Positions 1-58,057 of a DNA stretch of 58,057 nucleotides are shown one piece after another. Where the stretch lies: contig CAYLPQ010000005.1 in NCBI GenBank assembly GCA_964385605.1, forward strand, positions 1-58,057, in the 5' to 3' direction. The notes beneath the pieces were generated by a model, which was not told the DNA's origin, ran no database searches, and was given only the letters and a program-made list of their open reading frames with translations. Every line of letters starts with the position of its first letter. Within the stretch, counting starts at the first letter, position 1. This DNA comes from an uncultured Oscillospiraceae bacterium. GTDB taxonomy: Bacteria > Bacillota > Clostridia > UMGS1883. The translations under genes and the position numbers were made by a program.

Positions 1-739
<739 letters not shown>

Positions 740-752
740 TCATTCCTTTCTT

Positions 753-1580
753 TTAATTAGAGCCTGCTACAATTTCAGTGATTTCCTGCGTTATTGCCGC
801 CTGTCTTGCGCGGTTATACTTCAGACTGAGTTCTTCAATGATTTCACCTGCGTTATCTGTAGCTGCTTCCATTGCTGTGCGGCGTGCACTTAATTCTGAT
901 GCAAGAGATTCGCAAAGACCGCCGTAAACAATGCCGCCTATATAATGGGGTACAATTTTTGAAAATACCGCTTGAGGCGAAGGGTCATATATGATAAGGC
1001 TGTTTTTTGAAGAATTACCTTCTCCGGGGGCAATAGGCAGTATATCCCTGGAACCGGGAATCTGTGTCAGGGCATTTACAAAGCTAGTATAGTAAATCTT
1101 GATAGAGGAAAACTCCTCTCTTAAAAATGCCTCGCAAAGAGCCTGACCGATACTGTTGCAGTCTGAAATTCCCACATCGGCGGCAACTTCATATTCTGTG
1201 GTCAAGAATGTAACATCCTTTTTGCCAAAGTAGTCTACAACCTTTTTTCCTATCGGGAAGATAATGTCCCCGTCGTTATAGGAAACAGATTTAAAAAGAT
1301 TGTTGTTGTACCCGCCGGCAAGACCTCTGTCGCCGGCAATTACAATATGACAAGTCTTGTCACTTTTGTTTGAAGATATAAAAGGCGATGAAAAATCCTT
1401 ATTGGATGAAGCTATATCTGAAAGCGCCTCGGAAAGAGTTTCGAAGAAGGGTCTGCTTTTCTCAATTCTTTCCTTTGCCTTTTTCATCTTACTTGTTGCA
1501 ACAAGTTGCATTGCTTTAGTGATTTGTCTGGTGTTTTCTACGCTTTTTATTCGGTTTTTAATTGCTTTCATTGAAGGCAT
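753..1580 (-). CDS. atpG: F1 ATP synthase gamma subunit
   Basis: N-terminus MPSMKAIKNRIKSVENTRQITKAMQLVATSKM and C-terminus NRARQAAITQEITEIV are typical of gamma. The gene sits between atpA and atpD. Confidence 0.95.
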   Translation of the reverse strand: MPSMKAIKNRIKSVENTRQITKAMQLVATSKMKKAKERIEKSRPFFETLSEALSDIASSNKDFSSPFISSNKSDKTCHIVIAGDRGLAGGYNNNLFKSVSYNDGDIIFPIGKKVVDYFGKKDVTFLTTEYEVAADVGISDCNSIGQALCEAFLREEFSSIKIYYTSFVNALTQIPGSRDILPIAPGEGNSSKNSLIIYDPSPQAVFSKIVPHYIGGIVYGGLCESLASELSARRTAMEAATDNAGEIIEELSLKYNRARQAAITQEITEIVAGSN

Positions 1581-1591
1581 AGCGCTTCACC

Positions 1592-3106
1592 TCACTTAGT
1601 GCTGAGAAATTTATCACAGCATTCGGCAATTGCTGTTTTGAGAAGAGTCTCCACTTCTTCGGAAAGAATACCGGTCTCTCTGATTGATTCACCGATTTTG
1701 GGATAAGTGCTGTCTGTGTAATCGAACAGAGCACTCTCAAATGCTGAAACATCGCTAACGGCAATGTCCTTAAGATAGTCGTTGATAACCGCATAAATTA
1801 TCATAACTTGATGCTCTACCGAAACGGGAGCATTTCTATCCTGTTTGAGAACTTCCACGATACGGGCACCCTGGTCAAGACGCATTTTTGTATCTGCGTC
1901 AAGGTCGCTGCCAAACTGTGCGAATGATTGAAGCTCGCGGTACTGTGAATAGAGAAGCTTAAGAGTACCTGCCACCTTTTTCATAGCCTTAATCTGTGCG
2001 TTACCGCCAACACGGCTTACAGATATACCGGGGTTAACAGCAGGCATTACACCTGAATGGAAAAGCTCTGTTTCAAGGAATATCTGACCATCGGTAATTG
2101 AAATTACGTTGGTGGGAATGTATGCTGATACGTCACCTGCCTGTGTTTCAATAATGGGAAGTGCTGTAAGCGAGCCTCCACCGTATTCCGGAGCAAGACG
2201 TGCCGCTCTTTCAAGAAGTCTTGAATGCAGGTAGAATACATCACCGGGGTAAGCTTCACGTCCCGGGGGACGGCGGATAAGAAGGGAAAGAGCACGGTAT
2301 GCAACCGCGTGCTTTGAAAGGTCATCGTAAATAACCAGTACATCCTTACCCTGATACATAAAATATTCACCGATAGCACAACCGGAGTAGGGAGCAATGT
2401 ACTGCATGGGAGCAAGCTCACTTGCAGTTGCGGCAACAACAGTTGTATAATCCATAGCACCGGTTTTTTCGAGCATATCAACAAGCTGTGCAACGGTTGA
2501 CTTTTTCTGACCGATTGCAACGTAAATGCAGATTACGTCTTTTCCGCGCTGATTGATAATTGTATCGATACCTATAGTTGATTTACCCGTCTGACGGTCG
2601 CCGATAATAAGCTCGCGCTGACCGCGGCCGATGGGAATCATAGAGTCAATGGCCTTTATACCGGTCTGCAGGGGAACACTCACGGATTTTCTTTCAATAA
2701 TTCCGGGAGCGGCAGACTCAATGGGACGCACTTGTGATGTCTTGATGTCGCCCTTTCCGTCGATAGGCTGACCGAGAGCATTTACAACTCTGCCGATTAA
2801 TTCCTCGCCAACGGGCACACTTACAACATTGCCTGTGCGTTTAACAATATCGCCCTCGCGGATTTCACTGTCAGAGCCGAGAATAACAAGGCTTACAAGA
2901 TTTTCTTCAAGGTTAAGTGCCATTGCAACTTCACCGTTTGAGAACTCTACAAGCTCATTACTCATACAGTTATCAAGACCTTTTACCTTTGCAATACCGT
3001 CACCAACCTCAACAACGTAGCCGGTTTCCTTCTGCTCTGTTTTATTTGAATAATTCTTAATCTGATCTTTTATGATTTTGCTTATTTCGTCTGATTTGAG
3101 CTGCAT
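1592..3106 (-). CDS. atpA: F1 ATP synthase alpha subunit
   Basis: 504 aa with Walker [10 protein letters not shown] and conserved alpha-subunit blocks. Operon position fits. Confidence 0.97.
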
Positions 3107-3118
3107 TGTTTCACCTCA

Positions 3119-3649
3119 TTAATTATCGCAGATCTGCGCTCTGATAGCATCAAGCCGTGAACGTACACTTGCATCAGTCTGCGAATTTTCTGTTCTTATA
3201 ACTATACCGCCCAGAATTTTTTTATCAACTCTGTATTCGGGAACAATTGTCTTTGAATATTCCTTTTCAAGCTTGGAAACAAGCTTTTCTTTAAGGGCAT
3301 CACTCAAAGGAACTGCCGTTATGACGGTAATTTTTTCGATATTATTAACTTTGTTATATAATTTTTCATACTGCTTCACGCAGTCGGAAAAAGTGTGAGT
3401 ACACTTCTTCTCACACAGAAGCTTGATGAAGTTAAGGACGTATTCCTCTGCTCCCGAAAAAGCCTTGTCAATAAGACCAAGCCTTTCCTCAAGGGGAAGA
3501 GTGGGAGTGTCAAGAAGCTTGGGATAATCTTTGTTTTCTGCAAGGATAGCGCCGACTTCCTTTAATTCCTCCATAATGGAATCCGTCTTGTTTTCATCCT
3601 GTGCAAGTGAAAAAAGCGATGCGGCATATACCGAAGAAAATGAACTCAT
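3119..3649 (-). CDS. atpH: ATP synthase delta (OSCP) subunit
   Basis: 176 aa, located between atpF and atpA. Its stop/start overlaps atpF. Confidence 0.85.
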   Translation of the reverse strand: MSSFSSVYAASLFSLAQDENKTDSIMEELKEVGAILAENKDYPKLLDTPTLPLEERLGLIDKAFSGAEEYVLNFIKLLCEKKCTHTFSDCVKQYEKLYNKVNNIEKITVITAVPLSDALKEKLVSKLEKEYSKTIVPEYRVDKKILGGIVIRTENSQTDASVRSRLDAIRAQICDN

Positions 3650-4152
3650 CTTTTCTCACCCCAGTTGTCTATAAATTCTTCAACAAGTTTCTCATGATCT
3701 TTTTCGTTAATATCTTTTTCAATAACTTTTTCGGCAACACCAACAGCTATTGAAGCTATGTCGTTTCTGATTTCCTTAACAGCAGCCTGCTTTTCAAGCT
3801 CAATTTCTTTTTCAGCCTTGCTGATTACTGCAGCAGCTTTTTCCTGCGCTTCAGAAACAATCTTTTCTCCCTTGATTGTAGCATCTTTTGTAGCTTCTTT
3901 TACTATTCTTGCCGCTTCTTCTTTTGCTCCTGAAAGGCTTTCTGTATATTCCTTCTCAAGAACTTCGGCATTTTTTTGTGCCGCCTCGGCCTTTTCATAC
4001 ATAGAATTGACTTCATCTTCGCGCTGTTTAAGCATTTTTGTAACAGGCTTGAATAACAGCTTTTTCATTATGAAAACAAGAATAATCAAGTTAATCCATG
4101 TGAAAATAATTGTCCATGGAGCGATAGAGACGAACTCCTGAAATTTTTCCAT
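3646..4152 (-). CDS. atpF: ATP synthase F0 b subunit
   Basis: One N-terminal TM helix followed by a long charged Ala/Glu/Lys-rich helix. Operon position fits. Confidence 0.85.
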   Translation of the reverse strand: MEKFQEFVSIAPWTIIFTWINLIILVFIMKKLLFKPVTKMLKQREDEVNSMYEKAEAAQKNAEVLEKEYTESLSGAKEEAARIVKEATKDATIKGEKIVSEAQEKAAAVISKAEKEIELEKQAAVKEIRNDIASIAVGVAEKVIEKDINEKDHEKLVEEFIDNWGEKR

Positions 4153-4218
4153 TTCAAAACCTCCTCATTTTATCATGGGGCGTAAAAATGTCTTTTACAC
4201 CCCTTAAAGAATACAAAT

Positions 4219-5232
<1,014 letters not shown>

Positions 5233-5236
<4 letters not shown>

Positions 5237-5631
5237 GAAATTTCACTTCCTTTATGTCTTTGCGAGTTTATAAAACCTACGATGTGTATGGCAATCCTCT
5301 GGAAAAGAATAGGTATAACAGCCGCCCAAAAATGAATAATGTCAATTTTCGCTGCAATAATTATCATTACAGCAGTAAGAATTAAGCGGGAATTATAGCT
5401 CAATGCCATATGTGCTTTTGCACCATTCTCACCTTTTTTAATACTCTTTTTTACGGAATAAGCTAAGTAAAAGAAATTCAGTGAAGTAAATGTGCATCCA
5501 TACAGTACACCTATTAATATGTCAATCCGAAAAGATAAGCCCACCAGAAAAACAATAAATTCCATAAGTCCAAATAAAAAGACTACACCGGTGAATTTTG
5601 CCGCTTCTATATAAACAGAATTATCTTTCAT
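5233..5631 (-). CDS. atpI: ATP synthase protein I (AtpI-like small membrane protein)
   Basis: Start trimmed to MKDNSVYIEAAKF at 5631, preceded by AAGGAG. About 130 aa and hydrophobic, immediately upstream of atpB. Confidence 0.6.
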
Positions 5632-5854
5632 CCTCTTTCTCCTTTCCGGATAACTTTTGTATATATTTGATAAATGACAATATGGCACTTCCAGCTCCGA
5701 GAATTATACCTGCGACCATAATTCCGTTCCCAAGGGAAAATATGCTACGAATCCATGATGTAATAAATATCCATAACAGGAAGGAAATAACTACATTAAG
5801 ACCAAGTTGTGATATATTTCCCAGGGCTTCAAATATTTCTTTATGTTTTTTCAT
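5621..5854 (-). CDS. AtpZ/AtpI-family small membrane protein
   Basis: 77 aa with two TM helices, as the first gene of the atp operon. This is the usual position of AtpZ in Firmicutes. Confidence 0.55.
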   Translation of the reverse strand: MKKHKEIFEALGNISQLGLNVVISFLLWIFITSWIRSIFSLGNGIMVAGIILGAGSAILSFIKYIQKLSGKEKEDER

Positions 5855-5857
5855 AGC

Positions 5858-6997
5858 TTACTGCCACTCTACAGGGCGGCAGCTTGTTATACCGAAATGA
5901 TAAAGTATAGCATCTGCAATTCTTCTTGATGCGTTACCGTCGCCGTAGGGATTAACTGCAACACTCATCTTGTGGTATTCAACCTCATCAATGAGGAGCT
6001 GTGAAGCCAGTGAGTATATAATATCCTCTTCCGTGCCTGCTATTTTAACAGTGCCTGCTTCTGCGGCTTCAGGTCTCTCCGTCTCTCCGCGAAGAACAAG
6101 AACAGGCTTGCCAAGCGCAGGTGCCTCCTCCTGAAGACCGCCGGAGTCTGTCAGAATAAGGTATGCATTATTCATAGCATTATGCATAACATCAACATCC
6201 AGAGGATCTACAAGATGTACTCTGGGAACATTGCCGAGAATTGAAAATACAGTTTCACGTACTGCAGGGTTGAGATGTACGGGATAAACAACCTCAACAT
6301 CGGGAAAATCCCGGACAAGCCGCTGTACTGCCCTGCAAATATTTTCAAGTGGAGCACCAAGATTTTCCCTTCTGTGGGCGGTCATAAAGATAATTCTTTT
6401 TGACATATCAATTCCCTCGAGGGGTGTACCTGCAAAAGAGAAATCTCTCTTGATTGTTGTCTTGAATGCGTCTATAACTGTGTTGCCTGTTACAAATATG
6501 CTGTCGGGATTTACACCCTCATTTATAAGATTTGCACGGTTGTTTACAGTGGGAGAAAAATGCAGGTCAGAAATAACACCGGTAAGACGACGGTTCATTT
6601 CTTCGGGGAAAGGAAAATACTTGTCATAAGTACGAAGTCCTGCCTCAACATGACCTACCTTAATCTGATTGTAGTATGCGGCAAGACTGCCTGCAAATGT
6701 AGTTGAGGTATCACCATGAACGAGAACAAGGTCGGGCTTTTCATTCCTGAAAACCTCCTCAAGTCCTGTAAGGGCTTTGGTGGTAATCCCTGCAAGAGTC
6801 TGCCTTTCTGTCATAATGTTCAAATCGAAGTCCGGCTTGATTTCAAACAAATCCAGAACCATGTCAAGCATTTCTCTGTGCTGTGCTGTTACACATACCT
6901 TGCAGTCAATTGAAGGACGTGACTGCAGCTCGTATATCAGCGGAGCCATTTTGATAGCTTCTGGACGGGTGCCGAACACTGTGAAAACTTTAATCAT
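5858..6997 (-). CDS. mnaA: UDP-N-acetylglucosamine 2-epimerase (non-hydrolysing)
   Basis: MIKVFTVFGTRPEAIKMAPL...HVEAGLRT...TDSGGLQEEAPALGKPVLVLR are hallmark WecB/MnaA blocks. The start is placed at the ATG at 6997, which has a GGAG upstream. The track ORF extends to 7009. Confidence 0.9.
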   Translation of the reverse strand: MIKVFTVFGTRPEAIKMAPLIYELQSRPSIDCKVCVTAQHREMLDMVLDLFEIKPDFDLNIMTERQTLAGITTKALTGLEEVFRNEKPDLVLVHGDTSTTFAGSLAAYYNQIKVGHVEAGLRTYDKYFPFPEEMNRRLTGVISDLHFSPTVNNRANLINEGVNPDSIFVTGNTVIDAFKTTIKRDFSFAGTPLEGIDMSKRIIFMTAHRRENLGAPLENICRAVQRLVRDFPDVEVVYPVHLNPAVRETVFSILGNVPRVHLVDPLDVDVMHNAMNNAYLILTDSGGLQEEAPALGKPVLVLRGETERPEAAEAGTVKIAGTEEDIIYSLASQLLIDEVEYHKMSVAVNPYGDGNASRRIADAILYHFGITSCRPVEWQ

Positions 6998-7066
6998 AAG
7001 AATCTCCAATCTGCCGTTAAAGGCCGTTAAACCTTGTTGGGGTCTGCTCCCCGTGGCTTAATCATT

Positions 7067-8125
7067 TTAATGTGAAGTATGGTCTTCCTTTTCTGAAAGA
7101 TACTCAATAATTTTTGGTGTGAATTTAAGGAACAGTATAAGTCCTGCAATTACTGCCAGGAGCACCCACCAGGAGACAGCACCTGTTGCAATAAGGACAA
7201 CCGCACTTATACACAGTACCAGACAAAGAGAATATATTATAAGAACAGCCTGTTTCTGTGAAAAACCGGAATCTACAAGTCTGTGATGAAGATGCCCTCT
7301 GTCAGGAGACATAATGGGCTGATGATTGCGCATTCTGCGAATAATTGCAGAAAGTGTATCAAAGATAGGAAGTCCGAGTATAAGAATAGGAGCTGCGATA
7401 CTTATAATCGCATATCCTTTGAAAAGTCCCTGTACTGATACCGTGCTTAACACAAAGCCGAGGAACAGGGCCCCTGTATCACCCATAAAGAGCTTTGCCG
7501 GATTAAAGTTGTATGGCAAAAATCCGAAACATGCACCTGCAAGAGCGCTTGTTACAAAGGCAACATCTCCTTCTCCGACAATTATTGCTATAACAAGGAG
7601 TGTCAGCGCAGAAATCGAAGATACACCGCAGGCGAGTCCGTCAAGACCGTCAAGAAGATTTACCGCATTGGTAATTCCCACAATCCATATAACCGTAATG
7701 GGGATAGAAAGCCATCCAAGACCTATATAACCGTATTCGGATATAAGCTCCGGAACTCTGATAAAGTCAATTCTCACACCTGCAAGAACGGGGCAGAGAG
7801 CCGCAACAATCTGTACTGCAAATTTCAGCTTGGCATTAAGAGCATATATGTCGTCGAAAACACCAAGAGTCACTATAATTGCGCATCCTATAAGCATACC
7901 AATCATTTCGGGGTCAAAATCCGCGAAAAAAATGACACTTATCAGAAAACCGAAAAATATAGCAAGTCCACCAAGTCGTGCCGTAGGCTTTTTATGCATA
8001 CGGCGATTGTCTTTCGGTATATCAACCGCACCTATTCTGAATGCAAGCTTTTTTACAAAAGGTGTTGCGGAAAATGTAATTATAAATGCTACGATAAAAG
8101 CTACAAGAAGATTTTTACTCATCAT
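7067..8125 (-). CDS. tagO: Undecaprenyl-phosphate GlcNAc-1-phosphate transferase (GT4, MraY/WecA/TagO family)
   Basis: Polytopic membrane protein with the NAVNLLDGLDGLA motif and the cytoplasmic loop PKDNRRMHKKPTARLGG. Confidence 0.85.
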   Translation of the reverse strand: MMSKNLLVAFIVAFIITFSATPFVKKLAFRIGAVDIPKDNRRMHKKPTARLGGLAIFFGFLISVIFFADFDPEMIGMLIGCAIIVTLGVFDDIYALNAKLKFAVQIVAALCPVLAGVRIDFIRVPELISEYGYIGLGWLSIPITVIWIVGITNAVNLLDGLDGLACGVSSISALTLLVIAIIVGEGDVAFVTSALAGACFGFLPYNFNPAKLFMGDTGALFLGFVLSTVSVQGLFKGYAIISIAAPILILGLPIFDTLSAIIRRMRNHQPIMSPDRGHLHHRLVDSGFSQKQAVLIIYSLCLVLCISAVVLIATGAVSWWVLLAVIAGLILFLKFTPKIIEYLSEKEDHTSH

Positions 8126-8148
8126 AACCGATTACCTCTCAATCAGCT

Positions 8149-9153
8149 TCAGATTACAAAGCCAACTTTCTTTTTTACTTTTGATATGGTGCGACGGGCA
8201 ATGGCATTTGCGGTTTCAGCACCGTTTTTGTATACACTTTCAAGGTAATCCTTGTTTTTCATAAGGTCATCGTATTTTTCCTGAATGGGTTTAAGATGCT
8301 CCGCCACAGCCTCTCCGACGGCGGTTTTGAAATCGCCGTAGCCTTTGCCGGAAAATTCATTCACTGCTTCGTCAATGCTCTTTCCGGTCACAGACGAATA
8401 TATTGCAAGGAGGTTGTTTACACCGTCCTTACCCTCACGATAACAGATTTCAGCTTCGGAGTCTGTAACAGCACGTTTAATCTTGCGGATAATGTCTTCG
8501 GGCTTATCAAGCAGGAAAATACATCCGTTGGGATTGGGGTCACTCTTTGACATTTTTGCAGTAGGTGTCTGCAGACTCATAATTTTTGCACCTGCGTTTT
8601 TGTCGGGGATATATCCCTCCGGAATGATGAAAGTATCCGAATAGAGAGTATTGAAGCGATGTGCAATATCTCTGGCAAGCTCAAGATGCTGTTTCTGATC
8701 TGCACCCACGGGAACAAGGTCTGTCTGGTACAGAAGAATATCTGCCGCCATAAGAACAGGGTAAGTGTAAAGTCCTGCGTTTATGTTTTCGGGGTGCTTC
8801 TGTGACTTATCCTTGAACTGTGTCATACGGTTAAGCTCACCCATCTGTGTAAAACAGTTGAGAATCCAGCCGAGCTCTGCGTGGGCAGGCACATGACTTT
8901 GTATAAACATAATGTTTTTTTCTGCGTCAAGTCCGCAGGCAATATACTGTGCAAGGAGTGAGATCGTATTCTTGCGCAGCTTTGCCGCTTCCTGCCTTAC
9001 AGTAATTGCGTGCATATCAACAACACTGAAAATACAGCTGTACTCGTCCTGAAGCTTGGTCCAGTGCTTGAGTGCACCAAGGTAATTGCCAAGTGTTACC
9101 GAATCACTTGAAGGCTGTATTCCTGAAAATATAACTTTCTTGTCATTAATCAT
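8149..9153 (-). CDS. trpS: Tryptophan--tRNA ligase
   Basis: Class I signatures: HIGH-like TLGNYLGA and KMSKS (AKMSKSDPN). Start trimmed to MINDKKVIFSGIQPS, which has an AGAGGGA RBS. Confidence 0.95.
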   Translation of the reverse strand: MINDKKVIFSGIQPSSDSVTLGNYLGALKHWTKLQDEYSCIFSVVDMHAITVRQEAAKLRKNTISLLAQYIACGLDAEKNIMFIQSHVPAHAELGWILNCFTQMGELNRMTQFKDKSQKHPENINAGLYTYPVLMAADILLYQTDLVPVGADQKQHLELARDIAHRFNTLYSDTFIIPEGYIPDKNAGAKIMSLQTPTAKMSKSDPNPNGCIFLLDKPEDIIRKIKRAVTDSEAEICYREGKDGVNNLLAIYSSVTGKSIDEAVNEFSGKGYGDFKTAVGEAVAEHLKPIQEKYDDLMKNKDYLESVYKNGAETANAIARRTISKVKKKVGFVI

Positions 9154-9215
9154 AGTATCCCTCTTAATTTCCAATAAATAATGTAATTTGAAAATTTAAA
9201 CAAATTCCTTTCTAC

Positions 9216-9244
9216 ATTCTACCACAAAATACAGTATAATGTAA
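9216..9244 (-). promoter_or_regulatory. Putative sigma-70-type promoter for trpS
   Basis: On the minus strand: TTACAT, a 17-nt spacer, then TAGAAT, about 60 nt upstream of the trpS start. Confidence 0.4.
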
Positions 9245-9281
9245 AGGCTTTTTTAAAAATTCATAAAAGCTTAAAAAATAC

Positions 9282-9338
9282 GAAATAATTCAAAAAACAC
9301 TTCGCAAAAGAAATGCGAAGTGTTTTTTGAATTATTTC
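9282..9338. terminator. Long perfect hairpin (25-bp stem, 7-nt loop) with U-runs on both strands; bidirectional terminator
   Basis: GAAATAATTCAAAAAACACTTCGCA-aaagaaa-TGCGAAGTGTTTTTTGAATTATTTC. It overlaps the stop codon of the 9332..9607 gene. Confidence 0.6.
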
Positions 9339-9607
9339 TTTTTCTTGGATTCTGCCGTGAGAGCCATTTCGCCGTTAAGGTACATTGCCACCAACCCAAG
9401 AAGTACAAGAATTGAGGTGATATACACAATAACAGGGATGAAGTCTTTATAAATGAATTCACATATCATAGCTGCGGTATCGCCGCCGATAATGAGTGCC
9501 GCAACATAGCCGAAAAATGTGAGTCCACCGGCAAAAAGGGTTATCATAATGCCGTAGCCGAAGATTTTCTTAAGCACAGCAGAGATTTTTTTCAATACGT
9601 TTTTCAT
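9332..9607 (-). CDS. Small hydrophobic membrane protein (91 aa), unknown function
   Basis: Two to three predicted TM helices and a lysine-rich tail. It starts 15 nt downstream of the DctM-like permease, so is probably co-transcribed. Confidence 0.5.
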   Translation of the reverse strand: MKNVLKKISAVLKKIFGYGIMITLFAGGLTFFGYVAALIIGGDTAAMICEFIYKDFIPVIVYITSILVLLGLVAMYLNGEMALTAESKKKK

Positions 9608-9622
9608 GATTGCACCTCCAGA

Positions 9623-10981
9623 TTAAAGACCAAGGATGGGAAGCCATCCCATAAGACAGACTAATTCCAGAATAAACTGTGCAGCAACCCACCAGAGATT
9701 GTTCTTGAAAGTTTTGCCGAACTCTGCTTCCGAAAGTGTCATACCTGCATACATACCAAGTCCCAGAGGAGGAGTTATTCCGCACATTACACCGCAAATA
9801 CAGGGAAGCATTGCAGCTGCAAGGAGGGGGTCGACACCAACTGTTTCAAGAGTTGAAATAAAAGTAGCACCGAATATTACAACCAGTGAAGAGCCGGGGA
9901 TTACCATACCGAGGAAACAGGTAAGCAGGCAGATGAAGAATACCATACCAAACTTGCTGAATTCCATAGAGATGATAAATTCCTTCATTTCTTCAGCAAC
10001 GTTCATATCATTGAAGAGTGCACCTACCATATAACCAATAATACATACACCGATTGCAGGAGAAATAGACTTAACTCCCTTTGCAAACATGTCGGCAATA
10101 GCTGAAAGTGAAACGGTTTTCTTATCCTTTGTTATAAGGCATGTATACATAGCAGATATACCTGCGATGAAAAGGAGAAGTGAGCCTGAAAGTGCCTTTG
10201 CACCTGCTGCACCGAGTCGAGAGGTGAAGAAATTGTCCTTAAAAGCATAGTCAAGAACGAAGGGAAGGAGTATAACCACAGGAAGCAAAAGTCCCTGCCA
10301 ACCCTGTTTGAACACCTCTTTGAGGTTAGGAAGGTCTTCTTTTTTCATAGGCTCAACCTTGTAATATTTACAGAATGCCCACACCATTACAATTCTTTGC
10401 AGAATAAACCAGAGTGATATACCCCACAGAACAATCCAGAACTGTCCCTGGGAGAGATTCTTTTCGGGGTAAAGCGCAACAAATGCGCCCATAGCTGCAA
10501 CGATATTTGAAGACGGGGGAATCATATTTCCAAGATAGCTTGCATTGCTTTCGATATTACCGGCAAGCTCGCGGGGGAATCCTGACCTTATCATAGCGGG
10601 GATTGTAAGAGTACCGGTTGCCATTACATTTCCGGGACCGCTTCCTGAAAGGGCACCCATAAAAGCTGATGCAATAACTGATACGTAACCCGCGCCGCCA
10701 CGGATTCTTCCAAGAAGTGAAAGAATAATTGCAACGCAACCGTCAATAACCTTTGTTTTTGTAAGAATTATCGACATGGCAACAAACGAAGTCATTGAGT
10801 AAATAAGTGAAGTGGAAAGTCCGGAATCTATGTAACTCCAGATATTTCCCCATGTACCGCTTACTGTAAGAAGTACAAGAAAACTGAGAAGAATTGCTTC
10901 GTAAACAGGTCTCTTGAAGACTACAAACCATACGATTACAACAAGCAGCAAAATACTTAAGTAAAGGAATGCCTGTGGCAT
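9623..10981 (-). CDS. TRAP-transporter large permease family (DctM-like) membrane protein
   Basis: GGAGYVSVIASAFMGALSGSGPGNVMATGTLTIPAM and C-terminal GITPPLGLGMYAG resemble conserved DctM blocks. No DctP or DctQ gene is adjacent. Confidence 0.7.
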   Translation of the reverse strand: MPQAFLYLSILLLVVIVWFVVFKRPVYEAILLSFLVLLTVSGTWGNIWSYIDSGLSTSLIYSMTSFVAMSIILTKTKVIDGCVAIILSLLGRIRGGAGYVSVIASAFMGALSGSGPGNVMATGTLTIPAMIRSGFPRELAGNIESNASYLGNMIPPSSNIVAAMGAFVALYPEKNLSQGQFWIVLWGISLWFILQRIVMVWAFCKYYKVEPMKKEDLPNLKEVFKQGWQGLLLPVVILLPFVLDYAFKDNFFTSRLGAAGAKALSGSLLLFIAGISAMYTCLITKDKKTVSLSAIADMFAKGVKSISPAIGVCIIGYMVGALFNDMNVAEEMKEFIISMEFSKFGMVFFICLLTCFLGMVIPGSSLVVIFGATFISTLETVGVDPLLAAAMLPCICGVMCGITPPLGLGMYAGMTLSEAEFGKTFKNNLWWVAAQFILELVCLMGWLPILGL

Positions 10982-11120
10982 ATTAATCCCTCCTGTTATT
11001 CTGAAATGGTTATAGAAATCATTCCGTAATGGTTATAATATAACACGGCTGAAAAATTTTGTCAATAGCAGAGTTGAAATTTTTTACAAGTAATTTTGGA
11101 AATACTCAAATATCGTAGTA

Positions 11121-11149
11121 TTGACTTATGTGGGTAAATTTGTTAAAAT
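11121..11149 (+). promoter_or_regulatory. Putative sigma-70-type promoter for the SGNH/MBOAT/LysR genes
   Basis: TTGACT, a 17-nt spacer, then TAAAAT, about 28 nt upstream of the ATG at 11177. Confidence 0.5.
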
Positions 11150-11176
11150 AGAAAAAACTATACAAAGGTGGTTTCT

Positions 11177-12172
11177 ATGAAAAAACGAATTCAATTATTT
11201 TCTATAAAAATAATTTTTGCAATGATAATAGCTTTTGTGATACTCAATCTGATATGTATGCTTTATTACAACTGTGCGATTCATAGTCGTTCTGAAACCG
11301 GCTCAACTGATTATGTGTGGGAAAAAAATAAATTTTATTCAAGAGGCACAGAGGGATTTGCTTGTGGCACTACAGATACTAATGGATTTAATAACCTGAA
11401 GACTTTTGATAAAGGTGATATTGATATTCTTGTGATGGGTTCGTCTCATATGGAAGCCTTTAATGTAAGCCAGGATAAAAATGCAGTGGCAATTCTTAAT
11501 GAAAAGAATTGTGAAGCCAATAGTGGTATGAATGCTTACAATATAGGAGTTTCGGGTCATGTGCTTGTGAGATGTCTGAATAATGCAGTAAACGCAATCA
11601 ATGAATTTGCGCCTCAAAAATACCTGGTTATTGAAACTTCTTCTGTTGCTCCGAATGTAGATCTCATGGAAAAGGCCTTGGCGGGAACTTTGCTTCCTAT
11701 TCCGTCCAACAACGAAGGTATTATAGGACAGCTACAGAAATTTCCTTTCCTGAGACGTGCATATAGTCAAATTGAAAACTTGATGCAGAATGATGGTGGT
11801 CAAGATGAAGGGGTAGAAGTACAGACCGGAGAGGAATGTTATATTTTGTTGGATGAACTTCTTGGGAAAGTTGACCGTGAATGTGACGAGAAAGGAATTC
11901 AACTGGTTATTCTTTATCAGAGTGCTCTGGACATTGATGAAGACGGAAAGGTGTTATCGCAGGATAATATTCAGGACATTGAGAATTTCAAGTCTGTATG
12001 CGATAAATACGGAATGACTTTTATCGATATGCATGAAGCTTTTAAGACAAATTATAAAAAAACACATAATTTGCCTCACGGTTTTTCAAATTCACGAATA
12101 GGCAGAGGTCACTTAAACGAGACGGGACACAGTCTTATAGCGAATGTGCTGTTTGATGCATTGTGCAAATAA
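11177..12172 (+). CDS. Membrane-anchored SGNH/DltD/AlgJ-like O-acyltransferase partner protein
   Basis: N-terminal TM anchor, then a GDS-like block (ILVMGSSHMEAF) and a C-terminal His block (GHLNETGH). It lies directly upstream of an MBOAT gene. Start trimmed to MKKRIQLF, which has an AAGGTGG RBS. Confidence 0.6.
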   Translation: MKKRIQLFSIKIIFAMIIAFVILNLICMLYYNCAIHSRSETGSTDYVWEKNKFYSRGTEGFACGTTDTNGFNNLKTFDKGDIDILVMGSSHMEAFNVSQDKNAVAILNEKNCEANSGMNAYNIGVSGHVLVRCLNNAVNAINEFAPQKYLVIETSSVAPNVDLMEKALAGTLLPIPSNNEGIIGQLQKFPFLRRAYSQIENLMQNDGGQDEGVEVQTGEECYILLDELLGKVDRECDEKGIQLVILYQSALDIDEDGKVLSQDNIQDIENFKSVCDKYGMTFIDMHEAFKTNYKKTHNLPHGFSNSRIGRGHLNETGHSLIANVLFDALCK

Positions 12173-12198
12173 AAGCAAACAGAAAGTTGGGATTATAG

Positions 12199-13641
12199 AT
12201 GGTATTTTCAAGTATAACGTTTATAGTGTTTTTTTGTATAGTAGCAAGTGTCATGGCTATTACCAAACTTGGATTTTTAAAGAAAAATTTTGAAGAACAT
12301 AGTTTGAGAAAATTCAGACACATATTTTTGATTGCTGCAAGTTATGTGTTTTACGGTTGGTGGGACTGGCGCTTTTGTTTCTTAATGTTTGCACTGACCT
12401 ATATTGCGTATATATCAGCAAAAAATATAGAAAAAAACAGAAAATATGTAAAATTTTTTAAGTTTATCGGAGTAGTTATCCCTCTGGTTGTTTTGGGACT
12501 GTTCAAATACTTTAATTTCTTTGTTGATTCTTTTTGTGATTTATTCGGAATTACCGGTTATACAACTTTAAGTATAATCCTTCCTGTAGGAATATCGTTT
12601 TACACATTTCAATCAATGAGCTATACGATAGATGTTATTCGCAAACGTATACCTTGTGCGGACTTTACTGAAGTAGCACTTTATATTTCATTCTTTCCTC
12701 AACTTGTGGCAGGACCTATCGTAAAAGCACAGGAATTTATTCCTCAACTTAAAGAAAACAGAAACATCAGCCTGAAAAACATTGAAATCGGCCTGCAGAT
12801 TTTCCTTATGGGCCTGTTTAAAAAAATCGTAATTGCAGATCAACTTTCTTTGTTTGTTGATCAGGTTTTTGAAAAACCTGCAGCATTTCATTCGATATCT
12901 GTCATCCTTGCTGTTATTGCCTATTCTATACAGATATATTTTGATTTTTCAGGGTATTCAGATATGGCCATAGGTAGTGCAAAATGTCTCGGATATGACT
13001 TCAACAGAAATTTCAATATTCCGTATATTTCAAAAAATGTCAGTGAATTCTGGAAAAGATGGCACATAAGCCTTTCAACGTGGCTTCAGGAATATCTTTA
13101 TATTCCACTTGGCGGAAACCGCAAAGGAAAAGTACGAACGTACATAAATCTGCTCCTGACTATGGTTATAGGCGGATTGTGGCATGGTGCAAGCTGGAAC
13201 TTTGTGCTTTGGGGTGCGTTGCATGGCATTGCGCTTTGTATACATAAGTTGTTTATGGCAATGCGCAAAAACAGCAAGAATTCACGCATAGGCACACTTA
13301 TAAGCATTATAGTTACTTACATCTTTGTTTGCGTATGTTGGGTTCCTTTCAGGTCTACAGATATTTCAACAACATTTGAAATTGTAAAGAAAATGTTTGT
13401 GTGGAATAGTGGCATTGTACATATCCATTCCTGGGTTATTATAGCAATTGCGGTGGTGCTGATCGGTACACTTGCGGCGGTTATAAAGGCAAAGAGACAG
13501 AAGGAACGCGTCGTTACGGGGTTTTATCCGATATTCAATCTTGAAAAATTTAGTTCCTTGGTTCTTCTTTTTGTTTTTATGGGAATTATTTTGATTTTTG
13601 CATATACAAACAGCAATCCATTTATATATTTCCAATTTTAA
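12199..13641 (+). CDS. MBOAT-family membrane-bound O-acyltransferase (AlgI/DltB/PatA-like)
   Basis: 480 aa polytopic protein carrying the MBOAT signature FWKRWHISLSTWLQEYLYIPLGGN. Confidence 0.9.
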   Translation: MVFSSITFIVFFCIVASVMAITKLGFLKKNFEEHSLRKFRHIFLIAASYVFYGWWDWRFCFLMFALTYIAYISAKNIEKNRKYVKFFKFIGVVIPLVVLGLFKYFNFFVDSFCDLFGITGYTTLSIILPVGISFYTFQSMSYTIDVIRKRIPCADFTEVALYISFFPQLVAGPIVKAQEFIPQLKENRNISLKNIEIGLQIFLMGLFKKIVIADQLSLFVDQVFEKPAAFHSISVILAVIAYSIQIYFDFSGYSDMAIGSAKCLGYDFNRNFNIPYISKNVSEFWKRWHISLSTWLQEYLYIPLGGNRKGKVRTYINLLLTMVIGGLWHGASWNFVLWGALHGIALCIHKLFMAMRKNSKNSRIGTLISIIVTYIFVCVCWVPFRSTDISTTFEIVKKMFVWNSGIVHIHSWVIIAIAVVLIGTLAAVIKAKRQKERVVTGFYPIFNLEKFSSLVLLFVFMGIILIFAYTNSNPFIYFQF

Positions 13642-13666
13642 TATGTTGAGAAGTGTGGTGGCGTAA

Positions 13667-14560
13667 ATGAATTCACGGCAACTGCAATATGCCATTGTTC
13701 TTTCAGATACAAAGAATTTTTCTACGGCGGCAGAAAAATTGAATATATCGCAGCCTGCTCTCAGTAAGCAGATTATAGCTCTTGAAAAAGAGCTTGGGAT
13801 AAAGCTGTTTGACCGCAGTACGAATCCCCTTTCTCTTACTCCTGCGGGAGAGTTTTTTACGGAAAAGGCAAAGGAGCTTCTTTTTGAAGAGGATGTTCTT
13901 TTGAAAACCCTTGAAAAATATAAATCCGGGGAAAAAGGAAAACTTGTAATCGGTGCAGTACCTTTCCGCAGTTCATATATGATGCCGTGGCTTATTAAGT
14001 CTGTAAAAAATAAATTCCCCGGATTGCAGGTGGTTCTTTCAGAATACGGACTTTCTGTTCTTGAGAAAGGACTTCTTGAGGGGGAGTATGATTTTGCAAT
14101 TATGAATCTTCCCGTAAATAATCCCGAGTTTGAGACTATACCGCTTGAAGAAGATAATCTTGTTCTTGCAGTTCCCCAAAAGTACAAGAATCTTGTGAAA
14201 ACAGAGAAAAAAGGTATTATAGATGACCTTTTTGCGTTAAAAGGATTGCCGTTTGTTACAGTAGGTAAAGAGCAGGAAATGCGTAAACTTTTTGATGCTC
14301 TTTGTATGGAAGCGGGATTTGAACCTGACATTTACGCACAGGTGACAGGTGTTCTTACTGCGTGGGAGGTTGTGAAAAGCGGTGTTGCCGCAACCATTAT
14401 CCCCAAACAGTTTGTAGATGCAAAAGGTGAAGTAGACGACATAGGAATTTTTGAAATAAAAAATACTCCGTACAAACGTCAGCCCGCGGTCGTTACACGA
14501 CGTGGTCAGTTTGTATCGGAGTATGCAAAGTTTGCAATAGAAGTATTGAAAAGGATGTAA
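13667..14560 (+). CDS. LysR-family transcriptional regulator
   Basis: N-terminal wHTH (LQYAIVLSDTKNFSTAAEKLNISQPALSKQIIALEKELGIKLFDR) plus a substrate-binding domain of typical length. Confidence 0.9.
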   Translation: MNSRQLQYAIVLSDTKNFSTAAEKLNISQPALSKQIIALEKELGIKLFDRSTNPLSLTPAGEFFTEKAKELLFEEDVLLKTLEKYKSGEKGKLVIGAVPFRSSYMMPWLIKSVKNKFPGLQVVLSEYGLSVLEKGLLEGEYDFAIMNLPVNNPEFETIPLEEDNLVLAVPQKYKNLVKTEKKGIIDDLFALKGLPFVTVGKEQEMRKLFDALCMEAGFEPDIYAQVTGVLTAWEVVKSGVAATIIPKQFVDAKGEVDDIGIFEIKNTPYKRQPAVVTRRGQFVSEYAKFAIEVLKRM

Positions 14561-14562
14561 AA

Positions 14563-14602
14563 ATGCTGAAGCACATTTTCGGAGTGCTTCAGCATTTTTT
14601 TT
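14563..14602 (+). terminator. Rho-independent terminator after the LysR gene
   Basis: ATGCTGAAGCAC-attttcgga-GTGCTTCAGCAT followed by TTTTTTT. Confidence 0.8.
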
Positions 14603-14694
14603 ACCGTATATGAATTTGCGTAAAATCGAGACGCAGGAAACTATGTTTGCACCGGGTAAGAGTGCGATATGGGTGAAACATGGCGCTTCTTTTG

Positions 14695-15963
14695 TTAATT
14701 CAGACGGGCAGTGTTGAAAGCTTTCATTTTCATATTCTTTCCATCTATATCTTCTACCAGAAGGTTTTCGTGGATGTATTGAACTGTCCTTTTTACCTCG
14801 TCCATATCTTTTGCAGAAAACTTAATCATACCTGCTTTCTGTGCATTTGTGCCGGTATTTGGTATAACGTCGCCGACTTTTTTCCAGATAGAAATATCAT
14901 CAATATTCTTCAGGGTGTCAAGTTTGCTGTAATCAATTTTTGATATTTCCCCTGCTTTTAACAAAAGAGTAAGAGTGCAATAGTATTCTTCAAAAACAGG
15001 ATTGTTTTTACTTATGTCATCTCCCATATCTCCTGTTGTAACATAGGATATAAGCATTTTCATAAAGTCAATATTATTATATTTGCGGATAACCTTATAG
15101 TCATTGTTGCCGTTAACTCTGAAACCCATTTCAAAAGCTTTTATTCCGTCGGCACCTGCGATCAGCTGGAAGTTTGCAACACCGTTTACAGCACCGATTT
15201 TTTTGAGGAGTTTCTTTATTCCGGGGTCTATGGTTTTAAGGAATTCATCGTAAAAACGGGAAGGAGTAATAACAAAATCGCAGAGACATGAATTTTCAAC
15301 TTCTTCTGACAAGTACTTGTCATTCAGACAAGAAAAACTGCTTTCACCGTTGGAAATTGTATAAACAGCACTGAGTTCAACTCCGGTGAGATATTCTTCG
15401 ACGACAACTTCACCGGTTTTTGAATATCCGGCTGCAGCATCAATTGCTTTTGTAAGCTCGCTCTCATTGTTGCATATGGAAATACCTTTTCTCCCGCCGT
15501 TGTCAGATGGTTTGACAATTACCGGATATTTTATTTTGTCAAGGTCTTCCCTTTTCATAGGAAGTCCGAAACAGAACTCCTGAGGAGTATTAACACCACA
15601 TTCTATACACGTTTTCTTAAAAAGCCTTTTGTCACGTGTCAAATTAATCTGTTCTTCTGTTGCGTAAAATGGGGTGCCTATAGCATTTGATATACGGCAG
15701 GCTGCGAGAACTCTGTCTTCGCTGTATCCGGCTATAACACCATCTATTTTCTCCTCTTTGCATTTTTTTGCAACCGATTCGGTGTCTGAATAATCCATAT
15801 TCCATGCATCATCGCTGATAAGCTTTGCGGGACTTATGTTCCAATCCTCATAGCGGTCACAACAGACAACCTCCATATCCATTTCTTTTGCAGCTTTTAC
15901 AAATTCAATATCACTGCCGTCGCTGCTTATAACCAAAAGGCGCTTTCCCTCTAATGATTTCAT
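14695..15963 (-). CDS. ATP-grasp domain ligase (carboxylate-amine ligase type)
   Basis: Pre-ATP-grasp region, then YPVIVKPSDNGGRKGISIC...VVVEEYLTGVELSAVY, typical of ATP-grasp enzymes. It is the last gene of the minus-strand glycan arm, overlapping the PGT gene by 4 nt. Confidence 0.75.
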   Translation of the reverse strand: MKSLEGKRLLVISSDGSDIEFVKAAKEMDMEVVCCDRYEDWNISPAKLISDDAWNMDYSDTESVAKKCKEEKIDGVIAGYSEDRVLAACRISNAIGTPFYATEEQINLTRDKRLFKKTCIECGVNTPQEFCFGLPMKREDLDKIKYPVIVKPSDNGGRKGISICNNESELTKAIDAAAGYSKTGEVVVEEYLTGVELSAVYTISNGESSFSCLNDKYLSEEVENSCLCDFVITPSRFYDEFLKTIDPGIKKLLKKIGAVNGVANFQLIAGADGIKAFEMGFRVNGNNDYKVIRKYNNIDFMKMLISYVTTGDMGDDISKNNPVFEEYYCTLTLLLKAGEISKIDYSKLDTLKNIDDISIWKKVGDVIPNTGTNAQKAGMIKFSAKDMDEVKRTVQYIHENLLVEDIDGKNMKMKAFNTARLN

Positions 15964-16610
15964 ATTTTATTCTCCTTAACTTCAGTTTTTTCTTCGCTGT
16001 CCATAAATGAACGAACTATGTATAAACTTTGAGTTGTCTGGTCATCGTGAACTATGTCTGCGCGTTTGAATACTTTATAAAATGTCAGAAAAAGAATCTT
16101 TATATCCATCCACAGAGACATCTTGCTAACGTATTCAACATCCATTTTGAATTTATCGTCCCAGGAAACGAGATTCCTTCCGTTTACCTGTGCCCAACCG
16201 GTAAGTCCGGGACGGATGTTGTGGCGTACTCTCTCATATTCGTAGTAATATGGCTTATATTTCATAAGAAGCGGGCGGGGACCTACGATGCTTAAATCGC
16301 CTTTCAGGATATTAAGCAGTGAAGGAAGCTCATCGAGACTGGTGCTTCGAAGAAGTCGCCCGAATTTTGTCAATCTTTCGGGTGCGGGAAGTAGTACCCC
16401 GTTTTCATCGGTTTCGTTTGTCATTGAACGGAATTTGTAGAGTTTGATAGGTTTTTCGTCTTTTCCCATTCTTTCGGATTTGTAAAGAACAGGGCTTCCC
16501 ATGTTAATCCTTACAAAGATGGCAATAATTGCAAGCACCCACCAAAACAGCAGCAGTGCCAAAGCTGAAAGGAAAATATCCAGAAATCTTTTAAAAAATT
16601 TAGCATACAT
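15960..16610 (-). CDS. Small (PglC/WbaP C-terminal type) undecaprenyl-phosphate sugar phosphotransferase; initiating PGT
   Basis: 216 aa with one N-terminal re-entrant helix and the bacterial sugar transferase motif DELPSLLNILKGDLSIVGPRP. Confidence 0.9.
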   Translation of the reverse strand: MYAKFFKRFLDIFLSALALLLFWWVLAIIAIFVRINMGSPVLYKSERMGKDEKPIKLYKFRSMTNETDENGVLLPAPERLTKFGRLLRSTSLDELPSLLNILKGDLSIVGPRPLLMKYKPYYYEYERVRHNIRPGLTGWAQVNGRNLVSWDDKFKMDVEYVSKMSLWMDIKILFLTFYKVFKRADIVHDDQTTQSLYIVRSFMDSEEKTEVKENKI

Positions 16611-16636
16611 TATGTATTTCTCCTTTTACTGATGTG

Positions 16637-17671
16637 TTATGCCCTGTATTTCGGGAAAAATCCACTATCAGGAAGTTCTGTTCTCAATGATACAAGATAG
16701 TCATATAATTCCTGGTTGAAAATCTTTTTCCCGATATGGAAACGAGGCAAGTCGTCAAGTCTGTAAAAAGACTTTTTGAATTTAAACAGACTGTCTTCAC
16801 CACTGCCTACACCACCGCCGAGGTACAAGGATTTATATCCGTTTGCACATCCCCAAAGAGCAGCTTCATAAAGAAGTAAGTTAGTGGGGGCAAGGTTTGA
16901 ATATTCGCGAACGGAGCCTGAAAGATGGTAATTCATAAATCCGTTGGCATTGAGCATTATTGACGCAGCTATAACTTTACCATCCAGCTCTGCATAAAAG
17001 ACTTGTGAATTATAGGGAAGATCGTCGCAAATGCTTTTATAAAATTCAGGAGAAAAATAGTAATAGGAATCAGCATTATCCTTATCCATAGTACCATTGT
17101 ATATTTCTCTGAATTTTTCGTATATTTCGGGATGTCTGCCATTGTATATGTGTATTGAATTTTTCTGAGCTTTTCTTATAACATTGCGGTTTTTGCTTGT
17201 TATATTTGCCCATATTGTTTCAGGAGAAGACAAATCAAGATTAACTGTATAGCCTAGCCCAATTACATCGTATGATGTCGCGTGAAGGTGGTTTTCAATA
17301 ACAGGATGAAACCTTACAAATTCGGAAATGATATTATTTTCAAAGCACCATTTTTCGTATTCAGCGAACAGAGAAGAGGTGTTAGCGCCCTCAATCAGCC
17401 AACCGCCGTAACCGTAAGGTGTTGCAAGGTCAAAATATTTGCCTTTTTCAATAACGGAACTAAAACGGGAATCGTCAGAAATATCGCGCTTCATTACAAC
17501 GTTTATGCCCCTTGTGGAAGCATCTTCATAGTAAAAAAGAAGTGCAGTTCCGTCTCCGTGAATTTCAAATGCCTTCACATAGCCTGATAGCCAGTATGTA
17601 TCATAATTTTCAAACGAGCAAACTATATTATTCCACTCGACTTCCTGCTGTGTTGATAAGACAGTCAGCAA
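16637..17671 (-). CDS. FemAB-like / GNAT-fold aminoacyl (peptide bridge-type) transferase
   Basis: 344 aa. Blocks ATPYGYGGW, NRNVIRKAQK, NYHLSGS and SLFKFKKSF resemble the FemX/FemAB and Acetyltransf_6 families. Confidence 0.65.
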   Translation of the reverse strand: MLTVLSTQQEVEWNNIVCSFENYDTYWLSGYVKAFEIHGDGTALLFYYEDASTRGINVVMKRDISDDSRFSSVIEKGKYFDLATPYGYGGWLIEGANTSSLFAEYEKWCFENNIISEFVRFHPVIENHLHATSYDVIGLGYTVNLDLSSPETIWANITSKNRNVIRKAQKNSIHIYNGRHPEIYEKFREIYNGTMDKDNADSYYYFSPEFYKSICDDLPYNSQVFYAELDGKVIAASIMLNANGFMNYHLSGSVREYSNLAPTNLLLYEAALWGCANGYKSLYLGGGVGSGEDSLFKFKKSFYRLDDLPRFHIGKKIFNQELYDYLVSLRTELPDSGFFPKYRA

Positions 17672-18639
17672 CTTAAAACACCTCCGTAAGCAAGTATTTC
17701 TTTTACTATGCGTTTCATATGAGTCTCATCATACCGTTGATCACATATAAGGCTGATCTCACGTTCATAAATTTCCTCTGTGGAAGGAGAAATTTCTGTA
17801 TGACGGGATGATTTCGGCCAGTGAACAGGACAGTATATTTCTTTTTGTATAAGATGTGACCGCAACCCGTTGCGATTTCTGACTTTTATGGGGACGAACA
17901 GGGGACAGTCATTGTCATTAAGTTCAGGAAAAATCGCAATATCACGTAGCGAATCGAGCAGAACCTGCGCATTTTTCCGTCTTTTGTGTCTGATAAGATC
18001 CACGTTAAGCTTTGATGCAATAAGTACTTCATCGGCATCTGCCGGAAAAACACCTATATGTTCCAGCATATCCTCAGCAGTGCCAAATTTCTCAAAATAG
18101 TTTTTGTCATCCGTTTCTTCGTTGATATATGCTTTTTTGTCTGACATAGCTGTTTTTTTCAACTTAATAAAATCAGGGAAATCACCCTCAAAGCAAACCT
18201 GCGATTTAAAACCTGTGGCGAATCCGCCAGTAGCAAAACCTGCCCATTTGCGAAGACTGCCAAAACAGTAGTCAGCATTATTGGAACCTAAAGAAAAAAG
18301 AGAATGGGTAACATCGCGGATAACAATTCCGTCAAAATCACACAATTGATTGTTCTGGCTATAACCGAAATAATCAATAACAAGTACTGCATCTGCATTA
18401 GTACGGATTTCCCGGCTGAAGGCAGGATAAAAAGAAACCTCAATTCCCTCATCAAGAAACGGGTCTATCATACTTTCGCAACACCAGTCCGGAAGAGCAA
18501 CTGATTTGAAATTGCTGTCCCTTATGATTGCTTTAAGTGCGCTACGGCCGGAAATAAACCACTGTGTATCCGCAGAGAACAGACTGTTTTTTTCAGTTAA
18601 AGGGATACCCCAGAATTCGCTTCCAATTTCAGTTCTCAT
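17665..18639 (-). CDS. Uncharacterised protein, possibly PLP-dependent transferase fold (DegT-like, distant)
   Basis: 324 aa, first gene of the minus arm. GRSALKAII and GSLRKW segments faintly resemble fold-type I aminotransferases of sugar pathways. The assignment is weak. Confidence 0.4.
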   Translation of the reverse strand: MRTEIGSEFWGIPLTEKNSLFSADTQWFISGRSALKAIIRDSNFKSVALPDWCCESMIDPFLDEGIEVSFYPAFSREIRTNADAVLVIDYFGYSQNNQLCDFDGIVIRDVTHSLFSLGSNNADYCFGSLRKWAGFATGGFATGFKSQVCFEGDFPDFIKLKKTAMSDKKAYINEETDDKNYFEKFGTAEDMLEHIGVFPADADEVLIASKLNVDLIRHKRRKNAQVLLDSLRDIAIFPELNDNDCPLFVPIKVRNRNGLRSHLIQKEIYCPVHWPKSSRHTEISPSTEEIYEREISLICDQRYDETHMKRIVKEILAYGGVLSC

Positions 18640-18677
18640 ATTTTCCCATCCTAATTTGACAAACTATCACATATATC

Positions 18678-18706
18678 ATAATACAACTTTTTTTTGACTG
18701 TGTCAA
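18678..18706 (-). promoter_or_regulatory. Putative promoter of the minus-strand glycan arm
   Basis: On the minus strand: TTGACA, a 17-nt spacer, then TATTAT, about 40 nt upstream of the ATG at 18639. Confidence 0.55.
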
Positions 18707-18764
18707 ACGTTTTTGTGTATAAGAGGCTTAAATGCAAATTTGTAGGTTTGCAAAGCTGTTAGTA

Positions 18765-18793
18765 TTGACATTTTTTGCTCATTATTATATAAT
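18765..18793 (+). promoter_or_regulatory. Consensus sigma-70 promoter of the plus-strand glycan arm
   Basis: Perfect TTGACA, a 17-nt spacer, then TATAAT, about 58 nt upstream of the ATG at 18851. Confidence 0.65.
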
Positions 18794-18850
18794 ACACTAG
18801 ATTGATTGTGTGATCAAAACAGTTTGAAGAATAACATGGGAGAATGTAAA

Positions 18851-19861
18851 ATGTGTCAGATTTCCTTAATTGTGCCGGTATACAATGCCGAAAAGAGCTT
18901 ACGAAAGTGCCTTGACAGTATTCAGGGACAAGTATTTGGCGATTTTGAGGTTCTTTTAATTAATGATGGCTCCAGGGATAATAGCGAGGCTATTTGTACT
19001 GAATACTGCAACAAGGATTCGAGATTCAGAATTATTAATCAGGAAAATAGCGGACCTTCTTCGGCAAGAAACAGAGGAATAGATGAATCAACCGCAAAAT
19101 ATCTTGCTTTTGTCGATTCCGATGACTATATAGAACCGGATATGCTTGAAAAGTTATATACTGCCGCAGAGGAAGCAAATGCAGATTTAACAATATGCGG
19201 ATACTATATCGAAAATGAGCACGGCAGTAAAAAAGAGTCTGTTTGTAAATTTGATGCAGGCATTTACCGCGGTGAAGAATGCAGAAAGATAGCGATTGAA
19301 ACAATTGATATTGGGATAGCAGGAAATATACGTCCGTATTCATGTATAAGGTTTGTGCGTCGTGAATGTATGGAAAATCCAAAGATGCGATTTTGTACAG
19401 AAATATATCGGAGCGAGGACTATCTTCTTTGGACGCAGGTTTTCTTTAATATTGATTGCCTCTGCCTTATGCCTGATAAATATCTCTACCACTATGTTGA
19501 AAATGCAGGCTCAATAACTCATAAGTATGTAAAAGATTACTGGAAAATGGCAAAGGAAATATATGAGAAATTGAAGCTTGAGTTGCCTGAAGAAAAAGAA
19601 ATTTCTCAAAATCTTGCTTTTATGTTTATAAGGCGCACATATATGTCGCTGAATATAATAAACAAGGCAAAGGATAAATCAACCTTTAAAAGTGATATGA
19701 GAGAGATTTTAAAAGATAAAAAGCTCAGAGAGGTTGTTGACAGTATTCCTTTTAAGAAAGGAGTAAAAGTTCAGAAGCACCGGTATCTGCTTTTGAAATT
19801 CAGACTTTATTTTTTGATCAGGTTAATAAATTGTTATCGCCATAGAAAATTTATGAAGTAA
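18851..19861 (+). CDS. Glycosyltransferase family 2
   Basis: SLIVPVYNAEKSLRKCLDSIQGQ...LLINDGSRDNS...FVDSDD are classic GT2 (GT-A, DxD) blocks. Start trimmed to MCQISLIV, which has a GGGAGA RBS. Confidence 0.9.
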   Translation: MCQISLIVPVYNAEKSLRKCLDSIQGQVFGDFEVLLINDGSRDNSEAICTEYCNKDSRFRIINQENSGPSSARNRGIDESTAKYLAFVDSDDYIEPDMLEKLYTAAEEANADLTICGYYIENEHGSKKESVCKFDAGIYRGEECRKIAIETIDIGIAGNIRPYSCIRFVRRECMENPKMRFCTEIYRSEDYLLWTQVFFNIDCLCLMPDKYLYHYVENAGSITHKYVKDYWKMAKEIYEKLKLELPEEKEISQNLAFMFIRRTYMSLNIINKAKDKSTFKSDMREILKDKKLREVVDSIPFKKGVKVQKHRYLLLKFRLYFLIRLINCYRHRKFMK

Positions 19862-19864
19862 GGG

Positions 19865-21007
19865 ATGAGAATCGTGAAGGCTGGAATTATAACGTTTCAT
19901 TTTGCGCACAACCAGGGTGCTGTTTTGCAAGGCTATGCGTTGCAGAAGTTTCTGAAAAAATTGGGGCATGATGCAGAAGTTATAAACTATTGTCCGCCGT
20001 ACCATACAAATCGTTACAGTGCAAGAAGAAATCCTTTTATAATGGCATCGGATACCCTTAAAAAGAATAAAAATCTGAAAATTCAAAAAAGGTTATATAA
20101 AGCAGCTCGTTCCTTTGCAAAAGGAATTTATATTTCTGTTACCGGAGTATACAAACTGCGTGAGAAAAAGTTTGGCGATTTTGTAAAGAAAAATCTTGAT
20201 TTGACAAGAGAATATAAATCCCTTAAAGACCTTCAGAAAAATCCTCCAAAGTGTGATATATACATATCGGGGAGTGACCAACTGTGGAATCCTGAATTGG
20301 TGAACAATGGGTTTGACGGTGCGTATTTTTTGGATTTCGGAGCAAGTAACATAAAAAAGATTACTTATGCAGTCAGTCTGAAGGAGAGTTATACACAGAA
20401 AGAAAAAGACGAGATAAAGGCATACTGTAGAAATATTGATGTTATTTCATCACGCGAGAAAAGTGAAACTCTTGATGAACTGCTTGGAGAAAACTACACA
20501 GTGTGTGTGGACCCGACCCTGCTTCTTTCAAAAGAAGAGTTTGCTGATGCAGAAAACGAAATTGAGGAAAAAGAGCCATACATTTTTGTATATGGCTTTG
20601 AAACATCGCCCAATATGGTTGAGGCGGTAGATGTGATTTCAAAAGCTACGGGATTTCGGGTTATCAACGGTTCTCCGGACAGAGTATATCTTAATAATGC
20701 GACAAAGCTTCGCAATTATGGTCCGGGCGAATTTCTCGGCTATATAAAGAATGCTGATTTTGTGATAACAAACTCTTTCCATGGAACGGCATTTTCGCTT
20801 ATTTATAATAAAAAGTTTGTTACGGTAGCACATACAACTCGCGGTAGGAGAATGACAGAGTTGCTTGGGAAGATGGGGCTTTCGGACAGAATATGGTCAG
20901 AGAATGGTTGTAAGTGGGAAGAAGAGATTGATTATTCAGTGGCAGAACAAAGAAGGAACGAATTGAAAGAACAAGCTACAGAGTACCTTAACAATAATTT
21001 GAAATGA
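19865..21007 (+). CDS. Polysaccharide pyruvyl transferase family protein (CsaB/WcaK-like)
   Basis: 380 aa. The N-terminus (IITFHFAHNQGAVLQGYALQKFL), SGSDQLWN and NSFHGTAFS blocks are typical of PF04230-type pyruvyl transferases. Confidence 0.8.
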   Translation: MRIVKAGIITFHFAHNQGAVLQGYALQKFLKKLGHDAEVINYCPPYHTNRYSARRNPFIMASDTLKKNKNLKIQKRLYKAARSFAKGIYISVTGVYKLREKKFGDFVKKNLDLTREYKSLKDLQKNPPKCDIYISGSDQLWNPELVNNGFDGAYFLDFGASNIKKITYAVSLKESYTQKEKDEIKAYCRNIDVISSREKSETLDELLGENYTVCVDPTLLLSKEEFADAENEIEEKEPYIFVYGFETSPNMVEAVDVISKATGFRVINGSPDRVYLNNATKLRNYGPGEFLGYIKNADFVITNSFHGTAFSLIYNKKFVTVAHTTRGRRMTELLGKMGLSDRIWSENGCKWEEEIDYSVAEQRRNELKEQATEYLNNNLK

Positions 21008-21019
21008 GGGAATTTTATT

Positions 21020-22168
21020 ATGCCGGAATTATATAGCAAAGAAAATTTGTCACAATGCTGCGGATGTACCGCCTGTTTTGCAGAATGTCCGACAGATGCC
21101 ATAACAATGGTTTGTGATGAGGAAGGTTTTTTGTATCCTTCGATTGATAAAGAAAAATGTATAGAGTGTAATGCGTGTGTACGGGTGTGCCCGCTGAAAG
21201 AAGAGAGTAAAGCTGTTAGGGAAGAAACAAAAACTTTCATTGCACTTAAAAACAAAAATAAAGAAACAATCCTCTCAAGTTCTTCGGGTGGAGCCTTTTC
21301 CGCAATTTCAGACTATATATTGAGCGAGGGCGGTGTAATTTACGGTGTAGTTTTTGATGAAAAACTACAGGCTGTTCATATACGTACTGACAATAAGGCC
21401 GGACGCGATGAAATGAGGGTTTCAAAATATCTGCAAAGTGATATGAAGGACATTTTCAGCAAGGTAAAGACAGATGCGGATAACGGAATGAAGATTCTTT
21501 TCACCGGGACTCCTTGTCAGATTGAGGGACTTAAACGGTTTCTTAAAAAAGATTATGAAAATCTCTACCTGGCGGATATAATTTGCTATGGGGTGCCAAG
21601 TCCGCTGATGTTTTCGGAGCATATTAAAAATATTGAAAAAACAAGAAAGAAAAAAGTAAAAAATTATAAATGCAGATCTAAAGTTCAGGGTTGGCACAGG
21701 CATATAGAAGAAGCTGTGTTTGAAAATGGAAAGAAAGAGGCAGGAACTCCGCTTTTGCAGGAACATAAGGTGCTTTTCCACGGTGGGAATATATTGCGTC
21801 CTTCATGTTATGAGTGCCAATTCACAAATCTTTACAGGCCATCGGATATTACGTTGGGAGATTTCTGGGGAATAGAAAAGTGTATGCCTGAATGGGATGA
21901 CCAGACAGGGACATCAATAATACTTGTCAATTCTCCAAAGGGTGAAAAATTGCTGGAAAAAATAGAGAAAGATGTTGTTATTCGAAAAAGCGATGTTTAC
22001 GGCAGGCAACCTCATCTTGAAATGCCTGTTAAAAAACCCGCAGGCCGAGAAGAATTCTGGGACATGTACCGTAAATATGGATACAAATGTGTTGCAGCCA
22101 AATACGGCAGAAACAACCTTAAGAGTAGGGTGAAATATGTTGCAAAAAAACTCTTGAGAAAAAGCTGA
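21020..22168 (+). CDS. FrhB-like (coenzyme F420 hydrogenase/dehydrogenase beta-like) 4Fe-4S flavoprotein
   Basis: Two ferredoxin-type clusters (CCGCTACFAECP and CIECNACVRVCP), followed by an FrhB-like N/C domain arrangement. This family often sits next to pyruvyl transferases in EPS loci. Confidence 0.75.
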   Translation: MPELYSKENLSQCCGCTACFAECPTDAITMVCDEEGFLYPSIDKEKCIECNACVRVCPLKEESKAVREETKTFIALKNKNKETILSSSSGGAFSAISDYILSEGGVIYGVVFDEKLQAVHIRTDNKAGRDEMRVSKYLQSDMKDIFSKVKTDADNGMKILFTGTPCQIEGLKRFLKKDYENLYLADIICYGVPSPLMFSEHIKNIEKTRKKKVKNYKCRSKVQGWHRHIEEAVFENGKKEAGTPLLQEHKVLFHGGNILRPSCYECQFTNLYRPSDITLGDFWGIEKCMPEWDDQTGTSIILVNSPKGEKLLEKIEKDVVIRKSDVYGRQPHLEMPVKKPAGREEFWDMYRKYGYKCVAAKYGRNNLKSRVKYVAKKLLRKS

Positions 22169-22239
22169 AAATGAATAATGATATTGTGAAAAACATATTT
22201 TTGCAGATTTACTAAAAACTCGAAAGAGGGAAAGATAAA

Positions 22240-23373
22240 ATGGCGGAAAATGAGAGAATATGGCTTTCCTGCCCTACAATACACGGGGAGGAACAGATTT
22301 TTATTAAAGAGGCATTTGATACCAACTGGGTAGCCCCCCTTGGAAAAAATGTTAACGAATTTGAAAAAGAGATTGCTTCATTTGTCGGTGTAAAGGGTGC
22401 CGCAGCTATGACTGCGGGAACTCACGCACTTCATCTTGCAGTAAAGCTTGCAGGTGTTAAAGAGGGGGATATTGTCCTTTGTTCCGACCTGACATTTTCT
22501 GCGACGGTTAACCCTGTTAGTTATGAAAACGGCACACAGGTGTTCATAGACAGCGAGCGTGACACCTGGAATATGGATCCCAATGCTCTTAAAATTGCTC
22601 TTGAAAAATACAAGGGTAGAGTTAAGGCAGTTATGCTTGTGCATCTTTACGGTACTCCGTCAAAGATTGATGAAATCAGGGCTCTTTGTGATGAATACGG
22701 TGTGATACTTATTGAGGATGCGGCAGAATCCCTTTCTGCCACATATAAGGGTAAACAGACCGGATCTTTTGGTAAGTTTGCCGCAATCAGCTTTAACGGC
22801 AACAAGATTATAACATCCTCCGGCGGTGGAATGTTCCTTTCCGATGATGAGGACGCAGTGAAGAAAGTACGATTCTTCTCAACACAGGCACGTGAGCCGT
22901 TTCCTTATTATCAGCACGAGGAAATCGGCTACAACTACCGTATGAGTAATGTTGTTGCCGGTATCGGCAGAGGTCAGCTTCTTCACCTTGAAGAACACAG
23001 AAAATTGAAAGAAGAAATATACTTCCGCTATAAAGAGGGACTCAGGGATTTGCCCGTAAGTATGAATCCTTATGAGAAATGTGCAGTTCCTAACTTCTGG
23101 CTCAGTTGTATGCTCCTTTCTGAAGAGGCAATGAAAATTACAAATCCCGAAAAAATCCGTCTTACACTTGAGACGGAAAATATCGAATCAAGACCTGTAT
23201 GGAAGCCTATGCATATGCAGCCTGTATATAAGGAACACGATTTTATTACTGCAGGTGACAATGTTGGTGAGGACATTTTCAGACGCGGACTATGTCTGCC
23301 CAGTGATATAAAGATGACAAAGGTTCAGCAGAACAAGGTAATAGATTTAATAAAAAAATGCTTTGAGGGATAA
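22240..23373 (+). CDS. DegT/DnrJ/EryC1/StrS-family sugar aminotransferase (PglE/WecE-like)
   Basis: IWLSCPTIHGEEQIFIKEAFDTNWVAPLG and the PLP-lysine block SFNGNKIITSSGGGM. Confidence 0.9.
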   Translation: MAENERIWLSCPTIHGEEQIFIKEAFDTNWVAPLGKNVNEFEKEIASFVGVKGAAAMTAGTHALHLAVKLAGVKEGDIVLCSDLTFSATVNPVSYENGTQVFIDSERDTWNMDPNALKIALEKYKGRVKAVMLVHLYGTPSKIDEIRALCDEYGVILIEDAAESLSATYKGKQTGSFGKFAAISFNGNKIITSSGGGMFLSDDEDAVKKVRFFSTQAREPFPYYQHEEIGYNYRMSNVVAGIGRGQLLHLEEHRKLKEEIYFRYKEGLRDLPVSMNPYEKCAVPNFWLSCMLLSEEAMKITNPEKIRLTLETENIESRPVWKPMHMQPVYKEHDFITAGDNVGEDIFRRGLCLPSDIKMTKVQQNKVIDLIKKCFEG

Positions 23374-23375
23374 AA

Positions 23376-24461
23376 ATGTCAAAAATTGTTATACTGACAA
23401 ACTCAATAACGGGACTTCGTTCTTTCAGAATTGAAGTTATGAAAAAATTCCGTGAAGAGGGACATTCAGTTATAATCTATTGTCCTGTCCACGAGGAAAC
23501 GGAAGAATTTACCGAAATCGGTTGCGAAGTGAAGTTTGTGAAAAATATTCAGCGCCGCGGTACAAGTATTAAGACGGATATTAAGCTGTTTCTGGAATAT
23601 TTCAAAATTCTCGGCAAGGAAAAGCCTGATATAGTTTTCACTTACACAATAAAGCCGAATGTATATGGTGCGCTTGCCTGCGGCATTAGGGGGATTCCCT
23701 GTGCACCGAATATAACTGGTCTTGGCAGTGCCGTTGAAAACGGCGGCAGGATGCAGAAACTTACGGTGTTTTTGTATAAGCTTGGATTTTTCCGTGTTAA
23801 GAAGGTGTTTTTTCAGAATAAGGAGAATATGGATTTCTTCGTAAAGAAGAAAATTGCCCTCGGCAAGCACGAGCTTTTGCCGGGTTCAGGTGTGAATCTT
23901 GAAAGATTTCAGCTTATGCCGTATCCCGAAAAGGATACTGTGGAGTTTGCATTTATCTCCCGTATTATGAGGGAAAAGGGTGCCGACCAGTATTTAGAGG
24001 CGGCAGAAGCTATCAGGGAAAAGTATCCGAACGCGGTTTTCCACGTTTGCGGAAGTTGTGAAGAGGCTTATCAGGAAAGACTTTCCGAGCTTCACGAAAA
24101 AGGAATTATAAATTACCACGGCAGACTTCGTGATATCCGAGAAATACATAAGGAAATTCACTGTACGGTTCATCCTACGTATTATCCCGAGGGGATGAGT
24201 AATGTGCTTCTTGAATCCTGCGCAAGCGGTAAGGCAATTATTACCACTGACCGCAGCGGTTGCCGTGAAATTGTTGATGATGGTGTAAACGGATATATAG
24301 TACAGCAGAAGAATACACAGGACGTAATCGAAAAGATTGAAAAATTCCTTGCTCTTTCATTTGAAGAACGAAAAGAAATGGGTCTTCGCGGCAGGGAAAA
24401 GGTAGAGAAAGAATTTGACCGTAATATTGTAATTGATAAGTATGTAAATGCGTTGAAATAG
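23376..24461 (+). CDS. Glycosyltransferase family 4 (GT-B, Glycos_transf_1)
   Basis: C-terminal EX7E-type block YYPEGMSNVLLESCASGKAIITTD. Confidence 0.85.
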   Translation: MSKIVILTNSITGLRSFRIEVMKKFREEGHSVIIYCPVHEETEEFTEIGCEVKFVKNIQRRGTSIKTDIKLFLEYFKILGKEKPDIVFTYTIKPNVYGALACGIRGIPCAPNITGLGSAVENGGRMQKLTVFLYKLGFFRVKKVFFQNKENMDFFVKKKIALGKHELLPGSGVNLERFQLMPYPEKDTVEFAFISRIMREKGADQYLEAAEAIREKYPNAVFHVCGSCEEAYQERLSELHEKGIINYHGRLRDIREIHKEIHCTVHPTYYPEGMSNVLLESCASGKAIITTDRSGCREIVDDGVNGYIVQQKNTQDVIEKIEKFLALSFEERKEMGLRGREKVEKEFDRNIVIDKYVNALK

Positions 24462-24481
24462 AATTTTGGGAGGATATTTAT

Positions 24482-25399
24482 ATGGATGGTTATAAAAAAA
24501 TTATAAAAAGCAGAAAGCATCGGATCATGATTCTTAAAATGATGAGTTTTATTCCTGATAGCATTATGCTTCGTTTACAGTATTACATAAAGTTAAAAAG
24601 AAAACTGAATTTAAAAAACCCAAAACGTTTTTCAGAAAAATTACAGTGGTACAAGTTGTATTATAGAAATCCCGAAATGCGCATCTGTTCAGATAAAGCT
24701 GATGTTCGGAACTTTGTGAAAAATTGTGGACTAGAACATATTTTAGTTAAATGTTATGGAATATATTCTTGTCCGGAAGAAATAAATTTTGATGAATTAC
24801 CTACATCTTTTGTAATGAAAAAAACTTTAGGCGGGGGCGGTAATAGTGTTCTGCTTATCAAAGATAAGAAAATAGAAGATGTTGCTAGTTTGAAAAAAAC
24901 GGCTTCTAATTGGGTAAAAAAACCAAAAGCGAAAAAAAATTCAGGAAGAGAGTGGGCATACAAATCTGAAAAGTCAAAGATAATCATAGAAGAGTTCTTA
25001 ATGGAAAAGGGAACAGATTCAAGCAGTATAGATGATTACAAATTCATGTGTTTTAATGGCAAGGTACAGTATGTGTTTGTGTACAGAGATCGTTTTAAAA
25101 ATGTGAAGAGAGCAATCTATGACAGAGATTGGAACTGCTTAAGTATTGAGTCGGGATACGAGCGCCTTTTGGATGATGTTGAAAAACCCAAGGACTTTGA
25201 AGAAATGTGTGAAATAGCGGAAAAACTTTCGGAAAAATTCCCATTTGTGCGCGTGGATCTTTATTGGGTGAATGAAAAAATATATTTTGGAGAAATGACA
25301 TTTTATCCGACTTCGGGATATATTCTGTTTGATCCGGATGAGTTTGATTTTATATTGGGAGATCATTTTGTTCTTCCGGAAAAGAGAAAAAGCATATGA
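24482..25399 (+). CDS. TupA-like ATP-grasp amidoligase, copy 1
   Basis: KNPKRFSEKLQWYKLYYRNPE, DDYKFMCFNGK and RVDLYWVNEKIYFGEMTFYP resemble the ATPgrasp_TupA family signature. Confidence 0.75.
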   Translation: MDGYKKIIKSRKHRIMILKMMSFIPDSIMLRLQYYIKLKRKLNLKNPKRFSEKLQWYKLYYRNPEMRICSDKADVRNFVKNCGLEHILVKCYGIYSCPEEINFDELPTSFVMKKTLGGGGNSVLLIKDKKIEDVASLKKTASNWVKKPKAKKNSGREWAYKSEKSKIIIEEFLMEKGTDSSSIDDYKFMCFNGKVQYVFVYRDRFKNVKRAIYDRDWNCLSIESGYERLLDDVEKPKDFEEMCEIAEKLSEKFPFVRVDLYWVNEKIYFGEMTFYPTSGYILFDPDEFDFILGDHFVLPEKRKSI

Positions 25400-26460
25400 A
25401 GAAAATAATATTTTTCACTGGTTCAATGGGGCGTGGAGGCGCAGAAAGGGTAATCTCAATACTTTCCAATCTGTACGCAGAAAAAAGGTGGAAGGTTGAT
25501 ATTGTTATGCTTTTGCATAATAAACCTGCAGGCTACTCCCTTGATGAACGTGTTGAAGTAAAAAAGTTTTTTCCTGAAAAAAGTGGTATGGTTAAAAAAA
25601 TCATATGCAACATAAAAAATATCCGCACTTACATAAAAAAAGAAAAACCGGATGTGGTTGTTTCCTTTATGGCACAAAACACGGTTATTTCAGCAATTGC
25701 ATGCAGAGGTACCGGGGTGCGGTACATCGCTTCGGAACGGATTGACCCCGCCTGTGTAAAACGTAATTTTGTGTACAGAAAATTATTAAACAGTATTTAC
25801 AAAACAGCAGATGCCGTGATTTTCCAAACCGAAAGAGCGAAGAGCTATTTCAATGAAAAAATACAGCAAAACAGTGTGATAATCGGAAACCCTGTTAATG
25901 TTGCTTGTGAAGCCGCCGAGAATCCTGCAAAAAAAATTGTGACCGTCGGAAGACTCACTTATCAGAAAAATCATAAAATGCTGATAAATGCTTTTAAAAA
26001 TGTACTGGCAACTCATCCCGGATATATTTTAGAGATATACGGGGAAGGTGTGGAAAAGAAAAATCTCTCAAAACAAATCAAACTTCTGGGACTGGAAAAT
26101 AATGTTTTTTTGTGCGGCAATCAGCCTGATGTTCACGAAAAAATCAAGGATGCACAGATGTTTGTGCTTTCGTCTGATTTTGAAGGACTCTCAAATGCGC
26201 TTCTGGAAGCAATGATGATGGGGCTTCCCTGTATTTCAACCGATTGCGCCGGTTCCGATGAAGTTATAGAAAACGGAAGGAACGGAATCCTGGTGCCTGT
26301 AGGTGATGGAAAAAGATTAACAGAAGCAATTATTGAAATTATAGAAAATGATGCAATCAGGCGAGATATTGCTGAAAATGCAAAGATAAGTGTCGAAAAA
26401 TTCAAGGCGGAAAACATAATAGGTCAGTGGACAAAAGTGATTGAAGGGGATATGATATGA
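25396..26460 (+). CDS. Glycosyltransferase family 4 (GT-B)
   Basis: GSMGRGGAERV at the N-terminus and SDFEGLSNALLEAMMMGLPCISTDC. ATGA overlap with the upstream gene. Confidence 0.85.
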   Translation: MKKIIFFTGSMGRGGAERVISILSNLYAEKRWKVDIVMLLHNKPAGYSLDERVEVKKFFPEKSGMVKKIICNIKNIRTYIKKEKPDVVVSFMAQNTVISAIACRGTGVRYIASERIDPACVKRNFVYRKLLNSIYKTADAVIFQTERAKSYFNEKIQQNSVIIGNPVNVACEAAENPAKKIVTVGRLTYQKNHKMLINAFKNVLATHPGYILEIYGEGVEKKNLSKQIKLLGLENNVFLCGNQPDVHEKIKDAQMFVLSSDFEGLSNALLEAMMMGLPCISTDCAGSDEVIENGRNGILVPVGDGKRLTEAIIEIIENDAIRRDIAENAKISVEKFKAENIIGQWTKVIEGDMI

Positions 26461-27317
26461 AACTTAAAAGAGTAATAAAGCGGCTCACAAGAGTTTTATC
26501 CGATAAAGCTTACATAAGGTTAAAATATTTCTCGCGTTTTAGAAAATTCCCTGACCTTAAAAATCCTAAAACCTTTTGCGAAAAATTACAATGGCTTAAG
26601 CTTTACGATAGAAATCCTGAATATTCAAAAATGGTTGACAAGTATGAAGTCAGAGAGTATGTAAAGGAAAAACTCGGTGAAGAATATCTTGTTCCGCTTT
26701 TAGGAGTATGGGACAGCTTTGATGAGATTGATTTTGATAAACTTCCCCGGCAGTTTGTCCTGAAGTGCACTCACGACAGCGGTGGACTTGTAATTTGCAA
26801 AGATAAGAGCAAGTTGAATATTGAGAAAACAAGGAAAAAAATTAATAGGTCACTTAAAAATAATTATTATTGGAGTGGCAGGGAATGGCCCTATAAAGAT
26901 GTTAAGCCAAGAATAATTGCAGAAAAATATATGGTAGATGAATCCGGGACGGAGCTTAAGGATTATAAATTTCTGTGCTTTAACGGAAAGCCTATGTTTG
27001 TGGAATATCACACCGGAAGATTTACAGAAAAGCACACTCAGGATTTTTATGATATAAACTGGAACAAAACCAATATATCCCAGGAAGGAACAATGTCAGA
27101 TTTTACAGTGGAGAAACCGATGCTGTTTGATAAAATGATAGAGCTTACCAATATCCTTGCTGATGGGATACGCCATGTGAGAATAGACTGGTATAATATT
27201 AACGGCAAAATATATTTTGGAGAAATTACTTTTTTTGATAATTCGGGATTGGTTCCGTTCGATAAAGAAGATGACGATTTACTTTTAGGAAGTCTTATAG
27301 ATTTGAAAGAAGGTTAA
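26457..27317 (+). CDS. TupA-like ATP-grasp amidoligase, copy 2
   Basis: KNPKTFCEKLQWLKLYDRNPE, KDYKFLCFNGK and RIDWYNINGKIYFGEITFF. Paralogous to 24482..25399. Confidence 0.75.
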   Translation: MKLKRVIKRLTRVLSDKAYIRLKYFSRFRKFPDLKNPKTFCEKLQWLKLYDRNPEYSKMVDKYEVREYVKEKLGEEYLVPLLGVWDSFDEIDFDKLPRQFVLKCTHDSGGLVICKDKSKLNIEKTRKKINRSLKNNYYWSGREWPYKDVKPRIIAEKYMVDESGTELKDYKFLCFNGKPMFVEYHTGRFTEKHTQDFYDINWNKTNISQEGTMSDFTVEKPMLFDKMIELTNILADGIRHVRIDWYNINGKIYFGEITFFDNSGLVPFDKEDDDLLLGSLIDLKEG

Positions 27318-27321
27318 GAAA

Positions 27322-28587
27322 ATGTTTGCTGAGTTTGAAAAGCACGAATCCAACGTAAGGTCTTATTGCAGAAATTTCCCTATTGTTTTTAATGAAGCCA
27401 GAGGTGGCAAGTTGTATTCCGAAAGCGGCGAAGAGTATATTGACTTTTTTGCCGGAGCAGGTGCAATGAATTATGGACATAACAATCCGTATATAAAGAA
27501 AAAGATTCTTGAATATTTGTCAAAGGACTGCATTATTCATGCTCTTGATATGTATACGGTTGAAAAAAGAAATTTCATAAAAACCTTCCGCGAGAATATT
27601 CTTGAACCAAAAAATCTTGATTACAAAATTATGTTCTGCGGTTCAACCGGTACAAATGCAGTTGAGGCGGCTCTTAAGCTTGCAAGAAAAAACACAAAGA
27701 GAACAAATGTGTTTGCCTTTTCCGGTGCGTTTCACGGGATGACACTCGGTTCTCTTGCGCTTACAAGTGATACTCACAGCCGTGGGGGAGCAGGAGTTCC
27801 TCTTAATAACGTAACATTTATGCCCTATTCCACCCAGTTTGATGATTACAGAAAATCTATTGAGTATATCGAGTGGGCTATAAAGGACGACCACTCAGGT
27901 ATAGATAAGCCTGCTGCAATGATTCTTGAAACCATTCAGGCAGAGGGCGGAATAAATGTTGCAGATGAAAACTGGCTTCGCGAAATAAGAAGAATCTGCA
28001 GCGAAAATGACATTATTATGATTTGCGATGATATTCAGGTCGGAGTATGCAGAAGCGGCGGATTCTTCTCCTTTGAAAGAGCCGGTATTGTGCCAGATAT
28101 GGTAGTAATGTCAAAGTCAATAAGCGGATTCGGACTTCCTATGTCAATCCTTCTTATGAAGCCTGAATTTGATATTTTTACCCCCGCAGAGCACAACGGA
28201 ACATTCCGTGGAAATCAGCTTGCTTTTGTAGGTGCTGCTGCAGGTATTGAGTTTTACAGACAGGCAGATTTGCCCGGTATTGTAAAGAAAAACGAAGCAA
28301 TTATAAAAGAATACCTTGAAAGTGAAATTCTTCCTATGGATAAAAGGCTTTCTGCCCGTGGTATAGGTATGATCTGGGGAATTGATTTCTCGGAAATTGA
28401 CCCTGCACTTTCCAAAACAGCAATGCAGGAATGTGTTAAAAACGGCGTTGTGATAGAGCGTGCCGGTCGTAATGACTGTGTGCTTAAGATACTTCCTACT
28501 CTTGTAATTGAAGAAGAAGATTTGCGCAAGGGCCTTCAGGTTGTAAAGAATGCAGTTGAAAAAGTTTTAAAGGAATGTGGTAAATAA
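27322..28587 (+). CDS. Diaminobutyrate--2-oxoglutarate transaminase-like class III aminotransferase (EctB/Dat/PvdH-like)
   Basis: FEKHESNVRSYCRNFPIVFNEARGGKLYSESGEEYIDFFAGAGAMNYGHNNP and the PLP-lysine block MSKSISGFGLPMS closely match the DABA transaminase pattern. Confidence 0.85.
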   Translation: MFAEFEKHESNVRSYCRNFPIVFNEARGGKLYSESGEEYIDFFAGAGAMNYGHNNPYIKKKILEYLSKDCIIHALDMYTVEKRNFIKTFRENILEPKNLDYKIMFCGSTGTNAVEAALKLARKNTKRTNVFAFSGAFHGMTLGSLALTSDTHSRGGAGVPLNNVTFMPYSTQFDDYRKSIEYIEWAIKDDHSGIDKPAAMILETIQAEGGINVADENWLREIRRICSENDIIMICDDIQVGVCRSGGFFSFERAGIVPDMVVMSKSISGFGLPMSILLMKPEFDIFTPAEHNGTFRGNQLAFVGAAAGIEFYRQADLPGIVKKNEAIIKEYLESEILPMDKRLSARGIGMIWGIDFSEIDPALSKTAMQECVKNGVVIERAGRNDCVLKILPTLVIEEEDLRKGLQVVKNAVEKVLKECGK

Positions 28588-29510
28588 TGAAAAAAGGTCT
28601 TGTAAGTGTAGTTATTCCTTCCTACAACGGAAGTGATAAAGTTGGCAGAGCTGTTAAAAGTGCTCTGAACCAAACTTATAAAGATGTTGAAGTAATAGTG
28701 GTTGATGACAACGGACTCGGCACTGAAGAACAGATAAAAACGGAAAAAGCTCTGGAAGAGTTTAAAGATTACCCGAATTTCCGTTACATAACTCACGAAG
28801 TGAATAAGAACGGCTCGGCTGCCAGAAACACCGGAGCAAGGGCGGCAGAGGGTGAATTTATCGGTCTTCTTGATGATGATGATGTTTATTTGCCCCATAA
28901 TGTGGAGATTCATATGAATCGATTTAAGGAGCTGGACGAAACTTATGCACTGGTGTACTGTTCCTGTGAGCAGTACAGAGGTGATACTTTTGTAAAGGTT
29001 CTCCACAAGACAAAATGTGGAAGTCTGTTTTATGATGTTATGCGTCATTGGGCTATTATAGGGAGTAGTGAACTTATCGTCAAAAAAGAAGCTTACGATG
29101 CTGTTGGTGGATTTGATGAAAGCTTCAGACGCCATCAGGATTGGGAATTTACGGCGAAAATTGCACATAAATATAAGATTGGTGTGGTTGAAGAAGTCGG
29201 CACAAGAGGCTATCTTGAATACAGAAATTCTCCGGGTAATTATGAAACTGCAAAAAAATACCGCGTTCACTATATTGAAAAGATGATGCCTTATATGCAG
29301 TCGCTTACAAAAAAACAGCAAAAAGAAATAATTACAGCAAATTATGTCAGCCTTATAATGCAGCTTCTGCGCAAAGGGAAAATAGTAAAATTTATTAAGG
29401 AATATAACGGCTTCAAATTGGGCTTTTATGGTGTGCCGTTTGTCTTAAAATATGCTTATCATTATTTCTTTAAAAATAAAAACTTCTGGACGTTAAAGAA
29501 AAGAAAATAA
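28587..29510 (+). CDS. Glycosyltransferase family 2
   Basis: VSVVIPSYNGSDKVGRAVKSALNQTYKDVEVIVVDDN and LLDDDD. TAATG overlap with the transaminase gene. Confidence 0.85.
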   Translation: MKKGLVSVVIPSYNGSDKVGRAVKSALNQTYKDVEVIVVDDNGLGTEEQIKTEKALEEFKDYPNFRYITHEVNKNGSAARNTGARAAEGEFIGLLDDDDVYLPHNVEIHMNRFKELDETYALVYCSCEQYRGDTFVKVLHKTKCGSLFYDVMRHWAIIGSSELIVKKEAYDAVGGFDESFRRHQDWEFTAKIAHKYKIGVVEEVGTRGYLEYRNSPGNYETAKKYRVHYIEKMMPYMQSLTKKQQKEIITANYVSLIMQLLRKGKIVKFIKEYNGFKLGFYGVPFVLKYAYHYFFKNKNFWTLKKRK

Positions 29511-29530
29511 ATTTACTGAAAGGCATTTGT

Positions 29531-30778
29531 ATGGAAAAGAAAAATTATATCCCGTCTTTTTTAGTTTCATATTTGCTTTCTATAAAAGGTCTTAATCAGA
29601 TTATGGGAATTATACTTAGAAAAGGTGACGGAATTATGTTTATGAATCTGATTCCGGTAGCAGCTTTGCTGGTTTTACACTTTTTCATCTCAGACAAGAA
29701 AAACGACCTTAATATGGATAAGAAAGCGCTTCTTTTTGTATACTATATCGTCAGTGTGATTGTGGTATATAAATATGCTGCAGTGCGCACCACTTTTTCT
29801 GCTGTTAATGCTTTTGTGTACTGCCTTATTCCAATATACATATCCTTTTACAAGATAGATGTAGAGAAAGTACTGAATTATATGTTGCTTTTTTCTGCAC
29901 TTGTAATGCCTGTTTCAAACGAGTTTTTCAAAGATGTGGGAGCACGGTACGAAACTATTGGTATGTCGACAACATACAATATATTACCGTTTGTTGTTGC
30001 GGCTATAGTTCACTTTATGTATTATAGGAAGAAGGCTACCTTCTGGACATGGATAGGCTACGGCATAAATTTATATTACCTCATAAAGGTAATATATCTT
30101 GGAAACCGCGGGCCGATTATTTCGTTGATGGTGTGTGCACTTCTTCTCTTTATCCGCAAAATTAATCAGGACGGCACTGTGCGCAAAAATACAGGCAGGA
30201 CTTTGTTTATAACGTTGTCTGTCGGAATTTCAGCCATTCTGATAGTGAGTAATGTTGAAAGTATAATCCTTTCTGTTCACAGTTGGCTTCAAAGTATGGA
30301 TGTAAACTTGGCATTCATAAGTAAATCGGTAGCAAAAATACAACAAGGCGATATATCAAACGGAAGAAGTAGGCTATTTGATTTTGTAATAGATGGCATA
30401 AAAGAAAATTACTTGATAGGAAACGGCATTTCTTCAATTGCCTACAAGAGCTTTGGAAGATTCCCTTATCCTCACAATTTATTTTTGCAGATGTGGTATG
30501 ATCTGGGGATAATTGTATCGCTTCCCCTTCTTTTTGCAGTAGGAAGAGCAACAAAAATAACAATATTCAACTATAATATAAACAAAGAGACTATGACGAT
30601 ACTTATCCTTTTATTTACATTGTCAATACCAAGACTTTGTTATTCAGCAGAATTCTGGGATAATACAACGTTTTGGTTTTTAATGATGTTTTCAATTTCT
30701 CCGAATGTATACAGTGAAAATGCAGCCGGAGATGATATAGGGGATATTGATGAAAAAATAGGTGAGACAAATGAGTGA
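29531..30778 (+). CDS. wzy: Wzy-type O-antigen/EPS polymerase (O-antigen ligase-like domain)
   Basis: About 10 or more TM segments with a periplasmic-loop block YPHNLFLQMWYDLGII typical of Wzy_C. Confidence 0.7.
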   Translation: MEKKNYIPSFLVSYLLSIKGLNQIMGIILRKGDGIMFMNLIPVAALLVLHFFISDKKNDLNMDKKALLFVYYIVSVIVVYKYAAVRTTFSAVNAFVYCLIPIYISFYKIDVEKVLNYMLLFSALVMPVSNEFFKDVGARYETIGMSTTYNILPFVVAAIVHFMYYRKKATFWTWIGYGINLYYLIKVIYLGNRGPIISLMVCALLLFIRKINQDGTVRKNTGRTLFITLSVGISAILIVSNVESIILSVHSWLQSMDVNLAFISKSVAKIQQGDISNGRSRLFDFVIDGIKENYLIGNGISSIAYKSFGRFPYPHNLFLQMWYDLGIIVSLPLLFAVGRATKITIFNYNINKETMTILILLFTLSIPRLCYSAEFWDNTTFWFLMMFSISPNVYSENAAGDDIGDIDEKIGETNE

Positions 30779-32210
30779 AAGTAATACAAAAAAACAAGTT
30801 TTTTCGGGGCTGATGTGGCGGTTTTCCGAAAGAATACTGGCACAGCTTGTAACCTTTATAGTATCTGTTGTCCTAGCACGGCTTCTTGACCCGGCAAGTT
30901 ACGGTGCAATTGCCATTGTAAATATATTTATAGCACTCGCAAATGTTTTTGTAACAAGTGGATTCGGAAATTCACTTGTGCAGAAAAAAGATTCTGATGA
31001 TACGGATTTTTCTACGGTATTCTATTTTGGAATAGGTTCGGGAATTATATTATATCTGTGTGTTTTTTTTACAGCGCCTTTCATTGCTTCTTTTTATGAT
31101 ATGAAGATTCTTACCCCTGTTCTAAGGGTAATGGGTCTTAAGCTGATACTTGCCGGAGTAAACAGTGTTCAGCATGCTTATGTGTCAAAAAAAATGATAT
31201 TCAGAAAGTTTTTCTGGTCAGCTCTATTAGGTACTTTGACTAGTGCGATAGTAGGTATTACTATGGCATATATGGGCTTTGGAATATGGGCACTTGCAGG
31301 TCAGTATATGTTTAGATCTATTGTGGATACGGTTGTTTTGTGGTTTACGGTAAGGTGGAGACCGAAAAAACTTTTTTCATTCAGTAGGTTAAAGAGCTTA
31401 TTTTCATACGGCTGGAAAATTCTTGCTACTTCTTTGGTGCGCACAGGTTATAAAGAAGTCCGGGGAATAGTAATAGGAAAGATGTATACTGCTTCTGACC
31501 TTGCATACTACGATAAGGGAAAAAGCTTTCCGTCTCTGGTTACAACAAACATATATGTTGCCGTACAAAGTGTAGTATTTCCCGCAATGGCAAAGGTACA
31601 GGATGACCTTAAGCAGCTTAAGGCGATGACAAGAAGACTTGTGAGGCTTCACAGTTATATTGTCCTGCCTCTTCTACTTGGCTTGGCAATGGTTGCAGAA
31701 CCTGTAATACAGCTTTTGCTTACTGAAAAATGGATTTTTAGTGTTCCTTTCCTGCAAGCATTCTGTATCATATTATCTTTCGAACCTATTCAGACTGCTA
31801 ATCTTCAGGCAATTAAAGCGATTGGAAAAAGCGATATATATCTTAAACTTGAAATTATAAAAAAAACTATAGGCATTGTGGCTCTTATTGTAAGTGCAAG
31901 GTACGGAGTATGGGCTATTGCCCTAGGTGAAGTTGTTGTGGAATTCTTTGCGGCATTAGTAAATATTTATCCCAACAAAAAATATATTGATTACGGATAT
32001 ATGGAGCAGATACGGGATTTATTCAATGCAGCTATCCCACTGACATTAATGTGTATAGCAGTATTGTGTATGAATATGTTTAATGTAGGAACATTTACTG
32101 AACTGGTTATAAAGGTAGCGGTAGGTGCAGTAGCCTATGTGGGAAGCTCCGTTATTTTCAAAAATGACAGTTTTGTTTATATATGGAACTATATCACAAA
32201 GCGGAAATAA
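30771..32210 (+). CDS. wzx: Wzx-type flippase (MOP/PST family polysaccharide biosynthesis protein)
   Basis: 480 aa polytopic protein. The N-terminus (GLMWRFSERILAQLVTFIVSVVLARLL) is typical of the Polysacc_synt family. Start trimmed to the ATG at 30771, which has an AGGTGAG RBS. Confidence 0.85.
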   Translation: MSESNTKKQVFSGLMWRFSERILAQLVTFIVSVVLARLLDPASYGAIAIVNIFIALANVFVTSGFGNSLVQKKDSDDTDFSTVFYFGIGSGIILYLCVFFTAPFIASFYDMKILTPVLRVMGLKLILAGVNSVQHAYVSKKMIFRKFFWSALLGTLTSAIVGITMAYMGFGIWALAGQYMFRSIVDTVVLWFTVRWRPKKLFSFSRLKSLFSYGWKILATSLVRTGYKEVRGIVIGKMYTASDLAYYDKGKSFPSLVTTNIYVAVQSVVFPAMAKVQDDLKQLKAMTRRLVRLHSYIVLPLLLGLAMVAEPVIQLLLTEKWIFSVPFLQAFCIILSFEPIQTANLQAIKAIGKSDIYLKLEIIKKTIGIVALIVSARYGVWAIALGEVVVEFFAALVNIYPNKKYIDYGYMEQIRDLFNAAIPLTLMCIAVLCMNMFNVGTFTELVIKVAVGAVAYVGSSVIFKNDSFVYIWNYITKRK

Positions 32211-32226
32211 ATTGAGGTGAATTTAG

Positions 32227-33150
32227 TTGACAAAAGTATTGGTTTTAATGGGTGGTTTATCAACCGAAAGAGAAGTTTCGCTCCGCAGTGGCAATGCCGT
32301 GGCGAAAGCTCTTGAGGAAAAGGGTTATGAGGTTGCTGCCCTTGACATACAAAAGGAAACTATCGGCAAAATCCAGGAAATCAATCCCGATGTGGTATTT
32401 CTTGCTCTCCACGGAAAATACGGGGAAGACGGATGTATCCAGGGTATGCTTGAATGGATGGGCTATCCTTATACAGGCCCCGGTGTTGCATCCAGTGCAA
32501 TCTGTATGGACAAAATTCTCACAAAGAGGATTCTTGTAAATCACAATATACCTACTCCGAAGTTTATGGAATTTAAGTCCTTTGATAAGTGGACGAAAGA
32601 TGTAATTCTCAAAAATTTCTCTATGCCTGTTGTGCTTAAGGCGGCATGTCAGGGTTCAAGCATCGGTGTGAGCATTGTCGGAAGTGAAGCACAGCTTGAA
32701 AAAGAAATTGAGGAGATTTTGAAATATGGCGACAGCCTTCTTGTTGAAGAATTTATTGGCGGAACAGAGCTTACAGTTCCTATTATCGGAAATGAAAACT
32801 ACCGTGCACTTCCAATAATTGAAATCACCTCCGAAAACGAGTTTTACGATTTTGAGTCGAAGTATACACAGGGTATGTGTCAGCATATTATCCCTGCACG
32901 GATTGATGAAGCTACGTACAAAGCAGTTGAAAAAGCCGCACTTCAGGCATATGGAGCCGCAGGTTGTAAGGGCTTTTCGCGAGTAGACGTGATAATTGAT
33001 AAAAATAACAATCCTTATGTTATTGAAATAAACACTATCCCCGGAATGACGTCTATGAGTCTTTTTCCGGATTCAGCGCGCTATGCAGGAATTGAATTTC
33101 CCGAGCTTCTGGATGAAGTTGTAAAACTTGCATTGGAGAAAAAATTATGA
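32227..33150 (+). CDS. ddl: D-alanine--D-alanine ligase family ATP-grasp enzyme
   Basis: VLVLMGGLSTEREVSLRSG, LHGKYGEDGCIQGMLEWMGYPYTGPGV and EINTIPGMT are Ddl blocks. TTG start with a GAGGTGA RBS. Confidence 0.85.
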   Translation: MTKVLVLMGGLSTEREVSLRSGNAVAKALEEKGYEVAALDIQKETIGKIQEINPDVVFLALHGKYGEDGCIQGMLEWMGYPYTGPGVASSAICMDKILTKRILVNHNIPTPKFMEFKSFDKWTKDVILKNFSMPVVLKAACQGSSIGVSIVGSEAQLEKEIEEILKYGDSLLVEEFIGGTELTVPIIGNENYRALPIIEITSENEFYDFESKYTQGMCQHIIPARIDEATYKAVEKAALQAYGAAGCKGFSRVDVIIDKNNNPYVIEINTIPGMTSMSLFPDSARYAGIEFPELLDEVVKLALEKKL

Positions 33151-33665
33151 AAAAGATTATAATTATCGGTGCTGGTACTTTTTCAACAGTTGTTATTGAG
33201 TCCATTCTGGAAAATCCTTTTTATGAGGATTATGAAATAGAGGGTTTCCTTGATGATGGGAGCATCTGCGACGGAAATTTTGACTATCCTCTTTTGGGTA
33301 AAATTGACGATGCGGAAAAATTCAACGACAAAGATACTTACTTTGTGTTGGCGATAGGCTCACCTGATGCGAGAAGGTCTATTGCTGAAAAGCACCCCTA
33401 CCTTAACTATCTGACAGTTATCGATAAATCAGCTAATATAAGCAAATATGCAACCATCGGAAAAGGTTGCGTGATTATGAAAAACACATCAATCAACACT
33501 CTTGTAAGAGTAGACGATTTTGCAATAGTAAATACCGGCGCAATAGTTGACCATCATGTTAAGGTTGGTCGCTATACTCATGTGGGACAGGGTGTAGTTC
33601 TCTGGCACAGCGCACAGGTTGACGAGTGTCAGCATCTTTTCCCAGGAACAGTTATTAAGGGTTAG
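33147..33665 (+). CDS. NeuD/PglD-type sugar N-acetyltransferase (left-handed beta-helix)
   Basis: N-terminal Rossmann-like KKIIIIGAGTFSTVVIESI plus C-terminal hexapeptide repeats. ATGA overlap with ddl. Confidence 0.7.
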   Translation: MKKIIIIGAGTFSTVVIESILENPFYEDYEIEGFLDDGSICDGNFDYPLLGKIDDAEKFNDKDTYFVLAIGSPDARRSIAEKHPYLNYLTVIDKSANISKYATIGKGCVIMKNTSINTLVRVDDFAIVNTGAIVDHHVKVGRYTHVGQGVVLWHSAQVDECQHLFPGTVIKG

Positions 33666-33769
33666 GAGCAGGCTGTGCCTGTCCCCGGGTCGCGTACTTA
33701 CCTAGTAAAACATAATTCCACGCGTTTGAATTTTATATAATTTACCACATGGTAAAAAGGAGAAGAATT

Positions 33770-34990
33770 ATGACAACGCAGTTTGAAGAATTTCTGAATG
33801 TCCTTGGACATTCAGTGTTTGGATCTGAATATTGTCCCTCGGGAAAAGCCGATTGCACAGCTATATATAATATGGCAGTAAAGCAGGGGGTTTTTCCTCT
33901 TGTTTATCCGGTTGTTTCTGAAAAAATTCCGTCTTCCGATATGAAGTGGGAAATGCTCTTCCTGCAAACTGTTGCAATTAATGAGAAAAAACTGTATTGC
34001 CTCCAAAAAATAATTGAAAACTTTGACAAAGAGAATATAGAATACTGCGTTCTTAAAGGTGTCAGTGTAGCAAGTGTGTATTTTATGCCGGAATGTCGTG
34101 CTTCGGGAGATATAGATATTTATGTATATCCCGAAAGTGAAAGAAAAGCAACAAAAATCCTCGAAAATATGGGGATGAATATCGTACCCAGAGGTGCGGA
34201 GGGTCATCACTTTGAAGCGAGGGACAAAAACGGTGGACTTATTGAGGTTCATATTGCCTTGTATGATAAAATGCTCGGACACATCGTCTTTAAAAATAAG
34301 TTTTCAGTTACACAGCCATTCATAACTGTTGAGACAAAAGGCGGATTTACGGCAAACTCATTAGGTATCCTGGATAACCTCAATTTCCTTACGGCACATC
34401 TTATCAAGCATTTTGTCAAGGAGGGGTGCGGTATCCGCCAGGTTACAGACCTGCTTGCTTTTGTGAATACGTATAAAGATGAAATTGATATGGAAAAGTA
34501 TTTTTCAGTGCTGAAAGAAATTAAGTTTGACACATTTATCAAAAATATTTTTGGTATAGGGGTGAAGTACTTCGAACTTCAGCTCAACGATTATGAAACA
34601 GAGTTAAGCGACAAAATTCTTGAAGATATAGAAACAGGCGGAAGTTTTGGCTTTGGTGAAGAGGAACGAAACGGATTTTACGAAAGTTTCCTGAAAACTC
34701 GTTCAGAAATGTCTGCTGACGAATTTAACAAAAATCTCGATAAAAAACGTAAACAAAGCATTATAAAGAGTGTGCTTTTACCGGGTAAAGGTTTCCTGAT
34801 AAAAAAAGGATATAACTATCTCAAAAAATCTTCACTGCTTTATCCTGTTGCATATATTCACAGAATCTTTGACGTGTTAAAGCTTTTAATAAGCAGAAAA
34901 CGAAAAATATCGGATTTAAATTATAAAGAAAAATCAAACAGTACCATTGACGACAGAATGAAACTGATGGAAGAAATGAAAATTATATAA
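33770..34990 (+). CDS. Uncharacterised nucleotidyltransferase family protein (NTP_transf_5-like)
   Basis: CVLKGVSVASVYFMPECRASGDIDIYVYPE...GLIEVHIALY matches the pattern of the 'uncharacterised nucleotidyltransferase' family. Start trimmed to MTTQFEEF, which has an AAAGGAG RBS. Confidence 0.6.
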   Translation: MTTQFEEFLNVLGHSVFGSEYCPSGKADCTAIYNMAVKQGVFPLVYPVVSEKIPSSDMKWEMLFLQTVAINEKKLYCLQKIIENFDKENIEYCVLKGVSVASVYFMPECRASGDIDIYVYPESERKATKILENMGMNIVPRGAEGHHFEARDKNGGLIEVHIALYDKMLGHIVFKNKFSVTQPFITVETKGGFTANSLGILDNLNFLTAHLIKHFVKEGCGIRQVTDLLAFVNTYKDEIDMEKYFSVLKEIKFDTFIKNIFGIGVKYFELQLNDYETELSDKILEDIETGGSFGFGEEERNGFYESFLKTRSEMSADEFNKNLDKKRKQSIIKSVLLPGKGFLIKKGYNYLKKSSLLYPVAYIHRIFDVLKLLISRKRKISDLNYKEKSNSTIDDRMKLMEEMKII

Positions 34991-35007
34991 AAAAGGAAAA
35001 TGAAATT

Positions 35008-36141
35008 ATGTACAGTGAAAAGTTTTTTTGCCCATACCGCATATGTCCGCTCGGGGCCCACAGCGACCACCAGTACGGAATAGTAAGCGGTTTTGCCATT
35101 GATAAAGGCATAGAAATTGAATATGATAAAACTACTGACGGAAGTATCGTTCTTTCCAGTAATGAATTCTCAACACAGGTAGAGTTTTCTCTCAATAAAC
35201 CCATTTTGAAAAATGGTGACTGGGCAGACTATTTAAGAGGTGCTGCGGCATCCCTTAATCGCAACTATGATCTTCCCTACGGTGTGAAGGCACATATAAA
35301 AGGTAGTCTTCCTATTGGCGGACTTTCCTCGTCTGCGGCTGTAATTATTGCATTCCTCGGCACACTTTGCCGTGTAAATGGGATAGTTCTTTCAAAAGGT
35401 GAAATTGTTGATACTGCTCTTTGGGCAGAAAGAAATTTCGTGGGAGTAAGTGTAGGTAAGCTTGACCAGTCCTGTGAGGTTTATTCTAAAAAGGACCACC
35501 TCCTTAAAATTGACACCAAGGATGACTCTTACGAGCTTATTACGAAGCACAAGGACATGCCACCATTTGAATTTGTTGTATTTTTCAGCGGACTTGAAAG
35601 AAGTCTTGTAGGAAGTAAATTCAATATGCGTGTGGACGAGCTTAAGAGTGCCGCTTATGCGCTCAAGGCATTTTCAGGTATGGAATACGGCAAGTTTGAG
35701 GATGCTGTTCTCCGCGATGTTCCCAAGGAAGTTTTTGAGGAGTACAAGCACAAGCTTCCCGAAAACTGGAAAAAAAGAGCAGAGCATTTCTATACAGAAT
35801 TTGAACGTGTTAAGAATGGCGCGGAATTTTGGAGAAAGGGCGACCTTGCATCTTTCGGACAGCTTGTTTTCCAAAGTGGGGAAAGTAGCATCTACAACTT
35901 TGAGACAGGTTCTGTTCAGCTTAAGAAAATCCACGAAATTATGCTTGAAACCCCCGGAATTTACGGAGGACGTTTCAGTGGCGCGGGATTCAAGGGCTGT
36001 GCAATGGCTCTTATAAATCCTGAATACAAAGAAGAAATTGCATATAACGTTACAACGCAGTATCTTAAGGAATTCCCCGAACTTGAGGGTAAGTTCAGCG
36101 TGAATTTCTGTAATACTGCAGACGGAGTAAAGCTTAACTGA
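35008..36141 (+). CDS. GHMP-family sugar-1-kinase (galactokinase/galacturonokinase-like)
   Basis: N-terminal [15 protein letters not shown] (galactokinase-signature variant), GHMP motif [14 protein letters not shown] and C-terminal [12 protein letters not shown]. Confidence 0.8.
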
Positions 36142-36157
36142 AAGGAAAGATGTTACA

Positions 36158-37342
36158 ATGAAGATTACAGTTGCAGGAACAGGATATGTAGGTATTTCAA
36201 ATGCGATTTTGCTTGCGCAGAATAATGAGGTGTGGGCGGTAGATATCGTTCCTGAAAAGGTGGATATGATAAATAACGGCAAATCCCCCATCGTAGACAA
36301 GGAAATCGAGGAGTATCTTAAAGAAAAGACTCTTAACCTTACTGCTACAACAGATGCACAAAAAGCATACAAGGATGCGGATTTTGTTATCGTGTCAACA
36401 CCCACAAACTATGACCCGAAGCTAAACTATTTTGATACGTCTTCGGTTGAAAGTGTAATTGAGCTTGTAATGGAAATAAATCCTTCGGCTGTTATTGTTA
36501 TAAAATCAACTGTACCCGTTGGATATACTGAAAAAGTAAGGGAAAAATATAACTGTGACAATATTATTTTCTCTCCTGAATTTTTAAGAGAGGGAAAAGC
36601 TCTTTACGATAATCTCTATCCTTCAAGAATTATTGTGGGATTTCCGAAAAACAATGAAGTTCTGGCAGAAAAAGCAAATGTTTTTGCATCTCTTCTTCAA
36701 GAGGGCGCAATCAAGGATGATATACCTGTACTTTTTACTAATCCTACCGAAGCGGAGGCGGTAAAGCTTTTTGCTAATACGTATCTTGCTCTTCGGGTAT
36801 CATTCTTTAACGAGCTTGATACATATGCAGAGGTAAGAGGGCTTGATACAAAGCAGATTATTGAAGGAGTAGGTCTCGACCCGAGAATTGGATCGCATTA
36901 CAATAACCCCTCTTTTGGATACGGGGGATACTGTCTGCCAAAGGATACAAAGCAGTTGCTTGCTAATTTCAACGATGTACCAAATAATATTATTCGTGCG
37001 ATTGTTGATGCAAACAGCACCAGAAAAGATTTTATAGCGGACAGAATTATAGAAAAGAATCCTAAAATAGTGGGAATATACCGTCTTACAATGAAAGCAA
37101 ATTCCGATAATTTCCGTCAAAGCTCTATACAGGGTGTAATGAAAAGAATTAAGGCAAAGGGCATAGAAGTTGTAGTTTATGAGCCTACACTCAAGGAGGA
37201 AAAATTCTTCAATTCGCGTGTTATAGAGAGTCTTGAGGATTTTAAGGGTATGTCTGACGTAATTATCGCAAACAGGTATAATGACGAGATTGCGGATGTT
37301 ATTGACAAGGTTTATACGAGAGATTTGTATTTCAGAGATTAA
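36158..37342 (+). CDS. ugd: UDP-glucose 6-dehydrogenase
   Basis: [20 protein letters not shown], the catalytic block [10 protein letters not shown], and length 394 aa. Confidence 0.95.
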
Positions 37343-37354
37343 CAGGAGGCTGTT

Positions 37355-38362
37355 ATGGCAGATTTTAAAAAATATACAGGTAAAGAAAAAATTCTTATAA
37401 CAGGTAGCGCAGGATTTATAGGTTTCCATCTTTCAAAGAGAATTCTTGAAGAGGGTGGCGAGGTTGTTGGCTTTGATAATCTTAACGATTATTATGACGT
37501 CAACCTTAAATATGCCCGTCTTGAAATTCTTGAAAAGTATGAGAAGTTTACTTTTATAAAGGGAAACCTTGCAGATAAAGAAGCAGTTGACAATCTCTTT
37601 ATCACGTATAAGCCCGACGTTGTGGTAAACCTTGCGGCACAGGCAGGAGTAAGATATTCTATTGATAATCCCGGAAGCTATATCGAAAGTAACATCGTAG
37701 GATTTTACAACATTCTTGAAGCTTGCAGAAATTATCCTGTAGAGCATCTTTTGTATGCGTCAAGCTCATCTGTTTATGGCAATCAGAAAAAGACTCCCTT
37801 TTCAACGGATGACAATGTCGACCATCCTATAAGCCTTTATGCTGCAACAAAAAAGTCAAACGAGCTTATGGCATTTACATATAGCCATCTTTATAATATT
37901 CCTGCAACGGGACTTCGTTTCTTTACAGTATACGGACCTTACGGCAGACCTGATATGGCATATTTTTCATTCACTAAAAAGATTATGAATGGCGAAGCTA
38001 TTAAGATTTTCAATAATGGAGATATGTACCGTGATTTTACTTATGTTGACGATATTGTTCAGGGGATTATGAATATGCTTCTTAATCCACCCAGGCCCGA
38101 TGAAAACGGAGACAGGGCAAAGGTTTACAATATCGGGAACAACAATCCCGAAAAGCTTATGTATTTTATTGAAACTCTTGAAAAAGCCATCGGCAGAGTA
38201 GCTGAAAAGGAATATCTTCCTATGCAACCCGGCGATGTATATCAGACTTATGCCGATGTAACGGAGCTTCAGAAGGATTTCGACTTTAAACCGTCTACAT
38301 CTATTGAGGACGGACTTAATAAATTTGCGAAATGGTATTTTGAATATTACGGAGAAAATTGA
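37355..38362 (+). CDS. NAD-dependent UDP-glucuronate 4-epimerase (SDR, Cap1J/WbnF-like)
   Basis: ILITGSAGFIGFHL, YAATKKSNE (YxxxK), and DNLNDYYDVNLKYARL typical of UDP-GlcA epimerases. Directly downstream of ugd. Confidence 0.85.
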   Translation: MADFKKYTGKEKILITGSAGFIGFHLSKRILEEGGEVVGFDNLNDYYDVNLKYARLEILEKYEKFTFIKGNLADKEAVDNLFITYKPDVVVNLAAQAGVRYSIDNPGSYIESNIVGFYNILEACRNYPVEHLLYASSSSVYGNQKKTPFSTDDNVDHPISLYAATKKSNELMAFTYSHLYNIPATGLRFFTVYGPYGRPDMAYFSFTKKIMNGEAIKIFNNGDMYRDFTYVDDIVQGIMNMLLNPPRPDENGDRAKVYNIGNNNPEKLMYFIETLEKAIGRVAEKEYLPMQPGDVYQTYADVTELQKDFDFKPSTSIEDGLNKFAKWYFEYYGEN

Positions 38363-40260
38363 TGAGTCTTTTAACACTGCAGAACGTGACAAAAAGCTTC
38401 GGTGAACGGGTGCTTTTTGAGAACGTGTCATTCAATATTGAGAATAATACGAAAATGGGCTTTATCGGCGCAAACGGAGTGGGTAAAACCACTCTTTTTC
38501 GCACTATTACGGGTGAAGAGGATTTTGAGGGGGATATTATAAAATCCTCCGACCTGAAAATTGGTGTGATGGAGCAGACACCGCCCTCATCGGAAAGCCT
38601 TACGGCATATGATTATACTCTGGAGGTTTTTTCAAGGTTTTTTGAAATTGAGAAAGAGATGGAGGTAATTCGCCTTGCCCTTGAAAAAGGCGAGGGGGAC
38701 CTGAACCGTCTTATTAACCGTCAGGAAGCTCTTAATACGGAATATATCCGAAATGACGGACTTACATTCCGCAGTCGCACAAGGAGTATGCTTATAGGTC
38801 TCGGTTTTCTTGAAAGTGAGCTTAATCTCCCCATGAATTCTCTTTCAGGCGGGCAGAAAACACGTCTTTCTCTGGCAAGAACTCTTCTTTCAGAAGCGAA
38901 TTTTCTGCTTCTTGATGAACCTACGAACCACCTTGATATTGATTCGGTGCGGTTTCTTGAAGATTTTCTTAAAAACTGCAACAAAGCCTTTATCGTAATA
39001 AGTCATGACAGATATTTTCTTGACAAAGTTACGAATACCACGATAGAGCTTGAAATGCGGAAAATTTCTCTCTATACAGGCTCTTACTCAATATTTCTTG
39101 AGAAAAAGGAGCAGGTAAGGAAAGCCTCTGAACGCAAGTATGAAAACACTATCGCGGAAATCAAACGTATTGAAGGTATAATCGAACAGCAGAAGCGATG
39201 GAATCGCGAACGCAATATAAGAACGGCGGAACATAAGCAGAAGAGCATTGACAGACTTTCGGAAACTCTGGAAAAACCGGAGGAAGATACCTCAAAAATC
39301 CGCTTTCGATTTACTGCAGAGCGAAAAAGCGGTAATGATGTTCTTTTTGTAAGAAATCTTGGTATGCGCTACGGAGAAAAAGCTCTTTTTGAAGATGTGA
39401 GTTTTGAAATTAAACGCGGAGAGAGAGTATTTCTTCTCGGCCCTAACGGATGCGGAAAATCCACATTATATAAAATGATTAAGGGAACAGTTCCTGCGCC
39501 CAAGGACAGTGTCGTATTCGGAACAAACGTTGACTGTGCTTACTACGACCAGGACAGAAGCGATATTTCGGGCGGAAAAGATGTGGAGTCACAGCTTTGG
39601 GACGTATACCCGAGAATGGACAGAACACAGGTGAGAAGTGCCCTTGCGGCATTTCTTTTCAAAGGTGACGATGTTTTTAAAGCTACCGATACTCTTTCGG
39701 GCGGTGAAAAAGCACGTTTGTCACTTCTTGAAATAATGCTTACAGGTGCAAACTTCCTGCTCCTTGACGAGCCTACAAACCATCTTGACATCCGCTCAAA
39801 GGAAGCTCTTGAAAATGCTATAGATAATTTTGAGGGGACAGTGTTTATCATCAGCCACGACCGTTATCTTATAAACAAAATGGCGGATAAAATCCTTGCA
39901 TTTGAAAACGGAACGGTTAATTGCTACAATATGAATTACGACGATTATATAAATAAAATCGTGGCAAACGCGGCTTCCGAATCGGCTCCCGAAAAACAGA
40001 AAAAAGAGCCTAATGATTATCAGAAGCAGAAACAGCTTCAGAGTGAAAAACGAAAGCTCGAAGGAAAAATCAAACGTCTGGAAGATGCCATTGCGCAGTG
40101 TGAGGCAGAAATTGAAGAAATTAACGATGCCATAAATAATGCAGGCAGTGACTTTGAGAAAATTGCTGAATTAAGTAAGTCTCTCCAGGAAAAAGAACAA
40201 CTTCAGGAAGAAATGATGACAGAATGGGAAGAGCTTAATACGGAGTTAGAAGCATTATGA
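38359..40260 (+). CDS. ABC-F family ATPase (translation-associated; no TM domain)
   Basis: Two ABC cassettes (GANGVGKTT/LSGGQKTR and GPNGCGKST/LSGGEKAR), an inter-domain linker and a C-terminal coiled coil. Confidence 0.9.
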   Translation: MMSLLTLQNVTKSFGERVLFENVSFNIENNTKMGFIGANGVGKTTLFRTITGEEDFEGDIIKSSDLKIGVMEQTPPSSESLTAYDYTLEVFSRFFEIEKEMEVIRLALEKGEGDLNRLINRQEALNTEYIRNDGLTFRSRTRSMLIGLGFLESELNLPMNSLSGGQKTRLSLARTLLSEANFLLLDEPTNHLDIDSVRFLEDFLKNCNKAFIVISHDRYFLDKVTNTTIELEMRKISLYTGSYSIFLEKKEQVRKASERKYENTIAEIKRIEGIIEQQKRWNRERNIRTAEHKQKSIDRLSETLEKPEEDTSKIRFRFTAERKSGNDVLFVRNLGMRYGEKALFEDVSFEIKRGERVFLLGPNGCGKSTLYKMIKGTVPAPKDSVVFGTNVDCAYYDQDRSDISGGKDVESQLWDVYPRMDRTQVRSALAAFLFKGDDVFKATDTLSGGEKARLSLLEIMLTGANFLLLDEPTNHLDIRSKEALENAIDNFEGTVFIISHDRYLINKMADKILAFENGTVNCYNMNYDDYINKIVANAASESAPEKQKKEPNDYQKQKQLQSEKRKLEGKIKRLEDAIAQCEAEIEEINDAINNAGSDFEKIAELSKSLQEKEQLQEEMMTEWEELNTELEAL

Positions 40261-40694
40261 AAATTTTTATAGATGCAGATGGTTGTCCCGTAGTGAATGA
40301 AACAATTTCTCTATGCGGTGAATTTGACAGGGAATGTATCATAATCTGTGACACAGCACATCAGATTGAGCGCGATGGTGCAACTACAATTACTGTGGAA
40401 AAAGGTGCTGACAGTGCCGATTTCCGTCTTGTAAATATGCTCTCAAAGGGCGACGTTGCGGTAACACAGGACTATGCTCTTGCCGCAATGGGGCTTTCAA
40501 GAGGAGCAAGAATAGTAAATCAGAACGGGCTTGAGTATACAGACAAAAATATCGACTCACTTCTGATGCAACGGTTTGTTGCAAAAAAAGTCAGAAATGC
40601 AGGCGGACGGCTTAAAGGGCCAAGTAAACGAACAAAAGAACAAACCGAAGCTTTTGTAAGAACACTTCGCAGAATACTGGAGGAATCAATATGA
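40257..40694 (+). CDS. YaiI/YqxD family protein (UPF0178)
   Basis: MKIFIDADGCPV start and about 145 aa are typical of the family. Confidence 0.8.
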   Translation: MKIFIDADGCPVVNETISLCGEFDRECIIICDTAHQIERDGATTITVEKGADSADFRLVNMLSKGDVAVTQDYALAAMGLSRGARIVNQNGLEYTDKNIDSLLMQRFVAKKVRNAGGRLKGPSKRTKEQTEAFVRTLRRILEESI

Positions 40695-41272
40695 AAATTA
40701 TTGCCGCTACAAAAAACAAGAATAAACTCCGTGAATTCGGAGAAATATTAAAGGACTTTGAGATTATTAGTCAGGAAGAAGCCGGCATAGATATAGACGT
40801 AGAGGAAACCGGCACAACATTTGAGGAAAATTCTCTCCTTAAAGCACAGGAAATCTATGAAAAGTCGGGCATACCTGCCATCGCAGACGACAGCGGACTT
40901 TGTGTGGATGCTCTCGGAGGTGAGCCGGGTGTATACAGTGCCCGTTACGGTGGTGAAGGACTTGATGATACGGGAAGAGTAGAGCTTCTTTTAAGGAATA
41001 TGAAAGATGTTCCCGACGAAAAGAGAACAGCCCGTTTCATATGTGCCATAACTATGGTAAGTGACGGCGGTATTGTTACCGCCCGTGGTGAGTGCGAGGG
41101 CACAATAAATTATGCACCTGTCGGAGAAAACGGCTTTGGCTATGACCCTGTATTTTATATGAAGGAATATGACAAAACTACAGCACAGATGTCCCCCGAT
41201 GAAAAAAATGCAGTCAGTCACAGAGGTAAAGCACTTCGTGAATTTGCAAAAATAATAGCGGAGCGGAAATAA
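40691..41272 (+). CDS. rdgB: Non-canonical purine NTP pyrophosphatase (XTP/dITP diphosphatase, RdgB/HAM1)
   Basis: IIAATKNKNKLREF, ADDSGLCVDALGGEPGVYSARY and GFGYDPVF blocks. Confidence 0.9.
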   Translation: MKIIAATKNKNKLREFGEILKDFEIISQEEAGIDIDVEETGTTFEENSLLKAQEIYEKSGIPAIADDSGLCVDALGGEPGVYSARYGGEGLDDTGRVELLLRNMKDVPDEKRTARFICAITMVSDGGIVTARGECEGTINYAPVGENGFGYDPVFYMKEYDKTTAQMSPDEKNAVSHRGKALREFAKIIAERK

Positions 41273-41299
41273 ATCCGCCCCGCAGTTAGTTAGAAGAGG

Positions 41300-41422
41300 T
41301 TAGCAGGATGTGCAGCCACAGCCGTTGTTGCTGTTGTTACCGCAAGCACAGTTGAGCAAAAGAACGATGATGATTACCCAAATTATCCATTCGCAACCAC
41401 AGTTGTTATTACCAAAGAACAT
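41300..41422 (-). CDS. Tiny (40 aa) Cys/Gly/Asn-rich single-TM peptide
   Basis: MFFGNNNCGCEWIIWVIIIVLLLNCACGNNSNNGCGCTSC, with an AAAGGAG RBS 8 nt upstream of the ATG at 41422. The track ORF (41300..41506) is longer but lacks an RBS. Resembles tiny sporulation-associated TM peptides (YjcZ-like) only in general style. Confidence 0.55.
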   Translation of the reverse strand: MFFGNNNCGCEWIIWVIIIVLLLNCACGNNSNNGCGCTSC

Positions 41423-41616
41423 AATGAGAGCTCCTTTCGGAAATTTAGTATATATTAAGTAGGTTCTGCACTGTTTGTGCGCCCTACAGTAATATACTAT
41501 GAACAATGTCGAAAATTTGTTTCAGTTTTTTTGGATTATTTAATAAAAAATGAGAAATAATAGGCATATCAAAAGCATAGATTCCTATGCATGCCAAAAA
41601 AGAAAGGAACTTGACT

Positions 41617-41925
41617 ATGAAAAAACTTATTTGCGTGCTTGCTGTATTGACCCTTATATTTACAGCTTGCGGAAACAACGGAGAAAATAATACTGCAGAA
41701 AACGGCATTATTGAAGATGGTGACGGAATTATTGATGAAAACCATGACGACAATATGAAAGACAACGAAACTGCAGGTCGGGACGTTATGGATGATGCTG
41801 CCCACGGTGCTGATGACCTTGTAGACGGTGCCGCAGATGCAACAAAGGATGCAGTTGACGGTGTGGAAAATGCAGTGGATAATGTAACCGGCAATGAGAA
41901 TGATAATACAGGAAATAATAAGTAA
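41617..41925 (+). CDS. Small acidic lipoprotein
   Basis: MKKLICVLAVLTLIFTACG has a signal peptide with a lipobox (FTAC). The rest is a low-complexity Asp/Asn/Gly/Ala-rich region. Start trimmed to 41617. Confidence 0.7.
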   Translation: MKKLICVLAVLTLIFTACGNNGENNTAENGIIEDGDGIIDENHDDNMKDNETAGRDVMDDAAHGADDLVDGAADATKDAVDGVENAVDNVTGNENDNTGNNK

Positions 41926-41990
41926 AAAAAGGGTGTAGAAAGCTCAACTTTTTACACCCTGATAGCGGGGATAGGAAAAAATGATTCAGA

Positions 41991-42067
41991 ACGGACAAAC
42001 TGAACCAAGCGAAGCTTGGGTTACCCGAAGCTGTATGTGTATACAGCGAGAGGCGAAGTTTGTTCGT
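41991..42067. other. Candidate structured element (three-way junction: closing stem plus two hairpins)
   Basis: ACGGACAAAC(T) at 41991-42001 pairs with (A)GTTTGTTCGT at 42057-42067. Inside it are CCAAGC-gaa-GCTTGG (42005-42019) and GCTGTAT-gtgt-ATACAGC (42030-42047). It lies in a 306-nt non-coding gap. Confidence 0.25.
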
Positions 42068-42231
42068 AGCAAAAAGGCTCAAAAACATAGGGAAATCGAA
42101 TGAAATGAGATTTTCCAACAAAAACATAACATTCTACAGTTTTTGTGCTTATTATATTCAGTATATTTGTCGCCTTTTTGCGGTCTGGAATTTTTTACAT
42201 CCCCATACATAATAGTGAAAGGAAGAAAACA

Positions 42232-43485
42232 ATGCTAAAAAAAGAGCTTAAGCAGGGGATTAATCTTTATATGATAAAGGACCTGAAATTCAAGGTGCAG
42301 CGCGCATGCGTACTTATACACAGACCTCTTTCGAAAGACGAGGTTACACTTAATACACTTCTTGCGGCAACAATAAGAATGCAAAGCAGGAATTACCCTA
42401 CTTTCAGCGAAATATCGGAGGAGCTTGAAAACCTTTACGGAGCCGACCTTATTGCAAGAGCAGGCAAGTACGGCGAAAGACAGATTATAAAAATCGGTAT
42501 ACAGTCCGTGTCTGACTATGCTTTGGGAAAACAGGGGAACTTTAAAAAGGCGATGGAGCTTCTTTACGATATAGCTTTTTGTGCCGGAACTGGAGAAGGT
42601 TTTTCAGAGAACGTAGTCGCAATTGAAAAAAAGAATATCCGTGACGCGATTCTCGCGCAGAAAAATGACAAGCGCAGCTACAGTGTGTTAAGGCTTCAGG
42701 AGGAAATGTGTAAAAATGAGCCCTATGGAATTAATCCCATGGGATATACAGAGGACCTTGAAAAGATTACCACAGATGCCCTTTATTCTCATTATAAAAA
42801 AATTCTCGGAGAAAGCAGAATTGACATAATTTTTTCAGGCAATTTTTCAGAGGATGAAGCACAGAAAACTGCGGAGATTTTTGCCAATCAGCTTGAAGCG
42901 AGAGAGGGCATAAGCATAAAAGAAAAGCTTCCCGCTGTAAACGGGGAAGTCAGAAGTGTGACTGACAAAATGGATGTTACCCAGGGTAAGCTTTGCATGG
43001 GCTTCAGATGCGGGGAAAATACCTCAAAAGAAAATTATCCTGCAACAATTGTTTACAACTCAATTTTTGGCGGAAGCGCAGTGAGCAAGCTTTTTAATAA
43101 TGTCCGTGAAAAGCTCAGTCTCTGCTACTATGTGGGAAGCAGTATTGACCGCCTTAAAGAAATTATGATTGTAAGAAGCGGAGTAGAGTTTGAAAACTTC
43201 GGTAAAGCATATGACGAGATTATGGCACAGCAGGCTCTGATGGAGAATGGTGAATTTACGGAAGAAGAAATAACAAACGCAAAAAAACAGCTTATTACAG
43301 CATATGAATCCAATCTTGACAGTGTAGGTGCCATGGCAGAGTATTACACAATGCAGATACTTCTGGAAACGGATGTGTCTATTGAAGAAATGACACAAAA
43401 AATAGAGAAAGTAACCAGTGAAGAAATTGTAGCTGTTGCAAAAAATATGAAGCTTGACACTGTGTATTATATTGATAAGGAGTGA
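42232..43485 (+). CDS. M16-family peptidase-like protein, non-catalytic partner (no HxxEH)
   Basis: Insulinase-fold length and blocks, but no zinc motif. Paired with the downstream catalytic M16 gene. Start trimmed to MLKKELKQG, which has a GGAAG RBS. Confidence 0.8.
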   Translation: MLKKELKQGINLYMIKDLKFKVQRACVLIHRPLSKDEVTLNTLLAATIRMQSRNYPTFSEISEELENLYGADLIARAGKYGERQIIKIGIQSVSDYALGKQGNFKKAMELLYDIAFCAGTGEGFSENVVAIEKKNIRDAILAQKNDKRSYSVLRLQEEMCKNEPYGINPMGYTEDLEKITTDALYSHYKKILGESRIDIIFSGNFSEDEAQKTAEIFANQLEAREGISIKEKLPAVNGEVRSVTDKMDVTQGKLCMGFRCGENTSKENYPATIVYNSIFGGSAVSKLFNNVREKLSLCYYVGSSIDRLKEIMIVRSGVEFENFGKAYDEIMAQQALMENGEFTEEEITNAKKQLITAYESNLDSVGAMAEYYTMQILLETDVSIEEMTQKIEKVTSEEIVAVAKNMKLDTVYYIDKE

Positions 43486-43489
43486 TAAT

Positions 43490-44788
43490 ATGAATTTCAC
43501 AAAAACACATTATGACACTCTTAACGAAACAGTTTATTCTGCTGTTCATAAAAGCGGGCTTAAGGTTATACTTATAAAAAAACCGGGCTTTAAAAAGAGC
43601 TATGCTACTTTCAGCACAAAGTACGGTTCGATAAATACTGAATTTGTTGTTCCCGGAGAGACCGAAACCACAAAGGTTATTGACGGTATTGCGCATTTTC
43701 TTGAACACAAGGTTTTTGAGCAGCCTGACGGAAGCAATGCATTCAACGATTTTTCAAAGTACGGTGCATCTGCAAATGCTTTTACAAGCTTTGGTGTAAC
43801 TAACTATCTTTACAGCTGTACTGACAATTTTTACGAAAATCTTGAAATTCTCCTCAATTTTGTGCAGACTCCTTATTTTACAGAGGAAAATGTAGAAAAG
43901 GAAAAAGGAATTATTGCTCAGGAAATAAGAATGTATGAGGATGATGCTGAACAGACCTGTATGTACAATTGCCTTGAAGCAATGTATGAAAAGCACCCCG
44001 TACGTGTTAATATAGCAGGAACGGTTGAAGAAATAATGAAAACCACACCTGAACTTCTGTATAAGTGCTATAATACATTCTATCATCCGTCAAATATGGC
44101 ACTTATCTGTGTTGGCGACCTTGACGAGAATAAAATTTTCGAGTATGTTGAAAAATGTATAAAAACAGAGGAGCCACACGGAAAAATAACACAGGTTTTT
44201 CCGGACGAGAACAAAAATGCGTATAAGAGGCGGATTGAAGCACGGTTTGATATTCCCGTGCCGATGTTTATGGTAGGCTTCAAAGACCCGGCGACAGGCG
44301 GTACAAGCGACGAAATGCTGAAAAGGGAAACTCTTACCAATTGTATTCTTAAGGTGTTGTTTGGAAGGAGCAGTGCTTTTTATAAAAAGCTTTACGATAG
44401 AGGCATAATCAACAAAACCTTCTCTGCTTTTTATGAGTACGAGGACAGTTGCGGATATGCGGCATTTTTCGGTGAATCTGAAAAAACAGATGAGATAGAA
44501 AAAGAAATCTTCAGCACTGTAGAAAAAGCAAAGCAAGACGGACTTGACCCTGACAGCTTTGAAAGAGCGAAAAAAGTTCTCTGCGGTCAGTTTATGTCAG
44601 TGCTTGACAACGTTGAAAACCTTGGAAACGAGTATATGTTCGCATATCACAGAGGCATAAATCTTCTGGATTATGCGAAAATATGCGACGGAATTACACT
44701 TGATATGGCGCAGGAGCGTATAAAAGAATTATTCAGTGAGGAGCAGTGCAGTACTTCTATAGTGCTGCCAAAGAAAAACAATGGTTAA
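43490..44788 (+). CDS. M16-family zinc metallopeptidase (insulinase-like, catalytic)
   Basis: Zinc motif HFLEH (GIAHFLEHKVFE). Start trimmed to MNFTKTHYD, which has a AAGGAG RBS. Confidence 0.85.
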   Translation: MNFTKTHYDTLNETVYSAVHKSGLKVILIKKPGFKKSYATFSTKYGSINTEFVVPGETETTKVIDGIAHFLEHKVFEQPDGSNAFNDFSKYGASANAFTSFGVTNYLYSCTDNFYENLEILLNFVQTPYFTEENVEKEKGIIAQEIRMYEDDAEQTCMYNCLEAMYEKHPVRVNIAGTVEEIMKTTPELLYKCYNTFYHPSNMALICVGDLDENKIFEYVEKCIKTEEPHGKITQVFPDENKNAYKRRIEARFDIPVPMFMVGFKDPATGGTSDEMLKRETLTNCILKVLFGRSSAFYKKLYDRGIINKTFSAFYEYEDSCGYAAFFGESEKTDEIEKEIFSTVEKAKQDGLDPDSFERAKKVLCGQFMSVLDNVENLGNEYMFAYHRGINLLDYAKICDGITLDMAQERIKELFSEEQCSTSIVLPKKNNG

Positions 44789-45566
44789 CAACATTTCATT
44801 CCCCGCACTGGGGTTAAGCTTCGACATAAATCAGGTTGCGATTGATATTCCGTTCCTGGGCGGAATCCGCTGGTACGGGATATTAATCGGGATGAGCATA
44901 CTGCTTGCAGTGTTTTATTGCGGGAACCTTGCAAAAAAGGAAGGGGAAAGTTTCGAACTTGTTACCGACCTTGTTTTGTGGGCGCTTCCGGTATCAATAA
45001 TATTTGCCCGTACATATTATGTGGTTTTTTCGTGGGACAGCTATAAGGATAATATTGCTGATGTCTTTAAAATCTGGGAAGGCGGCATTGCTATTTACGG
45101 CGGAATAATCGGGGCAGTGCTGACTGCATATATCTTCTTCAGAATAAAGAAGGTAAATATACTTAAAATGTTTGACATATGCTGTCTGGGACTCATCATC
45201 GGACAGGCTATAGGCAGATGGGGCAATTTTGTCAATGCGGAGGCTTTTGGTTACGAATGTAACTATTTCTGGGGAATGAGCATAAACGGGGCAGCTCCCG
45301 TTCATCCTACCTTTTTGTATGAGTCACTGTGGAATACCGCAGGATTTTTCCTTCTTGCTTTTCTCAACAAAAGAAGACCGTTTTATGGATTTACATTTTG
45401 TATGTATCTCACATGGTATGGAGTCGGAAGACTTTTTATTGAAGGAATGAGAGCAGACAGTCTTTATTTTATGGGTATGCGTATTTCTCAAATTGTGGCA
45501 TCGTTCTGTATTGTTTTGGGAATGTTAGGAAATTATTTCCTTTTTAAAAAGCGATTACGTAAATAA
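44781..45566 (+). CDS. lgt: Prolipoprotein diacylglyceryl transferase
   Basis: IRWYGILIGMSILLAV, GGIAIYGGIIG and GRWGNFVNAEAFG blocks. Confidence 0.9.
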   Translation: MVNNISFPALGLSFDINQVAIDIPFLGGIRWYGILIGMSILLAVFYCGNLAKKEGESFELVTDLVLWALPVSIIFARTYYVVFSWDSYKDNIADVFKIWEGGIAIYGGIIGAVLTAYIFFRIKKVNILKMFDICCLGLIIGQAIGRWGNFVNAEAFGYECNYFWGMSINGAAPVHPTFLYESLWNTAGFFLLAFLNKRRPFYGFTFCMYLTWYGVGRLFIEGMRADSLYFMGMRISQIVASFCIVLGMLGNYFLFKKRLRK

Positions 45567-45611
45567 TTTGGTTATTTTCCACAATTTAACCTAATTGTAA
45601 AGAAGAAAGTA

Positions 45612-45640
45612 TTGACTTATTTCATAAAACAATGTAAAAT
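45612..45640 (+). promoter_or_regulatory. Putative promoter of the SLH-protein gene
   Basis: TTGACT, a 17-nt spacer, then TAAAAT, about 45 nt upstream of the ATG at 45686. Confidence 0.55.
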
Positions 45641-45685
45641 ACAATAGCGGGTAGAGTCCGCATTTTTATGCAAAGGAGAGATATT

Positions 45686-48514
45686 ATGAAACATTTAAGA
45701 ACTATTATCACTATCTTGCTTGTCCTTGCAATGGTTCTTTCATCTGTTGGTGTTTTTGCCGCAGAAGAAACAGTAAGCAGTTCAAGAACATTTAGCGACA
45801 TTACTCCCGGCACGAAGGTTGCCGATGCAGTTACCAAACTTGTTGGTTATGGAGTAATCAACGGCTATGAGGACGGTACTTTCAAGCCGGATAACACTAT
45901 TACAAGAGCAGAGTTTGCTGCTGTTATTACTCGTTTTAAGGGTATAGGAAATAATCTTGCTGCAGATGCGGTGACAGGGTTTGCGGACCTTGACGGAGAT
46001 GCATCAAGAGCTTGGGCGCGTCCTTATGTAAAAGCTGCTGTTGATGCAGGTATTATCAACGGCTTTGAAGACGGTACTTTCAGAGCTGCAGAGCCTGTAA
46101 CATACGAGCAGGCAGTTAAGATGATAGTCTGTGCAATCAATTATGAACCCATAGCTATCAGCGAATATAACAGACTTCTTGCTTTGGATGCAACAAATGT
46201 AACATGGTCTTCAGGCTATATTGCAACTGCGCAGAAGAACTCAATTACTTTAAATGCAGTTACAGCGAATATTACAGAGCCCGCTACAAGAGGTACCGTT
46301 GCAATACTTACAAGTAATGCATACGAGGTTCCCGAGCTTGAGGCAATCACAGATGATAATGGTAACACCTCATACGCACAGGGCGGTGGATCCGTTGGTG
46401 GAGGTCAGTATAATTCCCAGGAAAAGATACAGGGTACTGTAATTGCAAACTATTATACATCTCTTGAGGATTCAGATTCAAAACTTGAAGAAAACGAAAT
46501 TAAAATCAGAGAAAGCGGCGAAGAGAATATCTATGAATTGTCTTCTGACCTTATGAATTCTGTAGACGTAATGGATCTTCTCGGTAAGAGGGTAGTAGCT
46601 TATTACGCAAATGATGTATATGCTCTCGTATCAATTGAGGCCAGAAATGATGAGATTACAGAAATAGAGGAATCCCAGGTAGTTCGTCCTATAAGAAACG
46701 GCAAAATAACTTATGAAGACGAAAATAACGACAGAGAAACAATAAACGTAAACGATTATACTATTATCTATAACGGTAAATCGGATTATATTGAATACAT
46801 TGATGAGATTGATGAAATCTTCAATAACGGTTACATTGAAGTTAATGCTACAACAGAGGTCGTAAAGGTTACATCATATGACGTGTTTGTTGTAAACCGC
46901 TATTCAAAGAATGACGGAAACGGTAAGATTTACTTTAAGTACAACAAAGAATACAATGGTAATGATTACTACGAATTTCCTGCAGGAAGTACAAGCTTTA
47001 AGCCTGACATTTATGTGAACGGCACTGAAAAGTCATTTGACTCACTTTCGCTTTCTGCATATAACGTAGTTAACTATCTGGAGTCACCCGATGTGGATGG
47101 TCCCAAACTCAGAAAAATGTATGTAACAACCGGTGCAAAGTCGGGCAAGGTTACTTCTGTTATCGAAGATGACAGACTGGTTGAACTGAATAACCAGGAA
47201 TATTATCTTACAAATGACTATTATAACTATTTGCCTAATGACGGTGATGATAAGAAGGCCACCTTTGAAATGGGAGACAACTATTCATATTATCTTGATT
47301 ATACCGGTCAGATTGCGGCAATTAACTATAGCTCATCTTCACAGGGCACATATGAATATGGTTATGTTCTCGGTGCCGACGAAAGTCAGATTAATCTTGT
47401 GAGAAAGACCGGTACACAGATATTGAATCTGAAGAGTAAGGTAAAGTTTGATGGTGTCAGCATTAGTGCTGATAAGGTAGAAGATAAGCTTATTGCTGTT
47501 GCAAGAGAAGAACTTTCAGACAGCGAAAAACAAGAAAGCTATTATCAGCCTATCAAGTTCTCTCTTTCCGGCGGTGAAGTTAGTGTCATCGATACAGTAG
47601 CAACTGATGAAGCAGGAAGCAATGATACTTTTAAATACGACGAGCTTTATGCAGGTGAAAGAGTTAAACCCGGAACAAGTTCTGTTACTGTGAACGGAAC
47701 ATTGTATTCGTTTACAAGTTCAACTGTTGTCCTCTATGTTCCCGAAAACAGGGCTGCAGAAGGACAGTATGAAGTAATGACTCCCAGTAAGGCATTCAAT
47801 GTTACAGCAAATAGAGAAATTGAAATATTTGATTCTGATACAAGTGGACGTGTAAATACTGCAGGTCTTGTGCTCGTATACGGAAGCAAGAATCCCGCGT
47901 ATACCTTCACAGGTTCATCGCCTTACATTGTGGTTACAAAAGTAAATACAAGTACCCGCACTATTGAAGGCTATAAGTCCGGTGACACAGAAACTTCGAA
48001 AGTTAAGGTTTCAGAGGACAGATTCTTTACAGAAGATGAAGAGGATGAAAAATTAGCACTTGTTTCGCTTAACAGAGTTGAAGAGGGTGACCTTATCCGT
48101 GTCCTTGAGAATAGCGGAGAAGTCATTGCAATAGAGATGATTTACGATGCAAGCGAAGGTGAAGACAGCCTCAACACAAATTCCGGTTATGTTGACGATG
48201 ATGGACTTGAATTTGCAACAGTGGGTTCAAATAAACTTTATGTTTATTATGCAGAAGCATTCCAGAAGTATGTGAATGAAAACAAGATTATGGTTACCAC
48301 AGAATTCGGAGGTACAGACGAGGATAAGCTCGCAAACACAGAAACAGTTTCTGTGAATTCTTCAACAGTGTACTATAGCTTTGACGGCGATGATATAATT
48401 TCAGGAGATAGCTTGGATTCTATAGATGCTGAATCAGGTAATTCAGATAAGGTCATTTATATAAGACAGGGATCAACAACTTCTGCTGCGAAGATATTCT
48501 ATATACTTGATTAA
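45686..48514 (+). CDS. Large secreted cell-wall protein with N-terminal SLH domains (S-layer or S-layer-associated)
   Basis: Signal peptide MKHLRTIITILLVLAMVLSSVGVFA, followed by SLH repeats (FSDITPGTKVADAVTKLVGYGVINGYEDGTFKPDNTITRAEFAAVI; FADLDGDASRAWARPYVKAAVDAGIINGFEDGTFRAAEPVTYEQAVKMI). The remaining roughly 750 aa are unassigned. Confidence 0.85.
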   Translation: MKHLRTIITILLVLAMVLSSVGVFAAEETVSSSRTFSDITPGTKVADAVTKLVGYGVINGYEDGTFKPDNTITRAEFAAVITRFKGIGNNLAADAVTGFADLDGDASRAWARPYVKAAVDAGIINGFEDGTFRAAEPVTYEQAVKMIVCAINYEPIAISEYNRLLALDATNVTWSSGYIATAQKNSITLNAVTANITEPATRGTVAILTSNAYEVPELEAITDDNGNTSYAQGGGSVGGGQYNSQEKIQGTVIANYYTSLEDSDSKLEENEIKIRESGEENIYELSSDLMNSVDVMDLLGKRVVAYYANDVYALVSIEARNDEITEIEESQVVRPIRNGKITYEDENNDRETINVNDYTIIYNGKSDYIEYIDEIDEIFNNGYIEVNATTEVVKVTSYDVFVVNRYSKNDGNGKIYFKYNKEYNGNDYYEFPAGSTSFKPDIYVNGTEKSFDSLSLSAYNVVNYLESPDVDGPKLRKMYVTTGAKSGKVTSVIEDDRLVELNNQEYYLTNDYYNYLPNDGDDKKATFEMGDNYSYYLDYTGQIAAINYSSSSQGTYEYGYVLGADESQINLVRKTGTQILNLKSKVKFDGVSISADKVEDKLIAVAREELSDSEKQESYYQPIKFSLSGGEVSVIDTVATDEAGSNDTFKYDELYAGERVKPGTSSVTVNGTLYSFTSSTVVLYVPENRAAEGQYEVMTPSKAFNVTANREIEIFDSDTSGRVNTAGLVLVYGSKNPAYTFTGSSPYIVVTKVNTSTRTIEGYKSGDTETSKVKVSEDRFFTEDEEDEKLALVSLNRVEEGDLIRVLENSGEVIAIEMIYDASEGEDSLNTNSGYVDDDGLEFATVGSNKLYVYYAEAFQKYVNENKIMVTTEFGGTDEDKLANTETVSVNSSTVYYSFDGDDIISGDSLDSIDAESGNSDKVIYIRQGSTTSAAKIFYILD

Positions 48515-48529
48515 ATATTGAGTTTTCTG

Positions 48530-48564
48530 ACAAACGGTTGGCAAAGCCAACCGTTTGTTTTTTT
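48530..48564 (+). terminator. Rho-independent terminator after the SLH-protein gene
   Basis: ACAAACGGTTGGC-aaa-GCCAACCGTTTGT followed by TTTTTT. Confidence 0.85.
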
Positions 48565-48635
48565 CCAAATTTACTCTTTACCCAAAATCTCTTTTATGGT
48601 AGAATAAATATATTGAAACTTAAAGGGTGAGAAAA

Positions 48636-49682
48636 ATGAAAAGACGCAAATCAAGAGAAATAACTGTTGGAAATGTAAAAATAGGCGGTGGTGCCGGAAT
48701 TTCGGTGCAATCCATGTGTAATACAGACACAAAAGATGTAGCGGCAACTGTCAGTCAGATCAATGAGCTTCAGGCAGCGGGCTGTGATATTGTCCGCCTT
48801 GCTGTGCTTGATATGGATGCTGCAAAAGCTTTTGGTGAAATCAAAAAGCAGGTGTCAGTTCCTTTGGTTGCTGATATTCATTTTGATTATCGGCTCGCAA
48901 TTGAATGTGCAAAAGGCGGAGCCGATAAAATCCGTATTAATCCCGGCAATATCGGCTTGCCCGACAGAGTAAAAGCAGTTGCAGATGAGTGCGGAAACCG
49001 TAATATTCCTATAAGAATAGGAGTAAATGGCGGTTCTCTTGAAAAAGAGCTTCTTCAGAAATACGGCTCACCTACCGCTGATGCTCTTTGTGAAAGTGCT
49101 CTCGGACATATAAAAATGCTTGAAGATTGTGGGTTTTACGATATTGCTCTTTCTCTTAAATCCAGTAATATACAGACAATGTTTGAAGCTTACGGCAAAA
49201 TTGCAGATATGATTGACTACCCTTTGCACATTGGAGTTACAGAAGCCGGTACTGAATATGGCGGAATTGTTAAGAACAGCATTGGCATAGGTGCGCTTCT
49301 CCTTAACGGTATAGGCGATACTCTGCGCGTGTCACTTACTGCGCCGCCTGTCAGAGAGGTAACAGCAGGAATAGAAATACTGAAATCACTGGGGATGAGA
49401 GACGGCGCAAAGCTTGTAAGCTGTCCTACCTGCGGAAGATGCAGAGTGGATATGATTCCCGTTGCGGATGAAGTGAACAGGCGACTTGCGTCTGTTGACA
49501 AAAACATTACCGTTGCAGTAATGGGCTGTGCGGTAAACGGACCTGGAGAAGCCAGAGAAGCTGATATAGGTATGGCTTGCGGAATCGGGGAGGCACTTCT
49601 TTTCAAAAAAGGAGAAAAGCTTCGCAAGGTTCCCATTGAAAATGCTACAGATGAATTATTCAGAGAAATAGAGGATATATGA
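48636..49682 (+). CDS. ispG: 4-hydroxy-3-methylbut-2-enyl diphosphate synthase (MEP pathway)
   Basis: REITVGNVKIGGGAGISVQSMCNTDT, the C-terminal Cys cluster CPTCGRC, and GCAVNGPGEA. Confidence 0.95.
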   Translation: MKRRKSREITVGNVKIGGGAGISVQSMCNTDTKDVAATVSQINELQAAGCDIVRLAVLDMDAAKAFGEIKKQVSVPLVADIHFDYRLAIECAKGGADKIRINPGNIGLPDRVKAVADECGNRNIPIRIGVNGGSLEKELLQKYGSPTADALCESALGHIKMLEDCGFYDIALSLKSSNIQTMFEAYGKIADMIDYPLHIGVTEAGTEYGGIVKNSIGIGALLLNGIGDTLRVSLTAPPVREVTAGIEILKSLGMRDGAKLVSCPTCGRCRVDMIPVADEVNRRLASVDKNITVAVMGCAVNGPGEAREADIGMACGIGEALLFKKGEKLRKVPIENATDELFREIEDI

Positions 49683-52600
49683 TGGAGAACTACACGTTAA
49701 AAAATACATTTCCAAATGCATATTGTCCTGATGAGTTGTGTGATGCTACCGTAACAAAAATCAGCGCCGATGCAAACAAACGCATTATATCGGCTGATGT
49801 TTCGCTTGAAACGGTTATAAGCAGTGAAGCTATAGATAAATTCCGTGATTCTGTAAAAACTGCATATGGCCTTGAACGATTCGACCTTAATGTGGTTTTT
49901 GATGTGAAAGACACAGATATTTGTGAGTGTACAAAGTTCTGTATTGAAAAAATAGGGAATGAAGAGCCGCTTTATAAAGCGATTTTCGACTGTTGCTTTG
50001 TGAATGAATGTGAAAACAAGGTGAAAATCACTCTCCGACACGGAAATGAGGAGCTTCTCGAGGAAAACAGTATAGATAAAAAAATATCCGAGACATTACG
50101 GAAAACATTTGATATAGAGGAAGAAGTAATATTTGACTGTGACGAAATGGTTGTGGAAACAAAGCTTGAACCTGTATGTGCTCCCAAAGCACCGTCCGCA
50201 CCGAAGAAAATAGTATCTGTTGCGGCAGAGGGTGCGCTGATAGGAAAACCTTTTACGGCGAATGACCTTACAGACATCAAGGATATTGATAACTATTCCG
50301 GAAGCTGTATGATTTATGGCGATGTATTCGGAATTGACTGTAAGGAAATACCGAAAATCAAAAAAACTATTGTTTCTTTTTACATAACCGACTACACAGG
50401 CTCGCTCACAGTGAAATGCTTTGTGCCTATAGCCGCTACAGATGAGGTTAAGGATGCCCTTAAAAAGACTGGAACGGTGGCTGTCCGCGGAAAAGCAGAA
50501 ATGGATAGCTTCTCTCACGAGCTTACCGTTATGGCGAGGGATATTATACCGTATTCGATGCCGAAAGAAAAAGACGATGCAGAAATTAAGAGAGTCGAGC
50601 TTCATGCTCATACAAAATCGTCTGCAATGGATGCCGTTGTTAGTGCAAAGGACCTTGTAAAGCAGGCGATGAAGTATGGACACAGTGCAATTGCCATAAC
50701 CGACCACGGATGTGTGCAGGCTTTTCCTGAAGCATTCCATACTGCTGATGAAACCATAAAAATCCTTTATGGTTGCGAGGGGTATCTTATTGAGGCAGGT
50801 GCCCCCCTTGCGCGTGACACCAAGAGGTACCATATAATTATTTTTGCACAGAATCTTACAGGACTTAAAAATCTGTATAAGCTCATCAGTGCGTCGAATC
50901 TTGAACATTTCTATCGTCGTCCGCTTATTCCACGTGATGTCCTTGATGCGCATCGGGAGGGTCTTATCCTTGGCTCGGCTTGTGAGGCAGGCGAGCTTTT
51001 CCGCGCTGTTCTTGACGGAGCAGATGATGAAAAATTGGAAAAAATTGCTTCATATTATGATTATCTTGAAGTACAGCCGATTGGAAACAATGATTACCTT
51101 GTCCGTAATGGTACGGTGGCTGACCGCAAGGGGCTTTGTGACCTTAACCGTAAAATAATTGACCTTGCTGACAGAATGGGTAAGCTTGTTGTTGCAACAG
51201 GCGACGTTCATTTCCTCAGGAAACGTGATGAAATTTTCAGAAGAATACTTCAGGCGGGTCAGGGCTTTCAGGATGCGGATATGCAGGCGCCCCTTTATTT
51301 CAGAACCACACAGGAAATGCTTGATGAATTCAGCTATCTTTCCCCTGAAAAGGCTTATGAGATAGTAGTTACAAACACAAATAAAATTGCAGATATGATA
51401 GAAAATATCCGTCCCGTTCCCAAGGGAAACTTTCCCCCGAAAATTGACGGAAGTGCCGAGGATATAGAACGCATTGCCCGTGAAACGGCGGAAAGTCTTT
51501 ACGGAGACCCTCTTCCACAGGAGGTGGAGGACAGGCTTCAGCGGGAACTCAAAAGTGTTATCGGTAACGGTTATGCGGATTTGTACAATATTGCACGACT
51601 TCTTGTTAAACACTCCCGTGAGGAGGGGTATGTTGTTGGTTCGCGTGGTAGTGTAGGATCTTCTTTCCTTGCGTATTGTGCGCAGATTACAGAGGTTAAC
51701 AGCTTGCCGCCTCATTACCGCTGTCCAAAGTGCAAGCATACAGTGTTCATATATGATGAGCAGTATGACTCCGGTCACGATATGCCGGATGCCAATTGTC
51801 CGAAGTGTGGAACCGCGTATGTAAAAGACGGACATAACATTCCCTTTGAAACGTTCCTTGGCTTTAAAGGTGACAAACAGCCCGACATCGACCTTAACTT
51901 TTCCGGCGAAAATCAAGCGAGTGCACATAAATATACGGAGGAAATTTTCGGTGAAGGTTACGTTTTCCGTGCAGGAACGGTGAGTACCGTCGCAGAAAAA
52001 ACGGCATACGGATATGTTCGTAAATATTTTGAACAAAAGGGTATCAATGTCCACAATGCCGAAATTGAGAGGCTTAAGCAGGGAGTAATGAACGTTAAAA
52101 CCACCACAGGACAGCACCCCGGCGGTGTTATCGTTCTGCCCAAAGGTCACGATATTCATGAATTTACTCCTATTCAGCATCCTGCAGAGAAAGCAGAAAG
52201 TGGTATTATAACCACTCACTTTGACTATCACAGTATTGATGAAAACCTCTTAAAGCTTGATATTCTCGGTCATGATGACCCTACAATGATAAGGATGCTT
52301 CAGGACCTTACAGGGGTAGACCCTACACAGGTGCCTCTGGATGATAAGGCTGTAATGAGCCTGTTCCTTAATACAGATGCTCTTGGAGTAACTCCCGAGG
52401 ATATAGGAAGTGAAACGGGAACCTTTGCCGTGCCGGAATTTGGTACAAAATTTGTACGACAGATGCTTGTAGATACTAAACCGACCTCACTCGGTGAGCT
52501 TATTCGTATTTCGGGACTTTCTCACGGTACAGATGTGTGGACAAACAATGCACAGCTCCTTGTTCAGAACGGAACGTGTACACTGCGTAATGCTATCTGT

Positions 52601-53302
52601 TGCCGTGACGATATTATGATTTATCTTATAAACAGAGAACTTCCGCCGGAGCGCGCATTCAAAATTATGGAGCAGGTCAGAAAGGGTAAAAAGCTTAAAC
52701 CCGAGGATGAAGCAGAAATGCGAGAACATAATGTTCCCGAATGGTATATTGAATCCTGTAACAAAATTCAGTATATGTTCCCCCGAGCTCATGCGGCGGC
52801 ATATGTTACAATGTCGCTCCGGGTGGCATATTTCAAAGTTCATTATCCCGTCGCATTCTATCAGTCATATTATACGGTGCGTGCTGACACCTTTGATTAT
52901 GAGACTATGGCAACGGGCAGAGAAAATCTTCTTGTTAAAATGCGGGACCTTCAGCAAATGGAAAATCCGTCTGCCCGTGACAAGGCAACTCTTACAATTA
53001 TGGAAGTTGTAAATGAGATGTATGCAAGAGGAATAGAGTTTTTACCTATAGACATATATATGTCCCATCCGACGAAGTATCTTAACATAGGTGGAAAAAT
53101 TCTTCCGGCACTGAACAGCATAGCTGGTCTTGGCGATAAAGCGGCACAGTCTATTGCCGACGCAAGGGAAAACGGACGGTTTTTCTCCATCGATGACTTC
53201 AAGCAACGTACAAGTGTCAGTGAAACTCATATCGAGCTCTTCAAAAGCTTCGGTTGCTTTAAAGGTATTCCCCAAAGTGCCCAGGTAAGCCTGTTTGATT
53301 AA
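49679..53302 (+). CDS. polC: PolC-type DNA polymerase III alpha subunit, short form (1207 aa) without the DEDD exonuclease insert
   Basis: PolC N-domain and OB fold, PHP motifs (VELHAHT, ITDHG), the PolC Zn-finger region (HYRCPKCKH...CPKCG), GSRGSVGSS, DIDLNFSG, HPGG, LKLDILGHDDPT and the C-terminal HhH region. Its start overlaps the ispG stop. Confidence 0.95.
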   Translation: MMENYTLKNTFPNAYCPDELCDATVTKISADANKRIISADVSLETVISSEAIDKFRDSVKTAYGLERFDLNVVFDVKDTDICECTKFCIEKIGNEEPLYKAIFDCCFVNECENKVKITLRHGNEELLEENSIDKKISETLRKTFDIEEEVIFDCDEMVVETKLEPVCAPKAPSAPKKIVSVAAEGALIGKPFTANDLTDIKDIDNYSGSCMIYGDVFGIDCKEIPKIKKTIVSFYITDYTGSLTVKCFVPIAATDEVKDALKKTGTVAVRGKAEMDSFSHELTVMARDIIPYSMPKEKDDAEIKRVELHAHTKSSAMDAVVSAKDLVKQAMKYGHSAIAITDHGCVQAFPEAFHTADETIKILYGCEGYLIEAGAPLARDTKRYHIIIFAQNLTGLKNLYKLISASNLEHFYRRPLIPRDVLDAHREGLILGSACEAGELFRAVLDGADDEKLEKIASYYDYLEVQPIGNNDYLVRNGTVADRKGLCDLNRKIIDLADRMGKLVVATGDVHFLRKRDEIFRRILQAGQGFQDADMQAPLYFRTTQEMLDEFSYLSPEKAYEIVVTNTNKIADMIENIRPVPKGNFPPKIDGSAEDIERIARETAESLYGDPLPQEVEDRLQRELKSVIGNGYADLYNIARLLVKHSREEGYVVGSRGSVGSSFLAYCAQITEVNSLPPHYRCPKCKHTVFIYDEQYDSGHDMPDANCPKCGTAYVKDGHNIPFETFLGFKGDKQPDIDLNFSGENQASAHKYTEEIFGEGYVFRAGTVSTVAEKTAYGYVRKYFEQKGINVHNAEIERLKQGVMNVKTTTGQHPGGVIVLPKGHDIHEFTPIQHPAEKAESGIITTHFDYHSIDENLLKLDILGHDDPTMIRMLQDLTGVDPTQVPLDDKAVMSLFLNTDALGVTPEDIGSETGTFAVPEFGTKFVRQMLVDTKPTSLGELIRISGLSHGTDVWTNNAQLLVQNGTCTLRNAICCRDDIMIYLINRELPPERAFKIMEQVRKGKKLKPEDEAEMREHNVPEWYIESCNKIQYMFPRAHAAAYVTMSLRVAYFKVHYPVAFYQSYYTVRADTFDYETMATGRENLLVKMRDLQQMENPSARDKATLTIMEVVNEMYARGIEFLPIDIYMSHPTKYLNIGGKILPALNSIAGLGDKAAQSIADARENGRFFSIDDFKQRTSVSETHIELFKSFGCFKGIPQSAQVSLFD

Positions 53303-53334
53303 TAGAGGACTTTCGAAATCATTGTCATCAATTT

Positions 53335-53387
53335 AAGCCTTCCCCTTGAGGGGAAGGTGTCTGCGACAGCAGACGGATGAGGTGTAA
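53335..53387 (+). repeat. Intergenic two-hairpin repeat element, copy A
   Basis: AAGCCTTCCCC-ttga-GGGGAAGG TG TCTGC-gaca-GCAGA CGGATGAGGTGTAA. Same architecture and flanks as copy B at 56455..56513. Confidence 0.5.
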
Positions 53388-53466
53388 GAATGCCTGCCTC
53401 TCCTTACCTTAATTGTAACAAAATCGTACTCTCTTTCGTACTATAATACTGAAAGGGGGTGCCCGT

Positions 53467-53619
53467 TTGAAAAAGAAAAATTATTGTCGGCCGTGCGGGA
53501 TTTTTACCCTTGCATACATAGCAGGGATTTTTACGGCACTGGTGCTGCCTGTCTGGCTCCTTGCCGTTATTGAGGGTGCCCTGGTAATAGTATTGGGATG
53601 CACGCTGATGAGAATGTAG
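53467..53619 (+). CDS. Unannotated small membrane protein (50 aa, TTG start)
   Basis: MKKKNYCRPCGIFTLAYIAGIFTALVLPVWLLAVIEGALVIVLGCTLMRM, with a GGGGG RBS 7 nt upstream. Two hydrophobic helices. Below the ORF-track size cutoff. Confidence 0.5.
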   Translation: MKKKNYCRPCGIFTLAYIAGIFTALVLPVWLLAVIEGALVIVLGCTLMRM

Positions 53620-53672
53620 TGAGTGTAGCAAAATGAGATTATTTTGCTACAACTCCCGGAAAGGAATTGGTT

Positions 53673-53750
53673 ATGAGGATTGTTGTAATGAAATTGCCCG
53701 GATTTCTTGCCGGAATAACAAAAGCATTGTTCAGAATAAAATCTGAATAG
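53673..53750 (+). CDS. spoVM: Stage V sporulation protein M-like peptide (25 aa)
   Basis: MRIVVMKLPGFLAGITKALFRIKSE aligns position by position with B. subtilis SpoVM MKFYTIKLPKFLGGIVRAMLGSFRKD (K-L-P-x-F-L-x-G-I core). It has a GGAAAGGA RBS and a terminator follows. A 10-bp hairpin (53625-53650) precedes it. Confidence 0.7.
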   Translation: MRIVVMKLPGFLAGITKALFRIKSE

Positions 53751-53760
53751 GAATAGAAAA

Positions 53761-53796
53761 AGCATCCGGAGTAAAATTTATTCCGAATGCTTTTTT
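53761..53796 (+). terminator. Rho-independent terminator after spoVM
   Basis: GCATCCGGA-gtaaaattta(t)-TCCGAATGC (one mismatch) followed by TTTTTT. Confidence 0.7.
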
Positions 53797-53797
53797 G

Positions 53798-53977
53798 ACG
53801 TAAAGGAATTTGCGCAATTAATACGCATGAAATTATGTCTGTACTGCGTGTGGGCGCGACATGGGTGCAGGCACAGCCTGCTTTTTTCCGTAAAGGAATT
53901 TGCGCAATTAATACGCGTGAAACTATGTTTGCACTGTGTATGGGCGCGACATGGGTGCAGGCACAGCCTGCTTTTTT
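53798..53977 (+). repeat. Tandem direct repeat, 2 x 90 bp, each unit ending in a hairpin plus T-run
   Basis: Unit 1 is 53798-53887 and unit 2 is 53888-53977. Six substitutions between units, all transitions. Each unit contains TTGCGCAA and ends GCAGGC-aca-GCCTGC TTTTTT. Confidence 0.9.
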
Positions 53978-53998
53978 GAAAAAAATGTTATAAAACAG

Positions 53999-54027
53999 TT
54001 GAAAAAAGAACAAAAAAGATGTATAGT
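53999..54027 (+). promoter_or_regulatory. Putative promoter of the Big_2 lipoprotein gene
   Basis: TTGAAA, a 17-nt spacer, then TATAGT. A second TATAAT lies at 54044-54049. Confidence 0.45.
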
Positions 54028-54070
54028 TAATATATGAGGAATACTATAATCTTTTTAAGGAGAAAATAAT

Positions 54071-54685
54071 ATGAAAAAAAGACTGATTGCTATAATTCTT
54101 GTGCTTTCCACTGCTTTTGTTTTTGCTTCCTGCAAAAAGGGAAATGATAAACTTACCGCAAAAGAAAGCATAGTAAAAATGGAAGTTGGCGGCACACATA
54201 AGGTTGAGCTTGAAGAGGATGTTGAGAATGTTAAGTGGGAGAGTAAAAATAATGCAATAGCAACAGTTTCTCCCGATGGTGTAATCACTGCAGTAGGCGG
54301 CGGAATAACAGTTGTCTCTGCAAAGACGGAGAACAGCTATGTACATATTGGTGTTGACGTAAAGGGAAATAAAGAATATGTAGATAAAGACGGCAATGTG
54401 ATTGAAGTGTTTGACGGTGCCTCTGATATAACCGAGATAGAGGTTGGTGTTAAAACCAGCAGTGCAAGAGGTGACGTTACCGTTAAGGTTGGCGATGCAG
54501 TTACACTTCGCGCATATACCACACCTTCGGATTCAAAGGATAAAATAGTGTGGAGAACAGCCAATGCCTCTGTTGCTACTGTAAATGAAAAAGGAGAAAT
54601 GAAGGCAGTTGCAAAGGGTAAGACGGAAATTACTGCATATGCTCCTAACGGTGTTAAAGGCAAGCTGATTGTGCGTGTAAAATAA
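54071..54685 (+). CDS. Lipoprotein with two bacterial Ig-like (Big_2) domains
   Basis: Lipobox VFASC after the signal peptide. Two Big_2-like repeats (VKWESKNNAIATVSPDGVITAVGGG and IVWRTANASVATVNEKGEMKAVAKG). Confidence 0.8.
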   Translation: MKKRLIAIILVLSTAFVFASCKKGNDKLTAKESIVKMEVGGTHKVELEEDVENVKWESKNNAIATVSPDGVITAVGGGITVVSAKTENSYVHIGVDVKGNKEYVDKDGNVIEVFDGASDITEIEVGVKTSSARGDVTVKVGDAVTLRAYTTPSDSKDKIVWRTANASVATVNEKGEMKAVAKGKTEITAYAPNGVKGKLIVRVK

Positions 54686-54756
54686 CGAGTGGTAAAATTA
54701 CACAAAAAGCATATTTTAAAATGGTTGAAATGACGAAAAATATTTTTGTAAAATAC

Positions 54757-54785
54757 TTGAAATAATTAATTAACAAGAGTATAAT
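54757..54785 (+). promoter_or_regulatory. Putative promoter of the 54882 secreted-protein operon
   Basis: TTGAAA, a 17-nt spacer, then TATAAT, leaving a leader of roughly 95 nt before the AGGAGG RBS. Confidence 0.5.
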
Positions 54786-54881
54786 TGGTATTGTATAAAA
54801 ATAATGAGGTATAGTCTGCCTCGTTAATTGAATTTGCATTAAATTAATTTATTTAAATAAATTTAGAAGGAGGAAACAAAA

Positions 54882-55628
54882 ATGAAGAAACTTATGAAGG
54901 CAGTTGCATTTGTTACAGTAATGTGCATGCTTCTGTCGACAGCAGCTTTCGCATCAGACTACGGCACAGCAGAAGGCGATAAGACAGAGAAGCTTATTGA
55001 TATTAACGTTACTAACGTTGGTGCTAGTGAGCAGGTTGTTCTTCTCGTTGTAAAAACAGGTGTTGCACCTGCAGCAGCTACAGAGGCTGATATCATGTAT
55101 ATCGACCAGAAACAGGCCGGTTCAGATGAAACTGCATCTTTCTTGGATATCGCTATCATGAATACCGAGACTGTAGTTGATATCTATGTTGGTAGTGCGG
55201 AAACAGGCGGTGCCCAGTTTATCGGTACTGTAGACGTAACAGACGTTAAGGTTATCACACTTGCTACAGAAGATCTTGGCGACGATGCAATCATTACAGA
55301 GCATTCTGTTAGTGCAAACGGCAAAATGTCAGGTTTTGGTGCAGCTATCACTGTTAACATTCCTGTAGGTCTTACAGTTGATAAGATGATTTGGGGTTTT
55401 GAGCTTAGTGATGGTGTTAGACATTACACTGAAGCTGATGCTTATGATGTTTCACATGCAGAAGGTTGTTATGGTAATGTTCAGTTTGCAGCAGCATTTA
55501 ATTTCGGTTATATGACAGAAGCTACTGTTGAACGTGTGAGTGCTATCTTCCTTACAGGCGAAGGCACAGCTGATGAGATGGAACACTACACAGATGAAGC
55601 AAACGATAAGCCTAACAAGGCTGAATAA
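54882..55628 (+). CDS. Secreted protein of unknown function (248 aa)
   Basis: Signal peptide MKKLMKAVAFVTVMCMLLSTAAFA. Strong AGGAGG RBS. Acidic, beta-rich-looking sequence with no family recognised. Confidence 0.6.
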   Translation: MKKLMKAVAFVTVMCMLLSTAAFASDYGTAEGDKTEKLIDINVTNVGASEQVVLLVVKTGVAPAAATEADIMYIDQKQAGSDETASFLDIAIMNTETVVDIYVGSAETGGAQFIGTVDVTDVKVITLATEDLGDDAIITEHSVSANGKMSGFGAAITVNIPVGLTVDKMIWGFELSDGVRHYTEADAYDVSHAEGCYGNVQFAAAFNFGYMTEATVERVSAIFLTGEGTADEMEHYTDEANDKPNKAE

Positions 55629-55645
55629 TTTTCAGGAGGTAATGA

Positions 55646-55822
55646 ATGATGAAATTTTATGTTAAACCCGAAATTGAAGCATTAGCTCTTGAAACTGTTG
55701 ATGTAATTGAGACAAGTGCTTATGTGGCAAAAGCTGCTCTTGAAAGCACAGGCAAGGTTACTGCAGACGTTCAGGTTATTGAACAGCAGATCGCTGAAAT
55801 GTCAACTGACTGGCAGTGGTAA
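55646..55822 (+). CDS. Unannotated small ORF (58 aa), acidic, no signal peptide
   Basis: MMKFYVKPEIEALALETVDVIETSAYVAKAALESTGKVTADVQVIEQQIAEMSTDWQW. GGAGG RBS 6 nt upstream, 17 nt after the stop of the 54882 gene, and a strong terminator follows. Confidence 0.5.
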   Translation: MMKFYVKPEIEALALETVDVIETSAYVAKAALESTGKVTADVQVIEQQIAEMSTDWQW

Positions 55823-55853
55823 CTACATAATTACATTAATTAGAGCTAGCTTA

Positions 55854-55891
55854 AAAGGAGCACGGATAAATCCGTGCTCCTTTGTTTTTTT
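55854..55891 (+). terminator. Rho-independent terminator
   Basis: AAAGGAGCACGGA-taaa-TCCGTGCTCCTTT followed by GTTTTTTT. Confidence 0.85.
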
Positions 55892-55900
55892 CTGCTTCTA

Positions 55901-55925
55901 AAAATTCCCCAATTTGGGGAATTTT
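55901..55925. repeat. Perfect 25-nt palindrome AAAATTCCCCAA-T-TTGGGGAATTTT
   Basis: 12-bp arms. The same motif recurs at 57939..57981. It lies downstream of both convergent transcription units, so could act as a bidirectional terminator. Confidence 0.8.
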
Positions 55926-55992
55926 CATTGATTAATCATATTTTGCCACATTTTGAAGCTTGTGTTCTGCATTATTTGTTTAAATTATCATT

Positions 55993-56382
55993 TTATTTAA
56001 CAAATTTTACGAATTTTAACTTGTCTATGATGAAGATTAAAGCATAGCTTATTGCAAACCAGGCAATTGAAAACTGAATACAAATCTGCCCCATAAAATT
56101 TAATGGTAGGTCAGAGTAGTCCCAGATGTTCAGATTAAGAATCTGATTAAGAATAATTCCAAACAAAAGCTCTGTAGCTGTTATCATAATACTGCATATG
56201 GTAGCTCGCAAAAATCGGGAATGATTTTCAAGAAAAATGTTTATATAATAAATACCAATAAGACAAATTCCACCGGCGATACCCATAGACGGATGTGTAT
56301 ATCCTCTCCATAGAAATTCAAGCAGACAGTAACCTGTCGCACCGATTAAAAAAATTAAATAGCAACGTTTGTATATAACCAT
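55993..56382 (-). CDS. Small polytopic membrane protein (CmpB / 'putative ABC-transporter type IV' family-like)
   Basis: 129 aa with four TM helices and the block NIWDYSDLPLNFMGQICIQFSIAW, typical of that family. Confidence 0.65.
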   Translation of the reverse strand: MVIYKRCYLIFLIGATGYCLLEFLWRGYTHPSMGIAGGICLIGIYYINIFLENHSRFLRATICSIMITATELLFGIILNQILNLNIWDYSDLPLNFMGQICIQFSIAWFAISYALIFIIDKLKFVKFVK

Positions 56383-56454
56383 AAAATCCTCTTAATAAAC
56401 AGTTTTGAATAAAATGAATTCTTGAATAGCCGAATTAATCATATGCCAAATGAA

Positions 56455-56513
56455 AAGCCTCTCCCTGTGTAAGGGGAGGTGAGGTTACGTTAGTAACCTC
56501 GGAGGGGTTGTAA
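56455..56513 (+). repeat. Intergenic two-hairpin repeat element, copy B
   Basis: AAGCCTCTCCC-tgtgtaa-GGGGAGG TG AGGTTAC-gt-tagTAACCT CGGAGGGGTTGTAA. Matches copy A in the flanks (AAGCCT...GGTG...GGA.G.GGT.GTAA). Confidence 0.5.
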
Positions 56514-56560
56514 TATAAAGAATAAAAATTGTCCCTTTATTCAGTATGTGATTTTTGTGC

Positions 56561-56595
56561 AAAAAAATACACTTCAGAATATATCTGAAGTGTAT
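56561..56595 (-). terminator. Rho-independent terminator of glyA
   Basis: On the minus strand: ATACACTTCAG-atatatt-CTGAAGTGTAT followed by TTTTTTT. Confidence 0.8.
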
Positions 56596-56617
56596 TTAAC
56601 TTATTAAATCTGTTATC

Positions 56618-57856
56618 TTATTCGTAAATCGGAAACTTTTCGCAAAGTGCGCAAACTTCCTCTGTGATTTTATCTTTGTTAGCTTCAAAATCTGTTGCAA
56701 CAAGCTTCATCCATTTTGCAATAAGCTTCATTTCTTCTTCCTTGAATCCTCTTGAAGTAACAGCAGGTGCACCAACACGAATACCACTTGTAACAAAGGG
56801 ACTCTGCTTATCATTGGGGATTGCATTCTTGTTAACTGTAATATGTACCTCGTCAAGTCTCTTTTCCATTTCTTTGCCAGTAATGTCAAAGGGACAAAGG
56901 TCGATAAGCATAAGGTGGTTGTCAGTATCGTCAGATACAACGTTAAAGCCTTCGGCCTTAAGAGCATCGCAAAGAACCTTTGCGTTCTTTATAATCTGCT
57001 TCTGATATTCCTTGAATTCATCAGTAAGAGCTTCGCCAAAAGCAACAGCTTTAGCCGCAATAATATGCATAAGAGGACCGCCCTGTGTTCCGGGGAACAC
57101 AGCCTTATCAATCTGCTTTGCATACTCTTCCTTACAAAGGATAAGACCACCTCTGGGTCCGCGGAGTGTCTTGTGAGTAGTTGTCGTAACAACGTCAGCA
57201 TAGGGAACGGGTGAGGGATGAAGACCTGCAGCTACAAGACCTGCAATGTGCGCCATATCTACCATAAGGATAGCGCCAACTTCATCTGCAACCTTTCTGA
57301 AAGCCTCGAAGTCAATTGTTCTTGAATAAGCACTTGCACCTGCTACGATAAGCTTGGGCTTGCACTCAAGTGCAATCTGACGCATTTTTTCGTAATCAAT
57401 CACACCTGTTTCGTCGTCGACACCGTAAGGAACAATGTTGAAATACTTACCGCTGATGTTCACCGGTGAACCGTGTGAAAGATGACCACCGTGAGCAAGA
57501 TTCATACCCATAACTGTGTCACCGGGCTGCAGAAACGCAAAGAATACTGCAAGGTTTGCATTAGCACCGCTGTGGGGCTGAACGTTTGCGTGTTCTGCAC
57601 CGAAAAGCTTCTTTGCTCTTTCAATAGCAAGAGTTTCAACCTCATCTACATGTACGCAACCACCGTAGTAGCGCTTGCCGGGATAGCCCTCTGCATACTT
57701 ATTTGTAAGTACTGTACCTGCGGCAAGAAGAACTGCCTTTGATACAATATTTTCTGAAGCAATAAGTTCAATGTTGTGCTGCTGTCTTGCAAGCTCACGT
57801 CCGCAAGCCGCAGAAACTTCACTGTCGTAATTTGCTAATTCATCAAAAAAGTTCAT
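56618..57856 (-). CDS. glyA: Serine hydroxymethyltransferase
   Basis: 412 aa with the PLP block [14 protein letters not shown] and [12 protein letters not shown] at the N-terminus. Confidence 0.97.
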
Positions 57857-57938
57857 TTGTATGTCCTCCTACAATAATCTCCTAATTATATTATATAATA
57901 AAAGGAAATTAATTTCAATAGTAAAATGTAAAAAGTTC

Positions 57939-57981
57939 AAAATTCCCCAATTTGGGGACAGTCCCCAAATTGGGGAATTTT
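57939..57981. repeat. 43-nt inverted repeat built from the same AAAATTCCCCAATTTGGGGA motif
   Basis: AAAATTCCCCAATTTGGGGA-cag-TCCCCAAATTGGGGAATTTT: 20-bp perfect arms, each arm itself internally palindromic. About 85 nt upstream of the glyA start. Confidence 0.8.
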
Positions 57982-58030
57982 CCTCGAATATATTTCTGTG
58001 CAACAAAAAAGTGTTTTTTAAACACTTCAA

Positions 58031-58057
58031 CACCCCTTACCCCTCAATCTTGAGGGG
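58031..58057 (-). repeat. Probable third copy of the two-hairpin repeat (reverse orientation), truncated by the window edge
   Basis: CACC-CCTTACCCCTCAA-tc-TTGAGGGG resembles the reverse complement of copy A (CACC-TTCCCCTCAAGGGGAAGG). Confidence 0.3.

Follow-up and report, generated by a model that had tools for sequence, protein, structure and literature searches.

TupA-like ATP-grasp amidoligases take their family name from the teichuronopeptide system of Bacillus halodurans. In the Campylobacter capsule, the TupA-like domain of Cj1438 (Cj1438C), which is fused to a GT2 glycosyltransferase, amidates the C6 carboxylate of glucuronic acid (GlcA) (PMC11800379), and TupA-like enzymes have been predicted to attach amino acids to surface polysaccharides (PMC12632600). 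The TupA-like protein CfmP is tied to a protein modification, which counts against reading the family as uronamide-forming. Here we analysed a 58-kb stretch of DNA (the window) from an uncultured gut Clostridia bacterium, containing a locus with two TupA-like genes. Most likely this locus belongs to a known kind, the amino-acid-decorated Wzx/Wzy polysaccharide loci. The original prediction did not recognise its gene set as a described locus and, as far as we can tell, the exact locus is undescribed so far; its closest relatives are uncultured MAGs throughout. We consider it reasonably probable that the product is a Wzx/Wzy-type surface heteropolysaccharide with amino-acid side groups on its uronic acids and on its first amino sugar. 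We observed directly to which families the proteins belong, that catalytic motifs are intact, and the patterns of synteny and conservation; from these we infer all substrates and the order of the steps.

Layout of the locus and its initiation module

Between 14695 and 38362 we found 22 ORFs (Table 1), instead of the 24 genes counted before; five of them (g04, g06, g07, g19 and g20) were absent from the earlier description. Each family named there was recovered in its place by Pfam and NCBIfam profile searches. Profile matches confirmed the Wzx/Wzy-pathway parts (PglC-type transferase, two GT2, two GT4, Wzy, Wzx, DegT and PglD-like proteins), and the five presumed amide- or peptide-bond-forming enzymes all fall in ligase or aminoacyl-transferase families. 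The divergent promoter region proposed between the two arms has consensus promoters on both strands: TTGACA-17-TATAAT on the plus strand at 18765-18793 (12/12 sigma-70 consensus) and a minus-strand match at 18706-18678 (11/12), the top two sigma-70-like matches in a 9-kb scan. Since an RBS (GGGAGA) precedes ATG 18851 and a Logan contig gene call gives 336 aa, g05 probably starts there and not at TTG 18806. The plus arm continues gaplessly, with 4-base overlaps, into the core genes uup (ABC-F), yaiI and rdgB.

Table 1. Features of the locus and its surroundings, in order of position.
Feature	Assignment	Coordinates	Strand	Basis or remark
	unknown 334-aa ORF + MBOAT (DltB/AlgI-like) O-acyltransferase	11168..13641	+	possible accessory, outside the locus range
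g01	LAL/PurD-like ATP-grasp carboxylate-amine ligase, 422 aa	14695..15963	-	Pfam, solved relatives
g02	small monotopic (PglC-type) phosphoglycosyl transferase	15960..16610	-	Bac_transf
g03	FemX-like (FemAB/Acetyltransf_6) transferase	16637..17671	-	Pfam, FemX structures
g04	divergent sugar-aminotransferase-fold (DegT/WecE/PseC-like) protein	17665..18639	-	AF2 model, Foldseek
	divergent promoter region	18640..18850	.	sigma-70-like scan, sequence reading
g05	GT2 glycosyltransferase	18806..19861	+	Glycos_transf_2 129.9 bits
g06	polysaccharide pyruvyl transferase	19865..21007	+	PS_pyruv_trans 133.7 bits
g07	FrhB/FdhB-like 4Fe-4S oxidoreductase, partner of g06	21020..22168	+	FrhB_FdhB_C 89.5 bits, Fer4
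g08	DegT-family sugar aminotransferase (LegC/PseC-like)	22240..23373	+	DegT profile
g09	GT4 glycosyltransferase (GT4a), paired with TupA1	23376..24461	+	Glycos_transf_1 108 bits
g10	TupA-like ATP-grasp amidoligase 1 (TupA1)	24482..25399	+	PF14305 166.4 bits
g11	GT4 glycosyltransferase (GT4b), paired with TupA2	25396..26460	+	Glycos_transf_1 136.3 bits
g12	TupA-like ATP-grasp amidoligase 2 (TupA2)	26457..27317	+	PF14305 248.8 bits
g13	L-2,4-diaminobutyrate:2-oxoglutarate transaminase (EctB/Dat type)	27322..28587	+	PRK09264, TIGR02407, TIGR00709
g14	GT2 glycosyltransferase	28587..29510	+	Glycos_transf_2 104 bits
g15	Wzy-type repeat-unit polymerase (Wzy_C family)	29531..30778	+	Wzy_C 39.8 bits
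g16	Wzx flippase (MOP family)	30762..32210	+	Polysacc_synt_3 324.8 bits
g17	D-alanine--D-alanine ligase (Ddl)	32227..33150	+	Pfam, PRK01372, synteny
g18	PglD/NeuD-like left-handed-beta-helix N-acetyltransferase	33147..33665	+	PglD_N 54.3 bits
g19	NTP_transf_5 (uncharacterised nucleotidyltransferase family) protein	33749..34990	+	PF14907 121 bits
g20	galactokinase-like GHMP sugar-1-kinase	35008..36141	+	GHMP_kinases_N and C, GalKase signature
g21	UDP-glucose 6-dehydrogenase (Ugd)	36158..37342	+	UDPG_MGDP_dh, TIGR03026, PRK15057
g22	SDR epimerase	37355..38362	+	Epimerase 200.5 bits

The MBOAT protein upstream of the locus scores 137 bits with MBOAT and 171 bits, under the cutoff, with a DltB-like model. 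The pair that it forms with the 334-aa ORF has no counterpart between dctM and lysR in two related loci (L002 and L084), and a 40% identical MBOAT protein lies in a TupA/diaminobutyrate-transaminase locus (L021).

By sequence comparison, the minus arm together with the DegT protein g08 is a conserved initiation module. L084 has the operon g04-g03-g02-g01 and the DegT gene in the corresponding place, with 52-86% identity (g01, 68.7%; g08, 85.6%), while the other arm differs. Further away, the Enterococcus faecium cps locus carries a 70% identical copy of g03 and a DegT 46.7% identical to g08. Homologues of g03 number more than 6,000, with over 100 clusters sharing 68-74% identity. Such FemX-like genes always adjoin genes for a small phosphoglycosyl transferase, a protein of aminotransferase fold and a GT4. 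The g03 protein matches FemAB (44.6 bits, cutoff 24), Acetyltransf_6 (41.2 bits) and Weissella FemX structures (E 1e-5), and the Phe-Lys motif of FemX is conserved in it ('FKFK', aligned to 'VFKH' of FemX). It is a candidate aminoacyl-tRNA-dependent N-aminoacyl transferase, probably acting on the first amino sugar.

No match to g04 was found in Pfam or NCBIfam. It has 3,266 homologues. In alignment A1, Lys131 is invariant within 'GSLRKW', and the AF2 model of g04 (pLDDT 91.3) shows a DegT/sugar-aminotransferase fold, with WlaRF/WlaRG, WecE, ArnB and PseC as top Foldseek matches (E ~1e-12, TM ~0.6). The second aminotransferase-fold protein, g08, scores 306.4 bits with DegT and 351 bits with a LegC-family model, under its 420 cutoff; neither a 4,6-dehydratase nor any other enzyme that forms keto-sugars for these two proteins is present in the 58-kb window. 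Bac_transf covers the entire 216-aa g02 protein (210.5 bits), and WbaP/WcaJ models match its C-terminal catalytic domain alone. The last gene of the arm, g01, matches Dala_Dala_lig_C (40.4), ATP-grasp_4 (33.4) and, weakly, LAL_C2; among solved structures it is closest to 4dim, then to GAR synthetases, Ddl and the L-amino-acid ligase 3vot. We hypothesize that this module would make an amino sugar and attach one or two amino acids to the amino group by N-acylation, after which g02 would start the glycan by placing the acylated sugar on undecaprenyl phosphate.

GT4-TupA pairs and their supply genes

TupA1 and TupA2 score far above the PF14305 cutoff of 25, are intact with their ATP-grasp catalytic residues, and each stands directly behind a GT4. 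The invariant residues of the family (K103, E156, D169, K171, R242, D244 and E256 in TupA2) are all kept in TupA1, which is 38% identical to TupA2. A genome scan with TupA2 confirmed 206 relatives, chiefly in gut Clostridia MAGs. In 79 related loci, a GT4a or GT4b homologue directly flanks 59 of the 121 TupA genes, and the GT4a-TupA1 pair itself recurs in L002, L014 and L061. Because 32 of the 79 loci have 2-4 TupA-like genes, and others of the lineage up to five ATP-grasp genes, the present locus is not unusually loaded with ligases, contrary to what had been proposed.

The activated uronates could be provided within the locus, where the predicted UDP-GlcA/UDP-GalA supply module is present. 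Ugd (g21) has all three UDPG_MGDP_dh domains (TIGR03026, 347.7 against 189.8; PRK15057, 640), and shares 77-80% identity with the copies found in other TupA loci. The best solved relative of g22 is 5u4q (400 bits), followed by 6zl6/6zla (177 bits), the UDP-GlcA 4-epimerase of Bacillus cereus; by this likeness g22 is probably a UDP-glucuronate 4-epimerase. Within 10 kb of TupA, Ugd occurs in 30 of the 79 loci and the epimerase in 48, and the two are paired in 30.

The transaminase g13 had been described as diaminobutyrate-type, and it passes equivalog and subfamily cutoffs for diaminobutyrate (DAB) transaminases (PRK09264, 591 vs 438; TIGR02407, 558 vs 552; also TIGR00709). It is translationally coupled to its neighbours, with a 4-base gap to TupA2 and a 1-base overlap with the second GT2 gene, and from sequence it is a candidate supplier of the amine. 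Copies at 64% identity adjoin a TupA homologue and a GT4 in L021 and L048. The closest relative of the locus, L002, has no DAB transaminase beside its TupA2 orthologue (68% identical), and relatives of g13 at 50-60% identity sit in non-glycan contexts, so the link to DAB comes from two lineages only.

By analogy, the best reading is that uronic acids bear amine or amino-acid substituents, because Cj1438C is shown to amidate the GlcA C6 carboxylate. With Ugd and the 4-epimerase as their source of GlcA or GalA, the GT4s would add these uronates, and each TupA-like enzyme would convert a C6 carboxylate to an acyl phosphate and couple an amine to it. For TupA2 the amine would probably be L-2,4-diaminobutyrate that g13 makes in situ. 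Such amidation chemistry was shown for Cj1438C and is proposed for TupA1 and TupA2. The TupA and GT4 genes, the uronate supply and the transaminase thus speak for the amine or amino-acid substituents of the original prediction; as to its short peptides, the evidence fits single residues or very short stems at most.

Polymerisation, export and the ddl gene

The Wzy_C family of g15 also includes O-antigen ligases and O-oligosaccharyltransferases. The locus could therefore make a short oligosaccharide that g15 transfers onto protein, for example an SLH-domain protein: the family covers WaaL/PglL-type ligases, a chain-length regulator and an LCP ligase are both missing from the 58-kb window, a 948-aa SLH (S-layer-like) protein is encoded 7 kb downstream at 45668-48514, and the best NCBIfam match of g16 is an O-glycosylation Wzx model, far under its cutoff (287 vs 720). 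We find this unlikely, since related loci that differ in their glycosyltransferases also differ in their Wzy_C gene: homologues of g15 occur only in L001 and L002 of the first locus set, and L084 has a different gene. A polymerase specific for one linkage should vary in this way, whereas an oligosaccharyltransferase of relaxed specificity should not; besides, regulators and ligases may sit elsewhere in the genome. As polymerase and flippase, Wzy would then polymerise the unit that Wzx (g16; MOP flippase model, 191.7 bits) would flip.

The Ddl protein g17 had been counted among the glycan ligases, a role that finds no support. It matches Dala_Dala_lig_C (199.9), the N domain (87.1) and PRK01372 (385 vs 243), and retains all DdlB catalytic residues of both D-Ala sites, including Tyr216, Ser150, Ser281 and Leu282. 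Its identity to the copies in L002, L085 and L086 (88.5%, 82% and 77%) lies in the band of the neighbouring core genes; in L002, flanking core genes are 88-96% identical and glycan genes 55-77%. In L085, ddl opens the conserved flank, directly before uup-yaiI-rdgB, and depending on the genome 0, 2 or 5 glycan genes lie between ddl and uup. A smoothly falling gradient of identity ends in homologues of 60-62% that occur on their own in non-glycan contexts, one of them named from Syntrophomonas erecta. Of the 79 TupA loci, 78 lack Ddl. On these comparisons g17 is almost certainly the housekeeping cell-wall D-Ala-D-Ala ligase, and the conserved flank ddl-uup-yaiI-rdgB has almost certainly been engulfed by the variable locus. 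It is accordingly quite improbable that g17 makes D-Ala-D-Ala or D-Ala-X for another ligase to attach as a peptide stem, even though ddl lies amid glycan genes in the window, L002, L086 and L087, L087 is extremely rich in ATP-grasp genes, and a LAL-type ATP-grasp gene stands directly 5' of ddl in L002. As the gene of an ordinary peptidoglycan enzyme, ddl would belong to one border of the site that the locus would occupy, which would be prone to recombination and has lysR on one side and the core block ddl-uup-yaiI-rdgB on the other.

The remaining genes recur in related loci. The GT2 protein g14 is 77.8% identical to its L002 copy. Homologues of g06 were found in 13 loci and of g07 in 8, both together in several (L011, L023, L060 and L073). 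The g18 protein scores 127.9 bits with a NeuD family model, under the 160.8 cutoff, and is 64% identical to its L086 copy. Near ddl, GHMP or SDR genes, g19 recurs in L008, L085 and L086, and copies of g20 (galactokinase models 205 bits, under cutoffs) at 59-69% identity adjoin an SDR in L085 and L086.

The proposed product

A pyruvylated secondary cell-wall polymer that anchors SLH proteins, initiated by TagO/MnaA and only incidentally amidated, would account for the pyruvyl transferase g06, the SLH protein downstream and the TagO/WecA-like (7067-8125) and MnaA/WecB (5858-7009) genes upstream. It is very unlikely: an essential anchoring epitope ought to be conserved, but the pyruvyl transferase/FrhB pair is not in the fetched parts of the syntenic L002 and L084, whose lineages retain the SLH protein, as L085 shows, and a PglC-type initiating transferase is already encoded in the locus itself. 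A teichuronopeptide-like copolymer as in Bacillus halodurans, with a peptide such as poly-glutamate joined to polyuronate, would fit the family name and the several amide-forming enzymes but is hardly credible, as neither a poly-gamma-glutamate synthetase (PgsB/CapB-type) nor an NRPS or any other peptide polymerase is encoded in the 58-kb window, and four different glycosyltransferases with Wzx/Wzy indicate a heteropolysaccharide repeat-unit design. The same absence of a poly-amino-acid synthetase or NRPS speaks against the glycan-peptide hybrid polymer first suggested.

We propose instead that the initiation module is extended by a variable repeat-unit module (two GT2, two GT4-TupA pairs, and the pyruvyl transferase with its FrhB-like partner) to roughly a pentasaccharide. 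The product would be a polysaccharide, and no peptide copolymer, whose side groups are amino acids and which also bears a pyruvate ketal; it may be zwitterionic. Clusters for amino-acid-decorated surface polysaccharides are common in gut Clostridia.

Gene content and chromosomal site of the locus

Every enzyme family named in the original prediction was found in its place by ORF listing and by Pfam and NCBIfam profile searches. The 24 genes claimed there are, however, 22 ORFs (g01-g22 in coordinate order), five of which had been missed: g04, which has no profile match, and those coding for a pyruvyl transferase (g06), an Fe-S protein (g07), an NTP_transf_5 protein (g19) and a GHMP kinase (g20). 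The minus arm (g01-g04) is a four-gene operon whose genes overlap or nearly abut, and the plus arm spans from a GT2 gene (start at 18806 or 18851) to the SDR epimerase g22, ending at 38362. The proposed divergent promoter region between the arms contains the two best sites of a 9-kb scan for sigma-70-like promoters, one on each strand. Because of the position of the plus-strand promoter and of the ribosome binding site GGGAGA, the ATG at 18851 is more likely to be the GT2 start. Profile searches detected the parts of a Wzx/Wzy pathway: a phosphoglycosyl transferase for initiation, a flippase of the MOP family and a Wzy-type polymerase. The ORFs scanned in the window include neither a chain-length regulator (CpsC/D, Wzz) nor a cell-wall ligase (LCP), which the genome may encode at another place. 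RNA elements were ruled out, as a scan of the window gave no tRNA genes or Rfam matches, and a mobile element or phage origin was dropped because no supporting genes were seen.

Features of the locus and its flanks, and related groups on other contigs
Feature	Sequence	Position	Strand	Remark
mnaA/wecB	window	5858-7009		left flank
tagO-like	window	7067-8125		left flank
334-aa ORF and MBOAT (DltB/AlgI-like)	window	11168-13641	+	ORF without Pfam/NCBIfam match; between dctM and lysR
g01 ATP-grasp	window	14695-15963	-	minus-arm operon
g02 Bac_transf	window	15960-16610	-	minus-arm operon
g03 FemAB-like	window	16637-17671	-	minus-arm operon
g04	window	17665-18639	-	minus-arm operon; no Pfam/NCBIfam match
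Divergent promoter region	window	18640-18850		
Promoter	window	18765-18793	+	perfect TTGACA-17-TATAAT
Promoter	window	within 18640-18850	-	11/12 sigma-70-like match
g06 pyruvyl transferase	window	19865-21007	+	profile match
g07 FrhB/FdhB-like Fe-S protein	window	21020-22168	+	profile match
g19 NTP_transf_5 protein	window	33749-34990	+	profile match
g20 GalK-like GHMP kinase	window	35008-36141	+	profile match
uup (ABC-F), yaiI (DUF188), rdgB (Ham1)	window	38359-41272	+	after last glycan gene; 4-base overlaps
M16-peptidase-like pair	window	42145-44788	+	above NCBIfam YfmF/YfmH cutoffs (367 and 471 bits)
948-aa SLH protein	window	45668-48514	+	SLH domains, 94.6 bits
NTP_transf_5/GHMP group	L085	1229-4355		
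NTP_transf_5/GHMP group	L086	6775-10083		
NTP_transf_5/GHMP group	L008	17304-18488		
Ligase-rich glycan locus	L087 (Logan contig, ERR3393582)	1-16981		

Two gene pairs of the plus arm have homologues elsewhere. The pyruvyl transferase is directly followed by the 4Fe-4S protein g07 (19865-22168); their homologues occur in 13 versus 8 loci of the first locus set, and both are recorded in L011, L023, L060 and L073. The g19-g20 pair (33749-36141), coding for a member of an uncharacterised nucleotidyltransferase family and a galactokinase-like kinase, also turns up in relatives close to ddl and the epimerase gene, in L085 together with a classical NTP_transferase. It may serve to salvage a free sugar, possibly a uronic acid, by converting it into a nucleotide sugar.

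The exact TupA2 protein (g12) is on record on one Logan contig only (SRR14307658). A scan with one genome per species gave 206 relatives. Nearly all come from Clostridia MAGs of the gut or rumen, and some from Bacilli and Bacteroidales; the best match, at 68% identity, lies in L002, from 'Clostridia bacterium SGB_3154'. The left flank carries core genes (ATP synthase, mnaA/wecB, tagO/wecA-like, trpS, dctM, lysR), as does the right one (uup, yaiI, rdgB, the yfmF/yfmH pair, lgt, the SLH protein, ispG and the DNA polymerase III alpha subunit). Since the same flanks enclose differing glycan gene sets in L002, L084, L085 and L086, the locus is a hot spot of glycan variation whose place on the chromosome is fixed. 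The ORF/MBOAT pair of the left flank is absent at the equivalent position in the syntenic L002 and L084, and the MBOAT is 40% identical to one within L021, a locus with TupA and diaminobutyrate (DAB) transaminase genes. The pair probably serves in O-acylation of the glycan, as an accessory that would extend the locus leftward past lysR. On the right, no convincing terminator was found on the plus strand until about 41260 and the genes overlap by 4 bases, so that housekeeping genes, ddl among them, may share transcripts with the glycan operon. The YfmF/YfmH models are annotated in NCBIfam as 'EF-P 5-aminopentanol modification-associated'. The SLH protein, 7 kb downstream of the locus and conserved in L085, is a candidate S-layer or wall-anchored protein; together with the upstream tagO-like and mnaA/wecB genes and the pyruvyl transferase, it makes a link to SLH anchoring possible.

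The ddl gene (g17) had been counted among the glycan ligases, and assigning it elsewhere is our chief correction. Its 307-aa product can be aligned over its full length with E. coli DdlB (2dln/1iov, 216 bits), and E15, S150, K215, Y216, R255, D257, E270, N272, S281 and L282, the catalytic and substrate residues of that enzyme, are all identical. It matches both Pfam domains (Dala_Dala_lig_N, 87.1; C, 199.9) and exceeds the curated NCBIfam cutoffs (PRK01372, 385.5 against 243; TIGR01205, 336 against 245.65). Its identity tracks that of the core genes: with respect to L002, core flank genes are 88-96% identical, Ddl 88.5%, LysR 79% and shared glycan genes 55-78%, while in L085 and L086 the values are 82% and 77% for Ddl, 85% and 87% for uup, 82% and 77% for rdgB, and 65% and 82% for yaiI. 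In L085, uup-yaiI-rdgB come directly after ddl; two glycan genes separate ddl from uup in L086, and five in the window. Homologue identities drop smoothly from 93% to 58%, and copies at 60-62% stand alone in non-glycan neighbourhoods, one of them, named from Syntrophomonas erecta, with a DUF188/yaiI gene nearby. Given the kept residues, the core-like identity, the flank synteny and the stand-alone homologues, Ddl is very likely a housekeeping gene of the right flank engulfed by the expanding glycan locus. Against this, a 66% identical orthologue lies deep within a very ligase-rich glycan locus (L087), between GT4 and Wzy. A vancomycin-type Ddl is ruled out by the kept Tyr216, and the VanA/VanG models score far under their cutoffs. 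Taking Ddl as a cell-wall enzyme removes a false lead. Besides ddl, L087 contains five LAL/ATP-grasp genes, one TupA-like and one AsnB-like gene, a ligase count far above that of the window.

Proposed uronic acid amidation and a candidate amine donor

The best-supported reading of the locus, by sequence and by analogy, is that its product would contain amidated uronic acids, as argued by the families and residues of the TupA-like ligases, their pairing with GT4 genes, the uronate supply and a precedent in Campylobacter jejuni. TupA1 (g10) and TupA2 score 166.4 and 248.8 bits against a PF14305 cutoff of 25, covering profile positions 1-241. Residues K103, E156, D169, K171, R242, D244 and E256 (TupA2 numbering) are invariant across the two copies and 10 homologues (Clostridia, Bacilli, Bacteroidales, Elusimicrobia); by analogy, they would form an intact ATP-grasp nucleotide and Mg binding site. 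A PDB sequence search with TupA2 gave no meaningful match and thus no solved relative. As the two copies are only 38% identical, their substrates probably differ. Each follows a GT4 gene, GT4a (g09) and TupA1 being 20 bases apart and GT4b (g11) and TupA2 overlapping by 4 bases. This arrangement recurs: a GT4b/GT4a homologue directly flanks 59 of the 121 TupA genes found in 79 related loci, where ugd lies within 10 kb in 30 loci and an epimerase in 48. The second-best solved relative of the SDR epimerase is 6zl6/6zla, the Bacillus cereus UDP-GlcA 4-epimerase, and Ugd (g21) with this epimerase would supply UDP-GlcA and UDP-GalA. In C. jejuni, the TupA-like C-terminal domain of Cj1438, fused to a GT2, is described as forming an amide on the C6 carboxylate of GlcA (PMC11800379), and PMC12632600 predicts that TupA-like enzymes encoded in polysaccharide loci, Proteus WemR for example, add amino acids.

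The original prediction of uronic acids with amine or amino-acid substituents is thus backed, as an inference, by the TupA genes, the uronate supply and the Cj1438 precedent. Its view of the ligase load as unusual is not, since amidated-uronate gene sets are ordinary here: 32 of the 79 related loci carry 2-4 TupA genes, and L087 holds far more ligases than the window. TupA amidation modules, made of GT4 and TupA and often in several copies, are therefore a common building block in gut Clostridia.

As for the amine, L-2,4-diaminobutyrate is the likeliest candidate for a donor made within the locus, although we propose it only tentatively. It is suggested by the DAB transaminase g13, which exceeds three curated cutoffs (PRK09264, 591.3 against 438; TIGR02407, 558 against 552.2; TIGR00709, 451.9 against 401.6) and sits between TupA2 (4-base gap) and a GT2 gene (1-base overlap). 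It is also suggested by copies at 64% identity beside a TupA homologue and a GT4 in L021 and L048, both from Lachnospiraceae MAGs; L048 also carries an AsnB-like amidotransferase. On the other hand, no DAB transaminase gene lies beside the TupA2 orthologue in L002. A metagenome scan with g13 gave relatives at 50-60% identity only, none with window-like glycan genes nearby; the three contexts inspected contained oxidoreductase, amylase, racemase and flavodoxin genes, and therefore the link between DAB and TupA is not strengthened. An ectoine pathway was ruled out, as ectA and ectC are absent and the neighbours of g13 are TupA2 and GT2. We found no specific report of DAB-substituted uronic acids in the literature searched. 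DAB as amide substituent is a testable lead and could be new chemistry.

The initiation module

The minus arm, with the DegT gene g08 of the plus arm, is predicted to provide an N-aminoacylated amino sugar as the first sugar. The g04 protein has 3,266 homologues and an alignment-wide invariant Lys in a 'GSLRKW' motif. An AlphaFold model built from a 40-sequence alignment (pLDDT 91) was used instead of the single-sequence one (pLDDT 32); as it matches the sugar aminotransferases WlaRF/WlaRG, WecE, ArnB and PseC (E about 1e-12), g04 is modelled as a divergent DegT-fold protein. The g03 protein has more than 6,000 homologues, with more than 100 clusters at 68-74% identity. It matches the FemAB profile (44.6 against a cutoff of 24) and FemX structures, and its 'FKFK' aligns with FemX 'VFKH', so that the Phe-Lys motif (F304-K305 of FemX) is kept. 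Its scores with the FemX/FemAB equivalog models are far under the cutoffs (30.7 against 500 and 36.4 against 260), and in every context examined its homologues are part of glycan loci, with a PglC-type transferase and aminotransferases as neighbours. For these reasons g03 probably works like a Fem enzyme without being a peptidoglycan Fem.

At least 25 top g03 and g04 homologues sit on longest contigs of identical size, and therefore both genes travel together. At the same chromosomal site, L084 keeps the operon g04-g03-g02-g01 and the divergent g08 (52%, 74%, 80%, 69% and 86% identity, respectively), while the remainder of its plus arm differs. In the other lineages examined the FemX-like gene always comes with a small phosphoglycosyl transferase (PGT), an aminotransferase-fold gene and a GT4: the Enterococcus faecium cps variant contains a PglF-like dehydratase, DegT, PGT, g04-like, GNAT, ATP-grasp, FemX-like (70% identical) and GT4 genes; L090 has DegT-PGT-FemX-GT4; and L091 a PGT, two ATP-grasp genes, g04-like, FemX-like and GT4. 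The FemX-like proteins of gut Clostridia MAGs and of E. faecium (e.g. GCA_947052075.1) share 70% identity, against 25-53% for their neighbours. Such conservation across both groups suggests strong constraint on this enzyme or its horizontal spread.

LAL-type ATP-grasp genes accompany DegT, RmlA and GT56 in L002 and L086, with an additional SDR in L086, which would fit a lineage-wide N-acylation of 4-amino-6-deoxy sugars with amino acids. A weak point for an aminoacylated first sugar is that no 4,6-dehydratase was found in the window. The literature searched returned nothing specific on FemAB in polysaccharide loci or on the E. faecium locus. A further step, in which a Fem-type aminoacyl-tRNA-dependent transferase and the LAL-type ligase build a peptide stem of one or two residues on the first amino sugar, giving with diaminobutyrate-uronamides a zwitterionic glycan, we consider unlikely. 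If true, it would be a previously uncharacterised route, and a gut commensal would display a zwitterionic glycan bearing peptide side groups. The genes of this putative module (DegT, DegT-fold, FemX-like, PglC-type, LAL-type) have thousands of homologues in gut Clostridia and E. faecium; a module so widespread, maybe aminoacylating the initiating sugar, is another testable lead that could be new chemistry.

Comparison with known systems and proposed product

Judged by its genes, the locus works like the glucuronamide system of the C. jejuni HS:2/HS:19 capsule (Cj1438 with Cj1437, Cj1436 and Cj1435), where a TupA-like ATP-grasp likewise goes with a glycosyltransferase. That system makes GlcA and has its own transaminase for the amine donor, as the locus is predicted to, and its ATP-dependent amidation of the GlcA C6 carboxylate is demonstrated chemistry (PMC11800379). 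Nevertheless, the ligases of the locus are two diverged copies (38%) encoded separately behind GT4s, while Cj1438, compared here by its description, is a GT2 fusion; and the locus transaminase is a class-III diaminobutyrate enzyme, unlike the serinol-phosphate-forming one of Campylobacter. Profile searches found no HAD phosphatase or PLP decarboxylase in the locus, leaving the DAB transaminase as its sole amine-forming enzyme. The Campylobacter capsule is also assembled by an ABC-transporter-dependent pathway, in contrast to Wzx/Wzy here. The other glycosyltransferase family, the lack of a phospho-amine/HAD pathway and the Wzx/Wzy assembly thus appear to set the locus outside the Cj1438 system.

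Other polysaccharides share part of the design. Proteus mirabilis O-antigens, Vibrio alginolyticus EPS and Vibrio cholerae VPS are likewise heteropolysaccharides with amino acids on GalA or GlcA, and WemR is a TupA-like gene in its Proteus locus as TupA1 and TupA2 are here. However, they belong to other taxa and another envelope type and lack the FemX-like/LAL initiation module; use of 2,4-diaminobutyrate is unreported for them in the literature searched. The E. faecium cps variant (L081-L083) resembles the locus in its FemX-like (70% identical), DegT (47%) and g04-like DegT-fold (30%) proteins, its small phosphoglycosyl transferase, ATP-grasp and GT4. It has in addition a PglF-like 4,6-dehydratase, CpsB/CpsD-type regulators and a GNAT, but no TupA-like genes, ugd or DAB transaminase, all present here. 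We found no chemical structure for it in the literature searched. At family level, Bacteroides fragilis PSA-type loci (WcfR aminotransferase, WcfS initiating transferase) share DegT, a small initiating transferase, a pyruvyl transferase and Wzx/Wzy, and it is plausible that the locus product has free amine and carboxylate groups as the PSA type; PSA lacks uronamides and Fem-like enzymes. TupA of Bacillus halodurans is the founding PF14305 member, and its teichuronopeptide is a uronic-acid polymer with amino acids. That product is described as poly-gamma-L-glutamate and polyglucuronate, whereas the locus is a multi-glycosyltransferase repeat-unit system; as no poly-gamma-glutamate or other peptide-polymer synthetase is among the ORFs scanned in the 58-kb window, its gene content does not correspond to a teichuronopeptide system. 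The locus is a new, uncharacterised amino-acid-decorated polysaccharide locus of known type.

We propose that the repeat unit would comprise about five sugars, one initiating and four added by the glycosyltransferases, and would carry two uronamides, one probably with DAB, a pyruvate ketal made via g06 and the aminoacylated first sugar. Wzx would flip this unit and Wzy polymerise it. From locus to locus, the Wzy_C gene changes along with the glycosyltransferase set, which favours a polymerase rather than an oligosaccharyltransferase. Since the window has no poly-amino-acid synthetase or NRPS, the 'glycan-peptide hybrid polymer' first proposed goes too far, and the product is better described as a 'polysaccharide with amino-acid side groups'.

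In summary, the locus is plausible and typical of variable capsule loci, and the value of the analysis lies in a corrected annotation, giving the correct parts list for one gut Clostridia glycan locus, and in two testable leads. Almost no chemistry is known for the surface polysaccharides that gut Clostridia make, although both susceptibility to phages and recognition by the host immune system are shaped by them. A product with amines and carboxylates both free would be a candidate for a zwitterionic polysaccharide, a type described as modulating T cells (PMC10167101).

Follow-up and report, generated by a model that had tools for sequence, protein, structure and literature searches.

An EctB-type transaminase gene beside a TupA-like ligase gene in a Clostridia polysaccharide operon: a proposed source of diaminobutyrate for a glycan amide

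The transaminase gene studied here lies in a plus-strand run of glycan genes on a 58-kb stretch of DNA from an uncultured Oscillospiraceae bacterium (58,057 nt, the whole of which was analysed and is referred to as the window). Judged by gene content and order, the gene is embedded in the operon of a Wzx/Wzy-type heteropolysaccharide of a low-GC Clostridia bacterium. The genes of the run are tightly spaced, those for a UDP-glucose 6-dehydrogenase (UGDH) and an epimerase belong to the same run, and no convincing terminator was found between 18.8 kb and the transaminase gene. The features relevant to the argument are as follows.

15960..16610, minus strand: small PglC-type phosphoglycosyl (priming) transferase, in the divergent operon (PF02397 Bac_transf, E 1.7e-62)
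18706-18678, minus strand: divergent sigma-70-like site, 11/12 matches
18765..18793, plus strand: consensus sigma-70-like promoter, 12/12 matches, ahead of the plus-strand glycan operon
22240-23373: DegT/LegC-like sugar aminotransferase
23376..24461, plus strand: GT4-family glycosyltransferase upstream of TupA-1 (Glycos_transf_1)
24482..25399, plus strand: TupA-1, second TupA-like ATP-grasp ligase, 305 aa, of a separate clade (PF14305, E 1.1e-48)
25396..26460, plus strand: GT4-family glycosyltransferase between TupA-1 and TupA-2 (Glycos_transf_1, Glyco_transf_4)
26457..27317, plus strand: TupA-2, TupA-like ATP-grasp amidoligase, 286 aa, conserved partner of the transaminase (PF14305, E 6.9e-74; AF2 model)
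27322..28587, plus strand: EctB/Dat-family L-2,4-diaminobutyrate:2-oxoglutarate transaminase, 421 aa, ATG start, proposed supplier of L-2,4-diaminobutyrate (DABA) (Pfam, NCBIfam, EctB structures, pocket markers)
28587..29510, plus strand: GT2 glycosyltransferase, its start overlapping the transaminase stop; candidate extender of the amidated sugar (PF00535, E 1.1e-29)
29531..30778, plus strand: Wzy-type repeat-unit polymerase (PF04932 Wzy_C)
30762..32210, plus strand: Wzx-type flippase (PF13440, E 6.4e-97)
36158..37342, plus strand: UGDH, predicted source of the UDP-GlcA carboxylate (TIGR03026; three UDPG_MGDP_dh domains)
37355..38362, plus strand: SDR epimerase resembling UDP-glucuronate 4-epimerases, candidate for UDP-GlcA to UDP-GalA (Pfam Epimerase; PDB 5u4q, E 1e-118)

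A first-pass annotation of this DNA had placed the transaminase start 4 nt past a TupA-like gene and its stop in a TAATG overlap with a GT2 gene, and the junction sequence agrees: the TupA-2 stop (TAA, 27315-27317) is followed by gaaa and then by the transaminase ATG at 27322, and the transaminase TAA (28585-28587) shares its final A with the GT2 ATG. Among the sugar-nucleotide genes, the UGDH product contains all three UDPG_MGDP_dh domains and scores 347.7 bits against TIGR03026 (cut-off 189.8) and 640 bits against NF011631, under that equivalog's cut-off of 757. The epimerase also matches the Bacillus cereus entries 6zl6 and 6zla at E 7e-51, which we take to be a UDP-GlcA 4-epimerase. The locus also encodes a short PglD-like acetyltransferase, an in-operon Ddl homologue, a FemAB-like transferase and a 422-aa ATP-grasp enzyme. 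PolC, an SLH protein and closest relatives of the transaminase from Lachnospiraceae, Clostridia and Pelotomaculum mark the bacterium as low-GC Clostridia-like.

The product of 27322-28587 carries a full-length class-III (fold-type I) aminotransferase domain (Aminotran_3, PF00202, E 2.4e-72, profile positions 7-402 of 403). It passes the NCBIfam models for diaminobutyrate--2-oxoglutarate transaminase (NF006733, 591.3 bits against a cut-off of 438) and TIGR00709 (451.9 against 401.6), and narrowly, by 6 bits, the ectB equivalog TIGR02407 (558.0 against 552.2). Models of the Dat/PvdH type are far from satisfied (NF005386, 338 against 753; NF005393, 330 against 671), and those for GABA, ornithine, putrescine and acetylornithine transaminases fall 150-400 bits under their cut-offs, which places the enzyme with EctB and apart from the Dat, PvdH and GABA types, the groups among which its position had been in question. 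Among solved structures, three EctB entries come closest, aligned over residues 5-418 (E 1e-114 to 3e-119; 9s1q at about 1e-119 and 6rl5 at about 1e-114), and identity to characterised EctBs, counted from alignments, is 47-50%. The N-terminus and PLP-lysine block had been singled out in the first-pass annotation as typical of DABA transaminases, a reading that stands: both the N-terminal block ESNVRSYCRNFP and the PLP-lysine block MSKSISGFGLPMS, with K265, align with EctB. In Paenibacillus lautus EctB the markers are the PLP lysine Lys274, Met149 in place of the arginine of GABA transaminases, Asn301 and Thr303 (PMC6915088). Their counterparts here, each exactly 9 positions lower, are K265, M140, N292 and T294, none of which varies among 34 relatives. 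Because of these scores and markers, the enzyme is assigned on sequence as EctB-type, not as a GABA-, ornithine- or sugar-aminotransferase. A role as a sugar-nucleotide aminotransferase was rejected because the protein belongs to class III and a DegT-family enzyme is encoded separately in the locus.

An EctB-type enzyme would ordinarily be looked for in ectoine synthesis. A Pfam scan of all listed ORFs of at least 120 aa in the 58-kb window, except those inside a longer assigned ORF, found no EctA-type GNAT, ectoine synthase, PLP decarboxylase, NRPS or Mur ligase; the earlier statement that ectA, ectC, a decarboxylase and NRPS genes are lacking nearby thus holds for the 58-kb window. Neither the window nor the neighbourhoods of TupA-linked relatives with annotated genes contain ectA, ectC or ask_ect, and in the latter (five loci) Mur ligase and decarboxylase genes are likewise absent. 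Ectoine synthase is also missing from the 25 commonest Pfam families among the relatives' neighbours (68 upstream, 64 downstream). The co-location of ectA and ectC with ectB that marks an ectABC cluster was not found within the 58-kb window, and the ectoine reading was discarded on this ground together with the relatives' neighbour families. Other EctB relatives adjoin Mur ligases, NRPS modules or Orn/Lys/Arg decarboxylases, all known DABA consumers, which fits a DABA-making enzyme.

The neighbour immediately upstream is of a different kind. PF14305 covers TupA-2 over profile positions 1-240 of 241, and a search of PDB sequences with the protein found no relative. Its AF2 model, built from an input alignment made without locus-derived sequences, has a pLDDT of 93 and a pTM of 0.90, and Foldseek matches it to Ddl, LysX, ArgX and biotin carboxylase (probability 1.00, TM 0.4-0.49). 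As modelled, TupA-2 has the fold of an ATP-grasp carboxylate-amine ligase. TupA-1 and TupA-2 are 38% identical. In simple neighbour-joining trees, drawn without support values, TupA-1 groups with TupAs that do not adjoin EctB, the EctB-adjacent TupAs form the TupA-2 clade apart from TupA-1, and the TupA-adjacent EctB genes cluster with that of the window.

The pairing recurs. Another 13 distinct glycan loci of the Wzx/Wzy type have a TupA-2-type ligase gene directly adjoining an EctB-like one, with EctB identities to the window of 54-92% and with differing glycosyltransferase sets and other content. The ligase gene is the immediate upstream neighbour in L001, L003, L023, L024, L027, L028, L031, L033, L035, L040, L076 and L110 and the immediate downstream one in L087; in L032 it is one gene away. 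In the five module loci with called genes the pair overlaps by up to 11 nt or stands up to 29 nt apart, and TupA is the commonest family upstream of EctB relatives (12 of 68). Homologues of the window's glycosyltransferases occur in 16 of 17 TupA-linked locus records as against 2 of 78 other EctB loci, and UGDH in 4 of the 17 as against none of the 78. At the same position, L110 and L107 carry GT2 genes of 85% and 78% identity to that of the window. The module is found mainly in gut, rumen and anaerobic-digester Clostridia; in a contig scan with the transaminase alone, which returned 17 loci, it appeared only in Pelotomaculum (L006); P. propionicicum strain C1 (L006/L023) is a cultivable carrier. 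Sequence comparison thus identifies the TupA-like/EctB-like pair as a conserved module of two genes that usually overlap or lie close together, and we propose that it may be a mobile, portable unit of glycan decoration. That UGDH always accompanies the module was considered and dropped, since only about a third of TupA-EctB loci have it within 8-10 kb. It was not seen within 10 kb in L003 and L023; the carboxylate acceptor may therefore differ there or be encoded elsewhere.

An EctB gene does not accompany every TupA-2 orthologue either, which tempers the proposal made below. The allelic loci L107 (assembly GCA_045604905.1) and L108 share synteny with the window (DctM 90%, TrpRS 90%, GT2 63-78% and Wzy 68-69% identical) and keep the GT4-TupA1-GT4-TupA2 order, the GT4 upstream of TupA-1 being 60-62% identical in the same position and TupA-2 63-69% identical, and no EctB gene stands between TupA-2 and GT2 in either. 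L109 holds a further TupA-2 orthologue without EctB. From L107 and L108 it follows that the ligase is not tied to EctB, that TupA-2-type ligases work with no EctB beside them, and that belonging to the family does not reveal which amine is used. In the neighbour-joining tree the EctB-less TupA-2-like proteins occupy a side branch that also holds the EctB-linked L024, and specificities are therefore not cleanly separated. The alleles with EctB (window, L110) and without it (L107, L108) constitute a natural experiment on the amine specificity of TupA-like ligases.

The closest worked-out system is the glucuronamide pathway of Campylobacter jejuni HS:2, whose parts are the transaminase Cj1437, the C-terminal amidoligase of Cj1438, the UGDH Cj1441 and the GT2 domains of Cj1438 and Cj1434. 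There, Cj1437 transaminates DHAP with L-glutamate, the TupA-like amidoligase Cj1438C amidates GlcA by joining the amine to the C6 carboxylate of the uronic acid on the growing glycan, and the amide must be in place for the GT2 domain to act next (PMC12096443, PMC11800379). As in C. jejuni, the window would combine an in-cluster, glutamate-dependent PLP transaminase for a non-standard amine with a TupA-like ATP-grasp enzyme, a GT2 and a UGDH; all four genes are in the window locus, with those for the ligase, transaminase and following GT2 contiguous. In HS:2 the pathway proposed below has a precedent established by biochemistry. There are differences. The window transaminase is of the class-III EctB/Dat family and is predicted to make DABA from aspartate semialdehyde, whereas Cj1437 makes serinol phosphate from DHAP, and the predicted pathway needs no phosphatase step; Pfam finds no HAD phosphatase for a phosphorylated amine donor (serinol-P, ethanolamine-P) in the window locus. 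The window ligase is a stand-alone protein of 286 aa, not fused to a GT2, and has a TupA paralogue in the same locus. The window system is also Wzx/Wzy-type in a Gram-positive-type genome, unlike the C. jejuni capsule on its poly-Kdo linker and lipid anchor (PMC11800397).

Compared with EctB of P. lautus and of Chromohalobacter salexigens (6RL5), the transaminase is of the same family and length, with the same PLP lysine and pocket markers (PMC6915088); unlike EctB of the ectoine pathway, its gene is tightly spaced with glycan genes and has no ectA, ectC or ask_ect beside it. A stand-alone EctB/Dat-type gene next to a DABA consumer is also seen with polymyxin-type NRPS, DABA-containing peptidoglycan and Dat-Ddc synthesis of 1,3-diaminopropane, but in the glycan operon of the window a TupA-like ligase is the proposed consumer. 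For TupA-like ATP-grasp genes found in loci for surface polysaccharides (CfmP, WemR), a function in adding amino-acid decorations has been predicted (PMC13419641). The uronic-acid amides of Gram-negative O-antigens (for example in Proteus, with WemR-like ligases) use proteinogenic amino acids without a dedicated supply gene, whereas the window would supply a non-proteinogenic diamino acid in cis. One such amide in Proteus joins GalA and lysine.

We favour, as probably correct, the reading that the transaminase supplies DABA to the glycan operon and that TupA-2 forms a DABA amide on a sugar carboxylate. That the transaminase serves the adjacent amidoligase in this way was suggested in the first-pass annotation, and the EctB-type sequence, the 13 recurrent TupA/EctB loci and the analogy with C. 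jejuni support it. The transaminase would make L-DABA from L-aspartate-beta-semialdehyde and L-glutamate; its product is probably DABA itself rather than a close analogue. TupA-2 with ATP would turn the carboxylate of a uronic acid, most likely GlcA or GalA made with the in-operon UGDH and 4-epimerase, into an acyl phosphate, and the sugar would already be on the lipid-linked repeat unit at that point. Attack on the acyl phosphate by one or the other amino group of DABA would give the DABA amide, replacing an anionic uronate by a zwitterionic side group. The amidated sugar would then probably be extended by the GT2 whose start overlaps the transaminase stop, a role we infer by analogy with Cj1438N (PMC11800379). 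This polarity of the amide and this order of steps are those we presume.

The polarity could be the reverse, with the carboxylate of DABA activated by TupA-2 or by another ATP-grasp ligase of the locus and used to N-acylate an amino sugar, for instance a 4-amino sugar of the kind implied by the presence of a DegT aminotransferase and a PglC-type priming transferase. N-Aminoacyl amino sugars are known in O-antigens, the PglD-like acetyltransferase would suit such a pathway along with the other two enzymes, and L003 and L023 combine the TupA-EctB pair with amino-sugar pathways in the absence of a UGDH within 10 kb. We nevertheless regard reversal as rather unlikely: the window itself carries a UGDH and a GlcA-epimerase-like gene, UGDH is restricted to TupA-linked loci among the EctB loci compared, and in the one TupA-like enzyme whose chemistry is proven, it is the carboxylate of the sugar that is activated, while the amine is free (PMC11800379, PMC12096443). 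It is improbable, too, that the transaminase has drifted to a related amine (another omega-amino or diamino acid, or an amino alcohol) which the ligase then attaches. The thin margin over the ectB equivalog cut-off (558 against 552.2 bits) would allow this, as would the side activity on GABA that is measurable for EctB (PMC6915088) and the moderate identity to characterised EctBs, which leaves room for change; against it stand the four invariant pocket markers, including the Met in place of the GABA-transaminase arginine, the poor scores against models for other substrates, and the relatives found beside known DABA consumers (Mur ligases, NRPS modules, decarboxylases).

DABA might instead be made for use outside the glycan, in peptidoglycan or a wall peptide, in 1,3-diaminopropane and polyamines, or in ectoine with ectA and ectC elsewhere, the placement in a glycan operon being incidental. 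Relatives of 51-64% identity do adjoin Mur ligases, MurT/GatD, alanine racemase or Orn/Lys/Arg decarboxylases, the window has its Ddl homologue and FemAB-like gene, and the evidence on genes is confined to the window. This reading we hold to be very unlikely given the 4-nt spacing from TupA-2, the overlap with the GT2 start, the same pair in 13 other glycan loci of otherwise different content, and the absence of Mur ligase, decarboxylase, EctA and EctC from the window and from the vicinity of annotated TupA-linked relatives. The Ddl homologue and FemAB-like transferase could also act with TupA-1 and the 422-aa ATP-grasp enzyme to build a polysaccharide-borne peptide side chain with DABA as its diamino-acid branch point. 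We give this a low probability; if true, it would amount to a 'teichuronopeptide' made by a Wzx/Wzy system, and wall transpeptidases could cross-link its peptidoglycan-like stem of a diamino acid and D-Ala-D-Ala.

In summary, an EctB-type gene, of the sort that ordinarily opens ectoine synthesis, and an ATP-dependent amide-forming enzyme have been recruited into a cell-surface polysaccharide operon of a gut- or rumen-type Clostridia bacterium, most likely to provide DABA for decorating a sugar. Our search of the literature on polysaccharides, O-antigens and amide-linked glycans found no glycan containing DABA, and for ectB in polysaccharide clusters it found nothing relevant; as a sugar decoration DABA would be new. 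Should the DABA-amide reading be right, a non-proteinogenic diamino acid would join the known substituents of bacterial glycans, and an EctB-type transaminase next to a TupA-2-type ligase would be a portable module recognisable in genomes. The amide would exchange the negative charge of a uronate for a zwitterionic group, and the classic glycans that modulate T cells are zwitterionic polysaccharides made by gut commensals. The capsule chemistry of the gut, rumen and anaerobic-digester Clostridia that host the module is almost unexplored. There is also a consequence for annotation: database labels call clade members ectoine-pathway enzymes or, generically, 'aspartate aminotransferase family', and counting them as evidence of ectoine synthesis would be an error.

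The aminotransferase encoded within the glycan locus, which the first-pass annotation took for an EctB-like 2,4-diaminobutyrate (DABA) transaminase, is a 421-aa protein with an ATG start that matches the class-III aminotransferases over its full length (PF00202, E 2.4e-72). Its scores against NCBIfam models are as follows.

Scores of the transaminase (27322-28587, +) against family models
NF006733, diaminobutyrate--2-oxoglutarate transaminase: 591.3 bits, cut-off 438
TIGR02407, ectB equivalog: 558.0 bits, cut-off 552.2 (narrow pass)
TIGR00709: 451.9 bits, cut-off 401.6
NF005386, Acinetobacter Dat type: 338 bits, cut-off 753 (fails)
NF005393, PvdH type: 330 bits, cut-off 671 (fails)

The top three solved structures are all EctB entries (9s1q, 9s1p and 6rl5; E 3e-119 to 1e-114), aligned end to end. 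Paenibacillus lautus EctB is marked by the PLP lysine Lys274, by Met149, which replaces the substrate arginine of GABA transaminases, and by Asn301 and Thr303 (PMC6915088). These correspond to K265, M140, N292 and T294 here, at a constant offset of 9, and are invariant across 34 aligned relatives. The NF006733 and TIGR02407 cut-offs, the structures and the four markers thus bear out the EctB-like assignment. Relatives number in the thousands, and the closest (63–83% identical) are from Clostridia genomes and from metagenomes; only a few have source names, either "aspartate aminotransferase family protein" or "diaminobutyrate-2-oxoglutarate transaminase".

The gene lies in a tightly packed plus-strand run, with no convincing terminator upstream of it in that run. 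A divergent promoter region separates this run from a minus-strand operon.

Features of the locus and its flanks
5858-8125 (-): MnaA- and TagO-type genes
11168-13641 (+): MBOAT protein and 334-aa partner
14695-18639 (-): divergent operon
18640-18805: divergent promoter region, with a minus-strand sigma-70-like site (11/12 match)
18765-18793 (+): sigma-70-like site (12/12 match)
19865-21007 (+): polysaccharide pyruvyl transferase
23376-24461 (+): GT4
24482-25399 (+): TupA-1, TupA-like ligase
25396-26460 (+): GT4
26457-27317 (+): TupA-2, TupA-like ligase
27322-28587 (+): EctB-like transaminase
32227-33150 (+): Ddl homologue, complete
33147-33665 (+): PglD/NeuD-like acetyltransferase
33749-36141 (+): NTP_transf_5 protein and GHMP kinase
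45668-48514 (+): SLH-domain protein, 948 aa

The plus run reads GT2, pyruvyl transferase, FrhB-like, DegT/LegC-like aminotransferase, GT4, TupA-1, GT4, TupA-2, EctB, GT2, Wzy, Wzx, Ddl homologue, short PglD-like, NTP_transf_5, GHMP kinase, UDP-glucose dehydrogenase (UGDH) and a UDP-GlcA-4-epimerase-like SDR. Both junctions of ectB are as had been described: the TupA-2 stop (TAA, 27315-27317) is followed by 4 nt and the ATG at 27322, and at the other end the GT2 start codon overlaps the ectB stop in TAATG. On the left flank are the atp operon, a UDP-GlcNAc 2-epimerase, a TagO/WecA-type transferase, a class-I (Trp/Tyr-type) tRNA synthetase, DctM, the MBOAT pair and LysR; on the right are an ABC-F protein, DUF188, Ham1, two M16 peptidases, Lgt, the SLH-domain protein, IspG, a PolC-like polymerase and SHMT. 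A Pfam scan of every substantial ORF (the ABC-F protein was assigned from sequence instead) found no EctA-type GNAT, ectoine synthase, PLP decarboxylase or NRPS in the 58-kb window, in agreement with the first-pass annotation.

TupA-2 is a full-length match to PF14305 (E 6.9e-74) and has no PDB relative by sequence. Its AlphaFold2 model, built from 32 sequences (pLDDT 93, pTM 0.90), has the predicted fold of an ATP-grasp carboxylate-amine ligase, resembling D-Ala-D-Ala ligases, LysX/ArgX and biotin carboxylase (Foldseek, probability 1.00, TM 0.4–0.49). TupA-1 is 38% identical to it, and the glycan made by the locus is likely to be decorated with two different amides.

The pairing recurs in loci from other genomes and metagenomes. 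In the gene tables of L001/L002, L003/L004, L023 (the same locus as L006, Pelotomaculum propionicicum C1) and L024, a PF14305 TupA-like gene lies immediately 5' of ectB, with spacings from an 11-nt overlap to a +29-nt gap; their EctBs are 81%, 79%, 68% and 68% identical to ours, respectively, and all are Wzx/Wzy glycan loci with differing glycosyltransferase sets. A metagenome scan brought 80 more loci, and phmmer, then run with the window proteins as queries, placed TupA-2-type genes directly beside ectB also in L027, L028, L031, L033, L035/36, L040 and L076, 3' of it in L087 and one gene off in L032. Locus L110, found via TupA, carries GT4, TupA-2 (73%), EctB (92%), GT2 (85%) and Wzy (73%) in order. 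TupA-2-type/EctB adjacency thus extends to 13 distinct loci beyond the window, and the proposal that EctB supplies DABA to the adjacent amidoligase has support at the comparative-genomic level; the observation itself is confirmed. Glycosyltransferase homologues were detected by phmmer with the window proteins in 16/17 TupA-linked locus records versus 2/78 others, and UGDH in 4/17 versus 0/78.

In a simple neighbor-joining distance tree of 88 EctB-like proteins without support values, rooted on two PDB EctBs, nearly all TupA-adjacent EctBs share one clade with the window. L087 falls just outside it, and the few non-TupA members nested within adjoin MetRS, DHH, HAD, Mur ligase, decarboxylase or weak ATP-grasp genes. 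A TupA tree of these loci, likewise a distance tree without support values, places every EctB-adjacent protein in the TupA-2 clade and groups TupA-1 with TupAs not adjacent to EctB.

Chemistry has been proven for a single TupA-like enzyme, the C-terminal domain of Campylobacter jejuni Cj1438, which belongs to a pathway where Cj1437 transaminates DHAP with L-glutamate to serinol phosphate, the UGDH Cj1441 provides UDP-GlcA, and the GT2 domains of Cj1438 and Cj1434 act only on amidated GlcA (PMC11800379, PMC12096443). Since the window, where the ligase, transaminase and GT2 genes are contiguous, shows the same logic, we infer that EctB would convert aspartate semialdehyde and glutamate to L-DABA, a GT4 would put GlcA or GalA onto the lipid-linked repeat unit, TupA-2 would turn the uronate carboxylate into a DABA amide, GT2 would extend the chain, and the unit would be flipped by Wzx and polymerised by Wzy. 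Interleaving of the genes in the order GT4-TupA1-GT4-TupA2-EctB-GT2 points to two consecutive rounds in which a uronate is added and then amidated. The side group would be zwitterionic with either linkage (N-alpha or N-gamma), because an amine and a carboxylate stay free in each case.

Three rival readings have to be weighed. That the carboxylate of DABA itself is joined to an amino sugar seems unlikely; the Cj1438 precedent is amidation of GlcA. That the transaminase makes another amine is somewhat less likely again, and the NCBIfam models for GABA, ornithine, putrescine and acetylornithine transaminases all leave the protein far under their cut-offs. We regard it as least probable that DABA serves peptidoglycan, polyamine or ectoine synthesis, the place of the gene in the locus being incidental. 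Among non-redundant immediate neighbors scanned with Pfam (68 upstream, 64 downstream), TupA is the commonest upstream family (12/68), followed by asparagine synthase (4), GATase_3, a GatD-type amidotransferase domain (4), generic ATP-grasp (3), NRPS condensation (2) and Orn/Lys/Arg decarboxylase (2); downstream are ATPgrasp_ST (5), Mur ligases (5), PGA_cap (3) and NRPS (3), and ectoine synthase is absent from the 25 commonest families on each side.

Reading the DABA-amide proposal from the side of the ligase, we examined four contexts of TupA-2 relatives, of which there are many at 50–77% identity. L107 (GCA_045604905.1) and L108, allelic loci of close relatives, share synteny with the window (DctM, LysR, TrpRS and TagO on their flanks are 79–90% identical) and run GT4 (60–62%), TupA-1 (54–56%), GT4 (57–64%), TupA-2 (63–69%), GT2 (63–78%), Wzy (68–69%), GT56, Wzx and an ATP-grasp gene, followed by a Ddl homologue in L107 and by none in the portion of L108 examined. 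Relative to the window, GT56 is gained and EctB is missing from the locus, no gene lying between TupA-2 and GT2, whereas the GT4-TupA1-GT4-TupA2-GT2-Wzy core is common; ectB may lie elsewhere in these genomes. L109 has a 447-aa TupA-2 relative and UGDH with no EctB at the locus, and only L110 carries the TupA-EctB module. Because L107, L108 and L109 keep a TupA-2-type ligase without EctB, EctB is an accessory gene, present or absent in otherwise similar loci, and TupA-2-type ligases as a class do not depend on it. This pattern is most simply read as a serotype-like difference in which amine is used, and the window and L107/L108 form a natural presence/absence pair for what EctB contributes.

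Uronic-acid amides with amino acids are already known, as is an in-cluster transaminase with a TupA-like amidoligase decorating uronic acid. What is new is the recruitment of the EctB family to such a system, the predicted non-proteinogenic diamino acid substituent and the spread of the module among anaerobic Clostridia glycan loci. We found no published DABA in a glycan or ectB in a polysaccharide cluster; subscription journals may hold an earlier description.

Several EctB contexts differ from the window. A CapA-like PGA_cap gene lies directly 3' of the TupA-EctB pair in three loci (including L001 11263-12366 and L003 11260-12360), the position of GT2 in the window. Distant Clostridia EctB-likes (51–64% identical, one a 609-aa extended form; L005 10001-11830 and L030 are examples) adjoin MurT/GatD, Mur ligases and alanine racemase, and others adjoin NRPS modules, Orn/Lys/Arg decarboxylases or ATPgrasp_ST ligases, pointing to peptidoglycan that contains DABA and to further uses of DABA in such anaerobes. 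The very common EctB-like of L025/L026 (10001-11266; 65% identical, on 93 contigs) sits in a polysaccharide locus without TupA, with ATPgrasp_ST, a weak ATP-grasp protein directly 3', FemAB and LpxD-like genes, and may represent a second kind of DABA-ligase module.

The divergent operon encodes, in transcription order, a 324-aa protein that matches DegT only below threshold (E 0.019), a FemAB-like transferase of the aminoacyl-tRNA-dependent type, a PglC-type priming transferase and a 422-aa ATP-grasp enzyme. Four ATP-grasp ligases (both TupAs, Ddl and the 422-aa enzyme) plus one Fem-type transferase hint at peptide-like side chains. The Ddl homologue, between Wzx and the PglD-like gene (NF002378, 385 bits, cut-off 243), has counterparts of 88% identity in L107 and 64% in L001, which again lie inside glycan loci, and may be the housekeeping ddl or a D-Ala dipeptide supplier for the polymer. 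The PglD/NeuD-like protein (172 aa; model positions 1-168/202; 127.9 bits, under the 160.8 cut-off) may be truncated at its C-terminus. Just 5' of UGDH, the NTP_transf_5 protein (413 aa) and the galactokinase-like GHMP kinase, which is under all equivalog cut-offs, may together provide a route for activating a sugar 1-phosphate. The pyruvyl transferase of the locus has an FrhB-like partner, the SLH-domain protein is encoded 7 kb downstream of the locus, and the MnaA- and TagO-type genes are in the left flank; since pyruvylated wall polymers are what SLH domains bind, one of these glycans may serve as an SLH anchor. The MBOAT pair, whose 334-aa member has only a faint GDSL/SGNH match, looks like an O-acylation pair of the DltB/DltD or AlgI/AlgJ type, and L024 has a similar pair of MBOAT and unknown genes after its UGDH.

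Follow-up and report, generated by a model that had tools for sequence, protein, structure and literature searches.

In this study, we describe a PolC, from a lineage of uncultured gut Clostridia, that naturally lacks the DnaQ-like exonuclease insert. Firmicutes depend on PolC as their essential replicase, and the enzyme is a drug target. All modules of this enzyme other than the exonuclease are intact, namely the N-terminal region, the OB fold, the PHP domain, the palm, thumb and fingers, the zinc module, the HhH domain and the clamp-binding motif. The deletion is real and lineage-wide, and purifying selection on the gene is strong. As for the proofreading of its products, we consider it probable that this is performed in cis by the PHP site of PolC itself, possibly backed by DnaE1.

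The polC gene and its modules

The window, that is the whole stretch of DNA that was analysed, comprises 58,057 nt (58 kb) of the forward strand, and all coordinates refer to it; all features given below lie on the + strand. The polC gene (49679..53302) encodes a PolC-type DNA polymerase III alpha subunit without DnaQ-like exonuclease insert, as identified from the list of open reading frames, NF001688 and Pfam. According to that list, the protein has 1207 aa, the length already given in a preliminary description of the sequence, and the reading frame is open throughout the 1207 codons. Upstream, polC adjoins ispG (GcpE; 48627..49682; Pfam GcpE 2.6e-146), the stop codon of which overlaps the polC start (ATGA). 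The position of ispG directly upstream of polC is shared by 62/80 related loci, exo-less and exo-containing alike. The conservation of this order indicates that the window gene is the resident polC, and an extra polC paralogue was ruled out on the basis of the same synteny. Neither the window nor any of the 80 related loci contains a second C-family polymerase or a DnaE, and searches of the window with Rfam and for tRNAs gave no matches.

The protein scores 1491.8 bits against NF001688, the NCBIfam PolC equivalog (cut-off 873), and 1387.1 bits against TIGR01405 (cut-off 1043). Based on Pfam positions, alignment to PolCs and the fold match to 3f2b, its domain order is that of PolC: an N-terminal region, an OB before PHP, the Pol3 core and (HhH)2, with no DnaE-type C-terminal OB/CTD. 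The N-terminal region (residues ~1-195; 49679..50263) is weakly matched by Pfam DNA_pol3_a_NI (E=0.026) and can be aligned to the same part of exo-containing PolCs. It is followed by an OB fold (residues 214-290; 50318..50548), located N-terminal to PHP as in PolC, for which the Pfam tRNA_anti-codon match (3.2e-5) is under the curated cut-off and the AlphaFold2 model predicts a beta-barrel with pLDDT >90. The PHP domain (residues ~303-560; 50585..51358) is uninterrupted and is recognised by Pfam PHP at 5.6e-32 (match 307-460). The polymerase core, composed of the palm, thumb and fingers (51464..52978), is supported by Pfam DNA_pol3_alpha (2.4e-54) and the finger family (2.8e-24), and the tandem helix-hairpin-helix domain (53030..53272) by HHH_6 (4.9e-13).

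Within the core, the catalytic aspartates are D736, D738 and D861, the first two being conserved across all loci compared, and a four-Cys zinc module is formed by CPKC 682-685 and CPKC 707-710. At the C-terminal end, the sequence QVSLF (residues 1202-1206; 53282..53296) corresponds to the motif for binding the beta clamp, for which the published consensus is QL[S/D]LF (PMC3919608), and Q-x-x-[LIMF]-F is retained at the C-terminus of the relatives' PolCs. Canonical PolCs (B. subtilis, S. aureus, C. difficile), of ~1430 aa, share with the window PolC the NCBIfam equivalogs, the domain order and the catalytic, zinc and clamp motifs and, within Clostridia, the ispG-polC locus. They differ from it by the DEDDh exonuclease that they carry within PHP.

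A lineage-wide absence of the exonuclease insert

The preliminary description proposed that this PolC has no DEDD exonuclease insert and placed the site of the missing domain at about residue 370. Both statements hold, as Pfam, the NCBIfam profile gap, the alignments and an exonuclease HMM agree on the absence. Indeed, RNase_T (PF00929) finds no match in the protein, even at E<=1. NF001688 matches it in two stretches, the second aligning residues 381-1207 with profile positions 612-1445, so that roughly 200 profile positions are skipped. When the protein is aligned with its nearest exo-containing relatives, ~195 aa are missing from it between L377 and A378 (nt ~50810); in these relatives, the corresponding region holds FDIETTG (Exo I), HNAxFD (Exo II) and HHRAxxDA (Exo III). 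In the window PolC, a 12-residue junction loop, E372-R383 (EAGAPLARDTKR; 50792..50827), stands according to the alignments in place of the ~195 aa DnaQ-like exonuclease, and it is modelled as a short loop joining two strands with pLDDT ~90. The range given in the preliminary description (50593-50860) corresponds to residues 305-394 (from RVELHAHT to YHIIIFAQNLT), and all the motifs quoted there occur in the protein as written.

We also considered a cryptic or frame-shifted remnant of the exonuclease. The exonuclease HMM, which is insensitive to distant DnaQ families since it was built from 15 close PolC exonuclease domains of exo-containing relatives, found nothing in this ORF or in any six-frame ORF of >=50 aa of the window.

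Could the short ORF result from an assembly or binning artefact, such as a collapsed region, or represent a decaying pseudogene? The window rests on a single contig, and a collapsed assembly had been raised as a concern at the outset. However, the same junction recurs across dozens of assemblies that were made independently and come from four sources, which rules out an assembly artefact and effectively refutes this explanation. In the protein database, there are 104 exo-less homologues with 58-95% identity, from ENA, NCBI, JGI and Logan assemblies. The junction is common to ~45 GTDB species-representative genomes, all of them MAGs titled Clostridia, Oscillospiraceae or Clostridiales and mostly from the ruminant and human gut. 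One relative (86% identity) is carried by a contig of 257 kb, where its neighbours are the same genes as in the window. In addition to the uninterrupted 1207-codon frame and the confidently predicted short loop at the junction, the dN/dS of polC is 0.03-0.07 (versus four relatives, L001, L002, L004 and L005), which, with dS near saturation, shows strong purifying selection qualitatively only. Altogether, we give an artefact or a pseudogene practically no chance.

The window PolC belongs to the class of exo-less PolCs described by Timinskas & Venclovas (NAR 2014, PMC3919608), who found no Exo insertion in 6% of PolCs. These were restricted to Clostridia and Negativicutes that pair PolC with DnaE1, the sole exception being one extra copy in Thermotogae, and they made up 16% of the PolCs in PolC+DnaE1 systems (PMC3919608). 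The nearest genomes by PolC (74-92% identity) are MAGs titled 'Clostridia bacterium' or 'Oscillospiraceae bacterium', which places the host within the classes of this exo-less subgroup (Clostridia or Negativicutes). As the architecture was published in 2014, the window gene adds a member to it and is not new. Taken alone, it repeats a published architecture, and its main use is correct annotation: the gene is neither truncated nor a pseudogene.

Among the described members, the PolCs of Acidaminococcus fermentans DSM 20731 (YP_003399045.1, 1191 aa) and A. intestini (1210 aa) have the organisation NTD+OB+PHP+Pol3+HhH, the PHP motif HHDHEHCDH and the polymerase set PC+E1 (PMC3919608 supplement). 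The window PolC resembles them in its organisation without Exo, its length of ~1200 aa, its PHP motif and the presence of a C-terminal clamp motif (QIELF in Acidaminococcus, QVSLF here), and both belong to the same broad taxon, Firmicutes with PolC+DnaE1, DnaE1 being expected for the window. They differ in lineage, Acidaminococcus belonging to Negativicutes and the window to uncultured gut MAGs labelled Clostridia or Oscillospiraceae. Since the neighbour-joining tree described below suggests several independent losses, the loss in the window lineage may be separate from that in Acidaminococcus.

The best PDB sequence match to the window PolC (1135 bits) is the Geobacillus kaustophilus PolC construct (3F2B/3F2C/3F2D), in which Exo and NTD are absent (PMC3919608 figure legend). 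In 3f2b, the exonuclease was removed and replaced by a GSGSG linker that aligns where the window PolC has its natural loop. The Geobacillus construct is engineered from a native enzyme that has the exonuclease domain, whereas the window PolC is naturally exo-less. Moreover, Geobacillus is a PolC+DnaE3 organism.

The PHP metal site across PolCs

In the window PolC, the nine PHP ligands are H309, H311, D318, H343, E367, H385, C435, D509 and H511. All ligand positions had been thought to be occupied, and our results are in agreement: the residues spell HHDHEHCDH, which corresponds to the 'active' PHP signature HHDHEH[C/H]DH (PMC12926913), and they align with those of Geobacillus PolC (3f2b) and Thermus aquaticus DnaE (2hpi). 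An AlphaFold2 model covering residues 199-654, from the OB fold through PHP into the first part of the palm, is confident, with a mean pLDDT of 88.8, and its OB+PHP fold matches 3f2b, the best structural match, with E=1e-44.

Geobacillus PolC and the PolC in 9qpc both have N where the window PolC has D509; the D-x-H segment accordingly reads TGNVHY in Geobacillus and TGDVHF here. The Taq 3e0d construct has D-to-N changes at the two PHP Asp positions, and the window PolC has D at both. At all nine ligand positions, the window PolC has the same residue types as Thermus DnaE and M. tuberculosis DnaE1, two PHP proofreaders. These are DnaE-type enzymes whose exonuclease has been shown experimentally, whereas the window enzyme is a PolC known by its sequence. 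The PHP exonuclease activity of M. tuberculosis DnaE1 was reportedly described by Rock in 2015. That of Thermus DnaE goes back to Stano 2006, as cited in a recent survey (PMC12926913).

The PHP motif shows no variation across the exo-less loci and is complete in 104/105 exo-less database proteins, the remaining one being a truncated fragment. It is equally intact in all exo-containing clostridial relatives of the locus set; its presence here is thus not specific and is not a lineage-specific adaptation. Both a structural role (PMC3666897) and a pyrophosphatase role (PMC4822814) have been proposed for PHP, and the conservation of the motif could reflect either of them.

To place these observations in a broader frame, we compared the best 150 representatives of clusters formed at 50% identity, with motif calls from a fast MAFFT alignment. 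The insert is absent from 30 representatives, 26 of which have an intact PHP motif. In a further 12, the insert is present but has lost the Exo I D-x-E or is without HMM match, and the PHP motif is intact in every one of them. By comparison, among the ~98 representatives with an intact exonuclease (DEDHD), the PHP motif is intact in 55-59. The association between the state of the exonuclease and the PHP motif has a Fisher p of ~2e-4, phylogeny not being corrected for. Three of the four exo-less representatives without an intact PHP motif are short (~850-900 aa), and the fourth has 1178 aa. The pattern that appears from these sequences is that PHP is kept where the exonuclease is gone, and that the exonuclease is kept where PHP is degraded, as would be expected if the two proofreaders were redundant.

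In a neighbour-joining tree, the window PolC falls within a large monophyletic exo-less clade that is sister to an exo-containing clade, and separate exo-less groups are formed by L040/L042/L043, L049 and L067/L079. This topology suggests at least 3-4 independent losses of the exonuclease, the clade of the window being the largest. Decay of the domain was also observed. Full-length inserts that are catalytically dead occur at three loci (L076, L078 and L080), and at least 10 cluster representatives have unrecognisable inserts of 125-270 aa, in which Pfam detects traces of RNase_T or RNase_H only (E=0.015 and 0.28). From their position and size, these inserts may be exonuclease remnants.

Source of proofreading

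The functional alternatives put forward in the preliminary description, proofreading by PHP or by a separate DnaQ, are those already discussed in the literature. According to a 2026 survey from the same group as the 2014 study, three 'active' proofreaders are usual in Clostridia, namely the PolC PHP, the DnaE1 PHP and the PolC DnaQ domain, and a DnaE-type subunit is present in every bacterium (PMC12926913). According to the 2014 study, proofreading by clostridial PolC+DnaE1 replisomes had never been studied experimentally (PMC3919608), and we found in the literature no report of biochemistry on an exo-less PolC or on the exonuclease activity of a PolC PHP.

We favour the following scheme. The window gene would serve a lineage of uncultured gut Clostridia as its resident and functional replicative PolC, and the trinuclear-metal PHP site of PolC would itself proofread the products of PolC. 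This site would correspond to the C-family proofreader regarded as 'ancestral', which Thermus and Mycobacterium DnaE1 exemplify. Genomes with an exo-less PolC are expected to encode a partner DnaE1 that has a PHP of its own, and the PHP of this partner may help to proofread. The retention of PHP in PolCs that have a lost or decayed exonuclease supports PHP-based proofreading. Because of the redundancy with the PHP proofreader(s), repeated loss or inactivation of the DnaQ-type insert might have been tolerated in clostridial lineages.

In E. coli, the PHP domain of DnaE is where epsilon docks. By analogy, a separately encoded DnaQ-like (epsilon-type) exonuclease could dock on PolC, PHP being then structural or otherwise used. 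Standalone DnaQ homologues are indeed common, with a mean of >3 per bacterial proteome (PMC12926913), and in clostridial DnaE1 a putative surface for epsilon binding is conserved (PMC3919608). The PHP motif is moreover kept in exo-containing relatives, so that its conservation alone is no proof of catalytic use. However, Pfam detects no RNase_T/DnaQ gene among the ~48 genes of the window, and the PolC exonuclease HMM gives no DnaQ-like neighbour at the 80 related loci, the search covering the six-frame ORFs of the window and, at the exo-less loci, <=10 kb from polC. The distribution of the PHP motif, which is far commoner in PolCs without a working exonuclease than in exo-intact PolCs, is also not what a dedicated exonuclease acting in trans would predict. 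We thus regard such an exonuclease as unlikely.

A different possibility, raised by Timinskas & Venclovas (PMC3919608), is that PolC products are not proofread at all, PolC being subsidiary or specialised and the bulk of high-fidelity replication being performed by a partner DnaE1 with an intact PHP. Some Clostridia have DnaE1 only, and the exo-less PolCs are all found in PolC+DnaE1 taxa (PMC3919608). Against this division of labour stand the strong conservation of the exo-less PolC (dN/dS 0.03-0.07, 75-95% identity across many species) and the retention of the clamp motif, the zinc module, the catalytic residues and the canonical locus. The invariance of the nine PHP ligands over >100 exo-less sequences is likewise unexpected for an idle site, although a structural role could explain it. 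On balance, a PolC without proofreading seems to us quite improbable.

Returning to proofreading by the PHP site of PolC, its extension to clostridial PolCs in general is more tentative: it is conceivable, with chances somewhat short of even, that PHP is their primary proofreader and that the DnaQ-type insert is repeatedly dispensable. If true, this would be at odds with a generalisation made recently for Pol III alpha subunits, according to which only PHP, and never DnaQ, becomes inactivated, and the window enzyme would be a natural, minimal PolC for tests of PHP proofreading. Being naturally exo-less, strongly conserved and present in abundant Clostridia of the gut and rumen, such a PolC lends itself well to testing whether the PolC PHP actively proofreads. 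The window alone is of modest interest, and the wider pattern, in which the exonuclease repeatedly decays or is lost and PHP is retained, deserves closer study.

In the public data, the exonuclease site is found in several states, as dead full-length inserts, as unrecognisable inserts and as clean deletions, nearly all of them accompanied by an intact PHP.

PolC proteins with a substituted exonuclease insert or an unrecognisable insert at the same site

In three gut MAGs, PolC proteins of ~1410 aa (L076:2919-7160, L078:9127-13353 and L080:1365-5600) carry a full-length RNase_T-like insert, matched in L078 by Pfam PF00929 with 51 bits, in which the DEDDh catalytic residues are replaced. Exo I is changed from FDIETT to YTIRTT, YSLRAT or YSLRSS, Exo II from HNAxFD to HNAxNT, and Exo III from HHRAxxDA to E[LI]TDALKEA, while the PHP motif is whole in all three. 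It has been stated that in Pol III alpha the DnaQ proofreader is never the inactivated one (PMC12926913); these three proteins look like counter-examples to this rule. As ispG, the usual upstream neighbour, does not adjoin polC at these loci, they could be paralogues.

Other PolCs, seen in cluster representatives P0132, P0138, P0139, P0144, P0181, P0184, P0185, P0202, P0218, P0219, P0230 and P0239, have ~125-270 aa at the exonuclease site with neither an Exo I D-x-E nor a significant RNase_T match; the PHP motif is whole in every one of them. These inserts are probably decayed exonuclease remnants, as exemplified by P0219, which reads FVSIHIGTTG where others have FVVFDIETTG.

PolC proteins without the exonuclease insert

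In the PolC-like representatives P0210 (1178 aa) and P0226, P0250 and P0253 (~850-900 aa), the exonuclease insert is missing and the PHP motif is altered as well (HHDSERCNR or SHDHEHGDR, for example), so that no proofreader is evident. The three shorter proteins have PHP as their first domain; they could be fragments, additional copies or polymerases of mobile elements.

One subclade of exonuclease-less PolCs, comprising loci L027, L029-L033, L035, L039, L047 and L068 and the database proteins P0074-P0093 (~1320 aa), has a second OB-fold of ~105 aa in tandem, between the first OB-fold and the PHP domain. A tandem OB-fold in PolC had previously been recorded in two Lactococcus proteins only (PMC3919608).

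Surroundings of polC in the window

The stop codon of ispG and the start codon of polC overlap in an ATGA at 49679-49682, a sequence arrangement that suggests translational coupling. The database entry of this PolC (P0001) has 1206 aa, the gene caller having taken the second ATG as the start. Downstream, a gap of 770 nt holds a tandem direct repeat (53792-53971, 2 x 90 nt, 91% identical) without any Rfam match; at its end each copy has the hairpin GCAGGCACAGCCTGC and then a run of T, which makes the repeat look like a terminator.

At a distance of 8 kb upstream of polC, a gene (40691-41272) encodes a non-canonical NTP pyrophosphatase of the Ham1/RdgB type, an enzyme of dNTP-pool sanitation. 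This arrangement is kept in L081, another polC locus, and probably bears no relation to the loss of proofreading.

Further upstream, a large cell-envelope polysaccharide gene cluster (5858-38362) encodes glycosyltransferases and a pyruvyl transferase, together with TupA-like ATP-grasp proteins, Wzy- and Wzx-like proteins, aminotransferases and UDP-sugar enzymes. An F-type ATP synthase operon on the minus strand (753-5688) flanks the cluster. Near 10 kb the sign of the GC skew flips, and the coding strand switches along with it.
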